In this document: positions 1-64,000 of the stretch, in pieces
How positions within the stretch are numbered: the stretch's first letter is position 1
How the letters are laid out: each line of letters opens with the position of its first letter
NCBI RefSeq assembly: GCF_037042905.1
Contig: NC_087252.1
Location: 6,634,001-6,698,000, forward strand
Reading direction: 5' to 3'
Length of the DNA stretch: 64,000 bases
From: Lytechinus pictus
Lineage: Eukaryota
Notes under the pieces: model-generated
The model's database searches: none
Told to the model about the DNA's origin: nothing
What the model saw: only the letters and a program-made list of their open reading frames with translations
Made by a program: the position numbers and the translations under genes

Positions 1-405
1 TCCCCACACCCACACACAAATACATTATAATCCCAGAACAAAAACATTAGTTACGTCTCACAAAATAACGCAATGTACATTAAAACAGCTCAAAAGCACG
101 CTCTTTATTCATATTTCAAGTTTAACCACGATATTATTCAATAAACACTATAATAGCACATAATACATAAATTCTATAGACTTTATTTTTCAAGTGCACC
201 ATATAAAATTCAATGAAGTCGTATGAGGTACATTACGGTTCTGATGTTACATTGCCTGGTCGTGTCTAAAGGACTACAGTGTATTGGACCTTTGGTATTC
301 TAAGCATCTGTCAACCTTTATGGGAAGGCCCGGAAATAATTATGACGCTGTAATTACACTTGCATACGGTTTGTCCTCTTGTAATGTTATGCTGCTTTTT
401 TTCAG

Positions 406-654
406 CTGATACAATCCCTCCAAACGTCACATGCCCTGAGGATATCTCGATCACTGTGGAACTTGGGACTTTTAAAACATCCCTCAACTTTACCGAGCCA
501 TCAGCCACTGATATGTCAGGCAAAGTTCGATTGGTCTCTGGAAGTCATCTCTCGGGTGATGACTTTCTGGTTGGGTCGACCGTCGTGGAGTATATCTTTT
601 CTGATGGGAGCGGAAATCAAGCATCGTGCAACTTTAAGGTTGTCGTCAATACTA
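406..654 (+). CDS. Gene 1 exon, HYR domain 1
   Basis: ttttcag|CT GAT...ACT A|gtaagt; 249 nt; DTIPPNVTCPEDI...FTEPSATDMSG...GDDFLVGSTVVEYIFSDGSGNQASCNFKVVV matches the HYR consensus. Confidence 0.92.
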
Positions 655-3600
655 GTAAGTGTTAAGAGATTCTTATTTTCATAATTATCATATATTGAAC
701 ACACATCGTACATATGCCACCACCCCTCCCCCTTCCCCCCCAAAAAAAACACGATCAAGAAAAAGTAATAATAAAATGAATCGAAATTAGAAAGGAATGG
801 AAATGAAAATGGTGAGGTGTGATTTTATTATGTAGACATTGTGTTAATCTGCAAAAAAAACGCAAAATTAGACCCTCATTTTTAAAAGGTAAAATTTTTT
901 GCTTACTCGCTTCTCCAACTCGGAATTTAAAGATTTTTTTTCTAATACGCTAATACCCCCAACGTGTTAATCTACACTACCCACACCCTTATCCCTTTAT
1001 CTTTCCTTACACACCCACGTGCTCAGAAAGCGAACCTTCATGTCGAAAAATTCCTCAAATCAACATGGAACACTCTAAAGCTCACATTTTACCCACCACA
1101 CACAAACACACTTAACCTCTCACAAACACCCCCGCACATACAACTGGCTCTTTATTGTATGGATCTATTAAATGAGTAGATTAGGTTTGATGTCGAAATC
1201 ACAAATTAAGTTTCTTTATGGTTGTGATTGTTTTAATACCTGATTTCTAAGAAAGCATGAATGCTTGTAAGCAAGCGACCAGAGAACCGACGGCTTAAGG
1301 TCCTGTCGTTGAACCTGGTAACGAGGATTATGCACTAGCGCACCAAGTGGGAATCGAACCCGGCCACCGGATTCCGAGACCCCCGCTCTACCGACTGAGC
1401 TATCGCGCCTCCTTTTTTTTTTATTATTATTATTTTTTTAAATTTATTTATTTACCACTTGTGGGATGGAACACCCTATCAGCAAGTGCTGTTTTTCGTA
1501 GGGGTCCATAACCAATTGTATCCTGCTTTTTTTCCAGCCGACACGACCCCTCCAAATGTTATCTGTCATCCTGATATCTCCATCTCTGTGGAGCTTGGTA
1601 CTGTGAAAACACCCGTGTTCTTCACCGAGCCTTCTGCTGATGATATATCAGGCAATATATCATCAGAAACTAGATCGCATGCCCCAGGTGACGAATTCCC
1701 GGTAGGATCAACTTTAATCGTGTATGTGTTTGCTGATGGGAGTGGAAATTTTGAATTATGCACCTTCGTGATTTATATCGAAGCCTGTGAGTACTAACCG
1801 TCGGTTTAATATTTTTTAATACTTTAGGCAATCCAGAGATCGTAGGATCGTCCTGACGAATAGCAAAGCATCTCTGCTCTAAACGTCGAGATCAGTTCTT
1901 ACAGAGCTACCATAAGAAAGATAAGCAAACGGTCCTTCCCATGACTTATTTACATGGTGCAACCGCTAATCCCATCTAGTCTTACCACCATGCAAACAGG
2001 GACCTGGGAACGATCTTTTCAGTTGGGGTGCTGAAATCTCTCCTCAAAGGTGGGGGGGGGGGGGACACAATTGATTTTCCATAATTACACACACACACAC
2101 ACACACCTCTAAGGGCACACATACACAAACCCTCACACACACATATATATGTACATAATTATATATGACAGTCACTTCTTAGCTTTCAGGCTTCTTATAA
2201 AAGAACATAGATATATAATTAGATAAAAAATTAAATAACTCGAGCGCGAAGCGCGAGCTATTTGTTTTTTGGGGAAATTTCATGTATTTTGTCCTGAAAA
2301 TTGAACATTTTGAGCAATGTTTGTGGTCCTGAACAAGATGTGTATGTAACAAATAATAACTGCGAACGTGATCAGCGCGAGCAGATATTTTTTATATACG
2401 CTCTGGTCTGATCGAAAGGAAAGTGTAATAAGGACTGTTTGCAGTTACCCATTAAGACGATAGATCTATCAACAATCAAATAATGCGAGCGCGAAGCGCG
2501 AGCTGAAAAAATTTACATTCCGACCTAAATACTGGACATTCTAAGCACTTTTTGTAATCATGAACAAGATATGTATATAACTATACAATTGATGCGAGCG
2601 GAAACAAAATTGAGATTTCAGACAAAAAAAACCGATACATTCTAAGCACTTTTCTAATCATGACGAGGATCGATATATACCTATACAATTGATGCGAGCG
2701 CGAAGCGCGAGCGGAAATAAAAATGAGATTTCAGACCTAAAAACGGGACATCTTAAGCACTTTTCTAATCATGAACAGGATAGGTACATAACTATACAAT
2801 TGATGCGAGCGCGAAGCGCGAGTGGAAATAAAAATGAAAATTCAGACCTAAAAAAAGGACATGTTAAGCACTTTTCTAATCATGAAGAGGATTAGGTATA
2901 TAATTATACAATTTATGCGACCGCAAAGCGCGAGCGGAAACAAAATTGAGATTTCAGACCTATAAACGGGACATTCTATTCATGTTTTGTAAATCAAGAA
3001 AATGATGGGTAATTGGAAATATATTCTTACATTAATAATGTGAGCGCGAAGTGCGAGCAGAAAATTTTTGATATTCTGATCTGAAACTCCACACTGAATG
3101 TAATATGGTTTGAACAGACAAGGAAAAATCAGACGAACATAAGAATAAAGATTTGATTAAAATCTGACAAGGAATATCAAAGTTATTGCATTTTAAAGAT
3201 TAGCATTATTCCAGTTTTAAGCATGTCTTCATTAATATTCAATGAGCAAGCTGATGATGTCATATCCCCACTTGTTCTTTTGTATTTTATTAGGTTTATT
3301 CAATATTTTCCCTTCAAGAACCAAAAACAGTTGAATTGACAACTGATTTAGTCTATTAGATATTCTTTGCTGCAACTTATTTCATTATAAGGGAGACATA
3401 TCATTTACACTGGTATGAAAAAAATGAAAGAATTTTGATTCCATGTAATAACACAAGAAACAGGATAGTGGGGATGTGACATCTTCAACCCACATGGGCG
3501 GAAATCCAAGAGAGATCGACAGGGGGACGTGTCCCCCCTACCAAAAAAAGTTGGGGAACACAATATCAAATGTCCCCCTACTATTTTTGGTCTTTCATGG

Positions 3601-6600
3601 AGAAAAATACATCACTTCACAAACGAAATAATACATGTATTTTGGACCCAATGACCTTACATTTTGGGTGAAAACCTTTTTTTTTTTTTTTTTGGGGGGG
3701 GGGCTTGTCAAATTTTGTTAGGGTTAAAATGACCTAAATTTAGAGTGATAACCTTTTTTTTTTGCTTGTCAAATTTTCCAGGCCCTGGGGACAGATTTCC
3801 GCCCATGTCAACCAACCTATTAAATATTCATGACGACATGCATATCACTATTTTCATAAAATATTGCTAAACTTTAGAATTAAATAACTTAACTATTTGT
3901 TATCAGATTTTCATAAAATTGTATTTGATATAAATATTTTCAGCCAGGAGTAACCCCAAAACAAGCTGCGTATCTGAATAAACATGCGTGCGCGTGTTTA
4001 GAGTTAGACCTAAATCTGGGGATTCTAAATAAATTTTTATTATAAAATCAATAATGCGAGAGCGAAGCGCGAGCAGAAAATATTTGATATTCCGATCTGA
4101 AAAAGGTGAATTTAAACACTATATTAAGTACTGTGTCGGAAAATTCTGAAGTGGGGGGAGTTCTACAAAACGTTCATTTTCATTACATTTCTGTCATTTA
4201 TCAACTTACGACTAGATTTCCAGGAGGTGCTGCCCCCCGGGGGGGGGGGGGCACTCAGTATATAATGCATAGTGGGTATGTGCCGCGGAGGGGACCCCCA
4301 TTTTTACACTCAAATTTCCGTTCCAAGGCATAGCATTTTTTTCTTATTGAGAAAAAAAACAAAGAAAGCCGCTCCAAAGCATAGCATTTTCTTCTTATAG
4401 AGAAAAAAGAAGAAAGAAATCCGCTCCAAAGCTTCGCATATTTTCCGTTACGCCGTTCCGGTCGCAATTTTGGTGAAAAGCGGCCGCAGAGCGCTGTCCG
4501 ACCATCGCCTCTGCGCTAGCGCGCCCGGCAGTCGTGCCGCAGGCTAGCTGCATACACGTTCCATAGGGATGCATACGCACTCACACGCAGGCGACCCGTT
4601 CCAAGGACCGCCGCACAGTGGGCCTGAATGAGTTGAAAGTGCGCCAAAATTATATTCCGTGTTATATTTTTACTTTAACATGTTGTTAAAGGGTAATTTT
4701 GGGCGTAGAATCGACTGAACATAATTTAAAGCCGATATGACGTCACTTTGATGCAAAATTTTGATTGGCTACTTAAAACCTATCTGTGAAAAGACAAATT
4801 ACGCTAAACAATGTGTAGTATATAAATTTTGTGTTATGTGTTACTTTAAGATTGACCAGAGTGAATGTTGGTTTATGCTTCTCACATGCCTAACAAGTGT
4901 GAATGAGATCCTGAAAATAATTATATGGCATCAAAGTGATCTTTAGATTAAACAAATACTTAAAAATCTGAAAAATATTAACCGTGCTTTATCAAGCGGT
5001 GTAGACTTGGGTAAAACGCATAGTATATAGGACCACGAATGTTTTACTGTGAGGAGGGCTTTTGGCTGAAATTATTCTTCAAGTAAATTTTATCTCTGGA
5101 AGAGGGGCGGGTAGCCCTTATATGCGTTATCAACCTTTATTTTATTTGCATTATGCCCGGAATTCATGTCTTTTTCATGGAATGGAAGGGGGAATCGTCC
5201 TCGCCGTGCAAAAATGAAAGGCAATGTATACCCCACACGGTGCGCTGCGATGACTGCGCGGTATAAAAATGACCGTTTTTGAACAGGTTTTGGGGGTGTT
5301 GTGCCAAGTAAAATCGGCTCTAACATGAAAACGGGCAAAAACGGGCCGCTAAATTTGGTATCGACTTAAAGCTTAGACATCTGGCAAAATGATGATGATA
5401 GAATTTAAACGGAAATTCACGGAAATATAAACGTTTCTAATGTAAATGCTAAAAACATGGATTATCAGCCTATTTCGAGGAATAATTGTTCTATAAACCT
5501 CCTGAAATGTGTCTTTTATCTAATTTGAACCATTTCACACGAAAAAATAATATATCAGGATTATGTGGGTGCCATTTCAGATTCCTACATGAAAAACCTC
5601 ATGTGAAAATGCTTGTTTTTCAACTGAGTTGTCATACACGCGGCATTTCGCAAAATGTCACATTTTACGATTTGAGGTAGGAAATTAATAACCTTTATGC
5701 AAATTCCCGAATGAAATATTTTGCTGAAGTATTCTTCAAAGTGTTGTCTTTCAGCTGGGCATGACAAAAATTAAAAATCTGAAATTGCCCAAAATGACTT
5801 TTGGCGCACTTTTGTTTCGCCCCGGCCCACTGTGCGCCGTTTTCACAAACATTTGTAGTTCCGAAGCCTGTTCCGAGGACCCTCCTTTTTACAACAAGCC
5901 CGCTCCAAGGCCCCCGTTTTTTGTCTCGCCCGCGGCACATACCTACTACTTTTTGGGTCGAGTGCCCCCCCCGGGGTGCTGCCTATGGAAAATAACACAT
6001 GCAGCAGCCCCAAATTTTTAGGGTGCTTCACCCCCAGCACCCCCGCTTCCCAGGGCCATGGGGCAGGGCGAAAAAGACTGTGAAATTTGAGTTCTATTGT
6101 CTGACTTAAGTAATTGTTTATACAAAACACAGGCGGTCGGGCGCGCGCACACTTGATTCGACATAAAACCTGGAAGTTTCAAGTCCAACCACACCCATAT
6201 CCCATATGTCTTTTCCTGCTATCGAGTAGTGTGTAAACTATGCGCTTGAATATCCAGATTTCTGCTACAAGACGCGGCAAATAAAGTATTTGAACTCAGC
6301 GAGACTTTGGTTTCGACTCGAACTAAATTTTTAAAGCGTTTTGTCTTGAACCAAAACCTGCAGCCTGTTGCATAAAACCTTTTTCCTGAGAAAACTCCGG
6401 TAAAAACTGAAAAATATTAGTCTGATTTCTGCCATTGACTTTAACACAGGGCAAAAACAATGGTAAAAAATACCTGAGTTTTATCAGGTAAAAAGTTTTA
6501 TGCAACAGGCCCCTAGTGTCTCATCGGAATTCTATACCGCATGTCAGAAAAATACACATTTATCCATGTTATATGGGAAGTATAACCAAGAAGGCCCGTT

Positions 6601-9600
6601 CCGATTATTTTCAGAATTTAGGACTGAAACTGAACGGGTCATAATTAAAACAAATTTTAGCTCGCGCTTCGCACTCGCATTATTTGGTTAGTAAAATACG
6701 TATGATATTAATTAAATCTGACAACAAAGACTAAGAATGCCACTCTTTAGGTCTGAATATCAAACATTTTCAGCTCGTGCTTCGCGCTGGCAATATTTGA
6801 ATAGCGAGTACCATTATCATGATTACAATTACTTCAAGTGTTTAGGTGTAGTTAAAAAAAAAACAATCAGCACGCGCTTTGCGCTCGCATGAGATAACTT
6901 TGGTGAAATATGTATGTATGCTCGTCATGAATTCTTTTCAAAGATAGTCCTTAAAAATTTCCCTGTTTCTGGTCAGTATATGCCAAAATTTTAACGTCTT
7001 TTGGTCTGACGCGGCTGGGGTTTGAACCCCGACCACCCGGTTGTGAGACGGACGCTCTACCAACTGAGCCAACACCGGTCAATTACATCTAATCACATGA
7101 ATCACTTTTTGTAGTCATTGTCATCATGATTATCGTACGCATCTCACTAATCAAATATTGTAACAAAAAGTTGCTTTAAATGCAAGCACAACAATGACAA
7201 TTTCAGACCTGAAGAGGGGCAGTCTAAGGCTTATTTGTAGGAATTCATTAAGACCATACGTATTTCACTAACCAAATGATGTGAGCGCGAAGCGCGAGCT
7301 GAAATTTTTTGATATTTAGATGAGAAAAAGAGACATTTTAAGGACTGAATGTATACGAATTAATGAAGTGCACACATATCTCTCCAATCCACTAATGCGA
7401 ACGTAAGCACGGACATAATTTTTTTATATGCAGACCTTAAAATGGGGTAATCACTTTAAGTAGTCTTGAAAAAGAAGCATATATGTCACTACAAAAAAAA
7501 ACACAATAGCTCGAAGTGATGTATATTGACTTGAAAACATTATGTTTTAGTAGAACAGGATTAAATATCTCATTATAACAGACAATGCGAGCACCAGGAA
7601 TGATGAAGACATTAGGCCAAGAGCATTAGGCCAAAATAGGCTTAAGAAAGAAAACTTCTGGTAACGAGCTGATTTTTCCAGGATAGGTCCAGGAAAATGT
7701 CTAGAATAACATACTAAAAGTCCTCATAAATCCTCCGTGGGGGTTTTCCGTAATCCAAGATAGCGTCCGAAATGGCCGCCATTCACAGAAAATGGACATA
7801 ACTCACTCATTATTCACACTACACACGAAATTTTTATGCATATTTCATGGTTCAAAGAGGTAAAAGATCTAGTGATACAAGTTAGAGTGAAAATAAGCAG
7901 ACTAGGGTACCTAAAAATCCAAGATGGCGTCCAAAATGGCTGCCAAAGCTTAAAAATCCACTATTCATCAATTACTTCCTTTAATGTCTTTAATTGTGTT
8001 TCTATTCAATGGTTTGAATGGTCAAGTAATAAATTGGGACAAGTTACAAGGACAGTCAGTGGTCAAGTATGTCCAAAAATCCCAGATGGATTTCAAAAAT
8101 GGATTCTAAAATGGCTGTTTTTACTTACGAATGGACATATTTCATTCAATATCTGCCTGACGTATATGATTTTGGTGTCTAAACCATGGTTTCAAAGGTC
8201 AAATAATACATTTGAACAAGTTGAAAGGACATTCAGTGGTCAGGTATGTCAAAAAATCCAAAATGGCTTCCAAAAATTGAGTCTAAATTGACCGCTGTTA
8301 CTGAAAAATTGACATACTTTATTAAAAAATCCACCTGAGAGATAGGATTTTGGTATCTAAACCATGATTTGAAAGGTCAAATAATACATTTGGACAAGTT
8401 AAAAGGATATTAATTTGTCAGGTATGTCAAAAAATCCAAGATGGCTCCAAAAAATGGAGTCTAAATTGTCCGCTGTTACTGAAAAATTTACATACTTCAT
8501 TAAAAAATCCACATGAGATATATATTTGTGGTGTCTAAACAATGGTTTAAACTTAAGGGTCGAATAATATATTAGCACAAGTAAAAAGGACAGTCAGAGG
8601 TTCAGTATGTCTACAAATCGAAGACGGCTTCTAAAAATGGAGTCTAAAGTGGCCGCTGATATATACAAAGTTCATTTAATATCTGCATGGGAGGTAAGAT
8701 TTTGGTGTCTAAACCATGGTTTATAGGGTCAAATAATACATTTGGTCTAGTTAAAAGGACAGACAGTGGTCAATTATGCCAAAAATGCAAGATGGCTTCT
8801 AAAAAATTGGTATAAATGAAAAATCGACAGTCTGATTAATATACACCTAAGAAATATGTTTTGGTGTCTAGACCATGGGCCAGTGGTTCAGTATGTTAAG
8901 AAATTCAAGATAGTTTAAAAAAATGGAGTATAAATAAGTTATATCGGGAGGAGAGACTTGTGGGTTATATTGATTCAGTTTGCTTTTCGCCTACCAGGCA
9001 CAGGTGACGCCAAAACAAATAATAATGATAATAAAACGTCTTCTGAGACTTACAAGTGGACATAATTAATTCAATATCTGCCTAAAAAATATGATTTTGG
9101 TGTTTAAACCATGGTTTGAAGGGTCAAATAATATTTTGGGATTGTTAACAATGATAATGCAGTTGTCCATTTTTCCTAAAAATCCAAAATGGTTTACAAA
9201 ATGGCGTGTAAATGACTCCAATCACTTAAAAATGATCATAATTCATACGATATCCTCATGTGAGGAATATTGTGGTGTCTTCGCTTAAATACATTTGGGA
9301 AAATAATCTTAAGGATTTAGGAGTAGGTAACAGCAGGCATTTTTGCTCAATTTGGGAACCCAATTGCACATAAATTATAATGGAATAATTCTTGAGATCG
9401 ACTTGTCCTAAATATATATTTGACATTTTAAACCATAGTGCAGAAACAAAATTTATTTCTCACAGGTGAATAATGAGTATGACTATTTTTAAGCGATGAG
9501 AGTTAAACGCCATACCGGAAGCCTTCTTGTATTATATAGCAAAGTGGACAATTGCATATCATAAGCTGTCCCAAAGTATTATTTGACACTTGAAACTATA

Positions 9601-12600
9601 GTATAGACACCCACATATTATCTCTCAGGAGGATATGAAATTAACTAAGTTATTTTGTAAGAAACATCGGCCATTTTTGGAAGTCATCTTGGATTTTCGG
9701 ACATACTGGACTACTGACTGACTTTTTAAGTTGTCCCAATTTTTCATTTGGCTCTTTAGACCATGGGTTTAAAAACCAAAATCATACCTCACAGGCAGAT
9801 ATTGAATGAAGTATGTATTTTTTAAGTACCAGCAGTCAATTGAACTCCATTTTTTGGAAGCTATCTTGGATTTTTGGACATACTAGACCACTGACTGTCC
9901 TTTTAACTTGTCCGAATATTTTTATTTGACCCTTCAGACCATGGTTTAGATACCAATATCTTATCTCCCATGCAGATATTAAATGAGCTATGTCAATTTT
10001 TATGTAACAGCAGCCATTTAAGATTCCAATTTTAGAAGCCGTCTTCGATTTTTGGACATACTGGACCTCTGAATGCCCTTTCTACTTGTGCTTATGTATT
10101 GTTTAGACACTTAAACCATGGTAAAGACACCACAATCATATCTCTCAGGTGGATTTTTAATGAAGTATGACAATTTTTCAGTAACAAGCAGTCAATTTAG
10201 GATCCATTTTCGGAAGCCATCTTGGATTTTTGGACATACTTGGCCACTGAATGTCCTTGTTACTTGTCCCAATTTATTACTTGACCATTAAAACCATTAA
10301 ATAAAAACAAAATTAAAGTAATAGATGAATAGTGGATTTGTAGGCTTTGGGAGCCATTTTGGACGCCATCTTGGATTTTTAGGTACCCTAGTCTGCTTAT
10401 TTTCACTCTAACTTGTATCACTAGATCTTTCCGCCTCTTTAAACCATGAAATATGCATACAAATTTCGTGTGTAGTGTGAATAATGAGTGAGTTATGTCC
10501 ATTTTCTGTGAATGGCGGCCATTTTGGACGCCATCTTGGATTACGGAAAACCCCCACGGAGGATTTATGAGGACTTTTAGTATGTTATTCTAGACATTTT
10601 CCTGGACCTATCCTGGAAAAATCAGCTTGTTACCAGGAATTTCCATTTTAAACCTAATGCTCTTGGCCTACATAGGCCCTGAGCAAATTATGTTTCCTAA
10701 AGTTATGAACAAAATATTTCTTAATATTTAAAATAATATAATACAGTGAGTCCCAGAAAAAAAAACGAAACCGAGATTTATCGATGATTTTTCATAACTT
10801 AATCACAAATAAAATAGACAAGTGACCTACTATTTTAAAGCTTAGAATATCCTCTTTCATCTGAAATTACTTAGATTATTTTTCATTCACGCATGAGTGA
10901 GCAAAAACAATTTGAAGAGGGGATACCAAAAAGTCACTTGGCGGGCTGTATCTGGGTTTCACAAAAAAAAACACATTAAAAAAAAAGTTCATTATCTGTT
11001 CTTCAATTTGATACTTCAATTACAGAAAATGGTCAAGAAAAAACAAAGTTCTGGTTATTTGAAATAAGGCTTGAATTTCAATAACTTCATAAAAATAATA
11101 AAGAGGTTCTACAGCAGCCATTCTCAATTACTTTTTTTGGAGCGCCACATTTCTTGTTGAGAACCTGTAATGCTCCACTATCCATTACGCAAACCAGCAA
11201 TGTATCAGCGGAGGGGGTCCAGGGGCCCCTGGTGGGGGTCGAGGGGGCAGAGCCCCCAGAAGTTTTGGAACATGAAGCCTTTTAAATTGCCCAGAGGGGC
11301 TCTAATTAATATCAACAGAAGAAATACAAATGCCAACAAACTACACACTATCAATAATAAAAGAAAAATGACCAGTGACTTTTTCACATCATATATCAAT
11401 GGTACCACTAGTTCAGACTGTTCAGCACCAGATCTATTGGCTAAAGCAAGTGGCGTAATGAGAAAAAAAAAAATGAGAGGGCTAGATATGGCAGCTGAGG
11501 CAAAAATATTGAACTTTTCATTACAAAATTATATATTTTGACATAATATTTATGAAAATAATAAAATGTTCCACTCTTTCCTTTTCTGTCACTTTTCTCC
11601 TTTTTTTTTCTTGGCCGTGAAACACTTGGGGGCCCCCAATCTGTACGCCAGTGGCTGAAGTTACGTTCCCCGATTTTGCAAGGGCTGAAAATTAGGCGTT
11701 GCACTGCACTAACGCCCAAAATGACCCTCTCTCTCTCTACAACTCACGCGCGGTATCATTCATTCAGTTCGTGTTAAGCAAGAGTGCATGCAGGCAATCA
11801 CGACAGGCAATACATCTGAGCATACATGTATTTCACTTTTACAACATCGGATTTTAATCGGCCCCGGAAACAAAGTTTCTGCTTGATATGTCCCAAATTC
11901 ATATTCTTTTATGATCAGGATGTTCTTTGAATATCATATTATTTGATGTTTAACTCTTAACCAAATCGTATACTCTGGAAATGCAAAATTTCTCGCCGTT
12001 GAAATAGAAATCCTAAAAACGGGGTTTTCAAATCACTTGTGTGGCACATAAACTTTGTACATAGAATAAATAAAAAGGAGAACACCATCGATCCTTCATA
12101 ATAAGGGGTTATCGGTGCTAAATTGGACAAAATTTGAAGAAATCAATTAACAATTAAGTGTCAAATAAAGAGTTTTTGTTTTCTATTTGTATTAAAATGA
12201 TCACCAAATCCTTATTTCCAGGTTACTGGTAGAAACATTTTTTTCTCCCCAATTTTTCCTCATTTTTTTTATACCGGCTCCCAAGCGCAACTCCGCAAGG
12301 CTCGGTGCGCCACAAGTGGCGCGCGCGCCACCATTTGAGAATCCCTGTTCTACAGGCAAGCGTTCAAACTCACTTGACACTCCGTTTTGTTGGCGATCAG
12401 CCATGCATTAATTCTTTTTTTAACCGTGTGATAGTTTCTGCGGGAAACCGGTGAAAACACATTTATTTAATGAAATAATGGAAATACAAGCTTTGTTTTG
12501 AGGGAACATAACTTTTTTACTTCTTGACCATTTTTGGTGATTAAGGTATCAAATTAAAGAGCAGATATTGAACTTTTTAGGCATGTGATTTTCTTTTTGA

Positions 12601-15600
12601 AATTCAGATACCCCCCGCCAAAAGAGTTTTTGGTATCCTTTCTTCAAATTGTTTTTGCTCACTCATGCGTGAATGAGGAATAATCTAACTAATTTCAGAT
12701 GAAATTCTAAGCTTTGCAATGGTTAGGTCACTTATCTATTGTATTTGTGATTAAGTTATGACAAATCATCGATAAATCTCGGTTTCGTTTTTTGTGGGAC
12801 GCACTGTATAACACTATAATGTGCAATAATTTTTTTTTTTTTTTTTTTTTATCAGTTACGCCACTGATATAGGCTATTGTATACCTTGGGATCATCTCTC
12901 AGTTACATAAACATAATTTTAAGACGCGAACGGGCTGATCAAGCAAACGCTCAAGCTGCTCTGAAGGAGCTTTATAAAACCCAAGCAATTAATGCTTAAA
13001 CGCACAAGCAAAATGTTCGTTTTATGCATACGCTTTTTAGCGGCGGGGGGGGGGGGGGGGGGGGGCTTGGGGGACTCATGCCCCCCCCCAAAAAAAAAAT
13101 CACGACCAAGAAAGGAAAGGAAAGAGAGGAGGGTGAAACACGATTATTTTTATATATTATGTCAAAATCTATCACAAATTTTGAGTTTTGATATAAAAGT
13201 GTCAAAATTTTTTCCTCGCTCGCAACTTTTAATCGATTTTACGCAATAGGCCTTATTTAGTCCCCTCAAAATATTTGGCTCATTATGCCACGAGGGAGGG
13301 GGGGGGGGGGGAGCGGGTAGATTACACATGCCATCCCCAGCATCCAGACCCATGTGTAACGTAATGTTTATCAAATTGAATATTCTTTTAAAAATTCAAA
13401 TCTTCTGGCGATCACTACAAAATCCCACCCTATCCATCTTTTTTAGCTTGAGTGTGTGTGTGGGTGGGGGGGGGGGGGGACTTCATCACATGCTGTCAAA
13501 GCCCTGGTAGTACAATTTATTCATCGCGAAATCAAAAGGACACGAAAACCTAGGATTCAATATTCAAAGCTGTATTGAAAGATAGTGAAGCAATTCATAT
13601 TAAGGTTGAGTTCATTCAAGTATGGACCTACAAATTAGTTTATTTTCTCATTGGGTTGTTTATTAACTAATTAACTTCATGCGTCGAATTCGTTCGTTTT
13701 TATGGTTTTTATGTCTCAACAGATGACTTCCATTACCCCTTGGGCCTGCAGAGTGGAATCATTCCAGATTCAAGTTTAACGGCTTCAAGTTCATGGAAGG
13801 GCAGTTTGTATGTTTGTTCAGCGCAAAGGGTGCGTTTATTCACTGTCGAAGAATTCAAAAATGGCATAGGAAATTGTGGAGGTTGGGCGCCGGCTGACAC
13901 GGCTAATGAACAAAGAAACGCATGGATACAGGTGAGTTACAAGTCACATTCCCGACCTTTCGTTGGAGAACGCGAACGCTTATTTGCGACGGTAGTTGAT
14001 TTTGGAAGAGACTCTTGGGCCCGTCGTCATGGTCGTAAAACTTTGTCCTGCAATGCAAATTGTGTGACATGATATTTTTTTTCGTTTCGCATCTGGAACG
14101 GAAACATTCAATCTGCGTTTCGTGTGCAAAATTCGGGTTGCTACTATGGTAACAGCGATATATCCGATTTAGGACGACTTTCCAAAGCCACATTTGGTTC
14201 CTCCCAGAGCTCGAGACGCCTCCGGGGGGGGGGGGGGGGGCGACTTCCATTGAAGAGTGGATACCAGGCGCGACCACGCGTAAAAAGGGAAAGAGTGGGC
14301 AAGTACGTTACGTATAGGCCTATGCATACGTTATAAGGGCGTCAAAAACGATGTTTAAAATACTGAAAAGGAGGATATGTTTTCAATACTTGTAGGGTTT
14401 CACAAGTTAAATACTTGTTAAGAGATGCATTTTCATAATCTGGAAAAGCCTTGCTTCCCTTGTTTAGGGTGCTTTTCGAAACCACATGGTCGTGTCTGGT
14501 ATCCACTCATCAATGGAAGTGGTCCCCCGGGAATTCGAATCTAATCCCCATTTCTGGGGAAAGTAAAATATAATGCCCATTACATTGTGTGCTAGAGGCA
14601 TATCGTTTGTGTAGGAGTAAACAAAAGAAAAAAACCCGCAAATTTGGCTGGTACGTGTTCAGACGTATACATGCTGTGTACATAATCAACGCATGCGAAA
14701 TGGTTTCGGATGGAGAGTTGATTTGACCCATGGAATCAATTGCCAGAGATCCACCAATAATCCACATTAAATGCAATATCGAGTCGATGGACTGTAATGA
14801 TCTATATCTAAGCCTTAATTTATTAACTTTTTCCTCACTCAATATGTACTCGATTTGTTTGAAAAACCACTTTCTTATCCATGTCATAATCTATTGTAGG
14901 TCCTGCATTTCGAATATCTCCAGCCATCAGTCGTAATGCACATGCATGTATGGTGCGGGTGTCGCGGGAAAGAATTTTGCTCACGAAAAGCAGATCTGTA
15001 GGACCTGTAACCCCCCTGTAACACAAAGCTTAGCATTGATTGTAGAACAGTTTTCTACGTTTGATTCTGTTGACTATAATGTACAATCAATCTTAAAAAT
15101 CAAGTGTATGATTAAGCGTTAATTTTTGTGTAGGGGGACCCTAATATTAGCGTCCGTGAGGATTGCGAAAGGTGGCTATTATTTAAAAGAGGGGAGGCTA
15201 GAAGTCAAGGTTACTAGCTTGTCTAGCTTGGCTCCTAGCTGACCAGGCTTCCTTTGGGGATGACAACCCTAGCTTGCATTCGTATGGGCTGTGAAGGGAG
15301 AAACCCTGTTTCAGTCCCAGGAGCAAATGACTTCCTCCCTAGCTATATTTGGTTTGGGTTGACTACCCATTCCATCTAATTCCTATTATTTAAGTCTAGC
15401 TTATTATATTGCAGTCGCGGGCCACTTTTCATCAGTTTAAGATTGCAACATCAGGCCCAAAGAACAAAGTAAAGAAAGATTTTATAATGATGATAGATAT
15501 ATTTCATCAAGAAAGAATCAAACTGGTGGCCCACGCTCTGATTACAAATAAGCTTGACTACTGTAATGGTTGTTGTTTGGAATGCCTTATAGTCTTATTT

Positions 15601-18600
15601 CTAAGTTACAAAGAGTCCAAAATACATGTGCAAGACTTATCTACCGAGTCCCAAAGTTCAGTTCCACTACACCTCTTCTGAAAGAACTCCGCTGGTTGTC
15701 TGTACGTCAAAGAATTTCATTCATAATTCTGTTAATTGTATATAAATCATTAATCGGTCAAGCCCCACATTACATTACAGAATTACTCAAACTTAAAACC
15801 CAATCACACAGTCGAAGCCTGCGAAGTTCCACAGATAAATTAATGTTTCAGATCCCATTTCACATAACAAAAGTCACACTTGGTGATCGTGCATGTGCAC
15901 TTGCTGCCCCCCAAACTAATTGATATAAGAAGCTCTTCATCCTTGATTATCTTCAAATCAAAATTAAAACATATCTCGTTAGTTAAGAAAATATGCTGTG
16001 CAGATATAAGTAAAAAGAGCTCTGAACAAGCGCAGCTGAATATATCCATTTGTTACTATTATATATTTGCTTACCGTATGTCGCGCTTAGAGGGCATACG
16101 AACCATCAGCCTTGATAGCCCACCTCGGAAGTCCTAAACCACTCATACTCATATCTGGTCAGGTTCATCACCCATTAATAATGCAACCGCCTCAGTAGTA
16201 ATACTCTATCTTGTCCAAATTTCATTTGAATTAACAATCCTTAGGTTGATCTGTTATTCCTCATCCGAGTACGAGGAGTTGGAACGCAAGGTGCGGAGGT
16301 ATCGTATCGGGTGACTAGCTACAAGATCAACTGCAGTAAAGATGGCATAGCATTTGATACGTTGCAGGATATCAGCAAGAACCCCGTAATTGACAAGGTA
16401 CTTTAAGTCATAAACAGATTCCGCAACATGACACAAACTTGGTTGTCATAGCTATCATGTATGTTTGTATTTAGGTGGATTCGAAGCAAATTTACCTCTT
16501 AAGGTTACATCCAAACCGAATTCTCCCGAATATATTCGGACAGATTTGGCCCGAGTTTGGCCCGATTTGGTAGGATTTGGTGGATACGGAGCCTATTGGT
16601 CACTGAATCAGAGGGAGCCCCCCGAATCAGAGGTGAATCGGTACCCCAAATCAGAGCAAAATCGCGAAGAATTGACTTCACAGAATACTCCAAATTCCGC
16701 CCAGAATCCAACTGAATTTATCCCGAATGTGGCCCGAGTGAAATTTGCAGTGGCCATTATTTGGGAGTATTTTGGAGGGTTAGCCAGGTTTACACCAAAA
16801 TCGAATTCTCCCCAGTGGCGTAACAGGTGGGGGGGGGGGGCAAGCTGCCCCAGATTTTACCTGGAAAATGAAAGAAAAACGGGAAAAAGAATAAAGGAGG
16901 GAGAAAGAAAGGGAAAGGGGAAGGAAAGGGGAAAAGGAAAGAAGGAAAAGGAAAGGGAAAAGTGAAAAGAAAACGAAAAAACCCCACTTTTTTAATGGAA
17001 AAGGAAGGAAAGCGGAAAATGTACGAAAGAAGAACATTTGAGAAAGAACAAATCATTCCGAAATAGGCCTATGTAATGCAATAACACGGTGGGAAATAAA
17101 TTAAAAGATGACAAAATGGCAAACAGTAGTGGGAAACGAAGGTAGAATGTAATTATTCAAAAGCCAAATTGGAAAACAAAGAAAAGGGACAAGGAAAAAC
17201 ATATTAACACGACCGGGCTACCGATGATTGAAGTTAAAGAGCGGGAAGAAAGATGGACTGCATACAACATTGTGCTATAAGCTTGCTAAATTTTATGCAA
17301 ATAAGCTAGCGGGGCTTTGCCCCAGACCCCACGCAGTAGGGGCTCTTCATTTATAACCTTCAAATTGCTCTATAACGCCCCCTTTCAATCACGTTCAATC
17401 ACTGGCGTACAGGCGCGGGGGGAGGGGGTCTTGGTTCCACACCCAAGAAGAAAAACAGGAAATTATAGGAGACAACGTATAATGAAATGAATGGAAACAA
17501 TGAAATGTGTTATTTGCTGAATATAATGGAAAAATCTATCACATAATTATAATTTAATTTCAATAGGCAATTTTTTTTTGCACGTTGGAGACTTTTTACA
17601 AATTTTTCCCACATTGCTATGTTTTGCCCCCTCAAAATATTTGGTTCATTATGCTACTGGGTTGAATAAATGTGTCGTGTAAAAGCTTTATTCTGTATAT
17701 GCCCGCGATTTGATTAAAATAGCGGCAATCTGCGAGGTTTAAATGGCTTTGATATCAAGAAGTTCAGAGGGCTCCGCCACGGACCCCAACCGCAAAGCAC
17801 TGCGTATGGAAGGGTTGGGCCATGGCCCCAAACAGTTATACAAACAAGGAAAAAAAATGAGGTAAGAAAAGCAAAGGAAAAGTGTAGGATATGATTTTTG
17901 ATAATGTCAAAAAATAGCTCAAAGTTTGGTTCTCATGAAAAGGTGATTTTATCTAGCTCGCTTCGCTCTCTCGGGACTTATATAAAGCAGCTTTTTAGCA
18001 CATGTGCTATACTGCGCCCCTCGTTTTTTTTTTTTTTACTCTTCACGCTACTGCCGCAAAGAATCCTGTTCACAGTGGCGTACAGACCACAAAAAAGGAA
18101 TCTAAAGAGAGAAGAGTGAAATATATTATTCTCTGGATATTATGTCAAAATCTATCACAAATTGGATTTTTGCATTAAAAAGGTCAACATTTTTGCTCGC
18201 TCGCTTAGCTCGCTCGCAACTTTTTTTAAAAGATAAATTCTGCCCGCAATATCTGGCCTCAAAATAGTCGCCTCATTACACCTTTACGCCTGTTCATATT
18301 ATGACCGGGATATTTTTGGCTCTTGCTCCCCTCCCCTGGCCATCGACCCCTGTTACGCCGCTGATTCTCCCGAATTAATACGGACGGATTCTGCCCGAAT
18401 ATGGCCTGATTCGGATGAATTCGGTGGAATCGGAACCTAGTCGTTTATTCTATTATGGACCTATTCGTCTCTGATTCGGGGAGGTCCCCGAATAAGAGAC
18501 GAATAGATCCGGAATTATAGTTCCGAATCGGAGCTGAATCGCCGAACGAATAGGTTTCGAATCCATCCGAATCAGGCAATATTCGGGCAAAATCGGTCCG

Positions 18601-21600
18601 ACTTTTTCGGGAAGATTCGGTTTTGGTGTAACCCTGGCTTAATTTGCTACAAAGAGGATACGCGTATTTATACATATTGGTCTGGAATCTTTAGATAATG
18701 ATGAAATAAATCAATGTATGGATGTTACACTTATTTTGTGAAATTATATTTAATATAATTCCTTTTACCTTACTCAAATGTAACACAAAGTTATAATTAA
18801 TTCATTATTGTTACTTAATGTGGATTGGGAATAAGATTAACAATAAAGAAATGGTGAGTGTCTGACGTGTTTTGTAGTATCATTTTGATTAAATTTTTTT
18901 TTTAAATAGTACTTGAAGTCGGTAATATTTTTTGTACAGTTACCCAATCATGCTTATTGGCTGAAACTCTATTCAATTACCTATTATGTTTGCTATTATT
19001 ATAGGTCTTTCCAGGAAACGATCATGGTTGGAACATTGTTGTGAAGAATGTCTTTCCCGAGCCCGTTGTGTGTCGCTACGTCCGTCTTCTACCAATAACC
19101 TGGGAAGAAATTATCTTTCTTCGTATGGAATTATATGGCGAACCCCTTTCAATCATGGGTGAGGAGACGAAAAAATAGCAATATTGGAGCTTTTCAACTT
19201 TTATTTTATTTTGTTTCGAAACATTTGACACAGAATATACATTTCATCATCATAATAAAATTGTGTATGTACTGCGAGAGTACAAATTTCTCTATTAGGG
19301 AAAACGCATTTTGAATAAGGAAAGGTGTATTTTGAATAAGGAAAACGTATTTTGAACCAGGAAATTATTTTAAACGTTTCTTTTATACTTCCTGACGACA
19401 ATCTGCCGTGAAAAATGCATTTTTAATAGAACCAAATATTTTCATCATATCTATATCTATCTATTATATCACTATTCAAGACACCCATGTCTTTTGACAG
19501 GGTAATGTGTGTGTGTGAGTGCGTGTGTATGGAAGGGGGGGGGGGGTCAACTTCCCTGGTAACGTACGTGATCATTAGGTGACATGGCATTTCCCCCTAC
19601 GACAATTGCTCCGGGCTTTTTTTGTCTAATTTGTAGGATGAAGGTTACGTTGCAATAGGGCTTTTCGTTAGGTTGGGGCCATGTAGGTTCAGGGTAGGGT
19701 AAATGCTAAATCCATGCTAAATCCAGGATTGAAGTTAGTCACTTAATTAGTGTGTAGAATCCATAACAAAGCAATTGTTGCCGGGGAAAAATGTCATGGA
19801 ACCGTTCAAGAGCATTATTTTCTAAAACTTGTCACTTTCATGGATTTCTTGGACTGTAGACTCAGGCCTTGTTACTTGGGAATGCATATCGCTCAAGTGC
19901 TACTTCTTCAATGTTCTCCCGCTTACCTGGGAAAATGCGAAAGCCTTTTGTAAGAACCTATCTAGTGTACCTACGGCAACCGGTGACAAGAAACCGTCTC
20001 TTCTCTTTGTGGAAACCGGTAAAGAAATCCGAGACTTCCAGAAAAAGGGATGGGACTTGACTCCGGGTGTTTGGATCAACTGCAACGACTATCAAACCGA
20101 AATGAGCTTTATATGCGATGTGGACGGCAATGGAACTCTGCAAGACACAACCAGTATGTACCGCTTAGATTATTCAATTTTACTGTTTCTTGCTGGGTAG
20201 TGAATTTATTTAGTCAAATTGTTATTACATATGAAGCATATATCGTTATTCTTGTGTGGCAAGGGGTTCCGGAAAGTCCATAATTAATCGTCGAACTAAG
20301 GTTTATCCGGAAATTTATATACCTCGCATCGACACAGCAAAATTGTCTTGTTAACCGGTGTACATAGAGGACCACACCAGTTATTTTACACCGATGTTAA
20401 ATAGACAGTGTTAGTTTAATACCTATATGTGTTATTACAACACCTTTGGTTGTTACATTTACACTCTTTGGTGTTATGTTCAATCTACAGTACAGCTAAC
20501 ACTGTTAGCTCCATGATTCTACTATTTTTCTAATAACCTCGTTGACATGAGGAGACCAGTCAAGATGCTGGTTTACAACAACTCCTAGATATTTAACCTC
20601 ATTTACATTCTGAAGCGTTTCACCATTCATTTTTGTCTCACCTGCATAGCAGAGTGAGACTATAGACGTCGCTTTTCCGACGCCGGCGGCGGCGTCAACA
20701 CCAAATCTTAACCTAAGGTTAAGTTTTTGAAATGACAGCATAACTTAGAAAGTATATGGACCTAGTTATTGAAACTTGGCCATAAGGTTAATCAAGTATT
20801 ACTAAACATCCTGCCGAGTTTCATGCCACATGACCAAGGTCAAAGGTCATTTAGGGTCAATGAACTTTGGCCAAATTGGGGGAATCAACATCAAAATCTT
20901 AACCTAAGGTTAAGTTTTTGAAATGTCATCATAACTTTGAAAGTATGTTGGTCTAGTTCATAAAACTTAGACATAAGAGTAATCAAGTATCACTGAACAT
21001 CCTGTGCGCATTTTAGGTCACATGACCAAGGTCAAAGGTCAATGAACTTTGGCCATAATGGGGGTATCTGTTGAATTACCATCATAACTTTAAAAGTTTA
21101 TGGATCTGACTCGTGAAACCTGGAGTTATCAAGTATAACTGAACATCCTGTGCGAGTTTCAGGTCACATGATCAAAGTCAAAGGTCATGTAAGGTCAATG
21201 AACTCTGGCCACGTTGGGGGTATTTGTTGAATTACCATCATATCTCTGTAAGTGTACTGGTCTAGTTCATAAAACGTGGAAAAAAGAGTAACCAAGTATC
21301 ACTGAACATCTTGTGCAAGTTATAGTAGTTTTCAAAGTCAGCACTGCTGCTATTATTATTATTTCATTCGGCAATTAAATATACATAAATTATAGTACAC
21401 ACACTAAGAAATAAAGGTTCAAAATTGAACCCCGAAAGGTTGAAGTAAAATCAACACCCTATGGGTTAAAAAATCGAACCCCTGATTGGGGTCCAAAAAT
21501 TGAACCCCTGGTTGGGGTTCATTTTTGCACTCTGCGGGTTCAAAACTGCATCCCTACGGGTTCAATTTGAATTTTAGGGGTGCAGTTTTGAACCCGCAGG

Positions 21601-23403
21601 GTGCAAAAATGAACCCCAACCAGGGGCTCAATTTTTGAACCCCAATCAGGGATTCAATTTTTTAACCCATAGGGTGCTGATTTTGCATCAACCTTTCGGG
21701 GTTCAATTTTGAACCTTTATTTCTTAGTGTGCAATACAAATGACACAAACAATAGGACATACACTGTAGGTGACATAGTACAAAGGACCTGGAATAGAGA
21801 TGAAGGGGCTGCCTGGGTTTGGAAAAGGTAAACTGAATTACCATGGCCCACAGGCCTTCCTTCCCACATCCCTTCACCTCATCACCTGAATCGCGTGATG
21901 CAGGTGAGACCGCCAGAGGCATTCCACTTGTTTATTTATAAATTTGATATCTTTTTCTTTCTGCTTGACAACAACATGACCTTGGTTTTATCTATGTTAA
22001 CAATCATACCGTTCTTCCAAAACCATTTTGTAAGGATATTAATGTTTATTTGCAGCTGTTTTTGAACAGGGTTTCTTCCATAACTTGGGATAAAAATAGC
22101 TGTAATCATCTCTGTATAAAGATAAGTGTGTTTTAGGCTGGAAGGGTAAGCTAGTAGTATCATTAATGTGCATATAAAAAATCTAGGGCCCCAAAATGGA
22201 GCCCTGAGGCACTCTTGAATAAACAGGGAGAACATCACTGAGGGTGCCCTCAAAAGATACACACTGCATTCTACCGATCAGGTATGATTTGAACCATTCC
22301 AGTTCTAGTCCTGTAATATCAAAATACTCTAACTTCTTTATAAGGAGGTCATGTGGTATGATGTCGAACGCTTTCCGTAAATCCAAGAAAGCGGCACCTA
22401 CCAATTGGCCATAATGCTATCATACATTTTATAACTGATTTCAGTAAAGCATGTTGCGGTTGAGTAAATTGACGTAAAGCCAGACTGGCGTTCACTAATA
22501 AGGTTGTGTTTTTTTTGGTAACTAATTGTAAGTGAACAGCCCTTTCAAAAAATTTGGCAACCACGAATAATAGAGATATTGGATGAAAGCTATTTAAGTC
22601 TCCACATGATTTCCCCTTAGGTATAGGTACAATCTTGGAAAATTTAAAATCGTAAGGAAATTTGCCTGTCCGTATTGAATAATTGAAAACGTGAAGATAA
22701 AAGGATAAGCGATAGATGTATGATTATTATAAAACAAAGTAATTTGCGCAAAATTGATCGCCCCAACAAAAAAAAACCTTGGACAAAATGATTTTGTTAT
22801 GACTTCATAGGTGCGGCGGAGCAAAGATGAAAGTGGGGGCACACTCGCGAGGGGCACTTTTCTTGGGTTAGAAGGGGCACTGATACGAGAAAGGGCACCT
22901 ACAAGAAGGCAAAGGGGCTCTTTCTTACGGCATAAAACGAGTCCTTCGTAGGTATGAAAGGGGCACAGAACAAGCTCGCCAGTGGCATTTCTCTTGGGTA
23001 AGATGGGGCATTGATACAAGAAAGGGCATCTATAGGAAGCTATAAAAAGGGGTACTTGCTTACAAATAAAAACGGGTCCTTCTCGGGTGTGAAAATGGCA
23101 CAGAACACGCTCGTCAGGGGACATTGTATAAAAATGACTTTTTCATTGCCTAAAGAAGTGGAGGCACTGTGCCACCGCCCCCCCTATCGACGCCCCTGTG
23201 ACTTTAAACAACTGCATGTTAATATTATTTACAATGCTTTATGTATCTTTTTGGGCGCAGATTGGCAAGATGGCGAGCCGAATGGTGACCAAAATGAGAA
23301 CTGTGTCGCTATACCCGTGAACAATCAGGCTGATCACAGAGGCGGTTGGATCGACGTTCCGTGTGGTCATCTATACCATACGATATGCCAGATATCCTTG
23401 TAA
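406..23403 (+). CDS. Gene 1 (5'-partial): HYR-HYR-FA58C-C-type lectin protein; join(406..654,1538..1786,13723..13931,16245..16397,19005..19158,19860..20153,23261..23403)
   Basis: Seven AG/GT-bounded exons with consistent phases (1-1,1-1,1-0,0-0,0-1,1-1,1-stop). No TM segment in the visible part. The HYR-to-FA58C link across the 11.9-kb intron is inferred from phase compatibility. Confidence 0.8.
1232..1409 (-). mobile_element. tRNA-derived SINE
   Basis: Head GGCGCGATAGCTCAGTCGGTAGAGCG...GGTTCGATTCCC (A and B boxes) followed by an unrelated body. Confidence 0.7.
1538..1786 (+). CDS. Gene 1 exon, HYR domain 2
   Basis: tttccag|CC GAC...GCC T|gtgagt; 249 nt; DTTPPNVICHPDI...GDEFPVGSTLIVYVFADGSGNFELCTFVI. 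Confidence 0.92.
1846..1893 (+). ncRNA. Degenerate minimal type I hammerhead ribozyme (Penelope-type)
   Basis: GATC(G)TC-CTGACGA-stem II AGCA/TGCT-TAAAC(GAAAC)-GTC-GAGATC. Confidence 0.45.
2480..3060. repeat. ~111-bp tandem repeat with GCGAGCGCGAAGCGCGAGC core
   Basis: CTATACAATTGATGCGAGCG at 2581, 2681, 2792, variant at ~2903. Confidence 0.8.
3493..3807. mobile_element. hAT-like MITE
   Basis: TIR CATGGGCGGAAATC; 8-bp TSD TCAACCCA/TCAACCAA. Confidence 0.7.
4235..5976. mobile_element. G-tract-terminated MITE hosting the Transib-like insertion
   Basis: TIRs CCCGG(G)nCACTC...GTATGTGCCGCGG; flanking direct repeat (GG)TGCTGCC of 7-9 bp. Confidence 0.7.
4614..5834. mobile_element. Transib-like non-autonomous DNA transposon with RSS-heptamer (CACAGTG) termini
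   Basis: CACAGTGGGCC...AAAGTGCGCCAAAA TIRs; 5-bp TSD CGCCG (4609-4613, 5835-5839). Confidence 0.85.
6993..7079 (-). mobile_element. tRNA-derived SINE head (family of 30405)
   Basis: TGGCTCAGTTGGTAGAGCG...GGTTCAAACCC...GACCAAAAGACGTT. Confidence 0.7.
7613..10670. mobile_element. Academ-like foldback element (TAG...CTA) with very long TIRs and ~177-bp internal tandem units
   Basis: TAGGCCAAGAGCATTAGG inverted ends; 3-bp flank duplication CAT; arms are reverse complements over >1 kb. A TA TSD is an alternative reading. Confidence 0.75.
10744..12806. mobile_element. Tc1/mariner MITE carrying a hAT insertion
   Basis: TA|CAGTG(A/C)GTCCCA...AAACGAAACCGAGATT long TIRs|TA. Confidence 0.85.
11115..12347. 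mobile_element. hAT (Charlie-type ends) MITE
   Basis: TIR CAG(CC/GG)ATTCTCAA; 8-bp TSD TTCTACAG; empty site (single TTCTGCAG) seen in the sister copy at 31831. Confidence 0.85.
13723..13931 (+). CDS. Gene 1 exon, F5/8 type C (discoidin) domain N-terminal part
   Basis: caacag|AT GAC...ATA CAG|gtgagt; PLGLQSGIIPDSSLTASS...GGWAP...AWIQ. Confidence 0.9.
15510..15985 (+). mobile_element. L2/CR1-type LINE 3' relic
   Basis: HALITNKLDYCN, KLQRVQN..ARLI, TPLLKELRWL.VRQRI, RSLRSS. Confidence 0.85.
16245..16397 (+). CDS. Gene 1 exon, FA58C middle part
   Basis: ccttag|GTT...AAG|gtactt; VDLLFLIRVRGVGTQGAEVSYRVTSYKINCSKDG (VDL...GV.TQG...VTSYK motif); not in the ORF track. Confidence 0.9.
16783..18638. 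mobile_element. PIF/Harbinger-like MITE carrying a hAT insertion
   Basis: TIR GCCAGG(T/G)TTACACCAAAA; 3-bp TSD TTA; related partial copy at ~16500-16740. Confidence 0.7.
16813..18363. mobile_element. hAT-like non-autonomous element, copy 1
   Basis: TIR CAG(T/C)GGCGTAACAGG; 8-bp TSD ATTCTCCC. Confidence 0.88.
19005..19158 (+). CDS. Gene 1 exon, FA58C C-terminal part
   Basis: ttatag|GTC TTT CCA GGA AAC...ATG G|gtgagg; VFPGND...RYVRLLPITW...LRMELYG. Confidence 0.9.
19860..20153 (+). CDS. Gene 1 exon, C-type lectin domain N-terminal part
   Basis: ctgtag|AC TCA...ACC A|gtatgt; KCYFF...LTWENAKAFC...WINCND. Confidence 0.88.
20631..21931 (+). mobile_element. Helentron-associated (HINE/DINE-1-like) element
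   Basis: T-rich insertion site, 13-bp subterminal IR GTCTCACCTGCAT/ATGCAGGTGAGAC, (GGC)n and tandem TGACCAAGGTCAAAGGTCA units; splits a LINE RT. Confidence 0.6.
21402..21729. mobile_element. Palindromic CACT-terminated (EnSpm/CACTA-like) MITE
   Basis: CACTAAGAAATAAAGGTTC...GAACCTTTATTTCTTAGTG, near-complete hairpin; a truncated sister copy at ~27205..28872 hosts the hAT element. Confidence 0.75.
23261..23403 (+). CDS. Gene 1 last exon, C-type lectin C-terminal part (EPN/WID)
   Basis: gcgcag|AT TGG; WQDGEPNGDQNENCVAI...GGWIDVPCGHLYHTICQISL-TAA. Confidence 0.9.
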
Positions 23404-23458
23404 AAAGTGGTAGATGACGGAAAACAGAAAATCAAGTAGAAAAAAATTCACACACTAC

Positions 23459-23464
23459 AATAAA
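23459..23464 (+). terminator. Candidate polyadenylation signal of gene 1
   Basis: AATAAA about 55 nt after the stop codon. Confidence 0.4.
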
Positions 23465-23663
23465 CTTAGTTGATAGATGTTTAGTAAATACCGTTGCTCT
23501 TAACAGTTTGGAACAAAAGGAAATGCACAACTTGGTTTACACGTTATTTATTTTGAACCGTGTGATTCATTTTATATCAAATAGTAATTGTGAAGTTTAG
23601 CAATTTTGGGTTGAGCATGTCGGTTGTAGGGTAGTAGTTATGATTGATCCATATTGATGTAAG

Positions 23664-23817
23664 NNNNNNNNNNNNNNNNNNNNNNNNNNNNNNNNNNNNN
23701 NNNNNNNNNNNNNNNNNNNNNNNNNNNNNNNNNNNNNNNNNNNNNNNNNNNNNNNNNNNNNNNNNNNNNNNNNNNNNNNNNNNNNNNNNNNNNNNNNNNN
23801 NNNNNNNNNNNNNNNNN
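23664..23817. other. Assembly gap (154 N)
   Basis: Run of n. Confidence 1.
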
Positions 23818-26800
23818 TTTTTAGAGCATTACTTATAAAACTTATTGTGCTCAACCCCTGTGACGTCACTCACCAGTTGTTGGTGGGTCAAAAATGGTTT
23901 ATTATTTATTTATTCATTTATTAACAATATTTCAACAGGATGCCCTATCAACATAAAAATTGCTCTCCCTTAGGGTCTTGCATATTAAAAACAATCAAAA
24001 TATATCTTTTTTTACACAGCAAAATTAACATGTGAAAAAGGATGGCCTAGATGTCCTAGATTTGCACCCCTTAACGGAGAATTGTCTTTTTGATCTTGAC
24101 ATAACTATGGTAGGCATTTCCATTTAATTACAAGGACGAGGCAAGTTTGAGATGCTTATAATTATAAATTATATACCAAATTTACTATCAGCCAATCAGA
24201 TTGTTTTATCAGTAGAATTCAACCGTTACTGGAAATTTGTCATTATATTTAGTTTTTCTGTGCTCCTGTGCTGGTATAACATCCTTTATATCAACCTACC
24301 ATAAAATCAAAATAATTGAATATAATATGAAGTTGGAAATTACAGCCTTTGCTTGTTCGCAGAGTTAAACATTGTGACCGGGCCCCATCTTACACAGCGT
24401 TGCAATTGATCCAATCAACCACAACCGTGGAAGGCCAGCAACGTCAACATATAACATGCATGTTTGTTTTCTAACTAATATGTATGTTTGAAAAAATCTG
24501 TAGTGACCAAACTAATTTCTTAATTTTTTTTGTTTGATTTATCTATTTTTGACCACCCTACGACCGATTCGGGTGTGGTAAAATTTTATCACAGACCGCG
24601 AAACCTAATCACTTTTGGGTCACGTGGGTCTAGTGTCATCCCGCCGTGGAAAAATAGTCCTCCCCTTCATTATTTTTAAAAACATGTATTATGATACAAT
24701 TGTTGGACATAGATGCATGAATATAAATATGCATATATATATTACACATTAATGTCGATTTAAATTAATATTCACTAGCATATCATATTTTGATGCATTA
24801 GAGTGTGACGTCATTAATATCTAAATGCGGAGATATATTAGGCAAGGCCCGGTAGCTGGGCAGTGACATTATCCCGCGCACAACTCAAAACGAAGTCGTC
24901 GCGGCTTGTTGACCCTTTTAGAAGCTGCACATTAGCTTTTGACTGTAGGTTTGCAGTTGTTATTTACCAGGTATGTTAATTGAATTTTATCTGATGTATG
25001 TTTTACTTTGCTGGAATTTATAGGATCTCGTTACTCGGAAAATATTCTTATTTCTATGGGATTGTTCATTTCTAGCCGGACAAAGTAGTGTTAGAAAACA
25101 CACTGTTTTACATTTTGAATTGTGTCATTATGTATATCCAGATTATAACTTTTGAATCTTTGAACACACATTAATATTTACTATGTACCACGAAATAAAC
25201 TGCTTAATATTACATGCAGCTTATGTGATTGACAGTGATGATATTTAATCACTTTGCATTTTTTATATGACATGTTTAAATTCATTCACCAAACGATGGA
25301 ATGTATAATTATGTACGTATGCGTACTCTTTGCGATCTTTGCTTACAATATTTAGATTGATGCTTAGTCTTAAATATCAGACCCGCTTTGGTCTTGCGAA
25401 ATTAATTGTTGGGTTTTTGAAGTAACGATTTATATGTTGAAATACATAGTAGATAACGGATCTATTCCCTTTTATAGCCGCTGATATAGAGGCTGTTGAG
25501 TGTTCATGGCTGCTGACGTTGGGCGCAGCTGACCAGGAGACATATATTCCTGGGACCTTATTATACTAGGGTGAGTTATTTAACCTAGTGATTTACGCTA
25601 AATTCTAACATATGACAATCCGAGTCAGAAATACTTTGATGTCATAATTTCAGGTGTTTCTCCTTTCCGGAAGATGAAATTTATAATATTATATGATAAT
25701 GAATACTGTATTACGACAATTTATAATATTATATGATACTAATTTCTACATTGTTTGGTTGAATAATATCAATTTACTTTAATTGAACTACTTACTTTGT
25801 ACAGAAGTCTGATAACTGATGATACAACTTGTAACAATTTGTGTTATTTTATACTCATGATGTTTTCTTTTGTCTTCTGTACAATGCAGGGGTTTTCCCG
25901 TTTTTCCGTTTTTTTCTTCTGTTTATGATTAATAAACATTACACAACACAGCTGCCTGTCCCTTCGTTCTCATCTGTCCTCTTGTCGCCCTTGATGAGTG
26001 AATGGTTGCGGCCGACTTCGGCCCCAACAAAAATCCCTATTTTCTTGAATTTCTTTTTACAAAGGAAATTTATACAAATTTCCGAGAAAAAAATATATAC
26101 CATAAATTGGACTTCCATACAGTTCAGGTTGATCGCATCAATCTTTTTAAGACGGGGTCCAATAATTATGCATGAATTATGAATCATTAAATGCGATAGT
26201 CAGTGGATGTGAAACGGTAGGAAAGGCGTTTTACGTCACTAAATACGGCGTACAACTTCCTGTTATCATGCTAAAATTCATGTTGCCAGAGCTTATATTC
26301 AAGAAACGAATACCAAGTTTAAGTAGAAAACGTTTGTCTACTACACAAAACAAATTTTAAATTAGATTTACATCAATCTAAATTTTGATTAACGAATTGC
26401 TAAAAAGCATTGAAGTAATTCGAAATCATTCACCATAATATGTAACAATATTTTTCAAAACCAGACTTTCAACGGATAGAATACCCTAAACAAAAACTCA
26501 GAACAATCCAGTACTAGAATATTATTTAACAAACTCTACTAAAGTTGTGAAAGTTGCATTGATGTTGTACATATAAATATAGGCTATATTCTAATTATTA
26601 AAAACCATGTTCACCTCAAAATCATTTTATCGTGGCTAAATTGGTAACGTCTAAATTACAAAACAATCATGATTAACGTTGATATGTTGGTTTGAAATCG
26701 GTATAATTTGTATGGCTCTACCAGTTTGGAGCATTATTACTGGTTTTGGCGATTATCTTTGCTGAATGACCGCTGATCTTTTTTAAAATAAATTTTGTAA

Positions 26801-27268
26801 AATTTTGTCATTCTGGTTCATGGAAACACCTATGTTCGGAGACTCGAGCGTTTGTTTATTTTCTTGAACTATTTCAAATCGCAATCTGATGTATCATGTG
26901 TATATATCTTCTTGTTAACAATGTTATATGACCTTGAGAGTAATTCATTTCAGCACCTCCGAAACTATAAAACAATATATTGTATATAATTAAGTATTTG
27001 AAATAGCGAGTAATTATGCTTGGATGTCGCACTTTTATGGTGTTTAAGTGCTTACACGTTATTTTATTTTGACTTTTGTTGCAGATGTACAGAGCAATCC
27101 TGACATTGTTTGAGTGTTATTCATGAGTGTTACAGTTTTATTGTCACTTCATTAGTGATATGCATTCATTTTATTCCTTAATAGAAACACGTGCCTGATA
27201 TAGACACTAAGAAATAAAGGTTCAAAATTGAACCCCGAAAGGTTGATGCAAAATCAGCACCCTATGGG

Positions 27269-28737
27269 CAGCGGCGTAACAGGGGTCGGTGGCCAGGGGG
27301 GGCAAGAGCCAAAAATTTTCCGGTCATATCATGGTTTGAGCAGGTGTAATGAGGCGACTATTTTGAGAAGGCCAGATATTGCGTATCAGGCAGAATTTAT
27401 CTTTGAAAAAAGTTGCGAGCGAGCGAAGCGAGCGAGCAAAAATTTTGACCTTTTTAATACAAAAATCAAATTTTGTGATATATTTTGACATGATATCCAG
27501 AGAATAATATATTTCACTCTTCTCTCTTTAGATTCCTTTTTTGTGGTCTGTACGCCACTGTGAACAGGATTCTTTGCGGCAGTAGCGTGAAGAGTAAAAA
27601 AAAAAAAACGAAGGGCGCAGTATAGCACATGTGCTAAAAAGCTGCTTTATATAAGTCCCGAGCGAGCGAGAAAAAATCACCTTTTCCTGAGAATCTAACT
27701 TTGAGTTATTTTTTATTCAGTAAATAAAATCATATCCTACACTTTTCCTTTGCTTTTCTTTCCTCCTTTTTTTGTTCTTGTTTGTAGAACTTTTTGAAGC
27801 CATGGCCCAACCCTTCCATACGCTGTGCTGTGCGGTTGGGGTCCGGGGCGGAGGCCCCGGAACTGCTTGATATCAAAGCCATTTAAACCTCGCAGATTGC
27901 CGCTATTTTAATCAAATCGCGGGCATATACAGAATGTAGCTTTATTTTACACAACACATTTATTCAACCCAGTTGCGTAATGAACCAAATATTTTGAGGG
28001 AGCAAAACATTGCAATGTGGGAAAAATTTGTAAAAAGTCGCCAGCGTGCAAAGCGAGCTGGAAAAAAAAATGCCCATTGTAATTAAATTCTAATTATGTG
28101 ATAGATTTTTCCAATATATTCAGCAAATAACACCTTTTATTGTTTCCATTCATTTCATTTTACGTTGTCTCTCATAATTTATTTTATTTCCTTTTGGGTG
28201 TGGAACCAAGACCCCCCCCCCCGCCTGTCTGCCAGTGATTGAACGGGGGGCGTTATAGATGAATGTTATAAATGTAGAGCCCCTACTGCGTGGGGTTTGG
28301 GGCAAAGCCCCGGTAGCTTATTTGCATAACATTTAGCAAGCTTAAAGCACAATGTTGTATGCAGTCCATTAGCTTTTGACTAATTACATTCTACCTTCGT
28401 TTCCCGCAATTGTTTGCCATTTTGTCATCTTTTAATTTATTTCCCACTCTGCTATTGCATTACATAGGCCTATTTCGGAATAATTTTCTCTTACTCATAT
28501 GTTTTTCTTTCGTACATTTTTCCGCTTTCCTTCCTTTTCCATAAAAAAAAAGTTTTTTCTTCGTTTTCTTTTCACTTTTCCCTTTCCTTTTTCTCCTTTC
28601 CTTTTCCCCTTTCCTTCCCCTTTCCCTTTCTTTCTCCCTCTTTTTTTTTCTTTTTCCCGTTTTTCTTTTATTTTCCCGGTGAAATCCGCCAGGGGGGGCA
28701 ACTTGCCCCCCCTGCCCCCCCGCCTGTTACGCCACTG
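27269..28737. mobile_element. hAT-like non-autonomous element, copy 2 (opposite orientation)
   Basis: Same TIR; 8-bp TSD CCTATGGG; body is the reverse complement of 16813..18363. Confidence 0.88.
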
Positions 28738-29297
28738 CCTATGGGTTCAAAAATTGCACCCCTGATTTGGGGTTAAAAAATTGAACCCTGCGATTGGGGT
28801 TCATTTTTGCACCCTGCAAGTTCAAAACTGCACCCCTAAATTTCAAATTGAACACCTAGGGTTGCAGTTTTGATTACACTTTCAAATGGCTGGAAAGCAT
28901 GCAAATTTAAGTATTAGATGCTAAGTCAACTAATGCTACAATAATTTGTGATAGAAAACGAGAAGCACTTGTTGAGTAATAATTTGACTTGATTATAATT
29001 CTTACTGCTTCTTTCTGGAGTTTGGCCTGCACAAAAGTGTTTAAGATGGGATTAATAAGTATGACCCCTATATGATTATAATATCTTAGATGTAGTAAAA
29101 AAAAGTATTATAAATCGATTCGAGTACAAAATTTAGCAAAATATCATTCCGTCCGACCAACACCTCTTGATACTGACTTAGATATTGCAGAAGTATAAGA
29201 ATTTAGATGTTCGTTTACTGTGAAACCTAAGAACTTCAAACTAAAACTAACAACTAATACTAAAAACTTAAGATGATCTACTTTGTAATATCATTAT

Positions 29298-29824
29298 CCC
29301 TAAAAGGACCGGGCTATTTGAAAAATGTATTGATGATTGGGGGAATGCGCCGAAATTTGGAATGTACGTTCTTTATCATAAAACTTCAATTCAGTATCCC
29401 CCAAAATCTGAAAATAATTATTTTTTTGATTTATTATGAATAAACTATGAACATTTATTTATGAAAAACATTACTCGCATATTCAACACCCAATTCAACT
29501 TCAAATATTCTCTTTTTATTCCTGATGTCATCATTGTAATCTAATTCAAAGGTTTCCACAAAGAAAAATTGCGAAAGCCAATATTTTCCTTATGTATTTT
29601 TTTGTTTTTAGAATTTATTCTGTATTTTATGTTTTTATCTTGTGTTTTCCATTGTTATATTATTGGAAATTATTACAATCCATTTAACAACCAAATTAAA
29701 CCCTACAACAATTAGGCAGACCATGTAGAACGAACAATAATCACCCTTTTATGAATTTCATCTCCCATAGATTTTGTACACAAAGTATGAAAACAAGTCA
29801 TTTTGACCACCAGTCCCTTTAGGG
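29298..29824. mobile_element. piggyBac-like MITE
   Basis: CCCTAAAAGGAC...GTCCCTTTAGGG with degenerate TTAA flanks; body shared with the copy starting TTAA|CCCT at 63286. Confidence 0.55.
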
Positions 29825-30243
29825 CTAATACAAATATCACGTAAATGTCTTCGCTAATACAAATACCACGTAAATGTCTTGTTTTATTAAAAATTCCAAG
29901 AGTATTTACAAGCCCATATTTTTAGGAATACCCTTCTAATAAAACCCAAACTACTTGTAATATCAATTTTTACGACCAATGCGATCACGACGTTAAGTTT
30001 GACCTCCTACCTAGTAAAGATATTATTCCGCTTATTTATATTGCTTAATACATGAAACCGACACCTTTTAAATATTCGCAGATATGACTATGAGATTTTC
30101 CCCGTCGCTCATTGGATTCTACTCCGCCCACAATATTTGAACTTGTATGAATTTACCTCGGAGATAAGACACGCTTTTACCTCTGATATAAGACGCATAT
30201 TAAGCATATAATCCTGACGCCTTATTAAAAGATGCTCTGTAAT

Positions 30244-30303
30244 TTACAAGTCCAGGGTAGACGCATACACCCGTTCATCCAGGTCATTAAGTGACAGGTA
30301 GCT
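30244..30303 (-). CDS. Gene 2 last exon (SYLSLNDLDERVYASTLDL*)
   Basis: ttcacag|AGC...TAA; conserved in the paralog at 60038..60097. Confidence 0.88.
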   Translation of the reverse strand, partial: SYLSLNDLDERVYASTLDL

Positions 30304-31403
30304 CTGTGAAAATGAAATGGTAAAGACAATGCGAACAACGTTATCAACAGCAATAATATCATATGATGTCAATGGTGAATCATAAATTGGTATCGTTCAT
30401 CAGCACCGGTGTGTTGGCTCAGTTGGTAGAGCGTGAGGTCGGGGGTTCAAACCCTGGCCGCGTCTGACCAAAAGACGTTAAAAGATGGGAGTTGCTGCTA
30501 CCCTGTTTGGCGTTCAACGATTAAAGGGATAGAGCCTATTTGATCTGGCGCTGCACAGCGGCTGCAGGGCCCACGATCAATTGGGCAAAGCAAATTTTCG
30601 GAGTATTTCATTTCATGTCTATTTCGAACAATAAAATATGGAGCCAAATTTATAGTACGATAGTCGTCGGAGTTGACTATGCTGTGATCTTGTCCTTGTC
30701 CAGAACGTATAGGTATCACAGGCCTAATTCAATCCTCATAGACTCGTGTGTTTAAGTGGCACCTAAAAAGAATTCATCAAAAATAAGGAGGAAATTCGAG
30801 GGTTGAATGTTTACAACCAGTGGATAGGATAAATGTCTGACATTCCATATCTGACTAGAAACGGGTACCTCAACCGGCTCATTTTAAAAATAAATCAGCA
30901 TTTATGAAGACTACACCTGACGGGCTCAAAAACATCACTTGAGAGAGTAAAATTACCCTAATTATTCTGCCAGTAAAAATTTAGTTCCATAGTGGTGATA
31001 TATCTTTCCAATTTGGAAAAAAGAAGTTCAGTAGGTACCCTCCCTAGAATCAGTGTTAGATTGTCAATCATATTCATTCTTTTTCGTCAATCAGCAAGAT
31101 CAAATTAAAAAATTGAGCAATGGGTTGGCTCGAATGAATATCTATGGCCTGCCACTTGTGATTAGGCCCGTGCAACCTCTAGTTCTTGGCCTTTGCCTTT
31201 TAATTTGCCTTCGAGGTCTGGGGTCCTTAGCCTCGGAACTTTGGCCGCAGACGTCTAGTCCTCGGCATTGTGATTGGCCTCTTTTTTTCAGCCTTGCTCA
31301 AAACATTAATAACATTAAAATAGAGTTGTGAGGAAGGGGTTTAGCATAATCGGTGATTGTGGATTTGCATAGTAGGATATAGAGTAGGATATATAGTAGA
31401 AGG

Positions 31404-31436
<33 letters not shown>

Positions 31437-34400
31437 ATATGTATATATGTATATATATATACATGTATATGTATATATATATATACAGTGCGTCCCACAA
31501 AAAACGAAACCGAGATTTATCGATAATTTATCATAACTTAATCACAAATACAATAGACAAATGACCTACCATTGTAAAGCTTAGAATCTCCTCTTTCATA
31601 AAAAATTACCTATATTATTTCTCATTCACGCATGAATGAGCAAAAACAATTGAAGAGGGGATACCAAAAAGTCATTTGGCGGGCTGTATCTGGGTTTCAA
31701 AAAGAAAACCACATTTAAAAAAAATTCAATATCTGCTCTTTAATTTGATACCTCAATTACAGAAAATGGTCAAGAAATAACAAAGTTCTGGTTATTTGAA
31801 ATAAGGCTTGAATTTCATAAAATTAAGAGGTTCTGCAGGCTAGCGTTCAAACTCACTTGACACTCCGTTTTGTTGACGATCGGCCAGGCATTAAGTCTTT
31901 TGTTAACCATTTGATTGCTTCTGTAGGAAACCGGTGAAAACACGTTTATTTAATGAAATAATGGAAATACAAGCTTTGTTTTGAGGGAACATAACATTTT
32001 TACTTCTTGACCATTTTTGGTGATTAAGGTATCAAATTAAAGAGCAGATATTGAACTTTTTAGGCATGTGATTTTCTTTGTGAAATTCAGATACCCCCCG
32101 CCAAATGAATTTTTGGTATCCTTTCTTCAAATTGTTTTTGCTCACTCATGCGTGAATGATGAATAATCTAAGTAATATCTGATGAAAGAAGAGATTCTAA
32201 GCTTTACATTGGTAGGTCATTTGTCTGTTTTATTTGTGATTAAGTTATGATAAATCGTCGCTTAATCTCGGTTTCGTTTTTTCTGGGACGCACTGTATAT
32301 ACATATATACTATGGTTTATACAAAGGAAATGCAAACAGTAACATGGGATCAAACTGTTGGAAGAATTAGAGTTAAATCTTACATGAGTCTTTTCTAGAA
32401 TCCTTTCCAAATCCTCCAGGATTCGGTCAAAGTTGGTCCTAGATGTAGGGTCCTTCTTCCAGCAAGTACTCATAATCGCATACCTGTGAAATTAAATAAT
32501 AATTGTTTATAATATACACACTGCAGTAACGTAGCTGCCCAGAGTGGACCACGACATAATTTAACTCTGGGATGAAAATCATGGTGTTATTAACACAAAT
32601 TTGGTTTTAATATAATACATTGGATCTGTTATTAAATTACCTAAGACCTTTGAATATTTCGGAAGACAGTTTTGTGTTGTTATTAACACAGTCGTTGTTA
32701 AATGAGAAGTTCACCCTGAAGAAAAGTTTGTTGTAAAAATAATAGAAAAAAAAATCGATCACAATTTTGATGAGGCTTTGACGGAAATCCATAAAAAATT
32801 AAAAAAAGTTATTAATATTTGATTTTGTTTTTGTATTTGTGACGTCATAACATACATGTAAAATTTATAAAAGTCATATTGGTTTAGGGTAACTATACTT
32901 TTTCTTTATTCTTTCAGGAGTGGAGATGAAGTAATTTGTCTGTTGATATTCTGGAGGTAAAATAAACATTTTCCAAAGAAATTGAGAAATTGAAATTTCA
33001 TTGATTATTTTACTACATGATAAAAGATGTTGGCATATTACGTCAAAAATAAAAACACGGAAATTATGACTTTTCCTAATCTTCGATGGATATTTCTCAA
33101 ACCTTCACCAATATTTTGTTTTATTATTTCCTCTGCTATTTTTACAATGAAAATTCTATCAAGGTGAACTTTAAACTGCAAGTTTACGTTAAATCGCGTC
33201 CAATACTAAAACTCATAATTTTACTTGAGTTTATGATAAAAATAAATAATGGAGTTATTACGGATTATTATGATTATCGTCATCAATGAAATTTTGTATT
33301 CTTTTCTAATAAGCTTTCCCTTTTGTTTACGAAAGGTTTTTGATGTTAATCATTTGAGGTTATTAATGTACTAATTATTGACGATCAGCTTGTGTATCTT
33401 TCTAGAAATTTCCTTCAAAACATTATTGGTCAAGGTTAACACAACTGAATAAAACAGAAATTACACTTCTTGCGCACAGTGACGAGGGCGTTGCATCTGG
33501 TAACCCTTGGCAACCTCCGTCTGGACAGTGGTAAAGGTCATTTTAGGGTATGGCCTTGCACCTACATTTATGAGAAAAAAAAGAATGATCATGATGATAT
33601 TCTGAAATATCTGAATATTGGATGACTCCAGGTTTGATGGTTTTGTTTAAAAGAGGTGCAAGTATTAGAGTTATATCAAAGTATAGAAATTCTTCCCACT
33701 CGCATACCCCCCTCCACCCCCTTCTCTCTGCCAAGAAGGAGCTCTTTCTCATCTCTCCCTAAGTTTCCAACGAGCAAATATCTTAACATCCGTGTATTTT
33801 TCACTTTAATAGCTACATCTTTAACAATCTTGAATCCCTACATCCCAAGGCGTGTCACCGTTAGAAAAAATTATGATTTCATCATTTATTTGTGTAAGTG
33901 TAAGTAGAAGCAAAAATCAGGGTATTTGTGTAAGTAGTCATGGTTGTCAAATCATTGTTGTTGCTTTCATTTAGCCTATCATCTTCATCATTTTGTAATT
34001 CTTTCAATTATAAATATAATATAGGATTTGTATAGCGCACGTATCCACATTGCTAGGTGCTCAAGGCGCTCCTATATTATCCCGGCTAAGCTTGTCTACC
34101 GATTCCGGTGCGCACAGCCTTTGAAGAATTACTTCCTGCCGACACCCATTTACCTCACCTGGGTTAAGTGCAGCACAGTGTGGGTGAATTTCTTGCTGAA
34201 GGAAAACACACAATTATATATAATCATAATCACTACCACCATCATCGTCATTAATATTTTCTGATATATATCGTAAAAAAAAAAAAACCCAGAAAATTTT
34301 ACAGAAGAAAAAACACCCCCAGATTTTACAGAAAGAAGTAACCATGGTAACCAAATCATTCTGTAAATTGTTAAAACAGGAAAGATTTTATACATTTTTT

Positions 34401-37400
34401 ATAGAATTTTACAGAACATGTCTGTTTTAAAAAGGGGGAAAACAGTTTATTACAATAAATTTGTAAGGTTACATACACCAAATATCTATTTTCTGTAATT
34501 TTACACAAATGCATGTAAGATTACACACTGCAGTAAGATTACAGGTGTTCTCGAGACTCTGCTTCAGGAATTCAGTTTTTTTTAAGTAGAAATTTTCTAA
34601 CAGTGTGGAAATTTAAGGTCAATAAAATAAATTTACACGCGTAGCTCCTGGAACCTCCTTCCTTACCCAGTGTCACTATTTCCCACAAGACAATACCAAA
34701 AGACCAGATGTCTCCTTCTTTAGTTTGGTCATTCGTTGCCATGATTTCTGGTGAACTCCATCTGGTTGGTTTCTAAGACGATGTAAATAAATGTGTTAAT
34801 AATTCAATCGATTAAGAATATCAATCTGCACCTTTCTTAAGTAGTCAAAATGTGTTTTACAATATTTCATCATAACTATTGTCTCGTGTTATTCAATCTT
34901 CATGTATTTCGTATTAGCTAACCAGGGGCCCGTATCATGAAGAGTTTCATAAAGAGTTATAACTGTTGTAACTCTTGGTAGTTGCCAATAATGGCAACTA
35001 CCATGGCAACATGGCTTAGCAGCCAATCAAAATCAAGAATACCGTGGTAGTTGCCATAATGGCAAAGTCACAACAGGTGTAACTCCTTGATCTATGTTAA
35101 ACAATAATGAATAATCATTAGGATTAACCCGTTACACTTACAGCTACGTCACCAAAGAGCGATGAAGAAAGTCCATATTCTGATATCTTGCATTGCTTTC
35201 TTTCTCCAAGCAACACGTTGTGAGCGCAGAGAGCTCCATGGATGATCTGAAAAAAAGAAAGACAACTTATACTATAAGGACATCAAGAGAATCGTCGTGT
35301 ATCTTGATCTTTGTTGAAACTAGATCAATTTGTTCCAAACGGAGGGGATGTAAACTATGCCTTATAATAAAATATGAATGTAAGTCCCTGACGAAAATTA
35401 AGTCATCGAGTATCTTTTAAAAAGTTCTAAAAGAACAAATAAATGAGGTTTCTGGTAAACAGTGCACGGGAGCACGCAGCGGATCAGCCGCTGCAATCGA
35501 CCTGCAACACGCGGAGATTATGCCTTCCGAAAATATTTGTTAAGATATCGTGGAACATTTTTATATTTTGCATTGGTATTTTGTGACAAGAATTTTCTTC
35601 GGGGACTTTCTGAACAACCATTTTGCCAATAAAGCTCAATCAAAAGATCTATTAAAGTGGTTGGTTAACATTGGTTTGACTTTAAAGAAATCTGAGCTAG
35701 AAGGTCACACTTATCACCTGTGTCTGTGATATGTTACAAAAATGAAGCCCAGAAAAAATTGCGTTCGAAAATAATTATTTAGTGCTTCAAAAATTGAAAT
35801 ATAAAGTGACCGGAAACACCATCTTAATTTTTTACAAAATCGGGGTTTGCCTTGTAGTTTTAGCTTTTCATTCTCAATAATGGTTGTTTTCAGGGTTTAT
35901 TAGTTCTAATACATGCACTTGTACGCATGTTTCATCTTGGTTTGAGAATTTTTTAAATCGGCTGCTTACAAAGTTACACAATACCTTTAACTAAAGGTTC
36001 CAAATTCTGATAACAACATAAGCATGAAAGTTAATTATTTTTGAAATCCCATTTAACTTCCTTTTGACGTCTGATTCCTCTTCATAAGGGATACCATTAA
36101 ACGATGTTACCTTCTTAGATGCAAGGAACTGCATCCCTTTAGCAACCTGCCAAGCCAAGTTAAGTAGGGTACCCTCATCTGTACGAACACCGTTTGGTTT
36201 GAGATTGCTGTACGTGGGTCGCGATTGCACCCCTGAAGTCTGTAGATGGGTAAGGAGTGTACCCCCTGATATGAACTCGTACAGAATACTGCCTAAATGA
36301 TAGATGATTTAAAGGAAAGGAAAGGTCAACTAGGTTACGTCATGCTTAATAAATCATCTTTAGTGCAATAAAGGATAACCAGGCTTGTGCCATCACATCA
36401 GGTTATCACGTCGGGTCGGAGAATGTAGCCGACAATTCGAGAAATTTGCTATAATTTCCTCAAAGCATCAGGGACATTGGACCCGATCTTTCGGGAATGT
36501 AAAGGACCTTTTTTTCGAATCGTTTGATTTCGTGATTGCCCAACCAAAAGCAATAACCCAATGTGATGACCCAAACCCGATAAATATCTCTTAATTATAA
36601 AATGGAATGAATTGTAATGTCTCCAGCTTGGTATAAGAGAATAATGGAAACAACGTGACGTGAGCATGGTGAGAGTCTGGGAAGCATGCTCTATTCTGCC
36701 TAGCGGTCCAGAACATGATAAAACAGACATACTGTCTTTACCAATGTCATTTAATTGAGTTCCAGATTGTTAAATGTTAAACTTTGACTACCCCTCTTTC
36801 TCTCTCCCCCAAAAAGGTGTATTTTCCCATCTGCCTTTAATGTCCTAACTCTCACGTTTGAGTGCCCCTGATACCAAGGATATTGGGAAAGGAGGCTAAC
36901 CAGCACCATACCGATTATTACAGATATTTTAAGAGTAACTAATACTTTATTTCAAAGATCATAATACTTTTAATGTCGATATTATCCAAGAGGTTTTACG
37001 TACCTTGCTCCTTACAATATCCGAGACATTTGACAATATTCGGTTGATCCGATAGCTGGTAAAGTATCTTGATTGTTTGAAGTACTTGTAATGATTTTAT
37101 CACGCGATCTATGATCATAAGAAAATATTAAATCGCATGACCTATCATTTTAATGTTTTCCAAAAAAAAAATGAATTAGGATTTACTAAAATAATGACAC
37201 GATTTAAAATAACAAGCAAGCGAGATGCTGTGATTTCTTATCGGGAGTTTTTACCCATTACCAATTTCTTGGCAAGCAAAAGACAAATATAACAATTATT
37301 TTCTATCAAAAAGTGGGACATGTGCTTCTTTTGCGAACCCCTGCCCCTCTTGCCATGTTAGCCTGGTTTATCAAGGGGAAGCCAGTGGGATGAACACTAT

Positions 37401-40400
37401 TGGTTTAGTTTTCATTATTCTTGTTCAGAATGACACCGAACAATGATATGCTAATTATAAAATTCAATTTTCATTGAAATGACAAACCAAGCATTACCTT
37501 AAGATTTATATCATTGTTAAAGGCCCATGCAGTCGCGTCGTTACGTGCAAGCCTTGCGGGTAACTAATTTTCCGACCTGCATATCGTCCACGGGTCGGCC
37601 GCATCGACAGTATCACGCACACAACTCGCAGAAGAATGTGTGCTCGCAGAAAAGTTTTAACATGCTCACAAACATTTTGCGGGTGAGTTTGCGGGCATTC
37701 ACGCGCAAGGCTTGCACGGAACGATGTAACAGGGCCTTTAATAAACATTATTGAATCAATGGGCTTATCACCTGGAATTTGCCTGATAGCAACGTCGATA
37801 TGGTTTTGGTTTGAGCGGAGGTCTCCCTTCCACACCTCGCCGAAGTCACCCCGTCCAATCGAGCCAAGTCTGGTGAAGAATGTCACGTTTTCACGAGCGA
37901 TGACGAAAGAGTGGGATGAATCGAGTTGTAATGTTGTGTACGCTAAAAAATTGTTTAAGAAACATAATTATTTTCGGTAAAATACAATTATTGTCATATT
38001 TAAAACGACAAATCCAAGCAATCCATATGAACTAAAAAGAAAGGGATAGTCTTTGATGATTATATATTGAACAATGATTATATTATCAGACTCAACGCAA
38101 AAAAGGATAAAAAAGTACGCCTTTGCCTATTAGAATATATATTTTGGCGTACACAATTCGAAATTATATGATATCTATCAGTTTATGCGATGATAATAGT
38201 TGTTATAGTGTGTTAAAATAATATACTTTAGTGTTTAGATGTAAATGTTTACGTGTTTTAAAAAATAGATGTATATAATATGATTTTACTTTAAGGTTGA
38301 ATGATGAATATATACAATAGTAACAATAAAAACACCATTGTTGAAAAGTTTTCACCTCTATCTCCACTTTGAATCATCTCATAAGCCACGTTGTCATTCA
38401 TCTCCTTTGGTGTATTTACTTCATCTCTGTTTAAAAAAAATGATTAGAGTTCATTATATCTCATAAGATATAAGTCATATTTTGTTTGTAGGCATTTAAT
38501 AGCACATTTATATTCCACAACAATCATGCAGGAAACAATTATTGTAATGACCAAACGATTATAGTAACCACGGGTGATTAACCATTATACATGTACGTAT
38601 ATAATATCGTGTATATGAAACTGAACGGGATTAGGAAAAAAACGGACTTAACCGTACACTGCTGGGTTAAAGTCGTCACACTTTTTATGAAACTAACGGA
38701 CAAAAATTGCAATAGAATAAAAACGTATCTTTCCCAGAAAATAATGGAACTGAATGATTATTCATTTGTATTGTAGTAACAAATAAAAAAAGGTTTCAAT
38801 AGCTGACAATCTGTCATACATCAAATATCAATAAATCATCCGATATTTGAACTGTTTTTAACGGTCGGGTAGTTCATTAAACAAATTCATAATAACTGAA
38901 GTGAAATCATCATTTCTTTCTCTCTCTGTTAATATACATATACCTTAGTAAAATTGGGACCTAAACGTTGCATTTTTATGCAGTTGCAAAAATACTGACC
39001 GGGTATTGAGACGAAGTGAGGGGTATATGGTGATTCCAAATATCATATCAATAATGTGTTAAAGCGGGTGTTCGGTATGCGTCTTGCCTGTTCATGAACA
39101 AGGGTTTTTGGTGAGGTTGTGTGCGTATGTGTGTGTGTGTGTGTGAGAGAGAGTTTTTGCAAGGTGATTCAGGAGGGTGTGTGCGTGTAGAGGATGTGAG
39201 GTCGTGTGTCATAGATTGTTCGAGTATGGTAGAGGTTTGGGTGTGTTTGTGTGTGTGTGTGTGTGTGTGAGAGAGAAAGATTAGTGGGTGAGATGATGTG
39301 CGAGTGTGGCAGACGTTTGGGTGTTTCTGTATTTGTGTGTGTGTGAGAGAGAGGGTGTACGAGCGTGGCAGAGGTTTGGTGTGTCTGTATGTGTGGGAGA
39401 AAGAGAGAGCGGTGCGTGGATTAGAGGGTCCGCGAGTGTGGCTGAGGTTTGGGTGAGTCTGTATGTGTGTGTCTGTATGTGGTGTGTGTGAGAGAGGGAG
39501 AGGGATGGGTGAGTGTGGCAAAGGTTAGGGTGTGTCTGCGTGTGTGTGTGTGAGAGAGAGAGAGAGGGATGGGTGGGTGAGAGGGTGTGCGAGTGTGTCA
39601 GAGGTTTTAGTGAGGGTGTATGTGTGAGAGATAGAGAGGGGTGGGTGAGAGGGTGTGCGAGTGTGTCAGAGGTGAGGGTGTGTCTGTATGTAGGTGTGAG
39701 AGAGGGGTGGGTTGGTGAGGTGTGCGAGTGTGGAAGAGGTTTGGGTGTGTCTGTGTATGTGTGTGTGTGTGTGTGTGAGGAATGGGTGGTTGAAAGGGTG
39801 TGCGAGTATTGCAGATGTTTGGGTGTGTTTGTATGTGTGTGTGTGTGAGGGATGGGTGGGTTTTAAATATGTACGAGTGTGGCAGGGGTTCGGATGTATC
39901 TGTATGTGTGTGTGTGTGTGTGTGTGAGAGAGGTGGATGGGTGGATGAAAGGTTGTGTGAGGTGTGCAAGTGTGGCAGAGGTTTGGGTGTGTCTGTATGT
40001 GTGTGAGAGAGGGTGCGCGAGTGTGTCAGAGGTTTGGGTGAGGTTGTATGTGTGCGAGATAGAGAGGGATTGGTTGGTGTGCGAGTGTGTCAGAGGTTTG
40101 GGTGTGTGTGTGAGAGAGAGAGCGGTGCATGGGTTAGAGGTTTAGTTGAACGGATATGTGTGAATGTGTGTGCATTTGAAAGGTACTAAGGTTGAGAGAG
40201 GGTGTAAGAGCGCTTGTGAGATTATTTTGTGTGTGAATGGGTAAGGAAGTGTGTATTTTGTATGTGCTGAAATTAGAGAATGTGCCTGTGCGAAAAGATG
40301 ATTTGGAGTTAACAAAGACTTGTGTGCAGTAATGAGTCATTGTAGGCCTGTAGAATGACAGAGTGGGTGTTTCCGTGGATGGGTGCGCCAGTGCGTGTGA

Positions 40401-43400
40401 TAAAAAAAAAATGTTTTTCCTTCCACTTACCCTTTTTCATTCATCTTTGACCCATCGAACTCTAGTGAATATGAATACAAAAAACACGTTGGGAATATAG
40501 TGATAAGAAAAGAATGATCCATGTGTAAAGTGAAATGGGAAACATATTGAGTTCACCCTAGAAAAAATACGTCTTGTTGAAATAAACATAACTTAATAGG
40601 TTACTTAGTGTCCATTTAACTTTCCTATGTAGTCAAGAAAAACAAGAGTGAAACAAGCACATTCTCTAGATTATTTTATCTTCTTTTTATTTTCATGTAA
40701 TAGCTATTTCAATAGAAATGATGACCAACAATCACCTGGTTTAGTCCTTCTCCTTAGGAGTACGAACTGTACAATGTTGATGATGATAGAAACTACTAGA
40801 AGGATTGCTAAGATAGCTATTCCAGCAGATGCTCCAGACCTCAAACCAGTCAGTGAACGTGGACATGGAGTGCATGTAGGCTCAGATGTGATGGATGTGG
40901 TCTCTGGTTGATAATCAATGTTTTAAAAACAAGAAACATACGTATTCGACATAGTGTATTACACGCCCGGGGGTGTTTCACAAAGATCTAAGTATGACTT
41001 AGAGTTACACTTAATTGCCGACGCGTTCATGTTTTGTGACGTGCAATCTTATTGATTACTAGGCAATAGAGCGCGACCTCTTAGCATGATCTGACCAACG
41101 CGGTCATGCCTTTATAACGCATGGAACTAGGCATTTAAGTGCGACTCTACATCATACTTACATCTTAGTGAAAGCCCCCCCGTTTTATTTGAACTTGTCT
41201 ATTTCAACTTTCGATCCACTATTTCAAAGTCCACCCTAGAAAATTGTTGATTTGGTTAAATAGAGAATAATCAAAGTAGCATAATGCTGACAATTTCATC
41301 AAAATCGGATGTAAAATGAGAAAGTTATGACATTTTAAAGTTTCTCTTATTTTTCACAAAACAGTGATTTGCACAATTCAGTGACATGCGAATGAGACAG
41401 TTGATGATGTCTTTCACTCACTATTTCTTTTGTTTTTATTGTTTGAATTATACATTATTTAATTATAGTATTAAACAATGATAATTCCACATGTTCAGGG
41501 AGGTATCATTCGTTGCTTCACTTGACAGTGAGGAGAAATTATAATATTTCGTAGTTCAGATAATAAAATACCAAAGAAATGGTGGATGATATCATCAGTC
41601 TCCTCATTTGCATATCAATTAAGCAAAACTTTAAAATGTCATAACTTTCTTATTTTACAACCGTTTTTTATGATATTTTCAGTGTTATTCTTGATGGATT
41701 CTTCTCTTTTTATTCAAATCAACTTTTTGTTGGGGTGGAACTTGTCCTTTAAGTTTGATTTTCACTCAAAAATTCATACAGCAACCACACCCCTTTTTTC
41801 TGGCACCGATTAGTAAGATCGCGTTATGCAATACAAAAATCATAGATAAGATAATGTTGCATCAGTGTCACTTAAAATTAGGAAATATCTCTCAAACGCG
41901 AACAAATACGATTTGACCATGTTGCTGCGTGCCAATCTTGTTCGGACATATCCTTTATTAAAAAGGCAACTTCAAGGCTTTTAGAAACCAATCAGTCCCA
42001 ATTCCCTTCCCTTGTGATAAAAACATGTTACCAAAACTTGCTTTCTGTAGTATATCTTCAATGCAACTCAACCGTGAACTGCATAGTTGGATCTTGGTGC
42101 ATAAAAACCAAGCTACAAATCAAGAAAGTGTACTTGATCTCCTCCCCTGTCACAATTCTGAGCCAAATTCCAACCATTCTACAACTAATATAACTTAATA
42201 AAGTGTAGCGCCCAGTTTCTCCATATGCCATGGCATCTGGAGTAAACTTAGTTACCCGTAAAATTGTTCTCAAAAACCTTCTGTGGAAAATTTCGATTTG
42301 AGCAATATCTTCATAGTCACATACTTACCCATTCCCATCCCCATACACACCCATATGTCAGTATTGGTAAAATTATCTGAATAAATTATTCACACTGTGT
42401 ATCAATTGACAGTTGTAAATCTTTTTGTTTTTGCTAATAACATGAATAAAGTGTACAAAGCTTTCCTTGCCGTTGATTTATACTTATATTATGCTATTCT
42501 TTACTTTGACCCAAGTCAAAACAGGTATCAGGGAGTAATTGAGTAGAATTTATAAAAATGTCCTTTTTCATCAGAATACACGGTACGCCGTGATAACCAC
42601 CATATTTTCCTGTTTGCTGATATTGAGAATTTTGCTGATATTGTGTAAAATATGACATTTTCGGTAAAATGTTATGTAAAATATGATTTCTTATTTCCCT
42701 TTTCCCACGTTCTTACGAATATGCTTTAAACATGATAAAGGTATTCAATTATTTTAATTAAACGAAGAAGTTTGAGCGCTAATAGCTTTCGGGCCTAGTT
42801 AACTTGTACCAGGGAGTTGGGAGTACTCTAATCCCATCTCCCTGCTTGTTTTACCCTAAGAAAAATGCAATTGAAATACGTTTAGGGAAGCCCAGATTAA
42901 ATTCAGCACCATCAGAACGAGGAAATTCATACGCGGTTAACTGTCGTTCACACACAAGTACATAATATAAAACGGAGCTTGAATTTTACATCGGTAGATG
43001 TGTTGTTCGTTAACATATTTGCCGATTAAAGTAGCAAGGATAGCCTGGCTCAATGCACATCTTTTGAAATTGATCAAGCTACAACATTTCATCACTTATC
43101 AGCATATGCTTCTGTACATTTGAAAATCTATTGAAATTCTTTAAAATGGACTAGCGTTCCTGTCTCGTCTTAAGCATTTAAACACGTTTGAGTACAAAGT
43201 CTAAGACCTGTTACTGCCATTTTGTTTCAAAATCATCCAAGTAGATACTAATAATGACAATAATAATAACATGCAACATGTGCAGATACGTACTATGGTA
43301 GCTCTAAAAAAGCGGTGCATTTTATTATCCAAATTTGCACGTGAAAATAACCCATGCTCAGAAGATACAATAGTCTTGTGGCAAGCATCTAGAGTGTATA

Positions 43401-46400
43401 AAATTGATATCCTTGTGTAAGTATTTGGAACAAAAAGTCTTGCCTATTTTCTGATAAACTTTGTATATAACCTCACGCTCCATTCCTATATATTGTTTGA
43501 TCTGGATATTACATTGCGATTTAATCATTCGTCACAATTTATGTATATATATGATAACCATTTCTGATTATTATTAGGGGAAAGAAAAATGACTTTGTAT
43601 TTTCTGAAAGTATGACAGCCTTAGATGTAATAAATTACACCAAGATAGAAATTTCAAAATATACTCTTACCTCCTTCATAATCTGTCTTTGCATGGCTAG
43701 TTGTCAATTTTCCTGCGATTGCGGAAAATCATATGTATATAATTGCAATGTAAATAAGGGACAAAAATAATCTTTTTTTAGGAAAGATAATTGAGAAAGT
43801 ACTCTGATAATTGTTTCATTATGTCTCATTCTATCCGATTTTGTAATGATCACCTCTCCCGTCTCTATGATGTTGTTAACCAATTGCCATGATCGTAATT
43901 GTATAGACACGAGCTAAAAAAGAAGAAAAAACGTCTTTCTAAACACGAACAAAGATATTATTTACATGTGCCACCCTTGTACATAAACACGTAATAAGTC
44001 ACGCAAATATAATTGAAAAGTTTCATATGATATTCTTACCTTCTTCATATTCTGTCGTTGGATGGCTCGTCATCAATTTTTCTGTAGTTTCTGAAAATCA
44101 TACATCATCAACAATAATATCGTTGTGTCATTTTATGGAATAAGCATTATTTCCTATTTCTGTATCAACGATGAATATAACGTCATTATCCGTTCCTAAC
44201 ACAATACAATGTTGTAATGATGTTGCAATGTTGTAATGGTCATCTATTTTCACATTTTAATTATCGCCTCTGTCATGTATTTAATGTTATTTGCAGATTG
44301 CCATGATTGAATTTAAAGACGACAGAAACAAAAAAAAGAACATTCTTTCGAAACACATATATATCAAGTCCCCCTTTTTAATACACCCGCTCAAAGACTT
44401 TCTTGTCTGATGGAACAATTTACAAATCTTTTAAAATTGTGAATGAGCCTTTTCATACCTCACAGGCAGAGCTAGCAAATATAATATAGAAAAGCAGTCA
44501 TCACATTGCTCAGTTCACTGGTAACTATATAAATTTATAAACCTTGGTCATCATAAAAAAATGTATAAAAAATGGTTGAGAAGTTTTTTAAGCCAACTAT
44601 TCTTTAATGAGCTTACTTTGGGGGCCATACGTTTTTTTGCCACTTGCTGTATTTCCAAGATAATTCCCTGCAACACATTCAAACTCTGTTGACAGGTCAT
44701 ATTCTGATTCTGTTAAAGCCACAAAATTGATTCCCGTTGAAGATTCATGCTTCAGGATATCATTGGCGTATATGAAGTAATGTCTTATCGCTGGAAAAGG
44801 TTGGTTGGCAGCATCAATGGCGCATGTAACCCTCAAGTTAGGATCAAGTGACTCAAACGTCACAGTCACAATATCATTACAAGGTCGATCTGAATGATAA
44901 TGAAGGAAAAGAATGTATAGATAAACAGTTATCGGAATAACCCTGGGAATTCCATTTCCATTTAAATAATAATATTTGAAGATTTTAGCCTCGGAATAGT
45001 TTACTAGATAGATGGCGCATAATTAATGTTGTGTTTATTATTATCATTATTATCTGTTGGTGCGTTAGTCTTTTGGTCCGTTAGTCTGTTAGTCTGTTCA
45101 GGAATGTTAAGGTTTTTGTTCAACTTGCTCCCATTTCCTTTCTTCTGCATAAATTATGCTTATACTTCACCTTGGATAATACTACACTTGGTACAAATTA
45201 TCGTTTGGTATACCACATGTGTGTTCATAAGGAAGATGGGGTCAGAGGTCATCTAGGGGTCAAAAGATCATTGCATATTTTATTTATTGCAATATCAGGC
45301 GAGACTCATGGTTTGTGAGCCATCTTGTTTATTTATGTAGTAATTATCCAGCTTTTTATTTTTCATTTCTTTCTTTCTGGGGCTTAGTATGCTATTCCAC
45401 AGTCAACTATCAGAGTAAATCTGAAGACAAGAGTTTCTATCCATTCATTTCAAGATTATTTTCCAAACAATAGTGAGTATACATGTAGAGTAGCAACTGA
45501 TCAAAATGTGGGCAAGAACAAGCGTTTCAAGCCAAACTCGTGCGGAGTAAATTCTCACGGTACACTATAAAAATATTAAGTGCTAATTTAGCACTTACAG
45601 TGCTTGTATAGTGACTGAACTACGAGTGCTGATTTTCATGTTCAAATTTAAACTAGAAAATCAGCACTCAATATACAACAACTGTAAGTACTAAATTAGC
45701 ATTTCATTTTTTACAGCGTATAACTATGATTGAAAAGTGTTAGGAATGCAAGATATCCATTATAATGAAATTTACTGATATCAGCATTTGATGGCATAAA
45801 CAGTCTGCCATTGCAAGGTGCTTACTTCTGACGGTCTCCTGTAAACTATACTCTCTACCATCACTACAAAAGTTCATGGTTTTGTGTAAGGACGGAAGAT
45901 GGTTTTAGGGACTGGTTTAAGGTACATAAGGAAGTGTTACAAGGCCGCAAATTTTCTCCTATTCGTTTCATCATAATAGTCTGGATGATCGGTGCAAAAA
46001 ATAGCAAGAATTGTTCAGATTATGGTACAAGCATGAAATTTGGCTGACAGGTAGAGTAAACAGTGCTGAACATTTTTAGCTGGGGGTGCCAACCTGATCT
46101 CTCTTCGTATAGCAACAGTTGCTAGGTAACATATTCACCTTAGCAACCACCATTTTGTGGTGTTATCTTCATTTTAAAAACTATATTTTTACTTCTAAGC
46201 ACCAAATTTACAATCACATATCAAGCAACGTTCCAACCATGTACAGCAACAGTTGCTAAGCAACACATTTTCCATAGCAACTACAAATAATATTCCTGAA
46301 TACCACATCTGGTCATAATATCTGAATGAAAATTGTTAGAAAATTGGTCAAAGTATAAAACCTGGGAGTAAAAACTAATCATAATAAAAAAATTATAAAA

Positions 46401-49400
46401 AATCTTATAAGCCTGAAAATATCAAAAGCAGTCCAATGATTATAATATCTGCATAATAATCGTATCTAGGTAATAAACCTAATTTTGATCTACAGTATTT
46501 GATTATATTTCTTCATACTTTTTATTCATGCATGACAAAGCTATAACACACCGACAAAACTCATCACTGGGTCATTGAATGTGCTTATTATTTAATAATT
46601 ATTAGCATCTCGTCTGTTATGAAATTGTGACAGGGTATTGTAGTGGATGTACATGGAACACTGGGAAAGACACTGGAATTTTAGGGGAAGCTAAAATTTG
46701 ATTGATAATAAGACTAATCGCTCCCAAATGACAAAGCTTCATTGGGAAGCAATTGCGATTAATGCCCACACACTTACTTGTCAGTAAAGTTTTGATATTA
46801 TTTTCTGACTTGAATAGCATGTACAGTAGACCTGAAACAGCCTCAAGCATCATTGACTGTATGTTCACTGTATAGCATGGACAGTAGACCTGAAACAGCT
46901 TCAAGCATCAACTGTACATGTACCACTTGTGAATATGCCACGATGCAGTACATTTGTCAATTATACAACAAATCTTTTAAGAGAATTTGTTAACTCTGTA
47001 ATTGACACTAATCATTAACGCTGCATCCTACAAATCTTGAATATGAAGCGGTAAAATGCAAGATATTGCATGTTGTACCAGGTCATCAAAGAGTATATAG
47101 TTGGAAAATGGAAAGCAATGTAAAGGTGTTAGTACAGAGCTTTGCAACCTGCTTGAAATGACTTCTTTCATCATTCTTGCCCATTATATTTGAGCATCTT
47201 AAAAAAAAATAGTTATTCTAATCCCAAGTTTACTAGAAGCAATTGCCACTATATGTATCTTCTTTTATTTGATCATAATGCTGGGCACTTGAGTCATTTA
47301 TATTATTTACATATTTTGCAATAGTTTCTAGATGATGAAGGAAAATAAATGATTTGTATTTACACTGTAAGTTTCCAATAGCTTGGGTACAGTTCTAGCG
47401 AATTGATCGATCGTACATTTTATGTGTCGCACATGCCTTCTCAAAGTAGGGCATATATTTATTCCAAAAGTTAAGACTGGGCTAATCATGAATACGAGAA
47501 AGCAAGACTACTGTCAAGCATGCAGTATGCTCGACAAAGAATATCAGAGGCAACAGAGGAATACATCAACAAAGTTAGTCATCATCCTCTTCGGTGGGAC
47601 AATTAATTGTTCATCAATCAAAGTGTAAGAAACATTTCTGTCCATAAGGAAATGATATTGCGAGACAAGTCGGTAGTGCCTTCAGCAGAATCATTTCCAT
47701 CTGAGTTGGACACGCCAAGAAGTATTGGAGGTATATGGAAGGAAGAAGCATATCAGAACTTAATGCTACTGTTCTGTGGCCAAGTATGGATCGCGTCCAG
47801 CCAACATGATATCACAAGTGCTTCACATACGTATTTCAAGTCGTGGATCCTGGAGCTGCAGGATTGATCCAGGTCAAAACACCTGGAAACAGAATGGACA
47901 GGTCCAAATCAACTTCCGCAGGATCGAGTCATGTTAGATCAATCACATAGCTGCAGGATGCAGGTCAACGTGCCTAGAAGCGGAACTGACAGGTCCAAAT
48001 CAACTCAAGCAAGATCTTTCACGTCATGATATATCCCAGAGCTACATTATTTATCCAGGTCAAAACACTTGGAATAGGAACTGACAGGTCCAAATCAACC
48101 TCTGCAGAAGTCACAATGGATTATGTAGCCGCAGGATCCAGACCAACATGCCTGGAAACGGAAATAAATGGTTTAAATTGAATCTAACAGATCTTTCAAG
48201 TGATGCTAAGTCCTGGAGCTGCAGGATTGATCCAGGTCAAAACACCTAGAAAAATAACGGACAAGTCCAAATCAACTTCTGCACAAGCTTTCAAGTCATG
48301 ATAGATCCCCAAGCTGCAGGATCCAGGCCAGCACGCCTGAAAACAGAACTTGGTGGTCCAAAACAACGGTTGCAAAATCTTTCACGTGATGACAAATCCT
48401 AGAGCTTTAGGATTGTTCCATGTCAAAACACCTGAAAAAAGAACGGACAGGTCCAAATCCACTTCAGCAGGATCAAGTCATTTAGCTCCAGAATCCAGGC
48501 CAGCATGCATATATATATTTAGAAAAACGGAAATGACGGGTCCAAATCAACTCTAGCAAGATCTGCCACGTCATGATCATGATGATAGATCGTACGTGGA
48601 GGCGGAGCTACAGGATTGTTCCAGGTCAAAACACCATGGAATCTAAACTTACAGGTCCAAATCAACTTCTGCAAAAGTCGTGATAGATCATGTAGCTGCA
48701 GGAACCAGGCCAATAGGCAAGGAATGGCACTGAATGGTCCCAAAATCAATTCTAACAGATCTTCCACGTCATGATAGATCCCGCAGCTGCGCAGGATTGA
48801 TCTAAGTCAAAACGCCTGGTCAAAATGAACTCCCGCCCGTGGAATCCGGTTTGGGAACGGCATGGAGAACTAATATGATCTTAAACGCAGGCTATGGAAG
48901 GGAGTGGGCAAAGTGTGTTGGCTTTCAAGAGGCCGACTACTGTTAGCAAGAGATAAAGTGAAAATTAACTTCTGGCAAGTTTTTGGTGTTTGAAATAATT
49001 CTAAACTTAGTTGACTCAATCAATTTTTGGTGGTCATTCTTTAATCTCTCCAAGATCAGAGATATTTAGGTTGTAAGTACCCATGACCTCCTGGGGAGCT
49101 CTTACTATATGTTGATATTGTGGAATTATTTCCTAGGGTCGATCTTTTACATATTGTTTAAATTAATCTAGAATAAATATTGTTTCCAATGGATAAATAT
49201 GGGTGAGGTTCTTTTCACATGCAATAGATATTATTCTACCAATAATATGGAACCCATAGACATCGTCTTTGAAAGTTGTGCAGGTTTTACTTTTAAGCAT
49301 CTATTAGTATCTCTATGATTTACACACATCAATAATCTTACTTTACGGCCTTTAACCATGGTTGCTACAGAAAACATATTACTTACCAACTGGTACTTCG

Positions 49401-52400
49401 CATGACTTGTATACATGGTATAATTGTTCTTGGGTTGTTGTGATTAATGTATTAATGCGCTAATAAAAAAGATGAGATTCATATAAATTTTAATCATAAA
49501 AAAGATACCCTATAATAATTTGTTACCGTGGAAAATGTTACTTAGCAACGGTTGCTATGGTGCTCATTTTGTCTACCTATGGAAACATTCATTACATGAG
49601 GAATCTATGGGCCAGATTTAATTTATGAGCTATTCTGATTAAATTATAATGATCTAAACTAATATAAAGAATTTGTTGCTAGGGAAGAGGGTCACTTAGC
49701 GACCGTTGTTATGAATAAATGGATCAAAACTATTGTGATACAAAGGAACATACTTTAGATTAAAATTTGTATGACATATCGCCTGTGAAAATGTAACTCA
49801 AGCCCAATTAAGCTCAGTTACTAAGGTAAATAGATTACCTAGCAATCGTTGCTATGTTTAGTGAACTCACGCTGGCACCCCCTGCTAAAAATGTTTAGAA
49901 TAACTTACTCTACCTTTTGTGCCAATTTGCATGCTTGTACCATTTTCTGAACATTTTTTTCACCAATCACCTAGACTATAAGCAATGGATTTGGTTAGGA
50001 ACAGGTTATATTGCGGTCGCATGCAGCCCATCACAGCTAAGAAAGATATTGGATGCAAATGGGGATAATGGCGGAAAAAAAAAACTTGTTCAGGAACTCA
50101 TCCTCCTCCGAAATAAACTCTTTATTGGCTAATAGTAAAATTGCTTTCATTTGAAGATGTTAGCTATTTGTATCTCGTTAAATGACCAAGGGGTTACGTA
50201 CGAAACTCACTGCAGTATTGGAAGACTGCACTACGGGCATTTTAACATCTACGCAAAATCTCGCCAAGCAGCAATATTTCCCTTAAGTCTGGTTTTCTTT
50301 ACGGATCTGTGACATGAGGATTGAACATGTCTAAAGAACACAAATTTGATGACATAGATACGAACCGCTTCCACAGAATACTTTGACGTATTAAACTGAA
50401 TGCTTATAAGAAGGAGGACATCTTCTTGCCCTGCAAATTATTTGCCCTGGCAAATTTTCATTCGGCAAGACTCCGGAGGCTACCAATGTGGATTGTTACG
50501 CCACTGCATGTAACTTGTAGTACAATGTATCTTCTCACATTTTCCAAAAGGTTTTATCAAAATAAAAGTTTCTCTCACCAGAAACGTTTTTTTCTCCTGT
50601 ATTCACATTTAAATCAGGTACATTTCTATTGCCTCGCTGAATACATTCATTCCGATGTGTTTTTACACCAACGAGCGATGTGAGATACCGATCAAAGCTA
50701 TTATCTTGAATTACATACCATCGATCACTTTACAATCGGTTTCATCGTTGTGACTTTTGTGGTCCCATTTTAGCGCAATATCGAATAATAACATTATGGC
50801 ACCTTGCCCACTATCCAAACCAAAACTTCTGTCATTAAGCCTTTTAATATTCTCGTTGATATAAGATATTTCATTTCGAATGCTGACATTGTGGATTGAT
50901 CGCTGCTACTCATAATAAAGCAGTTAGAAAACATTGCAGTGCATTTGCATTTTTTAAACCCCAAACTTGCCCATTTTTGCCACAAATCATGTTTTCTAAA
51001 GTATCACCCTGACTCTCAAGAAAAAAATATTGCAAGTTTCTATGATCAAAATCATGGGTAAATTAGTATTCATTTTTTATGCTTGTGCATAAAAATGAAA
51101 GTATATATTAGTCTATACGAAAATTCATGTACACATCCAAGCGAAATTTCTGAAATTTGACTTTTAAAATTTGAGACAATACAAGTTCTTTTTGTAAAAA
51201 ATGATACGCAGATTGAAATTTGTCAAGATGATAATTATATATCAGTAAAATTTTCCGGAAAGTTTCAAGGCAACTGCTTCATATTTTCTTTAATTTATGT
51301 AAAATCATGTATTTCACAAATTCAAATTTTGGGCAAACAAATGTAAAAATAATACAATTTTCTATTCAAAATTTCAGGCAAATGACGTTTCTAGCTCTCA
51401 TAAATAGTATTAAATTGTAGGAAATGTATTTATCTTTCGTATGAAACAAGTTTTATAGCAATCGAAAGTTTATGTCAAAATCAATTTAAAAAAGTAGAAT
51501 TTTCTGAAAATTTGTCGGGTTAGGTTCAGGAAACAGACTGTTCTTCTCATATACATGTATTGTTAATTCTGGCAGCGTCAAAATTTGGCCCAGAAGCCCC
51601 ACATGAAAATGTATCCTTCTTGGAGTGGCACCTCGTTCAATTATAATCCTGAATAGCACATGCTGATGTATTGTCCGAATATGACAAAAATTAAGTTTTT
51701 ACATGTACATAATGTCAAAGGGAAGATTATCCTACATGTATAGGATGTACATTAAGTATTATGATTGCATTTTTGTCGCTATTATAAACCAATGAACCTT
51801 CTTCACATTTTCTTGCCTTTGTAACGAGATTTCTAGTACAATAATTGGTAAAATTGTGAAAGTTAGTGTCATTAGAAGGATTGTTATTAGTTGAGCTAGA
51901 AAGATATCAGCTCCGTGATAACTCCACATACGTGCTGTGTAAAAAATATTTTATGTTACATGTATTTAAAACAAAACTTTTTAAGATTCAAAACTTGAAT
52001 GTCATAGAGCAAAGAGTCTATTAAGTACAATATAAACTGCATCTCAAGTGAGTAGTGCATAGATGTTCGAATTTGATGAAACATAATTAATACCAGGAAT
52101 AAATATGTTTTTTATGAATATCTTTTTTCAAAATCAACAGTGAAATCTTAAGTACTCTGCTTTGGTATGTTTTATTAATGTGTAAATGTTTTAATACCGA
52201 TTTTTTTTAATTATTAAACAACATAAACATATAATTTGCTTACTGTGCATCTCAAGATTTTCTGTTATTTCTCCATTGAGAGCAGATACGTCATGACCAC
52301 TGATGACGCATTTCAGTGTTTCGCCATAGTTCTCTCTAGTAGCTGGAAATGTACAGACAATCTCTTTACTGGAGAACCCTGCATCAGCTGGAAGAGTATA

Positions 52401-55400
52401 TTCTAGAAAACCATCACACGGGGCAGGATCATCACCTAGCATCAATGTAAGTGTTTCTTGTGGTCTACCTCCTGTAGCTCTGCACGTTGCTATGTATACA
52501 TCAGCATCATCTGCAATAGCACTTCCAATCGTCAATGATGATGTTGATTGGACTGAAAATACAATGTGATTTTTTTTATCTTTACATGGTATGTCTACTG
52601 ACATTAATCTATTTTCAATGATACTACAAATTATTTTAATACCACTATTTTCCGAAACATGAACATTTAGATTATCTTTTAGCATTCATATGGTGTGTTC
52701 GTTCTCCACCAAAAAAAAATAAAAAATAAATAAATAAATAAAACGTAGAACACCTCTTGCATTTAAAAGTTTTTGCAAGAAACATATTTGTGTCAGTGTC
52801 AGTTAAAGATAAGGTGTTGATGAATATAACTTGAATTTATCATCTTTATTTAACCTACCTTCTACTTTAAGTTCCTTGACATCAGTCTCCAATGGCCCTG
52901 AGAAGCATTTATACCGTCCTTCATCGTCTATCTGTGAATTAGTGATTGTCATAGTGGATTGGGGATAAGCAACACCCGTCTGTGATACATCAAAATTGTC
53001 ATATTTTGTAGCTTCTGTTGGGTGGGTTCTGAGTATACCTCTGAAAATATCAACATTTGGAACAACTGAGACATCTGTCCATTTAAATACGCCTCCTATG
53101 CCTATAGAATCAGGGGTCTGTCCGCATTTGTAAACTGCATCATGTCCTTGCTCTACCGCGGAAGGTCCGTTGAAAGCCAAAAGTGACTGGCTGTTCGCAA
53201 GTTCTATGAACTTCAAAAAATCAATAAACAAGAATATAAACAAGATGTTATGTAAATGAGAAACAATGAGAAATACCTTTGGTCCTATGTATCGGAGGGA
53301 GGGGGTAAAGTTTGCTATACCCCTCTCGCAAACACGTGTCAAAACCACCACAACGCGTTTAATTGATTGCCAATTTATAAACTATTTACATGATTTGATA
53401 ATTCCCACGCGTTTTATTCTCCATTCTTACTTCTTTTGTGAATCAAAACCCCGTAAAGCATATAAAAAAATGCCCTTTAGCGATAAATAAAAAATCGATT
53501 GAATTATAATTGAAATGTGAAAAAAAGCGAATGATAAAGACGAAAACATATGGGCCTAAGCTCTATCTTTATTCGATTTCTTTAAAGACAAAGACCGGAT
53601 AAAAAAAATTGAAACTGAAAATGTGAAATCCTATAAACTAGTAACATGACAGAGCACATCAATGTATGTTTCATGGATGTCAATGGCTTGGCAGCTGAGC
53701 ATTTTGTCTAAGAAAAAAGAACAAATCAGGATCGAAAATTACATAAAATCATAATCATACTCATAAGCCAGGAGGGTTGTGATTAGATATATTTGTATGT
53801 ACATGCAAATAAGATCATTATTTTCTTGGTTTCCAGATTTTGAATTTTTTTTTTTACAATCCACAGAGGAAAGTATTGACTAGATTTTTTGTTTTTTCTC
53901 TGATTGGCCCTTATTTGGCATAAATTGTTATGTCAGAAACTGTTCAACAATTGATTCGGCTGACAAATTCAAAACAGCCCTTAAAATATGTAAAACCTTT
54001 AATATTCAAATTGTACCTCAGCTCTATTAAGTGAATTCACAACTGTTCTTTTTCTTTTCTTTATTTTCGTAAGGGCTTGTAGATATATTTATTATGTGTT
54101 ATGCAATAGGCCCTATATAAATAATGACTATTACTATTCTATCATCATTATCATTATCTACTTCAAGAGAAAACGGAATATTGAACATGGCAAAAACTAA
54201 TCCACAGCTGTAGATTTCCTTATGTTAGGTCTTCAAAAGAAAATCTATTTGTGATACCGATTGGTATGGAAGTAAAAAAATTCAGGTTACAGTTCGTTTT
54301 TCCAAAGGTTCGTACCTCCGAAACCCGTAAATTGCTAGATATCTTGATTTCGTAACAAAAATGAAAATGGGTTCATTCATCCGAAACTTTGTGGCGTTAT
54401 TCCGAAGGTTTGTTAGTCAAAAAACGAAAAAAGATTCGTTAGTCCAAACACGAAATAAAATTCGTTAGTCCGAAAATAAAATATAGTTCGTTAGTCTGAA
54501 ACTGAAATAGTCTATGTCGAAGCCGGGAAAATGGAAGGGCAGGCTTGAAGGGGGAGGGGGGGGGGGGGGGAGAATCACAGTTGCTATTAATTTGTTATGA
54601 GTATGGAAAGAGCTACTCTATCGTTACCGGGGCGATTTATACGTACGAAGGATTTTCTCGAAGCGGGTGATCATAGACTTATGGTGCTTGTTAATTTTCA
54701 TGCAGGAATCGATATCATGTTTGTGTCTGATTGGGGCCTGGATCCTGTCCACGGAGGATTATTTTATTGTTACTGGGGGAGCTGAGCATTGTCACAGTGG
54801 CCAGGTCCATGATGGGGGCGTGGGAAAACAGCAATCTGCAGCCATCGTAGCCAGCTTTATGGAAGGGGGGGGGGGACAGTTATTTCGCATTATTTCATTT
54901 TCGGAATAATGAACCTTCGGAATAATAAACCTCGTTTCGTTTCCGGACTTATTTACCTTCGGAAAAACGAACCTTTGAAATAATGAGCCCTTGTAGTAGT
55001 CGAATCTTTGGAATAACCGACCTTCTGAAAAACGAATGTATCCCCGAAAATGTTTTCGAGGCTGAAAGTGATATGAACAGATAAAGTATTCGCAGACTCA
55101 CAAACAGTGATAAACATGCATGAAAATATTTTGAATAAGAACAAAGGAAAGTGGGGACATGACATCATCAAAGTCCAATAACTGAATTATTTTTTTATCC
55201 TATTTTCACTTTCTGAAAGTGGTTTTTATTCTTTATCTTTTTATTTACATCGGTAGTCTGAAGTACCCCCTTTAAAATATAATCTCATTTAGTGTCGCGT
55301 ACAATAAGATTATATTAAAAAAGCTCTTGCCATTGTGTTATTGGTTTCATAATGTACGTCCCATGCTGAGATTAAGTAAATGCGTTCTCTCGGTATATTT

Positions 55401-55495
55401 CAAGAACATGAGGTTTTAAATCATAGGTAACTTACCAGCGTGATTATTCCGATAACGTGTACATTGATTCTTCTACTCTTTCTACTTCTATCCAT
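30244..55495 (-). CDS. Gene 2: Ig-domain (V + 2 Ig) single-pass receptor with ITAM-like motif and tyrosine-kinase-like pseudokinase domain, about 760 aa
   Basis: 16-17 GT-AG exons, fully phase-consistent from ATG 55495 to TAA 30244; 2283 nt including the optional 42-nt exon. Confidence 0.88.
30405..30638 (+). mobile_element. tRNA-derived SINE
   Basis: A box TGGCTCAGTTGG, B box GGTTCAAACCC, body and AATAAAA tail. Confidence 0.75.
31404..31485. repeat. (TA)n microsatellite
   Basis: Direct observation. Confidence 0.9.
31486..32295. mobile_element. Tc1/mariner MITE, uninterrupted copy
   Basis: Same family as 10744..12806; TA TSD next to a (TA)n tract. Confidence 0.88.
32384..32483 (-). CDS. 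Gene 2 kinase subdomain XI (YAIMSTCWKKDPTSRTNF)
   Basis: ttcacag|G TAT...CAT|gtaaga. Confidence 0.92.
33465..33561 (-). CDS. Gene 2 kinase subdomain X (GARPYPKM...GYQMQRPRHC)
   Basis: atgtag|GT...GT|gtaatt. Confidence 0.92.
34667..34772 (-). CDS. Gene 2 kinase subdomains VIII-IX (PTRWSSPE...GDIWSFGIVLWEIVTLG)
   Basis: tcttag|AAA...CTG G|gtaagg. Confidence 0.93.
35142..35246 (-). CDS. Gene 2 kinase subdomains VIb-VII (IIHGALCAHNVLL...KISEYGLS)
   Basis: tttcag|ATC...GCT|gtaagt; aligns to HRDLAARNVL...KISDFGLS. Confidence 0.92.
36111..36292 (-). CDS. Gene 2 kinase subdomains V-VIa with short insert (PTYSNL; AWQVAKGMQFLASKK)
   Basis: catttag|GC...AAG|gtaaca; RTK-type alphaE motif. Confidence 0.92.
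37004..37108 (-). CDS. Gene 2 kinase subdomains III-IV (LQTIKILYQLSDQPNIVKCLGYC)
   Basis: tcatag|AT...CAA G|gtacgt. Confidence 0.88.
37772..37942 (-). CDS. Gene 2 exon: YTTL plus kinase subdomains I-II (GRGDFGEVW...VAIR)
   Basis: tttttag|CG TAC...CCA G|gtgata; intact Gly loop, beta3 Lys replaced by Arg. Confidence 0.9.
38356..38426 (-). CDS. Gene 2 juxtamembrane exon with first ITAM half (DEVNTPKEMNDNVAYEMIQSGDR)
   Basis: aaacag|A GAT...AGA G|gtgaaa; 71 nt, phase 2-1. Confidence 0.75.
39110..40140. repeat. (GT)/(GA)-rich minisatellite
   Basis: Recurring GTGCGAGTGTG(G/T)CAGAGGTTTGGGTGTGTCTG with (GT)n and (GA)n. Confidence 0.9.
40431..40461 (-). CDS. Gene 2 juxtamembrane micro-exon (EFDGSKMNEKG)
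   Basis: cactag|AG...GG|gtaagt; 31 nt, phase 1-2, which the next exon requires. Confidence 0.75.
40736..40903 (-). CDS. Gene 2 hinge and transmembrane exon
   Basis: caaccag|AG...CCA G|gtgatt; ETTSITSEPTCTPCPRS...AGIAILAILLVVSIIINIVQFVLL-RRRTKP. Confidence 0.88.
41226..41748. mobile_element. Kolobok-like MITE
   Basis: Imperfect inverted ends AAGTCCACCC...GGGGTGGAACTTGTCCT|TTAA. Confidence 0.5.
41880..42520 (-). mobile_element. Degenerate non-LTR retrotransposon 3' relic
   Basis: ILRVTKFTPDAMAYGETGR motif typical of LINE ORF2 C-termini. Confidence 0.6.
43671..43712 (-). CDS. Gene 2 stalk micro-exon B (duplicate of A, shifted acceptor; GKLTTSHAKTDYEG)
   Basis: Paralogous to exon A; original acceptor reads ccg, in-phase cag 9 nt inside; donor G|gtaaga intact. 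Confidence 0.45.
44040..44090 (-). CDS. Gene 2 stalk micro-exon A (KTTEKLMTSHPTTEYEE)
   Basis: ttttcag|AA...GAA G|gtaaga; 51 nt, phase 1-1. Confidence 0.75.
44617..44889 (-). CDS. Gene 2 exon 4, third Ig-like domain
   Basis: cattcag|AT CGA...CAA A|gtaagc; RVTCAIDAANQPFP...EFECVAGNYLG. Confidence 0.88.
45977..49978. mobile_element. Academ-like non-autonomous element (TAG...CTA, 3-bp TSD TAA)
   Basis: Imperfect TIRs TAGTCT(G/A)G(A/G)TGAT(C/T)GGTG...TGGTACAAGCATG... over >150 bp; TAA at 45974-45976 and 49979-49981. Confidence 0.75.
47850..48820. repeat. Minisatellite of ~180-200-bp units built from two related ~90-bp halves
   Basis: GCTGCAGGATTGATCCAGGTCAAAACACCTGG recurs near 47855, 48041, 48218, 48403, 48607, 48786. 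Confidence 0.85.
52244..52552 (-). CDS. Gene 2 exon 3, CD80/nectin-like C2(C1-like) Ig domain
   Basis: ttttcag|TC...CAC A|gtaagc; ATCRATGGRPQETLT...FPATRENYGETLKCVISGH. Confidence 0.88.
52859..53210 (-). CDS. Gene 2 exon 2, V-type Ig domain
   Basis: YKC...FKW...MTITNSQIDDEGRYKC with 72 residues between the cysteines; donor GAA G|gtaggt; acceptor ttttttgaag is less certain. Confidence 0.85.
55436..55495 (-). CDS. Gene 2 exon 1 (signal peptide start, MDRSRKSRRINVHVIGIITL)
   Basis: ATG...CTG|gtaagt, phase 0; joined to FIELANS-Q it gives a basic n-region, hydrophobic h-region and A-x-S cleavage site. Confidence 0.65.
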
Positions 55496-55589
55496 TGCGT
55501 AATTTTCCAGTACTCCTCTGTTTGAAGGCCTTATGGTTTGGAGTGATGAGACACACAAATTGAAAGTTTAGATTTAGGCAGTGAATATG

Positions 55590-55680
55590 TTCCCACTTCT
55601 CCGATCTACGTATAGCTGACGTGAGCCGTCGACATCCCGCAGCAGCCAATAAAAAAGTCAAAAGCTGCTATTATAAATTT
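55590..55680 (-). promoter_or_regulatory. Putative proximal promoter of gene 2
   Basis: TGACGT (CRE-like half site) at 55617 and CCAAT at 55646, in a CpG-richer patch 100-160 bp upstream of the ATG. Confidence 0.3.
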
Positions 55681-57037
55681 GAATAATAGGAATCACTCGA
55701 CCTTTTCTACCATGTTACGCGATGGGAAGGGGGGGGGGGGGGGTGCGCTTAGTTATTAAATACCATAAACGCTCAATGGCATATTTAGTACTAATTATTT
55801 ATCTGTCTCTGCCCTTGCCTTTTCTAATCATTTTAATCAATCCCAATCGATTACCATTTTCTGAGTTTTATACGAAACATACATTTTGCTATATAATCTA
55901 AACATGGAAAAAAATGTATGTCCAAATGTCCAAGTAACGCGAATTTAGGATCTACGATCCATGACATTTGCTCCACACAATAAAGGAATGACCTAGTTCA
56001 ACCCTGGATTTAATACTATACGCTATCCTAAACGTAATAACCCTAACCTTAACCCCAGCCCTAACCATAGGCCTATATCTTAGACGAAAAAAACCCGGAG
56101 CAGTTGTCGCCAGAGCAAATGTCGTGTCGCCACTTACACTCTACCGACAATCTTCTCAATGGTGAAATCAGTATCTCGTCCAACACCCCTGCATCATGTG
56201 CATGCACTTGCAAGAACCCTTTTTTCAGATATTTTTTTTAAAATAATAATTCAGGCCCATTTTCGTTAATTGTCTTTATTTCGATGGATTGTTTTGTATT
56301 ACTCGGTATTTCAGAACGAAAGTGTTTTGATTGATTGGTTGCATTTATTCTTTTCTTAGTTGTAGTATAAAAGAAGATTCTTCCCAGAAGCTTATTTTAA
56401 TTAATAGACATCACGACAAACGATCGCTATATTTGCCCAGGTTACCGTCGCATATTTCAGTAACTACCCGAATGTTGCTGTGTGTTGGCACCTTCTCATT
56501 CGGCCAATACGTGGTACACCCCCCACACACACACAGACACACTTTTAAAACTTCCCACAGTTCCTGCGTTTTCATAAGCTCTTATGAGCGCGGTCGATTC
56601 GTGAAAGGAAAATAAATAATGCCCAAAAAAACCCCAGCTCGGCCATGATAATTTCCATCCACCCCTCCCAAATTTAGTGAGGGTCGTCAGGAACCAAATA
56701 TCAGTCTGTGCTGCGCATTGCCTGAAAATTTGGTCGCTTTGCAAGAATGTAGTGATTTGACCTAAATCACATTCATTTTCAAAAGACATCATATAACAGT
56801 CAGTAGTTATATGAAAGGGGAAGTCAACATGGCCAAATAGATGAAGACAGGGCGTACTGGTCCTGAATAGTGCAAGTTTACGACATTTTTTTTACGCAAT
56901 TGAATGACGCTATACTGCCATGAAACGACGAAATAAATAGGACGTAATTTCGCCACTTTCTTTACAATGCATTTTTGATGTTGAATGTATTATATTGTAA
57001 TAAAATGAATGTTTACTTGGCAGGAATGTTAAAAGTA

Positions 57038-57516
57038 ATTTGTTAACAAATTTTCGGCATTACTTCTATTTGTTTCAGATCAGTATGCTCGATCTGTAAA
57101 TGAAAAATCATAAGATCAGCATGCTCGATCTGTAATGAAAATCATAAGGAAATCATTAAAAAAAGCCTCTTAATTTACTATCTATTGTCCACGGCGGAAG
57201 GTATTTGAATACTAATGAGTCAGAAAGAAGAGGATCGAGGGTATTTGAATTCCAGTTCATCGTGGCTTAGCCGTGAACCAGAATAGCCTGGAGGTTGAGT
57301 CGCTGCCCGGAAAGCAGTAGATGGCAGGTTCGAATCCCACTGGTTCCAATTTTTCCTGACTTATGATCTTATGATTTTCATTACAGATCGAGCATACTGA
57401 TCTTATGATTTTCATTTACAGATCGAGCATACTGATCTGAAACAAATAGGAGTAATGCCGAAAATTTGTTAACAAATTTTAATTTCTTCCTATGAAAAAA
57501 AGCCTCTTAATTTACT
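57038..57516 (+). mobile_element. Non-autonomous retro-insertion with tRNA-like core, 5' inversion and terminal direct repeat (Penelope-like architecture)
   Basis: 13-bp TSD AATGTTAAAAGTA; ~110-bp inverted repeat; 23-bp direct repeat; tRNA-like 57275..57347 followed by TTTTT. Confidence 0.65.
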
Positions 57517-60037
57517 AATGTTAAAAGTAGATTGATAGTCGATAGGGTATGGGCATTGGTTCAGCTTAAAAGGGTGATACACATAAGCGGAAAGTGGACT
57601 AAGGGGCGGGGGGGCAGACTGAGTCAACCTTTGGATATGGTTTGAAGCCGGAGTCATGTCGGTTTTAAACAGTTCTGAAAATTTATTGATACGTGTATCG
57701 CCCCAAGTGGACTCAGACAGGTTTTACCAATAAACTAGAAATAGCTAACAATAGTTATAGCATTCAGACCATAGACATCGTGCAATTGAACAATGTAAAC
57801 TGTTAACATGAAAGTCAGGCGACTTGTATCACGTGAATTCATTTATTTTATTTATGGCAAAAGGAATACAAGAAAAGAAAAACTCGTGACAATTTTAAAA
57901 ACCTATCGATCGATGGCCATGGATACCTAAAAGAACACTATAAAAAAGTTCTCTCATCACCATTCTATGGTTTACAAACACAATTATTAACATTAAAATC
58001 AATTAAAAAATATATAGCAATTAGTGTTATCAAGATATATATGAACACATAAAAAACATTTAAGCGATGGAAGCAATGAGGAACATGTAAGAACGTCGTG
58101 CCAAGCAAATTAGATTCAAGTAAGACGTGTATTAAGAGGTATTTCCAAATATAAAAGACATAAAACACCTAAAAAACATTGTGCGATATATTTAATTAAA
58201 TGGTAAACACGACCATCCTTTCCGACCAAATATACACAACAAATTATAGTAATGATATCCCATGGTTGATAAGATGACCATTAATAGATCAAACCAAATG
58301 TGTTTTTAACGTGTGTTTCCTGACAGGATACACAGTGCTTTGTTGTTATCGAACTTTAGTCTAATTTTGATCATCCATCAATGAAAATGGACCAAATTGA
58401 CCAACCTTGATATAATTACACATTAATATGTCTAAAACGACAGTATCATAGAAATATGAATATACACATCAGGTCGTAAAGAAGATAGCTCACTAACAAA
58501 TCAGGAAAACCAATAAACCTAAAGAAAGATCCTTTCGAAACTTCGAGCCCCAATCAATGCATTTTCATTATTTATTTTTATACTATTTTCTTGACCCTAA
58601 TCAGCGCTGTAGACATATAATTTTAGGATGAAATAATGATCCACTGTTTTCAATATTTCAAAGATGGTTTAATGACCCTTTCTCGACTGTCTCCGGTAAA
58701 CAGATTCAAGACTCGGTTAATCAGTCATAATGATACATGAATAAACTGCGTAGAAAATACGTAAAATGTAGATAAACATGTAATTAGACAAAGGAAAGTC
58801 AGAATCTATTTATAAGAAATAAGGAACGAAAGAAAAGCTTAAACACTTGTTTGGCATGACTCTAAAACAAATATACATAGATTGCAGACAGGAAAAAAAC
58901 GCACCATATATCACGCACTCAAACTCACACACGATCCAATCCAATGTTCTATTTACTTGCAAACAAAATATACAAGTATAAACGAAAATACAGTTTACAT
59001 TCAACATAAAAAATGAAAGAAACACCTGTAAATAAAATGTACATATACATAATAACACGGTGAAAAGATTTATCGAACTTTATGTGAAGAATGCTTGACT
59101 AAAATTGTCCGAAAGAGGGACCTTATTCTACTAACATCTGAACTTGATCTCGTGATTTTATGTTATTCCATTACCTCATTTCAACATGATATAATGATTT
59201 TTGTTTTTGTTTTACTAATGATGTTAATTTTACCTTGAGCATGTTGAGTACATGGGAATGTGACTTTTAGCGGGTTTTATACGAGCGAATAACGGTCTTT
59301 ATAGTACATGAAATCTAGAAATCATTTAGTTTGCATGGAAACAAAAAAAATATGATAAATCTTAGGGGTAACCCAGTCATATGATTTTGGTGCATAATTT
59401 GTGAATATTAGGCTTAATTTTTTTATTCTGTTACATACAACTGTTTAAGATAGGGATTTATAAGTATCTACCCATATATGATTACAACAATTTTAAATGT
59501 GGTGAAAGTAATATAAATAAATTCGAGTGCAAATCTTGGCGGCAACGTATACAATGGCCTCGACACAACACCAACATTTCTTGCTACTGACGTATATGTT
59601 GTAGACGTATGGAAAATCCAGTTGAGATATCAATTATTGTTACACCTAAAAACTTAACATTCTCTACTTTCAAATTTCAAATAACAGATTTTCGGCAGCA
59701 TTCCTTGTTGTCAAGGTGAGATTGGAGTTTCGACTCTTTCTTCTTTTGCTCGAAAAAAGACCGGAGAGTCGGAAGATGTCCTTTGAAACACTGTATATGC
59801 CTATTGTATACATGTAGCTACATGTAACACAGTGTGATATACCAATTAACCTTTTCCATCCTTATGATAGTTTAAAAACAATATCCAAAAAGCTTTAACA
59901 ACTTTGGTTTGACTAACTGGCTTAAACAACGTGCTTGAAAATTTCAATCAGCGTTTTTCTCAATTTGAGATAAGACAAAATAATTCTTTAATTAATATAA
60001 TCATGATGTCATTCTTCCTCGATGCTTTAAGTGAAAT

Positions 60038-60097
60038 TCACATATCAATAGCAGACGCATACACCCGTTCATCCAAGTCATTTAGAGACAGGTAACT
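60038..60097 (-). CDS. Gene 3 last exon (SYLSLNDLDERVYASAIDM*)
   Basis: ttcacag|AGT...TGA. Confidence 0.88.
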   Translation of the reverse strand, partial: SYLSLNDLDERVYASAIDM

Positions 60098-63079
60098 CTG
60101 TGAAAATTAAAAGATAAGGACAATGAGAAGACTGTTAACTATAACAATATGATGTCATTAATGATGAATTATAAATCATGTAAATAGATATCATTCAGCA
60201 TTGTTCATCAAGCAAATTCATAACTGGATGTTTTGTTTTACATTTCAATACTGTTAATGAATTTAAATCAACATCAAAAGTTACAAAGTTATTACAAATG
60301 CAAATCATAAAAAGGGGAGAAGAAAAACAAACGTTTACGAAGTAAAGGGGGGATATGCGACGAATTAATTACTCAAATTAAATATCTGCATTTGAAAATA
60401 AAGAGCAGGCTTGTCTGTTATCCTTAAAATAGATAACACTCTATTCATAGTGGAGGTTGCTTAGCATGGCTCAATTATTATAGGCGGTTTGCTTAGTATA
60501 ACAATATAATTAACACACTCATATGTGGGCCTCTGGTTGTAAAGGAAAGGTGCATAACAGCAGGAAATCAAACTGTTTGGAAGAAAGAAATATATTTTAG
60601 TCTTACATGAGTCTTTTCTAGAACCCTTTCCAAATCCTTCAGGATCAGGTCAAAGTTGGTCCTATTTGTAGGGTTCTTCTCCCAGCACCCAGTCATAATC
60701 GCATATCTGTGATATAAGATAAGGATTCTTTATGTGCACTTCGATAACCATTTTAGTCAGCCACAACAGTCATTTTGCACGAATATTACATTTGTGGTTT
60801 TATTTCAGCACCCATATTTGGTTATTTTAACGCATTAGGATTATGGTTACTCGGAGGACGGATTGTCGTTCTTCACACTGTATAGCACTCACTGTATATA
60901 GTAGTTTTACACTTAATTACGCCTAAAACTTCCACTAATGTATTTTAGTAAGATTCCCAATGGCATCCTTTTATTGGAATTCATGAAGAGAGATAAATCA
61001 AAAGATAAGATATAAAGAAAGACTTTGCTGCTCTGAATATTATAAGATACCTGGAACTATTACCAATATTTATCTAGTCAATGTTACATCTTATCAAAAT
61101 CACATCACTTTTAGCATTAATCGTGGCGCCAGTTATTAAGTATTATATAAATTTATTCATTTACAAAGCTGTCTACTTTTATTTACATTTATATTTCTGT
61201 AACCCGATTGGGATTATTAAAATGATATATTTTCATATCATGATCAACTTGTTCATCTTTCATTATATTTTCTTTAAAAACACTTATTGCTCAAGGTTAA
61301 GACGGCTGAGTAAAATTGAAATTACACTTCTTGTGCACAGTGACGAGGGCGTGGCATCTGGTAACCATTAGCAACCTCCGTCTGGACAGTGGTAAAGGTC
61401 ATATTAGGGTATGGCCTTGCACCTATCAGAATAAAGGAAATTAGCATGATGATATTCTGAAATATATGAATATTGGACATTTCCAAGTTTTTGTACCGTT
61501 TAATAGAGCTGAAAATATTGCTTTAATATATTTATTCAAGCATTATAGTAAATAACTCTTCACATCTTCAATTAAAACTTTCAGCGTTTGCGTGTATTCT
61601 TCATTTGAATAAGTTTATCTATATCTTAGATCCCTTCAACATGTCCGACATCACACGGCGTTTCAATTTTAAGAACAATTCTGATTTCATCACCTTCCAA
61701 AGCGTATTGAGTATTAGTATTGTTTTAATGTCTCTGTCACTGTTTGAGGCATGTTATAACTAAGTAAAAGCAAAATCGAGGTAGTAGTACAGTAGTAATG
61801 GTAGTCAAGGTTTTGTTGTTGCTTTTGTTTCATTAAGCCTATTATCATTATCATTTTATCCTCGACAATTCGTGTATTTCACAACCACCATCATTACCAT
61901 TACTATTTTCTGATATATACTGTAGATATGGAAATGTAATGTCATAGGCTAGTAAACGTTTACACTCAGTTCGAATAAACAGAAGATATTACTAAAAGAA
62001 ATAAACAAATCATTCTTTAAATTGTTATGACAGGAAATATTTTTTACAATTTCACAGAACAGGTCTGTTTAAAGGAAAAGGGAGAAAAGTTTTATTACAA
62101 TAAATTTGTAACGTTCACCAGATACCCATTTTCTCTGATTTTACTTAAATGTATCTAAGATTACACAGTGCAGTACGATTTCTGGTATTCTCAGGACTCT
62201 GCTGCTGGAATTTTTGTTGTTTTAAGTAAACATTTTCTAACAGTGCACGCGTAGCTTCTGTAACCTCATTTCTTACCTAGTGTGACAATTTCCCACAATA
62301 CGATACCAAATGACCAGATGTCTCCTTCTGTTGTTTGATCACCCGTTGTCATGGTTTCTGGTGAACTCCATCTTTTAGGTTTCTGGGACGGTGTACAAAT
62401 TGCACATAATCGTATGATCGCGATACTTCAAACGATTAGAAATTACAATATATAGTTAACGTAATATATCACATATGTATACTGGCCGAATTAGGTATTG
62501 AAAGACTGGTAAAATTGCAGGCTTGGGAAAGAAGTCACAAGTCTCGAGTCTTCAGGTCTCAGCTCCGTTATCAGATTTTAGCATTTATCTTCAAAAAAAG
62601 GAGAAAGAGCTTAAAGCAAACCAAAAACCAGGGGCGGATCAAGGATTTTTTTTAAGGGGGTGGGCACATTTTTCCGACGAAAATTTTACAAGCCAAAAAA
62701 AAAAGTTTTTTTTACCAAAAAATTAATGATATTTCGTCCCCGAAAAAAAGTTGGCAAGCATGCAAAAAAAAAACAACAACAACAACAACAAAGGATTCAG
62801 TTAAAAAAAGGAGGGAGGGCCCACACTTCAGTTTTAATGGCATTTCACATTACAAACTTTAATCTTGCTTCTCAAGGGGGGGGGGGGGTCACGGGCCGGC
62901 AGCCTCCCCCCACGGATCCGCCAGTGCCAAAACATATAACATTTATTATTGTTAGGCAAAACGATCATACCTACAGCTACGTCACCAAAGAGTGATGGAG
63001 AAAGTCCATAGTCTGATATCTTGCATTGCTTTCTTTCTCCTAGTAACACATTGTGAGCGCAGAGAGCACCATGGATGAT
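60038..63079 (-). CDS. Gene 3 (5' part outside window): tandem paralog of gene 2; join(63079..62975,62382..62277,61422..61326,60706..60607,60097..60038)
   Basis: Exon sizes identical to gene 2 (105,106,97,100,60), same phases, no stops or frameshifts. Confidence 0.88.
60607..60706 (-). CDS. Gene 3 kinase XI
   Basis: cacag|A TAT; YAIMTGCWEKNPTNRTNFDLILKDLERVLEKTH|gtaaga. Confidence 0.9.
61326..61422 (-). CDS. Gene 3 kinase X
   Basis: gatag|GT; GARPYPNMTFTTVQTEVANGYQMPRPRHCAQEV. Confidence 0.9.
62277..62382 (-). CDS. Gene 3 kinase VIII-IX
   Basis: tcccag|AAA; KPKRWSSPETM...GDIWSFGIVLWEIVTL; G|gtaaga. Confidence 0.9.
62629..62926. mobile_element. Short hAT-like MITE in a gene 3 intron
   Basis: CAGGGGCGGATC...GATCCGCCAGTG; CCAAAA-starting flank duplication. 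Confidence 0.5.
62975..63079 (-). CDS. Gene 3 kinase VIb-VII (IIHGALCAHNVLL...KISDYGLS)
   Basis: ttattgag|ATC...GCT|gtaggt. Confidence 0.88.
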
Positions 63080-63285
63080 CTCAATAAAAATAAAGGAAAA
63101 TCAGCTAATGTAACTTAATCTATGAAATCATTAGGGCATTTGTTGTGTATGTGGATCTTTGTTGCAAATAGAAAAATCTATATTCTTTCCTCTCCATTGG
63201 TTGATAGAAAAGAACGGTAAACCGCTCCTATGCTAATTGTATGATTAATAATTCGTTTTAAAGGTAATTTAAATGTATGTATTAA

Positions 63286-63970
63286 CCCTAAAAGAACTGT
63301 GCTATTGAGGACCCTACGCCCCCCCCCCCTCCTCTGATCTCGGCCGCCGTTCGCGCAAAAAAATTGACACGCACATTCTTTGCCACCTAAACTATACGAT
63401 CCAGTATAAAACAAAATCTGAAAAATATATTTTTAATTTATTATGAATAGAATATGCAAATTTATTCGTGAAAAACATTATTTGCAAATTTTAACACCCA
63501 ATTTCACTTCAAATTTTCTCTCTTTTTTCCACATGTCATCTCTGAAATCTAATTCAAAGTTTTCCATAACAAAAAAGTGCGAAAGCCAATTTTTTCCTTA
63601 TGTATTTCGTATTTTTTAGACTTTCTTTTGTATTTTCTTTGTTTTTAATCTGTTGTTTTTCATTGTTTTTTCAATGGAAATTATTACGGACTATTAAACA
63701 ACTTAATTAAACCATAAAGTAATTAAGCAGACCAATTACAAAACAAAAATATTCACCCTTTTATGAATTTTATTTCCCATTGTACACAAAGTATAATAAT
63801 AAGCCATTTTGACATTGTCTCGTAAAAAGTCACGTAGCGTCGCGATGCAACATGTATACCTGTATGTCGCAAATTTTGTCTCAAAAATCATAAAATTTTG
63901 AGGTGCATTCTGTTTGCATTTCGGAAATATCGCGTTAAGCGTCGAGGGGGGGGGGGGTCTGCAACCCAAG
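63286..63970. mobile_element. piggyBac-like MITE, sister copy
   Basis: TTAA|CCCTAAAAG start; internal similarity to 29400-29790; right end not resolved. Confidence 0.5.
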
Positions 63971-64000
63971 GAGAGGATGGCTAGGCCCTACTAGAAATAT

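What the first reader, a model, noticed from the sequence alone, without database searches (positions are those of the whole stretch)
30244..63079. Tandem family of Ig-V receptors coupling an ITAM-like motif to a dead tyrosine kinase domain
Seen: gene 2 splices cleanly into SP-IgV-Ig-Ig-stalk-CxxC-TM-YEMI(x6)YTTL-kinase fold-YLSL tail, and a same-strand paralog ends about 4.5 kb upstream of its ATG. Established: V-type Ig plus ITAM is the logic of vertebrate immunoreceptors, which recruit Syk/ZAP70 after Src phosphorylation. The well-known RTK pseudokinases (PTK7, ROR, RYK, ErbB3, EphA10/B6) are not built this way. Inference: an RTK-derived receptor that replaced its own catalysis with SH2-kinase recruitment and expanded as a tandem array, i.e. 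a candidate invertebrate-deuterostome immune or allorecognition receptor family. Automated annotation would probably label it FGFR/RET/TIE-like and miss this.
Basis: partly seen in the sequence, partly recalled or inferred. Interest (0 to 1): 0.9.

Follow-up and report, generated by a model that had tools for sequence, protein, structure and literature searches.

The report
Sea urchin Ig-receptor pseudokinase gene family
A gene cluster in the painted sea urchin encodes surface receptors with three nectin-like Ig domains outside and a catalytically dead tyrosine-kinase domain inside that keeps a conserved pair of docking tyrosines; databases label the family 'FGFR/Tie-like', I found no paper describing it, and its proposed immune role is untested.

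Summary
Window = Lytechinus pictus C8:6,634,001-6,698,000. On the minus strand, 53424-30244, I rebuilt a stop-free 15-exon, 739-aa gene: signal peptide, V-type Ig, two more Ig domains, Cys-pair stalk, TM, juxtamembrane YEMI-x6-YTTL, tyrosine-kinase fold, YLSL tail. All introns are GT-AG. Transcript contigs confirm six junctions, including the one that sets the x6 spacing.

The kinase is dead by sequence: VAIK Lys to Arg, alphaC Glu to Thr, HRD to HGA, DFG to EYG.

The gene belongs to a same-strand array of at least 9 copies over 0.47 Mb. The upstream copy (60038-63079) carries two in-frame stops outside the window. Relatives with the same dead motifs were found only in sea urchins (Lytechinus, Strongylocentrotus, Diadema). 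Active HRD/DFG relatives occur in starfish, a crinoid, an acorn worm and amphioxus.

Kinase exons are under purifying selection (dN/dS about 0.2-0.4) and appear homogenised between copies. Ig exons evolve near neutrality (0.6-1.1).

The di-tyrosine motif is invariant in Lytechinus and Strongylocentrotus; in Diadema the spacing is x9.

Syk recruitment and an immune or allorecognition role remain untested, and no tissue expression data were obtained. The scan noted the same family on other DNA of this genome (s1-311554).

The parts
53409..53424 (-). Gene 2, exon 1: ATG (53424) plus 5 codons (MENKT, R split). Tentative.
   Evidence: Read directly. It resembles the N-terminus of paralog P0021. It is in frame with the acceptor at 53284. 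No RNA support.
52859..53284 (-). Gene 2: signal-peptide core plus V-type Ig domain (Cys59-Cys132, 73 residues apart).
   Evidence: Pfam V-set E=0.0029, below cut-off. Cys spacing. The paralog model has a 9-strand first domain. No close paralog of this exon exists in the genome; the best are 41% and 35%.
52244..52552 (-). Gene 2: Ig domain 2 (C2-set, CD80-like), a phase 1-1 exon.
   Evidence: Pfam C2-set_2 E=0.0016. Splice sites.
44617..44889 (-). Gene 2: Ig domain 3, a phase 1-1 exon.
   Evidence: Homologous to Ig3 of P0021 (69%) and P0017. No Pfam hit when scanned alone.
40736..40903 (-). Gene 2: stalk with the CTPC Cys pair, transmembrane helix (with Asn and Gln inside), RRRTKP stop-transfer.
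   Evidence: Sequence. The donor at 40736 is joined to 40461 in an X1 contig.
40431..40461 (-).
   Evidence: X1 contig joints skip 274 and 2004 bases. Sequence. The equivalent residues are present in P0017 and P0024.
38356..38426 (-). Gene 2: juxtamembrane exon ending ...NDNVAYEMIQSGDR, carrying the first tyrosine of the ITAM-like motif.
   Evidence: The joint 38356|37942 is seen in an X1 contig. Conserved in paralogs.
37772..37942 (-). Gene 2, kinase exon 1: AYTTL (second tyrosine), Gly-rich loop GRGDFG, and VAIR in place of VAIK.
   Evidence: Pfam PK_Tyr_Ser-Thr positions 6-36. Alignment. Joints.
37004..37108 (-). Gene 2, kinase exon 2: alphaC helix without the conserved Glu (Thr here), then beta4.
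   Evidence: Found. Joints 37108|37772 and 37004|36292. Alignment to EGFR and to active relatives.
36111..36292 (-). Gene 2, kinase exon 3: hinge, short insert, alphaE.
   Evidence: Pfam positions 78-122. This was the query that found the array.
35142..35246 (-). Gene 2, kinase exon 4: HGALCAHN in place of HRDLAARN, and EYG in place of DFG.
   Evidence: Pfam positions 123-152. Alignment. The joint 35246|36111 appears in X1 and in 3 raw RNA reads.
34667..34772 (-). Gene 2, kinase exon 5: short activation segment without tyrosine, SPE, alphaF.
   Evidence: Pfam E=2.8e-10. Alignment.
33465..33561 (-). Gene 2, kinase exon 6.
   Evidence: Pfam positions 203-232. Splice sites.
32384..32483 (-). Gene 2, kinase exon 7 (end of the C-lobe).
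   Evidence: Pfam positions 234-258. Splice sites.
30244..30303 (-). Gene 2, tail exon: SYLSLNDLDERVYASTLDL plus stop.
   Evidence: The tail motif is conserved in the whole clade and in active relatives.
60038..63079 (-). Gene 1 (upstream paralog), last five exons: about 63079-62975, 62382-62277, 61422-61326, 60706-60607, 60097-60038. This part is intact, but the gene has in-frame stops in its K3 and TM exons beyond the window's end, so it is a probable pseudogene.
   Evidence: blastn and tblastn against gene 2. TAG in the K3 copy at C8:6698218-6698397. Stop in the TM exon.
35500..36080 (.). Repeat element inside the K3-K4 intron. It is not part of the gene, but it accounts for almost all the RNA-seq depth on this stretch.
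   Evidence: Depth of 400-1100 on both strands, with many variants and loose ends at 35830/35831.

Best explanation
Gene 2 is an apparently intact member of a sea-urchin-specific, tandemly expanded family of type-I receptors. The ectodomain has three Ig domains arranged like nectin/Necl (V-C2-C2), followed by a membrane-proximal Cys pair and a TM helix. The cytoplasmic part is a tyrosine-kinase domain derived from an orphan deuterostome RTK clade that has lost the catalytic Lys, alphaC Glu and HRD Asp.

Shown: the gene structure, the dead motifs, the array, the conservation of the cytoplasmic module and the faster evolution of the Ig domains.

Inferred mechanism: the receptor cannot phosphorylate anything itself and works as a phosphotyrosine scaffold. 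Ligand or cell-contact binding by the variable Ig domains would cluster the (possibly disulfide-linked) receptor. A separate kinase, either a Src-family kinase or an active RTK partner, would then phosphorylate the disordered juxtamembrane pair (YEMI-x6-YTTL) and the tail YLSL. SH2 proteins would dock there. A tandem-SH2 Syk-family kinase is one candidate, but it is no better supported than Src-family, PLC-gamma-type or SHP-type SH2 proteins. The folded pseudokinase domain is kept as a dimerisation or docking module.
For: - Gene model and junctions. Six junctions confirmed by contigs 97-98% identical to gene 2 and at most 91% identical to any paralog in the K1, K2 and TM exons.
- Dead motifs in all 40-odd family members, against HRD/DFG in starfish, crinoid, acorn-worm and amphioxus relatives.
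- In gene 2 even the DFG Asp is Glu, while its L. variegatus counterpart keeps Asp.
- Kinase fold predicted with pTM 0.79; top structural matches are Tie2, Met and FGFR.
- The juxtamembrane segment carrying both tyrosines has pLDDT below 50, so it is predicted to be a free linear motif.
- The core E-ND--AYEMIQ-G--AYT-L-L is invariant in 10 Lytechinus and Strongylocentrotus sequences, while the 30 residues before it vary. YEMI--G is invariant down to Diadema.
- Chance of the pattern in shuffles: 3.6e-4.
- dN/dS for the kinase is 0.18-0.33 (gene 2 against others) and about 0.4 among G4-G8, against 0.6-1.1 for the Ig exons.
- The ectodomain model matches Necl-4, nectin-1 and Necl-5.
- Syk-family genes are listed for S. 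purpuratus and L. variegatus in PMC13344425.
Against: - There is no biochemical evidence that the tyrosines are phosphorylated or bind anything.
- Nucleotide binding was not tested. The Gly-rich loop, the catalytic-loop Asn and, in most copies, the DYG Asp are retained, so a non-canonical activity cannot be excluded.
- No expression data tie the family to any tissue. Three raw RNA-seq runs of the species hold only 1-4 reads on the exons, and no RNA run was listed for the IgV exon.
- The Ig-to-TM junction and the start codon of this particular copy rest on homology alone.
Confidence: 0.55

Rival explanations
1. This is a bona fide ITAM immunoreceptor: the doubly phosphorylated YEMI-x6-YTTL recruits the tandem SH2 domains of sea-urchin Syk, and the family serves immune or allorecognition functions in coelomocytes.
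For: - The motif fits Yxx[I/L]-x6-8-Yxx[L/I] in Lytechinus and Strongylocentrotus. The Diadema form fits the x6-9 consensus used for Hydractinia Alr proteins.
- In Diadema the second YxxL is shifted by 3 residues with no length change. That looks like turnover that preserves a nearby second YxxL.
- Syk-family genes exist in sea urchins.
- The family is a tandem array with fast-evolving Ig domains and a homogenised signalling module.
- An older L. pictus protein (P0021) has an ectodomain absent from this assembly, hinting at haplotype or copy-number variation.
- There is precedent for Ig families with ITAMs in invertebrates (PMC9546547).
Against: - No expression or binding data.
- Spacing is not fixed across echinoids (x6 against x9).
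- YEMI also resembles the Src-family SH2 optimum pYEEI (my own knowledge, not tested here).
- Two echinoid sister subfamilies of pseudokinases (P0007 with sushi domains; P0008/P0048) lack the juxtamembrane pair.
- dN/dS near 1 in the Ig exons is equally consistent with relaxed constraint. No site-level test of positive selection was done.
Confidence: 0.2
2. An ErbB3/PTK7-like co-receptor. The dead kinase domain pairs with an active RTK, which phosphorylates ordinary RTK docking tyrosines: a juxtamembrane site like FGFR1 Y463 and a tail site like FGFR1 Y766 or RET Y981. The ITAM look is then incidental.
For: - Active relatives share the tail D-Y-[IL]-x-L-x-x-L-D-E-x-x-Y and carry juxtamembrane tyrosines in aligned positions: GYQSL and AYEDV in amphioxus, VYESI and TYSNV in Asterias.
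- The positions match known RTK docking sites (my own knowledge of FGFR1 and RET, not tested here).
- The pseudokinase domain is strongly conserved, as expected of an allosteric partner.
Against: - No close active sister kinase was found in the L. pictus genome; the best match to the amphioxus-type HRD exon is 52-56%.
- The alignment of the disordered juxtamembrane region is not reliable.
- The spacer between the two tyrosines is 13-17 residues in the active relatives but 6-9 in the pseudokinases.
Confidence: 0.2
3. Mainly an adhesion molecule. The nectin/CADM-like ectodomain mediates cell-cell adhesion in development or the nervous system, the pseudokinase is an inert or cytoskeletal anchor, and the tandem copies reflect neutral duplication.
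For: - The best structural matches of the ectodomain are Necl-4, nectin-1 and Necl-5.
- Sequence searches also retrieve 'cell adhesion molecule 3-like' proteins through the Ig part.
- At least one array member is a pseudogene.
Against: - Purifying selection acts on the kinase, juxtamembrane and tail segments, with invariant tyrosines across species.
- The cytoplasmic exons appear homogenised between copies (dS 0.02 against 0.07-0.33 for G5/G7), which argues that the module matters.
Confidence: 0.12

Closest known systems
Receptor pseudokinases of the RTK class (PTK7/CCK4, ErbB3, ROR, RYK, EphA10/EphB6)
   Same: A type-I receptor with a tyrosine-kinase fold that has lost catalytic residues. PTK7 also has an all-Ig ectodomain. 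They are presumed to signal as scaffolds or co-receptors.
   Different: This family is not orthologous to any of them; the nearest solved kinase is Tie2 at about 33% identity. It has three nectin-like Ig domains rather than seven. Lys, Glu and HRD-Asp are all replaced. It is a tandem array of 9 or more copies restricted to sea urchins. It carries a conserved di-tyrosine ITAM-like juxtamembrane motif.
ITAM-bearing immunoreceptors and adaptors (FcR-gamma, DAP12, CD3-zeta, Fc-gamma-RIIA; Drosophila Draper; Hydractinia Alr proteins, PMC9546547)
   Same: Ig-type ectodomain (or partner) plus a cytoplasmic Yxx[LI]-x6-9-Yxx[LI] in a disordered segment. As with Alr and many vertebrate families, the genes form a clustered multigene family.
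   Different: Here the motif sits between the membrane and a folded 270-residue pseudokinase domain, not in a short tail. Function is untested. Spacing varies between sea-urchin orders.
Orphan deuterostome RTKs with the tail motif D-Y-[IL]-x-L-x-x-L-D-E-x-x-Y (amphioxus P0049 and P0013, Asterias P0052, Acanthaster P0054)
   Same: Closest sequence relatives of the kinase domain (34-37% identity to the S. purpuratus family member P0003). The tail motif is the same. Asterias P0052 also has an Ig ectodomain with a Cys-rich stalk.
   Different: They keep VA[IV]K, the alphaC Glu, HRD, DFG and a longer activation loop with tyrosine. Their two juxtamembrane tyrosines are 13-17 residues apart.
Nectin / nectin-like (CADM) adhesion molecules
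   Same: A V-C2-C2 three-Ig ectodomain. These are the top Foldseek matches (Necl-4, nectin-1, Necl-5; TM about 0.5-0.66).
   Different: Sequence identity is only 16-19%. Nectins have a short afadin- or 4.1-binding tail and no kinase fold.
Tie2, RET, FGFR (the labels given by automatic annotation)
   Same: The same tyrosine-kinase fold, and the best solved-structure matches: Tie2 170 bits, RET about 150 bits.
   Different: Different ectodomain architecture: no EGF or FN3 (Tie), cadherin (RET), or acid box with I-set ligand site (FGFR). No catalytic residues. No activation-loop tyrosines.

Membership tests
Protein tyrosine kinase fold (Pfam PF07714) | Sequence match over the whole domain and a bilobal kinase fold | tested here: met
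   Exon-wise Pfam hits cover profile positions 6-36 and 78-258; the alphaC exon (found) fills the gap. A paralog model has pTM 0.79, with Tie2, Met and FGFR as top Foldseek hits at E about 1e-21.
Catalytically competent protein kinase | beta3 Lys (VAIK), alphaC Glu, HRD Asp, DFG Asp | tested here: not met
   Gene 2 has VAIR, Thr, HGA and EYG. Every family member has Arg, no Glu, and HG[ATSNLH]. Most keep DYG. Activity itself was not assayed.
ITAM | Yxx[L/I]-x6-8-Yxx[L/I] in an accessible cytoplasmic segment | tested here: met
   YEMIQSGDRAYTTL at residues 423-436. The spacing is fixed by the splice 38356|37942, seen in a transcript contig. The same pattern is in 14 Lytechinus and Strongylocentrotus sequences. 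The segment is predicted disordered.
ITAM | Spacing and both tyrosines conserved in orthologs | tested here: inconclusive
   Invariant within Lytechinus and Strongylocentrotus. In Diadema the first YEMI is invariant, but the second YxxL lies 3 residues further on, giving x9. Two sister pseudokinase subfamilies lack the pair.
ITAM | Phosphorylation by Src-family kinases and binding of Syk/ZAP-70 tandem SH2 | not testable with these tools
   The only support is the literature listing Syk-family genes in S. purpuratus and L. variegatus (PMC13344425).
V-set immunoglobulin domain | Match to the V-set profile, long inter-cysteine distance, C' and C'' strands | tested here: inconclusive
   Gene 2 domain 1: Pfam V-set E=0.0029, 18.2 bits against a cut-off of 26; Cys-Cys distance of 73 residues. 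Paralog P0017 carries a precomputed V-set hit, and its model has 9 strands in domain 1.
PTK7/CCK4 | Seven Ig domains and orthologous pseudokinase domain | tested here: not met
   Three Ig domains. PTK7 is not among the 60 best solved-structure matches shown.
FGFR / Tie / RET (database labels) | Family-specific ectodomain and one-to-one orthology of an active kinase | tested here: not met
   The ectodomain is nectin-like. Kinase identity is 25-34% to all three. The family is a lineage-specific array of dead kinases.
Nectin/Necl family | V-C2-C2 ectodomain with short cytoplasmic tail binding afadin or 4.1/PDZ proteins | tested here: not met
   The ectodomain fold matches, but the cytoplasmic part is a pseudokinase. 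The resemblance is in architecture only.

The most novel reading that the evidence does not exclude
Sea urchins run a recognition system (immune or self/non-self) built on a dead RTK. Diversifying nectin-like Ig ectodomains are coupled, through gene conversion of a shared 3' module, to a pseudokinase scaffold whose juxtamembrane ITAM recruits Syk. That would be an independent, RTK-derived solution to the receptor-plus-ITAM logic of vertebrate immunoreceptors.
Probability: 0.18. Interest if true: 0.85.

Novelty: new variant of a known kind. Interest (0 to 1): 0.62.

Why it matters
Receptor pseudokinases and ITAM receptors are both well known, but I found no description of a family that combines them.

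The family has dozens of predicted members in at least five sea-urchin species. All carry misleading automatic names (FGFR-, Tie-, Cad96Ca-, Fer-like).

If the di-tyrosine motif is a working ITAM, this would be a new route by which an animal lineage assembled an Ig-receptor-to-Syk pathway. It would also provide candidate non-TLR/NLR recognition receptors in echinoderms.

Even on the cautious reading it is a clean natural case of an RTK clade turning into scaffolds while staying under selection. L. pictus is genetically tractable, so the question is testable.

Tried and rejected
- Signal-peptide exons at 55168-55102 and 55967-55883: both create a stop codon when spliced to the IgV exon. I could not reproduce an ATG 4.5 kb below the paralog's end.
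- A hidden micro-exon between Ig3 and TM, as exists in paralog G7: none was found in gene 2 by homology or by pattern. Direct Ig3-to-TM splicing is in frame.
- Evidence that the Ig exons are expressed: no RNA run was listed for the IgV exon. Raw RNA runs X2-X4 gave 1-4 reads on the kinase exons, and those differ from gene 2 at 6 positions, so they are probably from paralogs.
- The ectodomain of the L. variegatus counterpart P0024: it is not in the window. Its L. pictus match lies 1.1 Mb away at C8:7.78 Mb, so that model may be chimeric or the locus rearranged.
- A close active sister kinase in L. pictus: not found.
- Literature: seven full-text searches found no description of the family. The two 2006 sea-urchin kinome and RTK papers are not held, so I cannot exclude a mention there.
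- Decaying pseudogene family: rejected because of dN/dS of 0.2-0.4 and conservation down to Diadema.
- I did not run a complex prediction. I had no tool-derived Syk sequence, and phosphotyrosine cannot be modelled there.


Full report
**Place and organism.** The window is C8:6,634,001-6,698,000 of an 811.7-Mb assembly. The contig length, 42,376,555 bases, is the one recorded for NCBI proteins of Lytechinus pictus that belong to this family. The organism is therefore the painted sea urchin.

**Gene model.**
- Open frames on the minus strand, splice-site enumeration, a search for the missing alphaC exon and direct reading of three boundaries give 15 coding exons from 53424 to 30244.
- The model is 2220 nt and 739 codons, has no internal stop, and has GT-AG at every intron.
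- Domain order: Met plus a long hydrophobic signal peptide; a V-type Ig domain with cysteines 73 residues apart; two further Ig domains on phase 1-1 exons; a stalk with CTPC; a TM helix; a 31-nt micro-exon; a juxtamembrane exon ending ...AYEMIQSGDR; seven kinase exons; and a tail exon SYLSLNDLDERVYASTLDL.
- Pfam on single exons gives V-set and C2-set_2 just under threshold, and PK_Tyr_Ser-Thr for the kinase exons.
- The ATG exon (53424-53409) is tentative. It rests on the resemblance of MENKTR to MEGRTKR at the start of paralog P0021 and on frame compatibility.
- Other upstream candidates create stop codons.
- This ATG lies 6.6 kb, not 4.5 kb, below the upstream paralog's stop.

**RNA evidence.**
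- Contigs of one run (X1; RNA status guessed by the tool, and a different organism label from the window's species) join 40736|40461, 40431|38426, 38356|37942, 37772|37108, 37004|36292 and 36111|35246.
- The skipped lengths (274, 2004, 413, 663, 711, 864) equal my introns exactly.
- These contigs are 97-98% identical to gene 2. No L. pictus paralog exceeds 91% in the K1, K2 and TM exons, so the contigs come from gene 2's allele or its ortholog in a close relative, not from another array member.
- The junction that creates the x6 spacing is thus confirmed.
- Three raw RNA-seq runs of the species hold only 1-4 reads on the exons.
- No RNA run was listed for the IgV exon. The Ig-to-TM link in this copy is therefore inferred from the annotated full-length paralogs and orthologs P0017, P0018, P0019, P0033 and P0035.

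**The kinase is dead by sequence.**
- Alignment with EGFR and with active relatives shows VAIK to VAIR, alphaC Glu to Thr (Ala, Gly, Ser, Met, Val, Arg or Ile in the others), HRDLAARN to HGALCAHN, and DFG to EYG.
- The activation segment is shortened by about 8 residues and has no tyrosine.
- Every family member I retrieved has Arg, no Glu, and HG[ATSNLH]. Most keep DYG. Gene 2 alone has EYG, while its L. variegatus counterpart P0024 keeps Asp.
- The Gly-rich loop and the catalytic-loop Asn remain, so nucleotide binding cannot be judged.
- An AlphaFold model of paralog G7's cytoplasmic part gives a confident kinase fold (pTM 0.79).
- The nearest solved structures are Tie2, Met and FGFR at 25-34% identity. 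By sequence, Tie2 scores 170 bits and RET about 150. No orthology with a described RTK is apparent.

**The di-tyrosine motif.**
- YEMIQSGDRAYTTL fits Yxx[LI]-x6-8-Yxx[LI].
- Shuffling the 57-residue juxtamembrane segment produces such a pattern in 0.036% of trials.
- The same pattern, with I/V, D/N and T/S/A variation only at non-consensus positions, is present in paralogs G1, G3, G5, G6, G7 and G8 and in 14 database proteins of L. pictus, L. variegatus and S. purpuratus.
- In an alignment of ten of these, E-ND--AYEMIQ-G--AYT-L-L is invariant while the preceding 30 residues vary.
- In Diadema (six sequences) YEMI is kept, but the second YxxL sits three residues further on with no length change, giving x9.
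- The segment is predicted disordered, with pLDDT below 50.
- Two sister pseudokinase subfamilies lack the pair: P0007 with sushi domains, and P0008/P0048 with a single IgV. P0008/P0048 and the active amphioxus relatives instead have an ITAM-consensus pattern in the tail, Y[IL]xL-x7-8-Yxx[LI].
- Active relatives also carry juxtamembrane tyrosines that MAFFT places under the two sea-urchin ones, 13-17 residues apart. That alignment of a disordered region is weak.

**Family and array.**
- The K3 exon finds nine same-strand copies on C8 between 6.67 and 7.14 Mb at 90-95% protein identity, one on C17 (70%), and two distant ones. K1 gives the same picture.
- The IgV exon of gene 2 has no close relative in the genome; the best are 41% and 35%.
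- Array members G4-G8 have their own IgV and Ig2 exons 15-41 kb upstream of their K3 exons.
- The upstream neighbour, gene 1, has intact last five exons in the window. It carries TAG in K3 (W*VAKGM) and a stop in the TM exon just beyond the window, so it is probably a pseudogene.
- Database relatives with the dead motifs come only from echinoids: Lytechinus, Strongylocentrotus and Diadema.
- Starfish, crinoid, acorn-worm and amphioxus relatives are active by sequence.

**Evolution.**

| Comparison | Region | Value |
|---|---|---|
| Ten pairs among G4-G8, mean dN/dS | IgV | about 0.9 |
| | Ig2 | about 0.6 |
| | Ig3 | about 1.1 (median 0.86) |
| | kinase | about 0.4 |
| Gene 2 against others, dN/dS | kinase | 0.18-0.33 |
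| G5 against G7, dS | kinase | 0.021 |
| | stalk/TM | 0 |
| | IgV | 0.073 |
| | Ig2 | 0.16 |
| | Ig3 | 0.33 |
| Gene 2 against others, dS | kinase | 0.25-0.38 |
| | Ig exons | 0.9-1.7 |

- Codon alignments were taken from tblastn hits to the P0017 template, and rates are Nei-Gojobori estimates.
- Synonymous divergence is far lower in the 3' module than in the Ig exons.
- The signalling module is therefore constrained, and it appears to be homogenised between copies, which I read as gene conversion.
- The Ig domains diverge near neutrality. No site-level test was done, so positive selection is not shown.

**Ectodomain.** A model of G7's ectodomain has three Ig domains. Its best matches are Necl-4, nectin-1 and Necl-5, then CD22 and SIRP-alpha.

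**Literature.**
- Seven searches found no description of such a family.
- The 2006 sea-urchin kinome and RTK papers are not held.
- PMC13344425 lists Syk-family proteins of S. purpuratus and L. variegatus.
- PMC9546547 describes an invertebrate Ig family with ITAMs and uses an x6-9 consensus.

**Reading.**
- What is shown is the structure, the loss of catalytic residues, the array and the pattern of constraint.
- What is inferred is that the receptor signals as a phosphotyrosine scaffold, phosphorylated in trans.
- The specific ITAM-Syk and immune or allorecognition reading is possible but untested.
- An ErbB3-like co-receptor role, using inherited RTK docking tyrosines, is about equally likely.
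- The same family was noted by the scan on other DNA of this genome (s1-311554, the G8 region).

Noticed in passing
window 35500-36080: A repeat element in the K3-K4 intron has RNA-seq depth of 400-1100 on both strands. It shows many variant positions and hundreds of loose ends meeting at 35830/35831, so the expressed copies elsewhere carry about 30-40 extra bases there.
   Followed up: no
window 1459-1794 (+) and 23011-23400 (+): Exon-like open frames of a plus-strand gene. One is a strong HYR domain (E=2e-23); the other is a weak C-type lectin piece (E=0.003). Further frames at 13740-14069 and 19829-20197 look like discoidin and lectin by eye but gave no Pfam hit.
   Followed up: partly
window 39050-40150: About 1.1 kb of degenerate GT/GA-rich low-complexity repeat (GC skew +0.5; periods of 68-157) lies inside the micro-exon-to-JM intron.
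   Followed up: no
window 40750-40830 (TM exon) and paralogs: The TM helix keeps an Asn and a Gln (N-[IV]-[IVL]-Q-F) from Lytechinus to Diadema. The stalk keeps a Cys pair (CTPC, PCPC, CDC, CPCSC). Both hint at TM-mediated association and disulfide-linked dimers.
   Followed up: no
P0013, P0049 (amphioxus), P0008 and P0048 (sea-urchin subfamily B): The C-terminal tail of active relatives and of a second pseudokinase subfamily itself fits an ITAM consensus (for example YINL-x7-YTSL, YLSL-x8-YTDI). In gene 2's subfamily the second site has decayed to YAST.
   Followed up: partly
P0021/P0016 (older L. pictus proteins) against G000: Their Ig domains are closest to gene 2's (43-69% identity per exon), but no better match exists anywhere in this assembly. 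This suggests either a very divergent haplotype or a copy missing from this individual or assembly.
   Followed up: partly
G000:C8:7779875-7783659: The ectodomain of L. variegatus P0024, whose cytoplasmic part is the counterpart of gene 2, matches this place 1.1 Mb away at 80-85%. No kinase exon was detected nearby. Either the model is chimeric or the two species are arranged differently.
   Followed up: partly
G000:C8:7237151-7239593 (+): IgV and Ig2 exons of the same type lie on the opposite strand about 0.1 Mb beyond the last array member. This may be a further, inverted copy.
   Followed up: no
window 63399-63813 and 29389-29807: A 420-bp repeat, 79% identical between its two copies. One copy is in gene 1's K3-K4 intron and the other is just downstream of gene 2's stop.
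   Followed up: no
window 8009-8807 and 9671-10297: Two arrays of a 178-bp tandem repeat in opposite orientation, about 900 bp apart.
   Followed up: no

What the first reader, a model, noticed from the sequence alone, without database searches (positions are those of the whole stretch)
35142..37942. All four catalytic landmarks of the kinase are replaced while the fold motifs are intact
Seen: VAIK>VAIR, no Glu in alphaC (LQTIKIL), HRDLAARN>HGALCAHN, DFG>EYG, and a short Tyr-free activation loop (GLSSSLFGDVAKPTRWSSPE). GxGxFG, DIWSFG.VLWE, PYP and CW...P..R..F remain. Established: loss of the catalytic Asp and beta3 Lys abolishes canonical phosphotransfer. Inference: a scaffold pseudokinase, possibly still nucleotide-binding given the intact Gly loop.
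Basis: partly seen in the sequence, partly recalled or inferred. Interest (0 to 1): 0.72.

Follow-up and report, generated by a model that had tools for sequence, protein, structure and literature searches.

The report
Sea-urchin receptor with dead kinase domain
This is the kinase-like domain of a sea-urchin (Lytechinus pictus) membrane receptor; its catalytic residues were lost in an ancestor of sea urchins, yet the domain has been kept intact and is transcribed, so it is a maintained pseudokinase, not a working enzyme or a decaying gene.

Summary
On the minus strand, seven GT..AG exons (37942-32384) plus a tail exon encode a complete tyrosine-kinase fold (Pfam PF07714, 224 bits). It reads VAIR for VAIK, Thr at the alphaC Glu, HGALCAHN for HRDLAARN and EYG for DFG, and its activation loop is short and has no phosphorylatable Tyr. 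Contigs from two sequencing runs show every predicted splice junction.

The genome is Lytechinus pictus. The gene is RefSeq XP_063959132.1, auto-named "Tie-1-like".

It is one of about ten copies: nine in a tandem array on the same contig and one on another contig. It belongs to a family found only in sea urchins among the database hits. In that family:
- the beta3 residue is Arg in 56/56 proteins;
- the catalytic-Asp position is never Asp (Ala, Asn, Thr and others);
- the alphaC position is never Glu.

The Gly-rich loop, the catalytic-loop Asn and the DFG Asp (61/62) are kept. Only this gene has Glu there, and a second L. pictus model of the same gene has Asp, so the "fourth landmark" is allelic.

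dN/dS against paralogs is 0.16-0.20. All relatives outside sea urchins are canonical kinases.

Best reading: a non-catalytic docking and regulatory module that another kinase phosphorylates. That mechanism is inferred.

The scan reached the same family-level conclusion before, on paralogs about 325 kb away.

The parts
37772..37942 (-). Exon K1: end of the juxtamembrane segment (YTTL), Gly-rich loop GRGDFG, beta3 VAIR (Arg codon 37784-37782)
   Evidence: Splice sites and translation. PF07714 positions 6-36. K1-K2 and K1-JM junctions in X1 contigs.
37004..37108 (-). Exon K2: alphaC helix LQTIKIL (Thr at the Glu position, codon 37076-37074) and beta4
   Evidence: The TIE2 alignment puts the Thr opposite the alphaC Glu. 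The position is never Glu in the family.
36111..36292 (-). Exon K3: beta5, hinge, kinase insert with the conserved Tyr-x-Asn (YSN), alphaE
   Evidence: The Tyr is present in 60/60 proteins and the Asn in 54/58. The insert is low-confidence (disordered) in the model.
35142..35246 (-). Exon K4: catalytic loop HGALCAHN (Ala at the catalytic Asp, codon 35234-35232) and EYG (Glu codon 35180-35178), start of the short activation loop
   Evidence: gap-free ZAP-70 and EphB2 alignments. Position 35178 reads T (Glu) in X2 and G (Asp) in X1.
34667..34772 (-). Exon K5: end of the activation loop (KPTRWSSPE), alphaEF/alphaF DIWSFGIVLWE
   Evidence: An X1 contig spans K5-K6-K7 with 0 differences.
33465..33561 (-). 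Exon K6: GARPYP, alphaG region
32384..32483 (-). Exon K7: CWKKDPTSRTNF, alphaI, end of the kinase domain
30244..30303 (-). Last coding exon: tail SYLSLNDLDERVYASTLDL plus stop, carrying two conserved tyrosines
   Evidence: Tail tyrosines present in 56/58 proteins. The tail aligns with the TIE2 docking-Tyr tail.
38356..38426 (-). Juxtamembrane exon (..NDNVAYEMIQSGDR). The RefSeq start codon is at 38401-38399. With K1 it forms YEMI-x6-YTTL.
   Evidence: Junction 37942>38356 in an X1 contig.
40431..40461 (-). Mini-exon EFDGSKMNEK between the TM and juxtamembrane exons; it restores the reading phase
   Evidence: The same ten residues are present in the L. variegatus ortholog model P0046.
40736..40916 (-). 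Stalk plus transmembrane helix plus RRRTKP stop-transfer (acceptor site not fixed)
   Evidence: 59-75% identity to the TM exons of three family members.
44617..44889 (-). Ig-like exon 3 (phase 1-1), membrane-proximal
   Evidence: 35-46% identity to family members P0045 and P0037.
52244..52552 (-). Ig-like exon 2 (C2-set type, phase 1-1)
   Evidence: The matching part of P0037 hits Pfam C2-set_2.
52863..53190 (-). Ig-like exon 1 (V/I-set type); borders approximate. No signal-peptide exon was located.

Best explanation
The stretch encodes the pseudokinase domain of a type-I membrane receptor of Lytechinus pictus. The receptor has three Ig-like exons, a transmembrane helix, a juxtamembrane segment, the kinase fold and a Tyr-bearing tail.

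The domain descends from an active receptor tyrosine kinase of the FGFR/RET/TIE/Cad96Ca supergroup. In a sea-urchin ancestor it lost the beta3 Lys (now an invariant Arg), the alphaC Glu, the catalytic Asp and the activation-loop tyrosines. It was then multiplied into tandem arrays and kept under purifying selection.

It therefore most likely does not transfer phosphate. Inferred, not shown: it acts as a folded docking and regulatory module. Its conserved tyrosines are the juxtamembrane YEMI..YTTL, the kinase-insert YxN, and the tail YLSL and YAST. A separate kinase (Src-type or an active receptor partner) would phosphorylate them after the Ig ectodomain engages a ligand, and SH2 proteins would then be recruited.

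The family keeps the Gly-rich loop, the catalytic-loop Asn and the DFG Asp. That suggests ATP and metal ion are bound as a structural cofactor, as in HER3 or JAK JH2. The reference allele of this gene has replaced that Asp with Glu, and a second L. pictus allele still has Asp.
For: Shown:
- Exon model with GT..AG borders, equal to RefSeq P0103.
- PF07714 at 224 bits.
- Residue-level alignments to ZAP-70 and TIE2.
- Confident bilobal AlphaFold2 model, core pLDDT 86-97, matching FES/FGFR/RET structures at TM 0.7-0.8.
- All junctions present in spliced contigs, plus single junction reads in raw RNA-seq.
- About ten copies in the genome, all with VAIR and HG[A/S]LCAHN.
- 62 sea-urchin proteins from five species: Arg 56/56; never Asp at the catalytic position (Ala 27, Asn 20, Thr 12, others 3); never Glu in alphaC; Asn 61/62; DFG Asp 61/62; docking tyrosines 56-60 of 58-60.
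- All starfish, brittle-star, crinoid, hemichordate, amphioxus, arthropod and mollusc relatives checked keep the VAxK Lys and DFG; all but two (a starfish HCD, a hemichordate HRN) also keep HRD.
- Single sea-urchin clade, SH-aLRT 99, on a stem of 1.15 changes per site.
- dN/dS 0.16-0.20 at dS about 0.3 against five paralogs.
Against: - No biochemical data exist. The scaffold role, trans-phosphorylation and nucleotide binding are all inference.
- Expression in the two raw RNA-seq runs is only a few reads.
- RefSeq models this gene as a 323-residue protein that starts inside the juxtamembrane exon. No read links the Ig and TM exons to the kinase exons, so a cytosolic product cannot be excluded.
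- Pairwise dN/dS among tandem paralogs can be distorted by gene conversion.
- The review PMC4718504 stresses that nucleotide binding cannot be predicted from sequence.
Confidence: 0.72

Rival explanations
1. The domain is a weak or non-canonical kinase. It would retain some phosphotransfer, like HER3's residual activity or the relocated lysine of WNK, using the beta3 Arg and other residues.
For: The Gly-rich loop, catalytic-loop Asn and DFG Asp are conserved in the family. 20 of 62 members have Asn at the catalytic-Asp position, as HER3 does. Exceptions to sequence-based predictions are documented (PMC4718504).
Against: - Three catalytic positions are lost together.
- The catalytic-base position varies freely (Ala, Asn, Thr, Ser, His, Leu), which is not expected of a catalytic residue.
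- The tyrosine-kinase substrate motif AAR is replaced by CAH.
- The activation-loop tyrosines are gone and the loop is 5-8 residues shorter than in active relatives.
- This allele also lacks the DFG Asp.
Confidence: 0.07
2. The family is functional, but this particular copy is drifting towards loss. On this reading the Asp>Glu allele, the truncated gene model and the low expression are signs of decay.
For: - It is the only one of 62 proteins with Glu at the DFG Asp.
- The RefSeq model lacks an ectodomain.
- RNA-seq gives only single junction reads.
- The neighbouring copy carries a premature stop, so copies in this array do die.
Against: - All nine cytoplasmic coding exons, the TM exon and the three Ig exons are open, and all borders that could be fixed are good splice sites.
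- dN/dS against paralogs is 0.16-0.20, no higher than for other pairs.
- Its terminal branch (0.038) is no longer than those of its neighbours.
- It has a one-to-one ortholog in L. variegatus at 93% identity.
- Spliced transcripts exist.
Confidence: 0.12
3. It is a non-catalytic decoy or dominant-negative receptor. It would bind the ligand, or pair with an active receptor kinase, to damp signalling rather than relay it.
For: It shares all the pseudokinase evidence. Sea urchins do keep active FGFR-like receptors, one of them on the same contig.
Against: A pure decoy would not need five conserved cytoplasmic tyrosine motifs or a conserved folded kinase core under purifying selection. No partner has been identified.
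Confidence: 0.15

Closest known systems
HER3/ERBB3 (vertebrate receptor pseudokinase)
   Same: Both are membrane receptors whose kinase domain lacks the catalytic Asp and the alphaC Glu but keeps the Gly-rich loop, the Asn and (family-wide here) the DFG Asp. Both carry multiple docking tyrosines that must be phosphorylated by another kinase.
   Different: HER3 keeps the beta3 Lys, whereas here it is an invariant Arg. The ectodomain is different (Ig-like, not EGFR-type). This family is multi-copy and tandemly arrayed. No partner kinase is known. This allele has Glu for the DFG Asp.
EphB6/EphA10, PTK7/CCK4, RYK, ROR (other receptor pseudokinases)
   Same: They are receptor tyrosine kinase descendants that have lost catalytic residues and are maintained in evolution as non-catalytic signalling receptors.
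   Different: This is an independent loss in a different branch of the kinase tree (FGFR/RET/TIE/Cad96Ca supergroup). Among the hits it is restricted to sea urchins, and the pattern of substitutions is different.
TIE2/TEK kinase domain (best solved-structure match; source of the RefSeq name 'Tie-1-like')
   Same: It is the best single-sequence PDB hit (E 4e-47), and the alignment runs through the C-terminal tail tyrosines.
   Different: TIE2 is catalytically complete and has Ig-EGF-FN3 ectodomains. Family members here show only Ig, Sushi or Sema domains. A family profile prefers FGFR1/2.
Cad96Ca/Stitcher and the starfish/brittle-star 'Cad96Ca-like/FGFR-like' receptor expansion
   Same: These are the nearest active relatives by sequence (33-39% identity). 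They share the conserved tail motif and have similarly variable ectodomains in echinoderms. A tree uniting them with the sea-urchin clade is not rejected (p-AU 0.33).
   Different: The sampled ones keep the beta3 Lys and DFG, nearly all keep HRD (one starfish member reads HCD), and their activation loops are long and Tyr-bearing. Insect Cad96Ca has a cadherin domain, which is absent here.
Titin kinase (EFG in place of DFG)
   Same: It is a known case of Glu replacing the DFG Asp, argued to preclude activity (PMC4718504).
   Different: It is an unrelated Ser/Thr-type kinase that keeps its beta3 Lys and catalytic Asp.

Membership tests
Protein tyrosine kinase fold (Pfam PF07714) | Full-length match to the family model above the gathering score | tested here: met
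   P0103 scores 224.1 bits against a cut-off of 23.1, covering profile positions 6-258 of 258. The AlphaFold2 model matches FES/FGFR/RET structures at TM 0.7-0.8.
Catalytically competent protein kinase | beta3 Lys (VAIK) | tested here: not met
   Arg, opposite the TIE2 Lys. Arg in 56/56 family members.
Catalytically competent protein kinase | alphaC Glu | tested here: not met
   Thr, opposite the TIE2 alphaC Glu. Never Glu in the family.
Catalytically competent protein kinase | Catalytic Asp of HRD | tested here: not met
   Ala, opposite the Asp of ZAP-70 HRDLAARN. Never Asp in 62 members.
Catalytically competent protein kinase | Metal-binding Asp of DFG | tested here: not met
   Glu (GAA) in the window and in run X2. 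Asp in run X1, in the second L. pictus model P0104 and in 61/62 family members.
Pseudokinase (kinase fold lacking at least one of the beta3 Lys, HRD Asp or DFG Asp) | Fold retained, catalytic residue(s) missing, gene maintained | tested here: met
   fold; residues; selection, single old clade; spliced transcripts.
Pseudokinase (functional claim) | No phosphotransfer activity | not testable with these tools
   Needs an in vitro kinase assay.
TIE receptor family (RefSeq name) | Ig-EGF-FN3 ectodomain and an active kinase | tested here: not met
   Only Ig-type domains are found in the full-length family member P0037; P0046, P0007 and P0006 also have no EGF or FN3 domain. The window has three Ig-like exons. 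Catalytic residues are absent.
Cad96Ca/Stitcher family (RefSeq name of relatives) | Cadherin ectodomain; placement inside the Cad96Ca clade | tested here: not met
   No PF00028 domain in any sea-urchin member. Arthropod Cad96Ca forms its own clade (99), apart from the sea-urchin clade.
FGFR family | Orthology with FGFR; activation-loop YY | tested here: not met
   Sea-urchin FGFR-like proteins (P0174, P0175, P0217) form a separate clade with crinoid and brittle-star FGFR-like proteins. The activation loop here is short and has no such tyrosines.
ITAM-bearing immune-type receptor (works-like claim only) | YxxL/I-x6-8-YxxL/I in the cytoplasmic part | tested here: met
   YEMI-QSGDRA-YTTL is formed across the JM/K1 splice junction, which is seen in an X1 contig. 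It is conserved in Lytechinus and Strongylocentrotus; the spacing is 9 in Diadema.
ITAM-bearing immune-type receptor (works-like claim only) | Phosphorylation and recruitment of a tandem-SH2 (Syk-type) kinase; immune-cell expression | not testable with these tools

The most novel reading that the evidence does not exclude
The sea-urchin dead-kinase receptors are a lineage-specific family of variable recognition receptors (immune or self/non-self type). Fast-diverging Ig ectodomains would be coupled to a conserved pseudokinase that serves only as an ITAM/SH2-docking platform. In that case a receptor tyrosine kinase scaffold would have been converted into an ITAM-type receptor that signals through Syk- or Src-like kinases.
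Probability: 0.2. Interest if true: 0.75.

Novelty: new member of a known kind. Interest (0 to 1): 0.45.

Why it matters
Receptor pseudokinases such as HER3, PTK7, RYK and EphB6 are few, old and single-copy in vertebrates. This case shows an independent, lineage-specific loss of catalysis followed by tandem expansion and long-term maintenance. The loss predates the Diadema/euechinoid split.

The conservation pattern is informative: the catalytic base is free to vary, while the Gly-rich loop, the Asn, the DFG Asp, an invariant beta3 Arg and five tyrosine motifs are kept. That makes the family a natural experiment on what a kinase fold is retained for once it stops catalysing.

L. pictus is a genetically tractable sea urchin, and a natural Asp/Glu polymorphism at the metal-binding position offers a ready-made contrast for testing nucleotide binding.

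The gene names in RefSeq (Tie-1-like, Cad96Ca-like, FGFR-like, angiopoietin-1 receptor-like) are misleading for kinome and signalling inventories. I found no paper describing the family.

Tried and rejected
- **Exon-by-exon Pfam and PDB searches**. They gave only weak piecewise hits. The work became decisive once the RefSeq protein P0103 was recovered through cluster look-ups.
- **Literature searches**. I tried sea urchin with kinome, pseudokinase, Cad96Ca, ITAM and Ig-kinase expansion. No description of the family turned up. The 2006 sea-urchin kinome paper and the 2019 pseudokinase survey are not held, so prior mention there cannot be excluded.
- **Holothurian or other non-echinoid members**. 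Two family searches found none. This is absence from the hits, not proof of absence.
- **Ectodomain of the L. variegatus ortholog model P0046.** It does not map to this locus. It maps 1.1 Mb away in L. pictus, so I did not use it to model the target's ectodomain.
- **Exact sister group of the sea-urchin clade.** The quick tree does not resolve it (open fork). An AU test only shows that union with the starfish/brittle-star expansion is not rejected.
- **Complex prediction was not run.** I name no specific binding partner.


Full report
**What is in the window.** The feature lies on the minus strand of an intron-rich animal gene. Stop-free segments and splice-site inspection give seven kinase-domain exons, all with AG/GT borders:
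- K1 37942-37772
- K2 37108-37004
- K3 36292-36111
- K4 35246-35142
- K5 34772-34667
- K6 33561-33465
- K7 32483-32384

A tail exon lies at 30303-30244. Upstream are a juxtamembrane exon (38426-38356), a 31-nt mini-exon (40461-40431), a stalk/transmembrane exon (about 40916-40736) and three Ig-like exons (44889-44617, 52552-52244, about 53190-52863).

**The observation.** All quoted motifs are present: GRGDFG, VAIR, LQTIKIL, HGALCAHN, EYG, GLSSSLFGDVA|KPTRWSSPE, DIWSFGIVLWE, PYP and CW..P..R..F.

They sit on the catalytic positions. Exon K4 aligns without gaps to ZAP-70 VHRDLAARNVLL...KISDFGLS. This puts Gly-Ala on Arg-Asp of HRD, Cys-Ala-His on Ala-Ala-Arg, and Glu-Tyr on Asp-Phe of DFG. The full protein aligns to TIE2 with Arg on the beta3 Lys and Thr on the alphaC Glu. 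The activation loop is 5 residues shorter than TIE2's and about 8 shorter than those of FGFR-type relatives.

The whole domain scores 224 bits on PF07714. AlphaFold2 gives a confident bilobal model: core blocks have pLDDT 86-97, and the low-confidence parts are the N-terminal segment, the kinase insert and the tail. Foldseek matches it to FES, FGFR1/3/4, RET and MET.

**Identity of the gene.** A search with exon K3 found sea-urchin proteins. The spliced product is identical to XP_063959132.1 (P0103, 323 residues, "tyrosine-protein kinase receptor Tie-1-like"). That model begins at a Met inside the juxtamembrane exon.

**Transcription and the residues in reads.**
- Contigs of run X1 show all seven predicted junctions, including K1 to the juxtamembrane exon. 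One 844-nt contig covers K5-K6-K7 with no difference from the window.
- Run X2 shows three of the junctions.
- The two raw RNA-seq runs contain only single junction-spanning reads, so expression there is low.
- At 35178 the window and X2 read T (GAA, Glu), while X1 reads G (GAC, Asp).
- A second L. pictus protein model of the same gene (XP_054760657.1, P0104) also has Asp.

The Glu is therefore real, but it is one allele of a polymorphism. No listed variant restores Lys or the catalytic Asp.

**A family, not a one-off.** The genome holds nine copies in a minus-strand tandem array on the same contig (6.67-7.14 Mb). There is one more on another contig and a distant relative at 4.23 Mb. Every copy recovered has VAIR (VAAR in the distant one) and HG[A/S]LCAHN, and all but the target have DYG or DFG.

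Across 62 proteins from L. pictus, L. variegatus, Strongylocentrotus purpuratus, Diadema antillarum and D. setosum:

| Position | State in the family |
|---|---|
| beta3 | Arg 56/56 |
| alphaC Glu position | never Glu |
| catalytic-Asp position | Ala 27, Asn 20, Thr 12, Ser/His/Leu 1 each |
| catalytic-loop Asn | 61/62 |
| DFG Asp | 61/62 (the exception is this gene) |
| Gly-rich loop, first and third Gly | 56/56 |

Tyrosines in the kinase insert (YxN, 60/60) and the tail (56/58 each) are conserved.

The relatives outside sea urchins that I checked are from starfish, brittle stars, a crinoid, hemichordates, amphioxus, arthropod Cad96Ca, molluscan Ret-like proteins and a sponge. All keep the VAxK Lys, the alphaC Glu and DFG, and have a long Tyr-bearing activation loop. 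HRD is kept in all but a starfish HCD and a hemichordate HRN.

**Evolution.** In a maximum-likelihood tree of 70 kinase domains, all 32 sea-urchin pseudokinases form one clade (SH-aLRT 99) on a stem of 1.15 changes per site. Two old subclades are each present in Diadema and in euechinoids. The target pairs with L. variegatus P0046 (99) as its ortholog. The loss therefore predates the Diadema/euechinoid split.

The sister group is unresolved. Union with the large starfish/brittle-star expansion of active receptors is not rejected (p-AU 0.33). A single-sequence PDB search ranks TIE2, RET, KIT and FGFR highest, and a family profile ranks FGFR1/2 highest.

Codon alignments of K1-K6 taken from the genome give dN/dS of 0.16-0.20 between the target and five paralogs, at dS 0.27-0.31. 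The target's terminal branch is no longer than its neighbours'.

By contrast, the Ig exons are only 33-46% identical to those of family members whose kinase domains are 85-86% identical.

**How it most likely works.** Shown: the fold is intact, the catalytic residues are gone, the gene is spliced and transcribed, and the domain is constrained.

Inferred: it is a non-catalytic module. Its conserved tyrosines would be phosphorylated by another kinase and would recruit SH2 proteins. These tyrosines are:
- juxtamembrane YEMI-x6-YTTL, an ITAM-like spacing created by the JM/K1 splice;
- kinase-insert YSN;
- tail YLSL and YAST, which align with the TIE2 docking tail.

The pattern of a free catalytic-base position alongside a conserved Gly-rich loop, Asn and DFG Asp resembles nucleotide-binding pseudokinases such as HER3 or JAK JH2. 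It suggests ATP and cation act as a structural cofactor for the family. The review PMC4718504 warns that this cannot be read from sequence. It also notes titin's EFG as a precedent for a disabling Asp>Glu change. The reference allele may therefore bind metal less well than the Asp allele.

**Rivals.**
- Residual or atypical activity: unlikely, given three to four simultaneous losses and a variable base position.
- Decay of this particular copy: argued against by the open frames, dN/dS, the ortholog and the transcripts. It is kept alive by the unique Glu, the truncated RefSeq model, the low expression and the dead neighbouring copy.
- A decoy role: hard to square with the conserved tyrosine motifs.

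**Comparison with what is known, and novelty.** It is a pseudokinase of the receptor-tyrosine-kinase type, which is a known kind. It is not a TIE, FGFR or Cad96Ca ortholog, despite the automatic names. I found no publication on the family, though two key papers are not held.

Earlier agents of this scan, working on paralogs about 325 kb beyond this window, reached the same family-level reading. My analysis was done on this gene independently and agrees with theirs. Specific to this gene are the allelic Glu at the DFG Asp, the truncated annotation and the dead tandem neighbour.

Noticed in passing
window 60041-63079 and beyond the window end (L006 2741-2941; G000:C8:6698219-6698398): The tandem paralog at the window's right edge has an in-frame stop in its K3 exon (LAW*VAKG), which lies just outside the window. 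It also has a one-codon deletion in its K1 exon, which sits about 13 kb upstream of K4.
   Followed up: partly
window 38356-38426 plus 37931-37942: The ITAM-like motif YEMI-QSGDRA-YTTL is formed only after the juxtamembrane exon is spliced to K1. The junction is present in a contig of run X1. The motif is conserved in Lytechinus and Strongylocentrotus members; in Diadema the spacing is 9.
   Followed up: partly
window 35584-35990 and 33984-34183 (introns): RNA-seq depth is very high here (hundreds to about 1000 reads, 95-99% identity), with many loose ends and an insertion joint at 35830/35831. These look like members of an abundant, transcribed repeat family inside the introns, not part of the gene's mRNA.
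   Followed up: no
window 39050-40440: The intron between the mini-exon and the juxtamembrane exon holds about 1.4 kb of CA-rich simple repeat. It translates as long His-Thr runs in all frames.
   Followed up: no
L037-L039 (G000:C8:7779875-7783659): The ectodomain of the L. variegatus ortholog model P0046 (XP_041470871.1) has its L. pictus counterpart 1.1 Mb away from this gene. Either that model is chimeric or ectodomain exons have been exchanged between family members.
   Followed up: partly
window 36180-36222, 37058-37076 (run X1 contigs): The X1 contigs for K1-K3 differ from the window at several codons, towards the state of the paralogs or the ortholog (Arg>Gln, Thr>Ile, alphaC Thr>Ser, Ile>Val, Gln>Lys). 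The K5-K7 contig is identical to the window. This could be a divergent allele, a related taxon ('organism A') or gene conversion; it is not resolved.
   Followed up: no
(P0006, P0007): Family members carry quite different ectodomains on the same dead kinase: Ig only, Sushi repeats (S. purpuratus P0007) and Sema-PSI-Ig (Diadema P0006, which may be a fused model).
   Followed up: no
window 23664-23817: A run of 154 N (assembly gap or masked stretch).
   Followed up: no

Follow-up and report, generated by a model that had tools for sequence, protein, structure and literature searches.

The window analysed here is a 64,000-nucleotide stretch of Lytechinus pictus DNA (NCBI RefSeq assembly GCF_037042905.1, contig NC_087252.1, positions 6,634,001 to 6,698,000 of the forward strand). 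On its minus strand lies a gene whose predicted product is a single-pass Ig-domain receptor with an RTK-derived pseudokinase. The product carries a two-tyrosine motif, located in its juxtamembrane segment and not in an immunoreceptor tail. The features below were placed using the genomic sequence, Logan contigs of sequencing run X1, RefSeq and paralogs.

52242-52508 (approximate bounds), minus strand: C2-set Ig-like ectodomain exon, from tblastn with the L. variegatus paralog P0021.
44642-44884 (approximate bounds), minus strand: Ig-like ectodomain exon, from tblastn with P0021, residues 230-308.
40736-40916, minus strand: stalk and transmembrane (TM) exon (AGIAILAILLVVSIIINIVQFVLL, then RRRTKP); 3' end confirmed at 40736, 5' end approximate.
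40431-40461, minus strand: 31-nt micro-exon encoding (E)FDGSKMNEK(G), from consensus splice sites, its letters in an X1 loose end, and paralogs.
38356-38426, minus strand: 71-nt exon with the first tyrosine module, encoding DEVNTPKEMNDNVAYEMIQSGDR, from AG/GT sites, an X1 contig junction and an upstream loose end.
37929-38383, minus strand: the YEMI-x6-YTTL motif (YEMI 38383-38372; spacer QSGDR 38371-38357; split Ala codon 38356 and 37942-37941; YTTL 37940-37929).
38355-37943, minus strand: intron of 413 nt within the motif span, from genomic sequence and an RNA contig.
37772-37942, minus strand: 171-nt exon encoding AYTTL, the kinase fold start FVIARENVTFF, an intact Gly-loop GRGDFGEV and VAIR for VAIK, from sequence, the X1 joint 37772/37108 and RefSeq.
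30244-37108, minus strand: remainder of the pseudokinase, plus the tail, on 7 exons (37108-37004, 36292-36111, 35246-35142, 34772-34667, 33561-33465, 32483-32384 and 30303-30244), from a splice-aware model that equals RefSeq P0084 and from PF07714 matches.

The borders of the 71-nt exon read ttaaacag/AGATGAAG...GGAGATAGAG/gtgaaaac on the minus strand (38426-38356), and the acceptor of the next exon reads ttttttag/CGTACACAACATTA, with the exon starting at 37942. The first base of the 71-nt exon is a third codon position, the exon ends in phase 1, and its splice sites are the same in 5 paralogs. Two candidates had AG/31 nt/GT together with the reading frame, and only 40461-40431 is well formed with consensus splice sites; this micro-exon is 28 nt long in three paralogs. 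The spliced model is identical to RefSeq XP_063959132.1 (P0084, L. pictus) at 323/323 residues. The RefSeq start codon is the ATG at 38401-38399, where the transcript allele in run X1 has GTG. At the other end, exon 30303-30244 encodes SYLSLNDLDERVYASTLDL, followed by the stop. The ectodomain is nectin/CD80-like Ig; Pfam gave a weak PF08205 match to exon 52242-52508 (E 0.0018, under the curated cut-off) and no match to exon 44642-44884.

A search of sequencing runs found no run recorded as RNA that holds the stretch. X1 is classed as RNA by a guess, but the run behaves as spliced RNA, with introns lacking depth except for a short match at 37699-37738. This match is very deep, and an Rfam search of the intron around it (37109-37771) returned nothing credible. 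In one X1 contig, 38356 is spliced directly to 37942 across a 413-nt gap with GT..AG ends on the minus strand (CT..AC on the plus strand); its flanks measure 85 nt and 38 nt, with a single mismatch. A second joins 37772 to 37108. A third leaves the 71-nt exon in a loose end whose reverse complement, ACCAG/AGTTCGATGGGCCAAAGATGAATGA, matches the 3' end of the TM exon (40736) together with the 31-nt exon. Read mapping was restricted to 36900-38600 to avoid a long degenerate tandem repeat (39235-40122), so junctions farther upstream are known only from this loose end.

A preliminary description of this DNA had proposed that the splicing of two exons creates a YxxI-x6-YxxL motif that is preceded by acidic residues and situated about 30 residues beyond the TM segment. 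The genomic sequence, the spliced contig with its 38356/37942 junction and the RefSeq protein all agree with this. The motif is encoded across the splice as NDNVAYEMIQSGDR/AYTTL (exon 38426-38356 to exon 37942-37772), neither the RNA joint nor the RefSeq model has a further exon between 38356 and 37942 that would change the spacing, and acidic and amide residues precede the motif. On the minus strand the codons are AAT GAC AAC GTG GCT, then TAT (38383-38381) for the first tyrosine (Tyr-1), GAG ATG ATT, CAA AGT GGA GAT AGA and the split G/CG, and TAC (37940-37938) for the second (Tyr-2), ACA ACA and TTA (37931-37929), so the interval originally proposed encloses the motif exactly. Tyr-1 is the 32nd residue past the TM segment and Tyr-2 lies 42 residues from the membrane.

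It had also been pointed out that the motif requires both the 31-nt exon and the 71-nt exon, which are in frame only as a pair (102 nt), and that skipping both would delete the first tyrosine in frame. The dependence holds. By contrast, a search of four runs with tiny coverage (one contig in X1, 2-3 raw reads in X2) gave no 40736/37942 joint and no loose end at 37942 that would indicate such a skip. Likewise, no annotated L. pictus or L. variegatus isoform loses a micro-exon; all keep both. Skipping of the two exons thus has no support in these data.

Tyr-2 precedes the start of the kinase fold (FVIARENV) by 13 residues. Both tyrosines come after the TM segment and ahead of the N-lobe in a receptor with an RTK fold, as in receptors of the Eph and Kit/PDGFR type. 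The fold belongs to PF07714, and the solved kinases closest to it are Tie2, Ret, FGFR and Kit. In this copy the beta3 Lys, HRD Asp and DFG Asp that mark an active receptor tyrosine kinase are all lost, with VAIR for VAIK, HGALCAHN for HRDLAARN and EYG for DFG (the last two in exon 35246-35142). The beta3 Lys and HRD Asp are also lost in the family members that we inspected, including those of Diadema. Loss of these three residues would make autophosphorylation impossible, and the receptor chain is predicted to have no kinase activity of its own. The C-tail tyrosines YLSL...YAS are conserved. The aligned counterpart of this tail in Tie2 is TYVNTTLYEKFTYA; against full-length FGFR1 the alignment stops at residue 769, just beyond the PLCgamma site Y766 (PMC9093983). 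In an AlphaFold2 model, residues 1-53, which include both tyrosines, have pLDDT of 25-28 and no contacts, compared with 80-95 in the kinase core. The juxtamembrane segment is therefore predicted to be disordered, although low pLDDT is weak evidence of disorder when the alignment holds just 27 sequences.

The broad ITAM consensus Yxx[LI]-x6-8-Yxx[LI] is matched once in the cytoplasmic part, by YEMI-QSGDRA-YTTL. When the 52-residue juxtamembrane segment was shuffled, such a match arose in 0.03% of the permutations; for the whole cytoplasmic part the figure was 2.6%. The motif is low in information (about 6e-5 per residue) and would be unremarkable alone in a genome-wide scan. What makes it more than chance is its conservation. 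Paralogs and other urchins keep both tyrosines; a lack of such conservation would, according to the preliminary description, have refuted the motif. Twenty-seven distinct juxtamembrane sequences share an identical YEMI, with YEMV in one paralog and YETI in the chromosome-17 clade, and the second YxxL occurs in 51/54 sequences from 5 urchin species. The splice boundary GDR/A-YTTL is at the same position in all paralogs.

The copies in the L. pictus cluster are only about 10% diverged in DNA, and a functionless pattern might be retained simply because the paralogs are young. However, among these tandem paralogs pN/pS was 0.14 in the 19-codon core of the motif and 0.15 in the N-lobe, but 1.22 in the 9 codons upstream in the same exon. 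The core is thus under purifying selection, and YEMI and YxxL are also kept in Strongylocentrotus and Diadema. Conservation of a nucleic-acid element such as a splicing enhancer does not fit either, because pS in the core (0.25) equals that elsewhere and synonymous sites are not extra-conserved. We consider a chance pattern very improbable.

The family is specific to sea urchins and tandemly amplified, and it has Ig ectodomains. The first module is missing from many annotated models, and the L. variegatus paralog P0034 has Phe at Tyr-2. For the paralogs at C8:6913575 and C8:6820764, blastn and tblastn found no TM, 31-nt or 71-nt exon within 7.6 kb upstream; these copies may be truncated or may have longer introns.

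Conservation extends to the flanks, namely N-D/E-N before Tyr-1, E-M at +1/+2, A before Tyr-2 and the hydrophobic residue at +3. This bears on whether YEMI and YTTL are YxxPhi sorting signals that would be read unphosphorylated by AP-2 mu2 and control endocytosis of the receptor. Both tetrapeptides match YxxPhi and keep the +3 hydrophobic residue, and they lie 32 and 42 residues from the membrane in a segment predicted to be disordered. However, the other conserved flanks are at positions that AP-2 does not read, which suggests a more specific reader. Sorting is thus an improbable main function. It would be compatible with a docking role, and the same tyrosines are used for both in other receptors.

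The residue at -2 of Tyr-1 is V, T, P, M, S or N among family members and E in the L. variegatus ortholog P0027 (NDNEAYEMI). In the preliminary description VAYEMI was noted to fit the ITIM consensus, leaving the sign of signalling ambiguous. In this copy V-x-Y-x-x-I does fit [S/I/V/L]xYxx[I/V/L], and in several S. purpuratus and Diadema members the -2 residue is T or S, compatible with an ITSM or ITIM. Recruitment of a phosphatase of the SHP2/Corkscrew type to Tyr-1 would make this a receptor that dampens signalling. By contrast, a conserved [S/I/V/L/T] at -2 is not found across the family, and Tyr-2 carries R, K or A at that position. Because the -2 residue is so variable, we regard an inhibitory motif as quite improbable. 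A look for an SHP2-type gene was uninformative: three further tandem-SH2 loci (C14, C2, C5) had neither a phosphatase nor a kinase signature in the 30 kb downstream.

The claim of canonical ITAM spacing held only in part. The spacer is x6 in Lytechinus and Strongylocentrotus, but Diadema has x9 and the chromosome-17 paralog x5. Inside clades the spacing is fixed (x6 in 19/19 distinct camarodont sequences, x9 in 7/7 from Diadema) in spite of indels directly upstream, a hint that the spacing itself is constrained, as two-site reading would predict. Between Diadema and the camarodonts Tyr-2 is offset by 3 residues, yet in both YEMI is 22 residues from the kinase, a better fit to a linear motif than to a structural contact. 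In sea-star relatives with an active-type kinase (HRDLAARN, DFG), AVYESI and EVYSNVGP align at the same place with a spacer of about x15, and the C-tail motif is shared. The sea-star YESI...YSNV is probably homologous to the urchin pair, although the alignment behind this homology is short and Cys replaces Tyr-1 in several sea-star paralogs.

In the classical ITAM, D/E/NxxYxxL/I-(x)7-YxxL/I, an exon boundary splits the first tyrosine module (PMC4536121). The urchin motif has six residues in place of seven. It too is spread over two exons, but these meet one codon ahead of the second tyrosine. From these sequence comparisons, the urchin pair appears not to be inherited from a classical ITAM module, and its spacing appears not to be a family-wide constraint.

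A working analogue of the ITAM could still have arisen by convergence with vertebrate immunoreceptors and with Draper-Shark. Once Src-family kinases had phosphorylated Tyr-1 and Tyr-2, YEMI-x6-YTxL would be bound by a Syk/ZAP-70 protein through its tandem SH2 domains, giving an activating Ig receptor. Tandem SH2 proteins are known to read Tyr-Tyr distances that include the 9-13 residues found here. Several further observations fit this. The motif falls within the x6-8 consensus with N at -3 of Tyr-1, as in D/E/NxxY (PMC4536121), its host chain has no catalytic residues, its spacing is invariant per clade and the tandem cluster of Ig receptors looks like an immune-type family. Recruitment of Syk is possible because the L. 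pictus genome encodes a Syk/ZAP-70-type gene at about 2.012-2.047 Mb on C11, with SH2 matches (C11:2046497-2046730 and 2041225-2041371) followed about 25-35 kb downstream on the same strand by an active kinase (DFGMSKAL...YY) whose exons best match ZAP-70 and SYK. In addition, SFK-ITAM-Syk signalling is known in an invertebrate receptor, Draper (PMC4503800). Against this analogue are the spacers that differ among clades (5, 6, 9 and about 15 in sea-star relatives), the x7 spacing and other exon split of the classical motif (PMC4536121), the Phe at Tyr-2 in P0034 and the absence of the first module from many annotated models. We therefore consider it possible but unlikely.

The interpretation that we favour, with moderate confidence, is that the tyrosine pair forms phosphotyrosine docking sites for SH2 proteins on a receptor pseudokinase, within a juxtamembrane segment predicted to be disordered, and is not a classical ITAM. 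The receptor would descend from a receptor tyrosine kinase of the Tie2/Ret/FGFR type that lost catalysis. Clustering driven by ligand would recruit an active tyrosine kinase, most likely of the Src family, with an active RTK partner as an alternative. A Src-family kinase is suggested because YEMI resembles the optimum for the Src SH2 domain, pYEEI. The recruited kinase would phosphorylate Tyr-1 (YEMI), Tyr-2 (YTxL) and the C-tail YLSL...YAS in trans, and SH2 proteins would dock on these sites, as proposed for JX1 and JX2 of EphB6. In Lytechinus and Strongylocentrotus the sites are 10 residues apart (the ITAM-like x6) and could therefore also be co-read by a tandem-SH2 protein. These partners are inferred from motif resemblance. 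Transcripts for Src-family kinase, PLCgamma and Syk are present in echinoderm eggs (PMC11593052).

The two origins may also be combined. A dead-kinase Ig family derived from an ordinary RTK could have had its docking tyrosines drawn together (from about x15 through x9 to x6) into a true ITAM read by Syk. This seems rather unlikely to us. If true, SFK-ITAM-Syk immunoreceptor signalling would have arisen independently and step by step in a deuterostome without adaptive immunity, and variants without the first module would be decoys or inhibitors.

Sea urchins have very large repertoires of innate receptors and, to our knowledge, almost nothing is known about signalling by their non-TLR surface receptors. 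Our literature search, for which many subscription papers were outside reach, found no description of an ITAM in an RTK-type pseudokinase or of this family. Its receptors have Ig ectodomains and a dead kinase, together with a conserved pair of juxtamembrane tyrosines and, in the tail, a site resembling those of Tie2 and FGFR. The question at stake is whether ITAM-type signalling arose by convergence in urchins, and the spacer series x15, x9, x6 and x5 in echinoderms is a natural experiment on the evolution of tandem-SH2 ligands. The case also cautions that a match to ITAM spacing is insufficient on its own to call an ITAM.

With the classical ITAMs of CD3, CD79, FcR-gamma and DAP12, the urchin motif shares the arrangement N-x-x-Y-x-x-I...Y-x-x-L, a cytoplasmic location in a chain without catalytic activity, encoding by two exons and a Syk-family kinase in the genome. 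It differs in that it adjoins a kinase fold and is not on a short free tail, in its clade-variable spacing and in a TM segment without an acidic residue for pairing with a partner chain. EphB6 and EphA10 likewise have two conserved tyrosines, JX1 and JX2, just before a dead RTK kinase fold. Eph juxtamembrane tyrosines lie 6 residues apart in YxxP contexts, so motif and spacing differ from those of the urchin, whose kinase is Tie2/Ret/FGFR-like and not Eph. The Eph segment packs on the kinase, whereas the urchin segment is predicted to be disordered (AlphaFold2, 27-sequence alignment). For EphB6 and EphA10, trans-phosphorylation of the JX tyrosines and SH2 docking have been proposed (PMC8347583).

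The Draper-I/Src42A/Shark system of Drosophila resembles the urchin case as an invertebrate receptor with its own cytoplasmic ITAM-like pair, read by a Syk homologue. Draper differs in having EGF repeats and no kinase fold, and its ITAM spacer is longer than the urchin x6. In Draper-II, alternative splicing swaps the ITAM for an ITIM (PMC4503800). This parallels the splicing idea of the preliminary description, but no splice variant was seen for the urchin gene at very low depth. Tie2, FGFR and Ret have the closest kinase domains, and the urchin C-tail YLSL...VYA aligns with the Tie2 tail and the FGFR1 Y766 region. The active-type sea-star relatives carry similar juxtamembrane and tail tyrosines. 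By contrast with these kinases, the urchin receptor has lost the catalytic residues, so its sites would not be autophosphorylated, and its ectodomain is nectin/CD80-like Ig.

The candidate motif is encoded across a splice junction on the minus strand, and its two tyrosines lie in two exons:

38426-38356, minus strand: 71-nt exon, preceded by ...aacag and followed by gtgaaa
From 37942, minus strand: exon with the second tyrosine (Tyr-2), preceded by ...ttttag

Read across both exons, the spliced sequence gives NDNVAYEMIQSGDR, an alanine from a split codon (G/CG) and YTTL, that is YxxI-x6-YxxL. The bounds proposed in the preliminary description, 37929-38384, bracket the encoded motif exactly, and the motif is indeed hidden without splicing, its halves falling in different frames and in different stretches of the stop-free-stretch map. 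We aligned four sequencing runs to window positions 36900-38600. In X1, a sequencing run available as Logan contigs that behaves as spliced RNA, one contig bears out the suggested junction by joining 38356 to 37942; the 413 nt that it skips have GT..AG ends on the gene strand, and its arms measure 85 and 38 nt, with one mismatch. The 37772/37108 junction is present in another X1 contig. A third exits the 71-nt exon upstream, and the reverse complement of its loose letters reads ACCAG followed by AGTTCGATGGGCCAAAGATGAATGA; these are the final five bases of the TM exon (end 40736) and then a 31-nt micro-exon at 40461-40431. This micro-exon is one of just two in-frame candidates of the form AG/31 nt/GT and the sole one whose splice sites fit the consensus. 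In the two raw-read RNA runs, only 2-3 reads fell on the N-lobe exon. Intron depth in X1 was nil except for a short match at 37699-37738, in intron 37109-37771. About 35 nt there were very deeply covered in all four runs, by short contigs and raw RNA reads (word depth up to about 16,000), and both flanks of these reads are unrelated to the window; Rfam gave no credible match for this intron. The stretch is probably a piece that it shares with a repeat or with some abundant RNA. Between the micro-exon and the 71-nt exon, the 2-kb intron contains a degenerate TG/GA-rich tandem array (39235-40122; periods about 51-157, long-period arrays with 78-85% matches). GC skew is very strong over 38001-40000 (+0.50), and 154 N occur in a row at 23664-23817 (gap or masked).

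A splice-aware model of the cytoplasmic part has 11 exons, from 40916 to a stop codon ending at 30244, and is identical over 323 residues to RefSeq XP_063959132.1 of L. pictus ("tyrosine-protein kinase receptor Tie-1-like"). That entry starts at an ATG at 38399-38401 inside the 71-nt exon, which yields a 323-residue cytosolic protein and leaves out the TM and ectodomain exons; the X1 transcript contig runs on upstream into the micro-exon and the TM exon. The contig has GTG (Val) at the annotated start codon and a Ser-to-Pro change in the micro-exon, both in the variable part, and no difference in the motif core. The TM segment and Ig-like exons lie 5' of the motif, and the exons 3' of it encode a PF07714 kinase fold with an intact Gly-loop, in which VAIK is replaced by VAIR, HRDLAARN by HGALCAHN and DFG by EYG. 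Full-length paralogs carry V/I-set and C2-set Ig domains followed by the TM, the juxtamembrane segment and the pseudokinase, and among solved kinases Tie2, Ret, FGFR and Kit come nearest. Among relatives, the same dead catalytic loop was found in sea urchins alone (L. variegatus, Strongylocentrotus purpuratus, Diadema antillarum and D. setosum), the next-best matches being active RTKs of sea star and acorn worm at 33-37% identity.

On contig C8 of the L. pictus genome there are eight copies in tandem (6.67-7.03 Mb), and C17 carries one diverged copy. The neighbouring paralog, with its 3' half at window 60571-63100, has an in-frame TAG in the TM exon (C8:6713878-6713880) where others have CAG (Gln), and its juxtamembrane and kinase exons 3' of the stop appear intact; possible explanations are a pseudogene, an error in the assembly or use of this copy from an internal start. 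The paralog at C8:6820939 has TG, not AG, as the acceptor before the N-lobe exon, and neither for it nor for the paralog at C8:6913575 was a TM exon or micro-exon found within 7.6 kb upstream.

As for conservation, five more L. pictus paralogs have retained the 71-nt exon together with its splice sites, as well as a micro-exon of 31 or 28 nt. Their core reads NDNVAYEM[IV]QSG[DN]RAYT[TA]L, and the membrane-proximal part is freely variable. Nei-Gojobori counts among these paralogs gave a pN/pS of 0.14 for the 19-codon core, 0.15 for the N-lobe and 1.22 for the nine codons that immediately precede the core within its exon, with pS alike in all three. Among 54 distinct juxtamembrane sequences from five species, YEMI is identical wherever the gene model holds the first module, except for YETI in the C17 clade and YEMV in one paralog; the module is missing from many models, mostly because the model start is the Met inside YEMI. 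The second YxxL is present in 51/54. One L. variegatus paralog departs from the pattern by having Phe at Tyr-2, and in S. purpuratus a Sushi-domain member has the second module only. By these evolutionary criteria the motif is functional. When the L. variegatus ortholog was modeled with AlphaFold2 on a 27-sequence family alignment, the kinase core was confident and the first 53 residues, with both tyrosines, had a pLDDT of 25-28. A strongly constrained block in a linker that is predicted to be disordered and otherwise evolves freely has the signature of a short linear motif.

Two further proposals concerned inhibition and splicing. Reading VAYEMI as an ITIM needs V at -2 and is unlikely: the direct L. 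variegatus ortholog has E at this position, and other members have P, M, N, S or T. As proposed, loss of both micro-exons would preserve the frame (102 nt here and 99 nt in three paralogs), but neither the 2-3 raw reads and the X1 contigs nor the annotated isoforms of L. pictus and L. variegatus show such a skip. Because some Diadema models run from the TM segment directly to the second module, variants without the first tyrosine may exist as genes or isoforms.

The ITAM-like spacing described as canonical holds only within one clade of the family. All 19 camarodont (Lytechinus and Strongylocentrotus) sequences have a spacer of 6; it is 9 in all seven from Diadema, and 5 in the C17 paralog (68-nt exon, same boundary) and its L. 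variegatus counterpart. In an ungapped comparison YEMI lies 22 residues from the kinase fold in both Diadema and camarodonts, and Diadema Tyr-2 comes three residues later; what is kept is the presence of a YxxL, not its position. In two active sea-star relatives the sequence AVYESI...(15)...EVYSNVGP aligns with this segment, so the tyrosine pair is probably older than the loss of catalysis. The last exon (30244-30303, minus strand) encodes a second tyrosine pair, SYLSLNDLDERVYASTLDL, or YxxL-x7-YAST. This C-terminal pair, YLSL-x7-Y[AE]S[TV], keeps its spacing in the active sea-star relatives as well as in those urchin family members that were inspected; its second half is YESV in Diadema.

The main rival is that the motif is a true Syk-binding ITAM analogue. 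L. pictus has a Syk/ZAP-70-type gene (C11:2012000-2047000, minus strand) with SH2 matches at C11:2046497-2046730 and 2041225-2041371; downstream of these is an active kinase (HRDLAARN, DFGMSKAL...YY), and the best matches of its exons are ZAP-70 and SYK. Transcripts of Src-family kinases, PLCgamma and Syk have been reported in echinoderm eggs (PMC11593052), and in flies SFK-ITAM-Syk signalling proceeds via the receptor's own tail, where a splice variant carries an ITIM in place of the ITAM (PMC4503800). That the spacer is strictly constant within each clade even speaks for some form of two-site reading. However, the spacer is 6, 9 or 5 depending on clade, against seven residues in classical ITAMs, and the urchin exon boundary falls one codon before the second tyrosine, whereas the classical boundary splits the first tyrosine module (PMC4536121); we consider a Syk-binding role unlikely. 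Together, the spacing variation, the sea-star relatives, the exon boundary and the C-terminal pair point, with modest confidence, to a pair of RTK-derived SH2 docking sites on a pseudokinase scaffold as the most likely nature of the motif.

Docking sites of this kind have counterparts in known receptors. HMMER aligns the urchin C-terminal pair with the Tie2 tail TYVNTTLYEKFTYA, which holds the C-tail docking tyrosines. With full-length FGFR1 the alignment extends to residue 769 and so stops shortly after the PLCgamma site Y766 (PMC9093983), with the residue-by-residue pairing at Y766 not displayed. Because the urchin receptor would be unable to phosphorylate itself, any phosphorylation must come in trans, a route that has also been proposed for EphB6, another pseudokinase, at its juxtamembrane tyrosines (PMC8347583).
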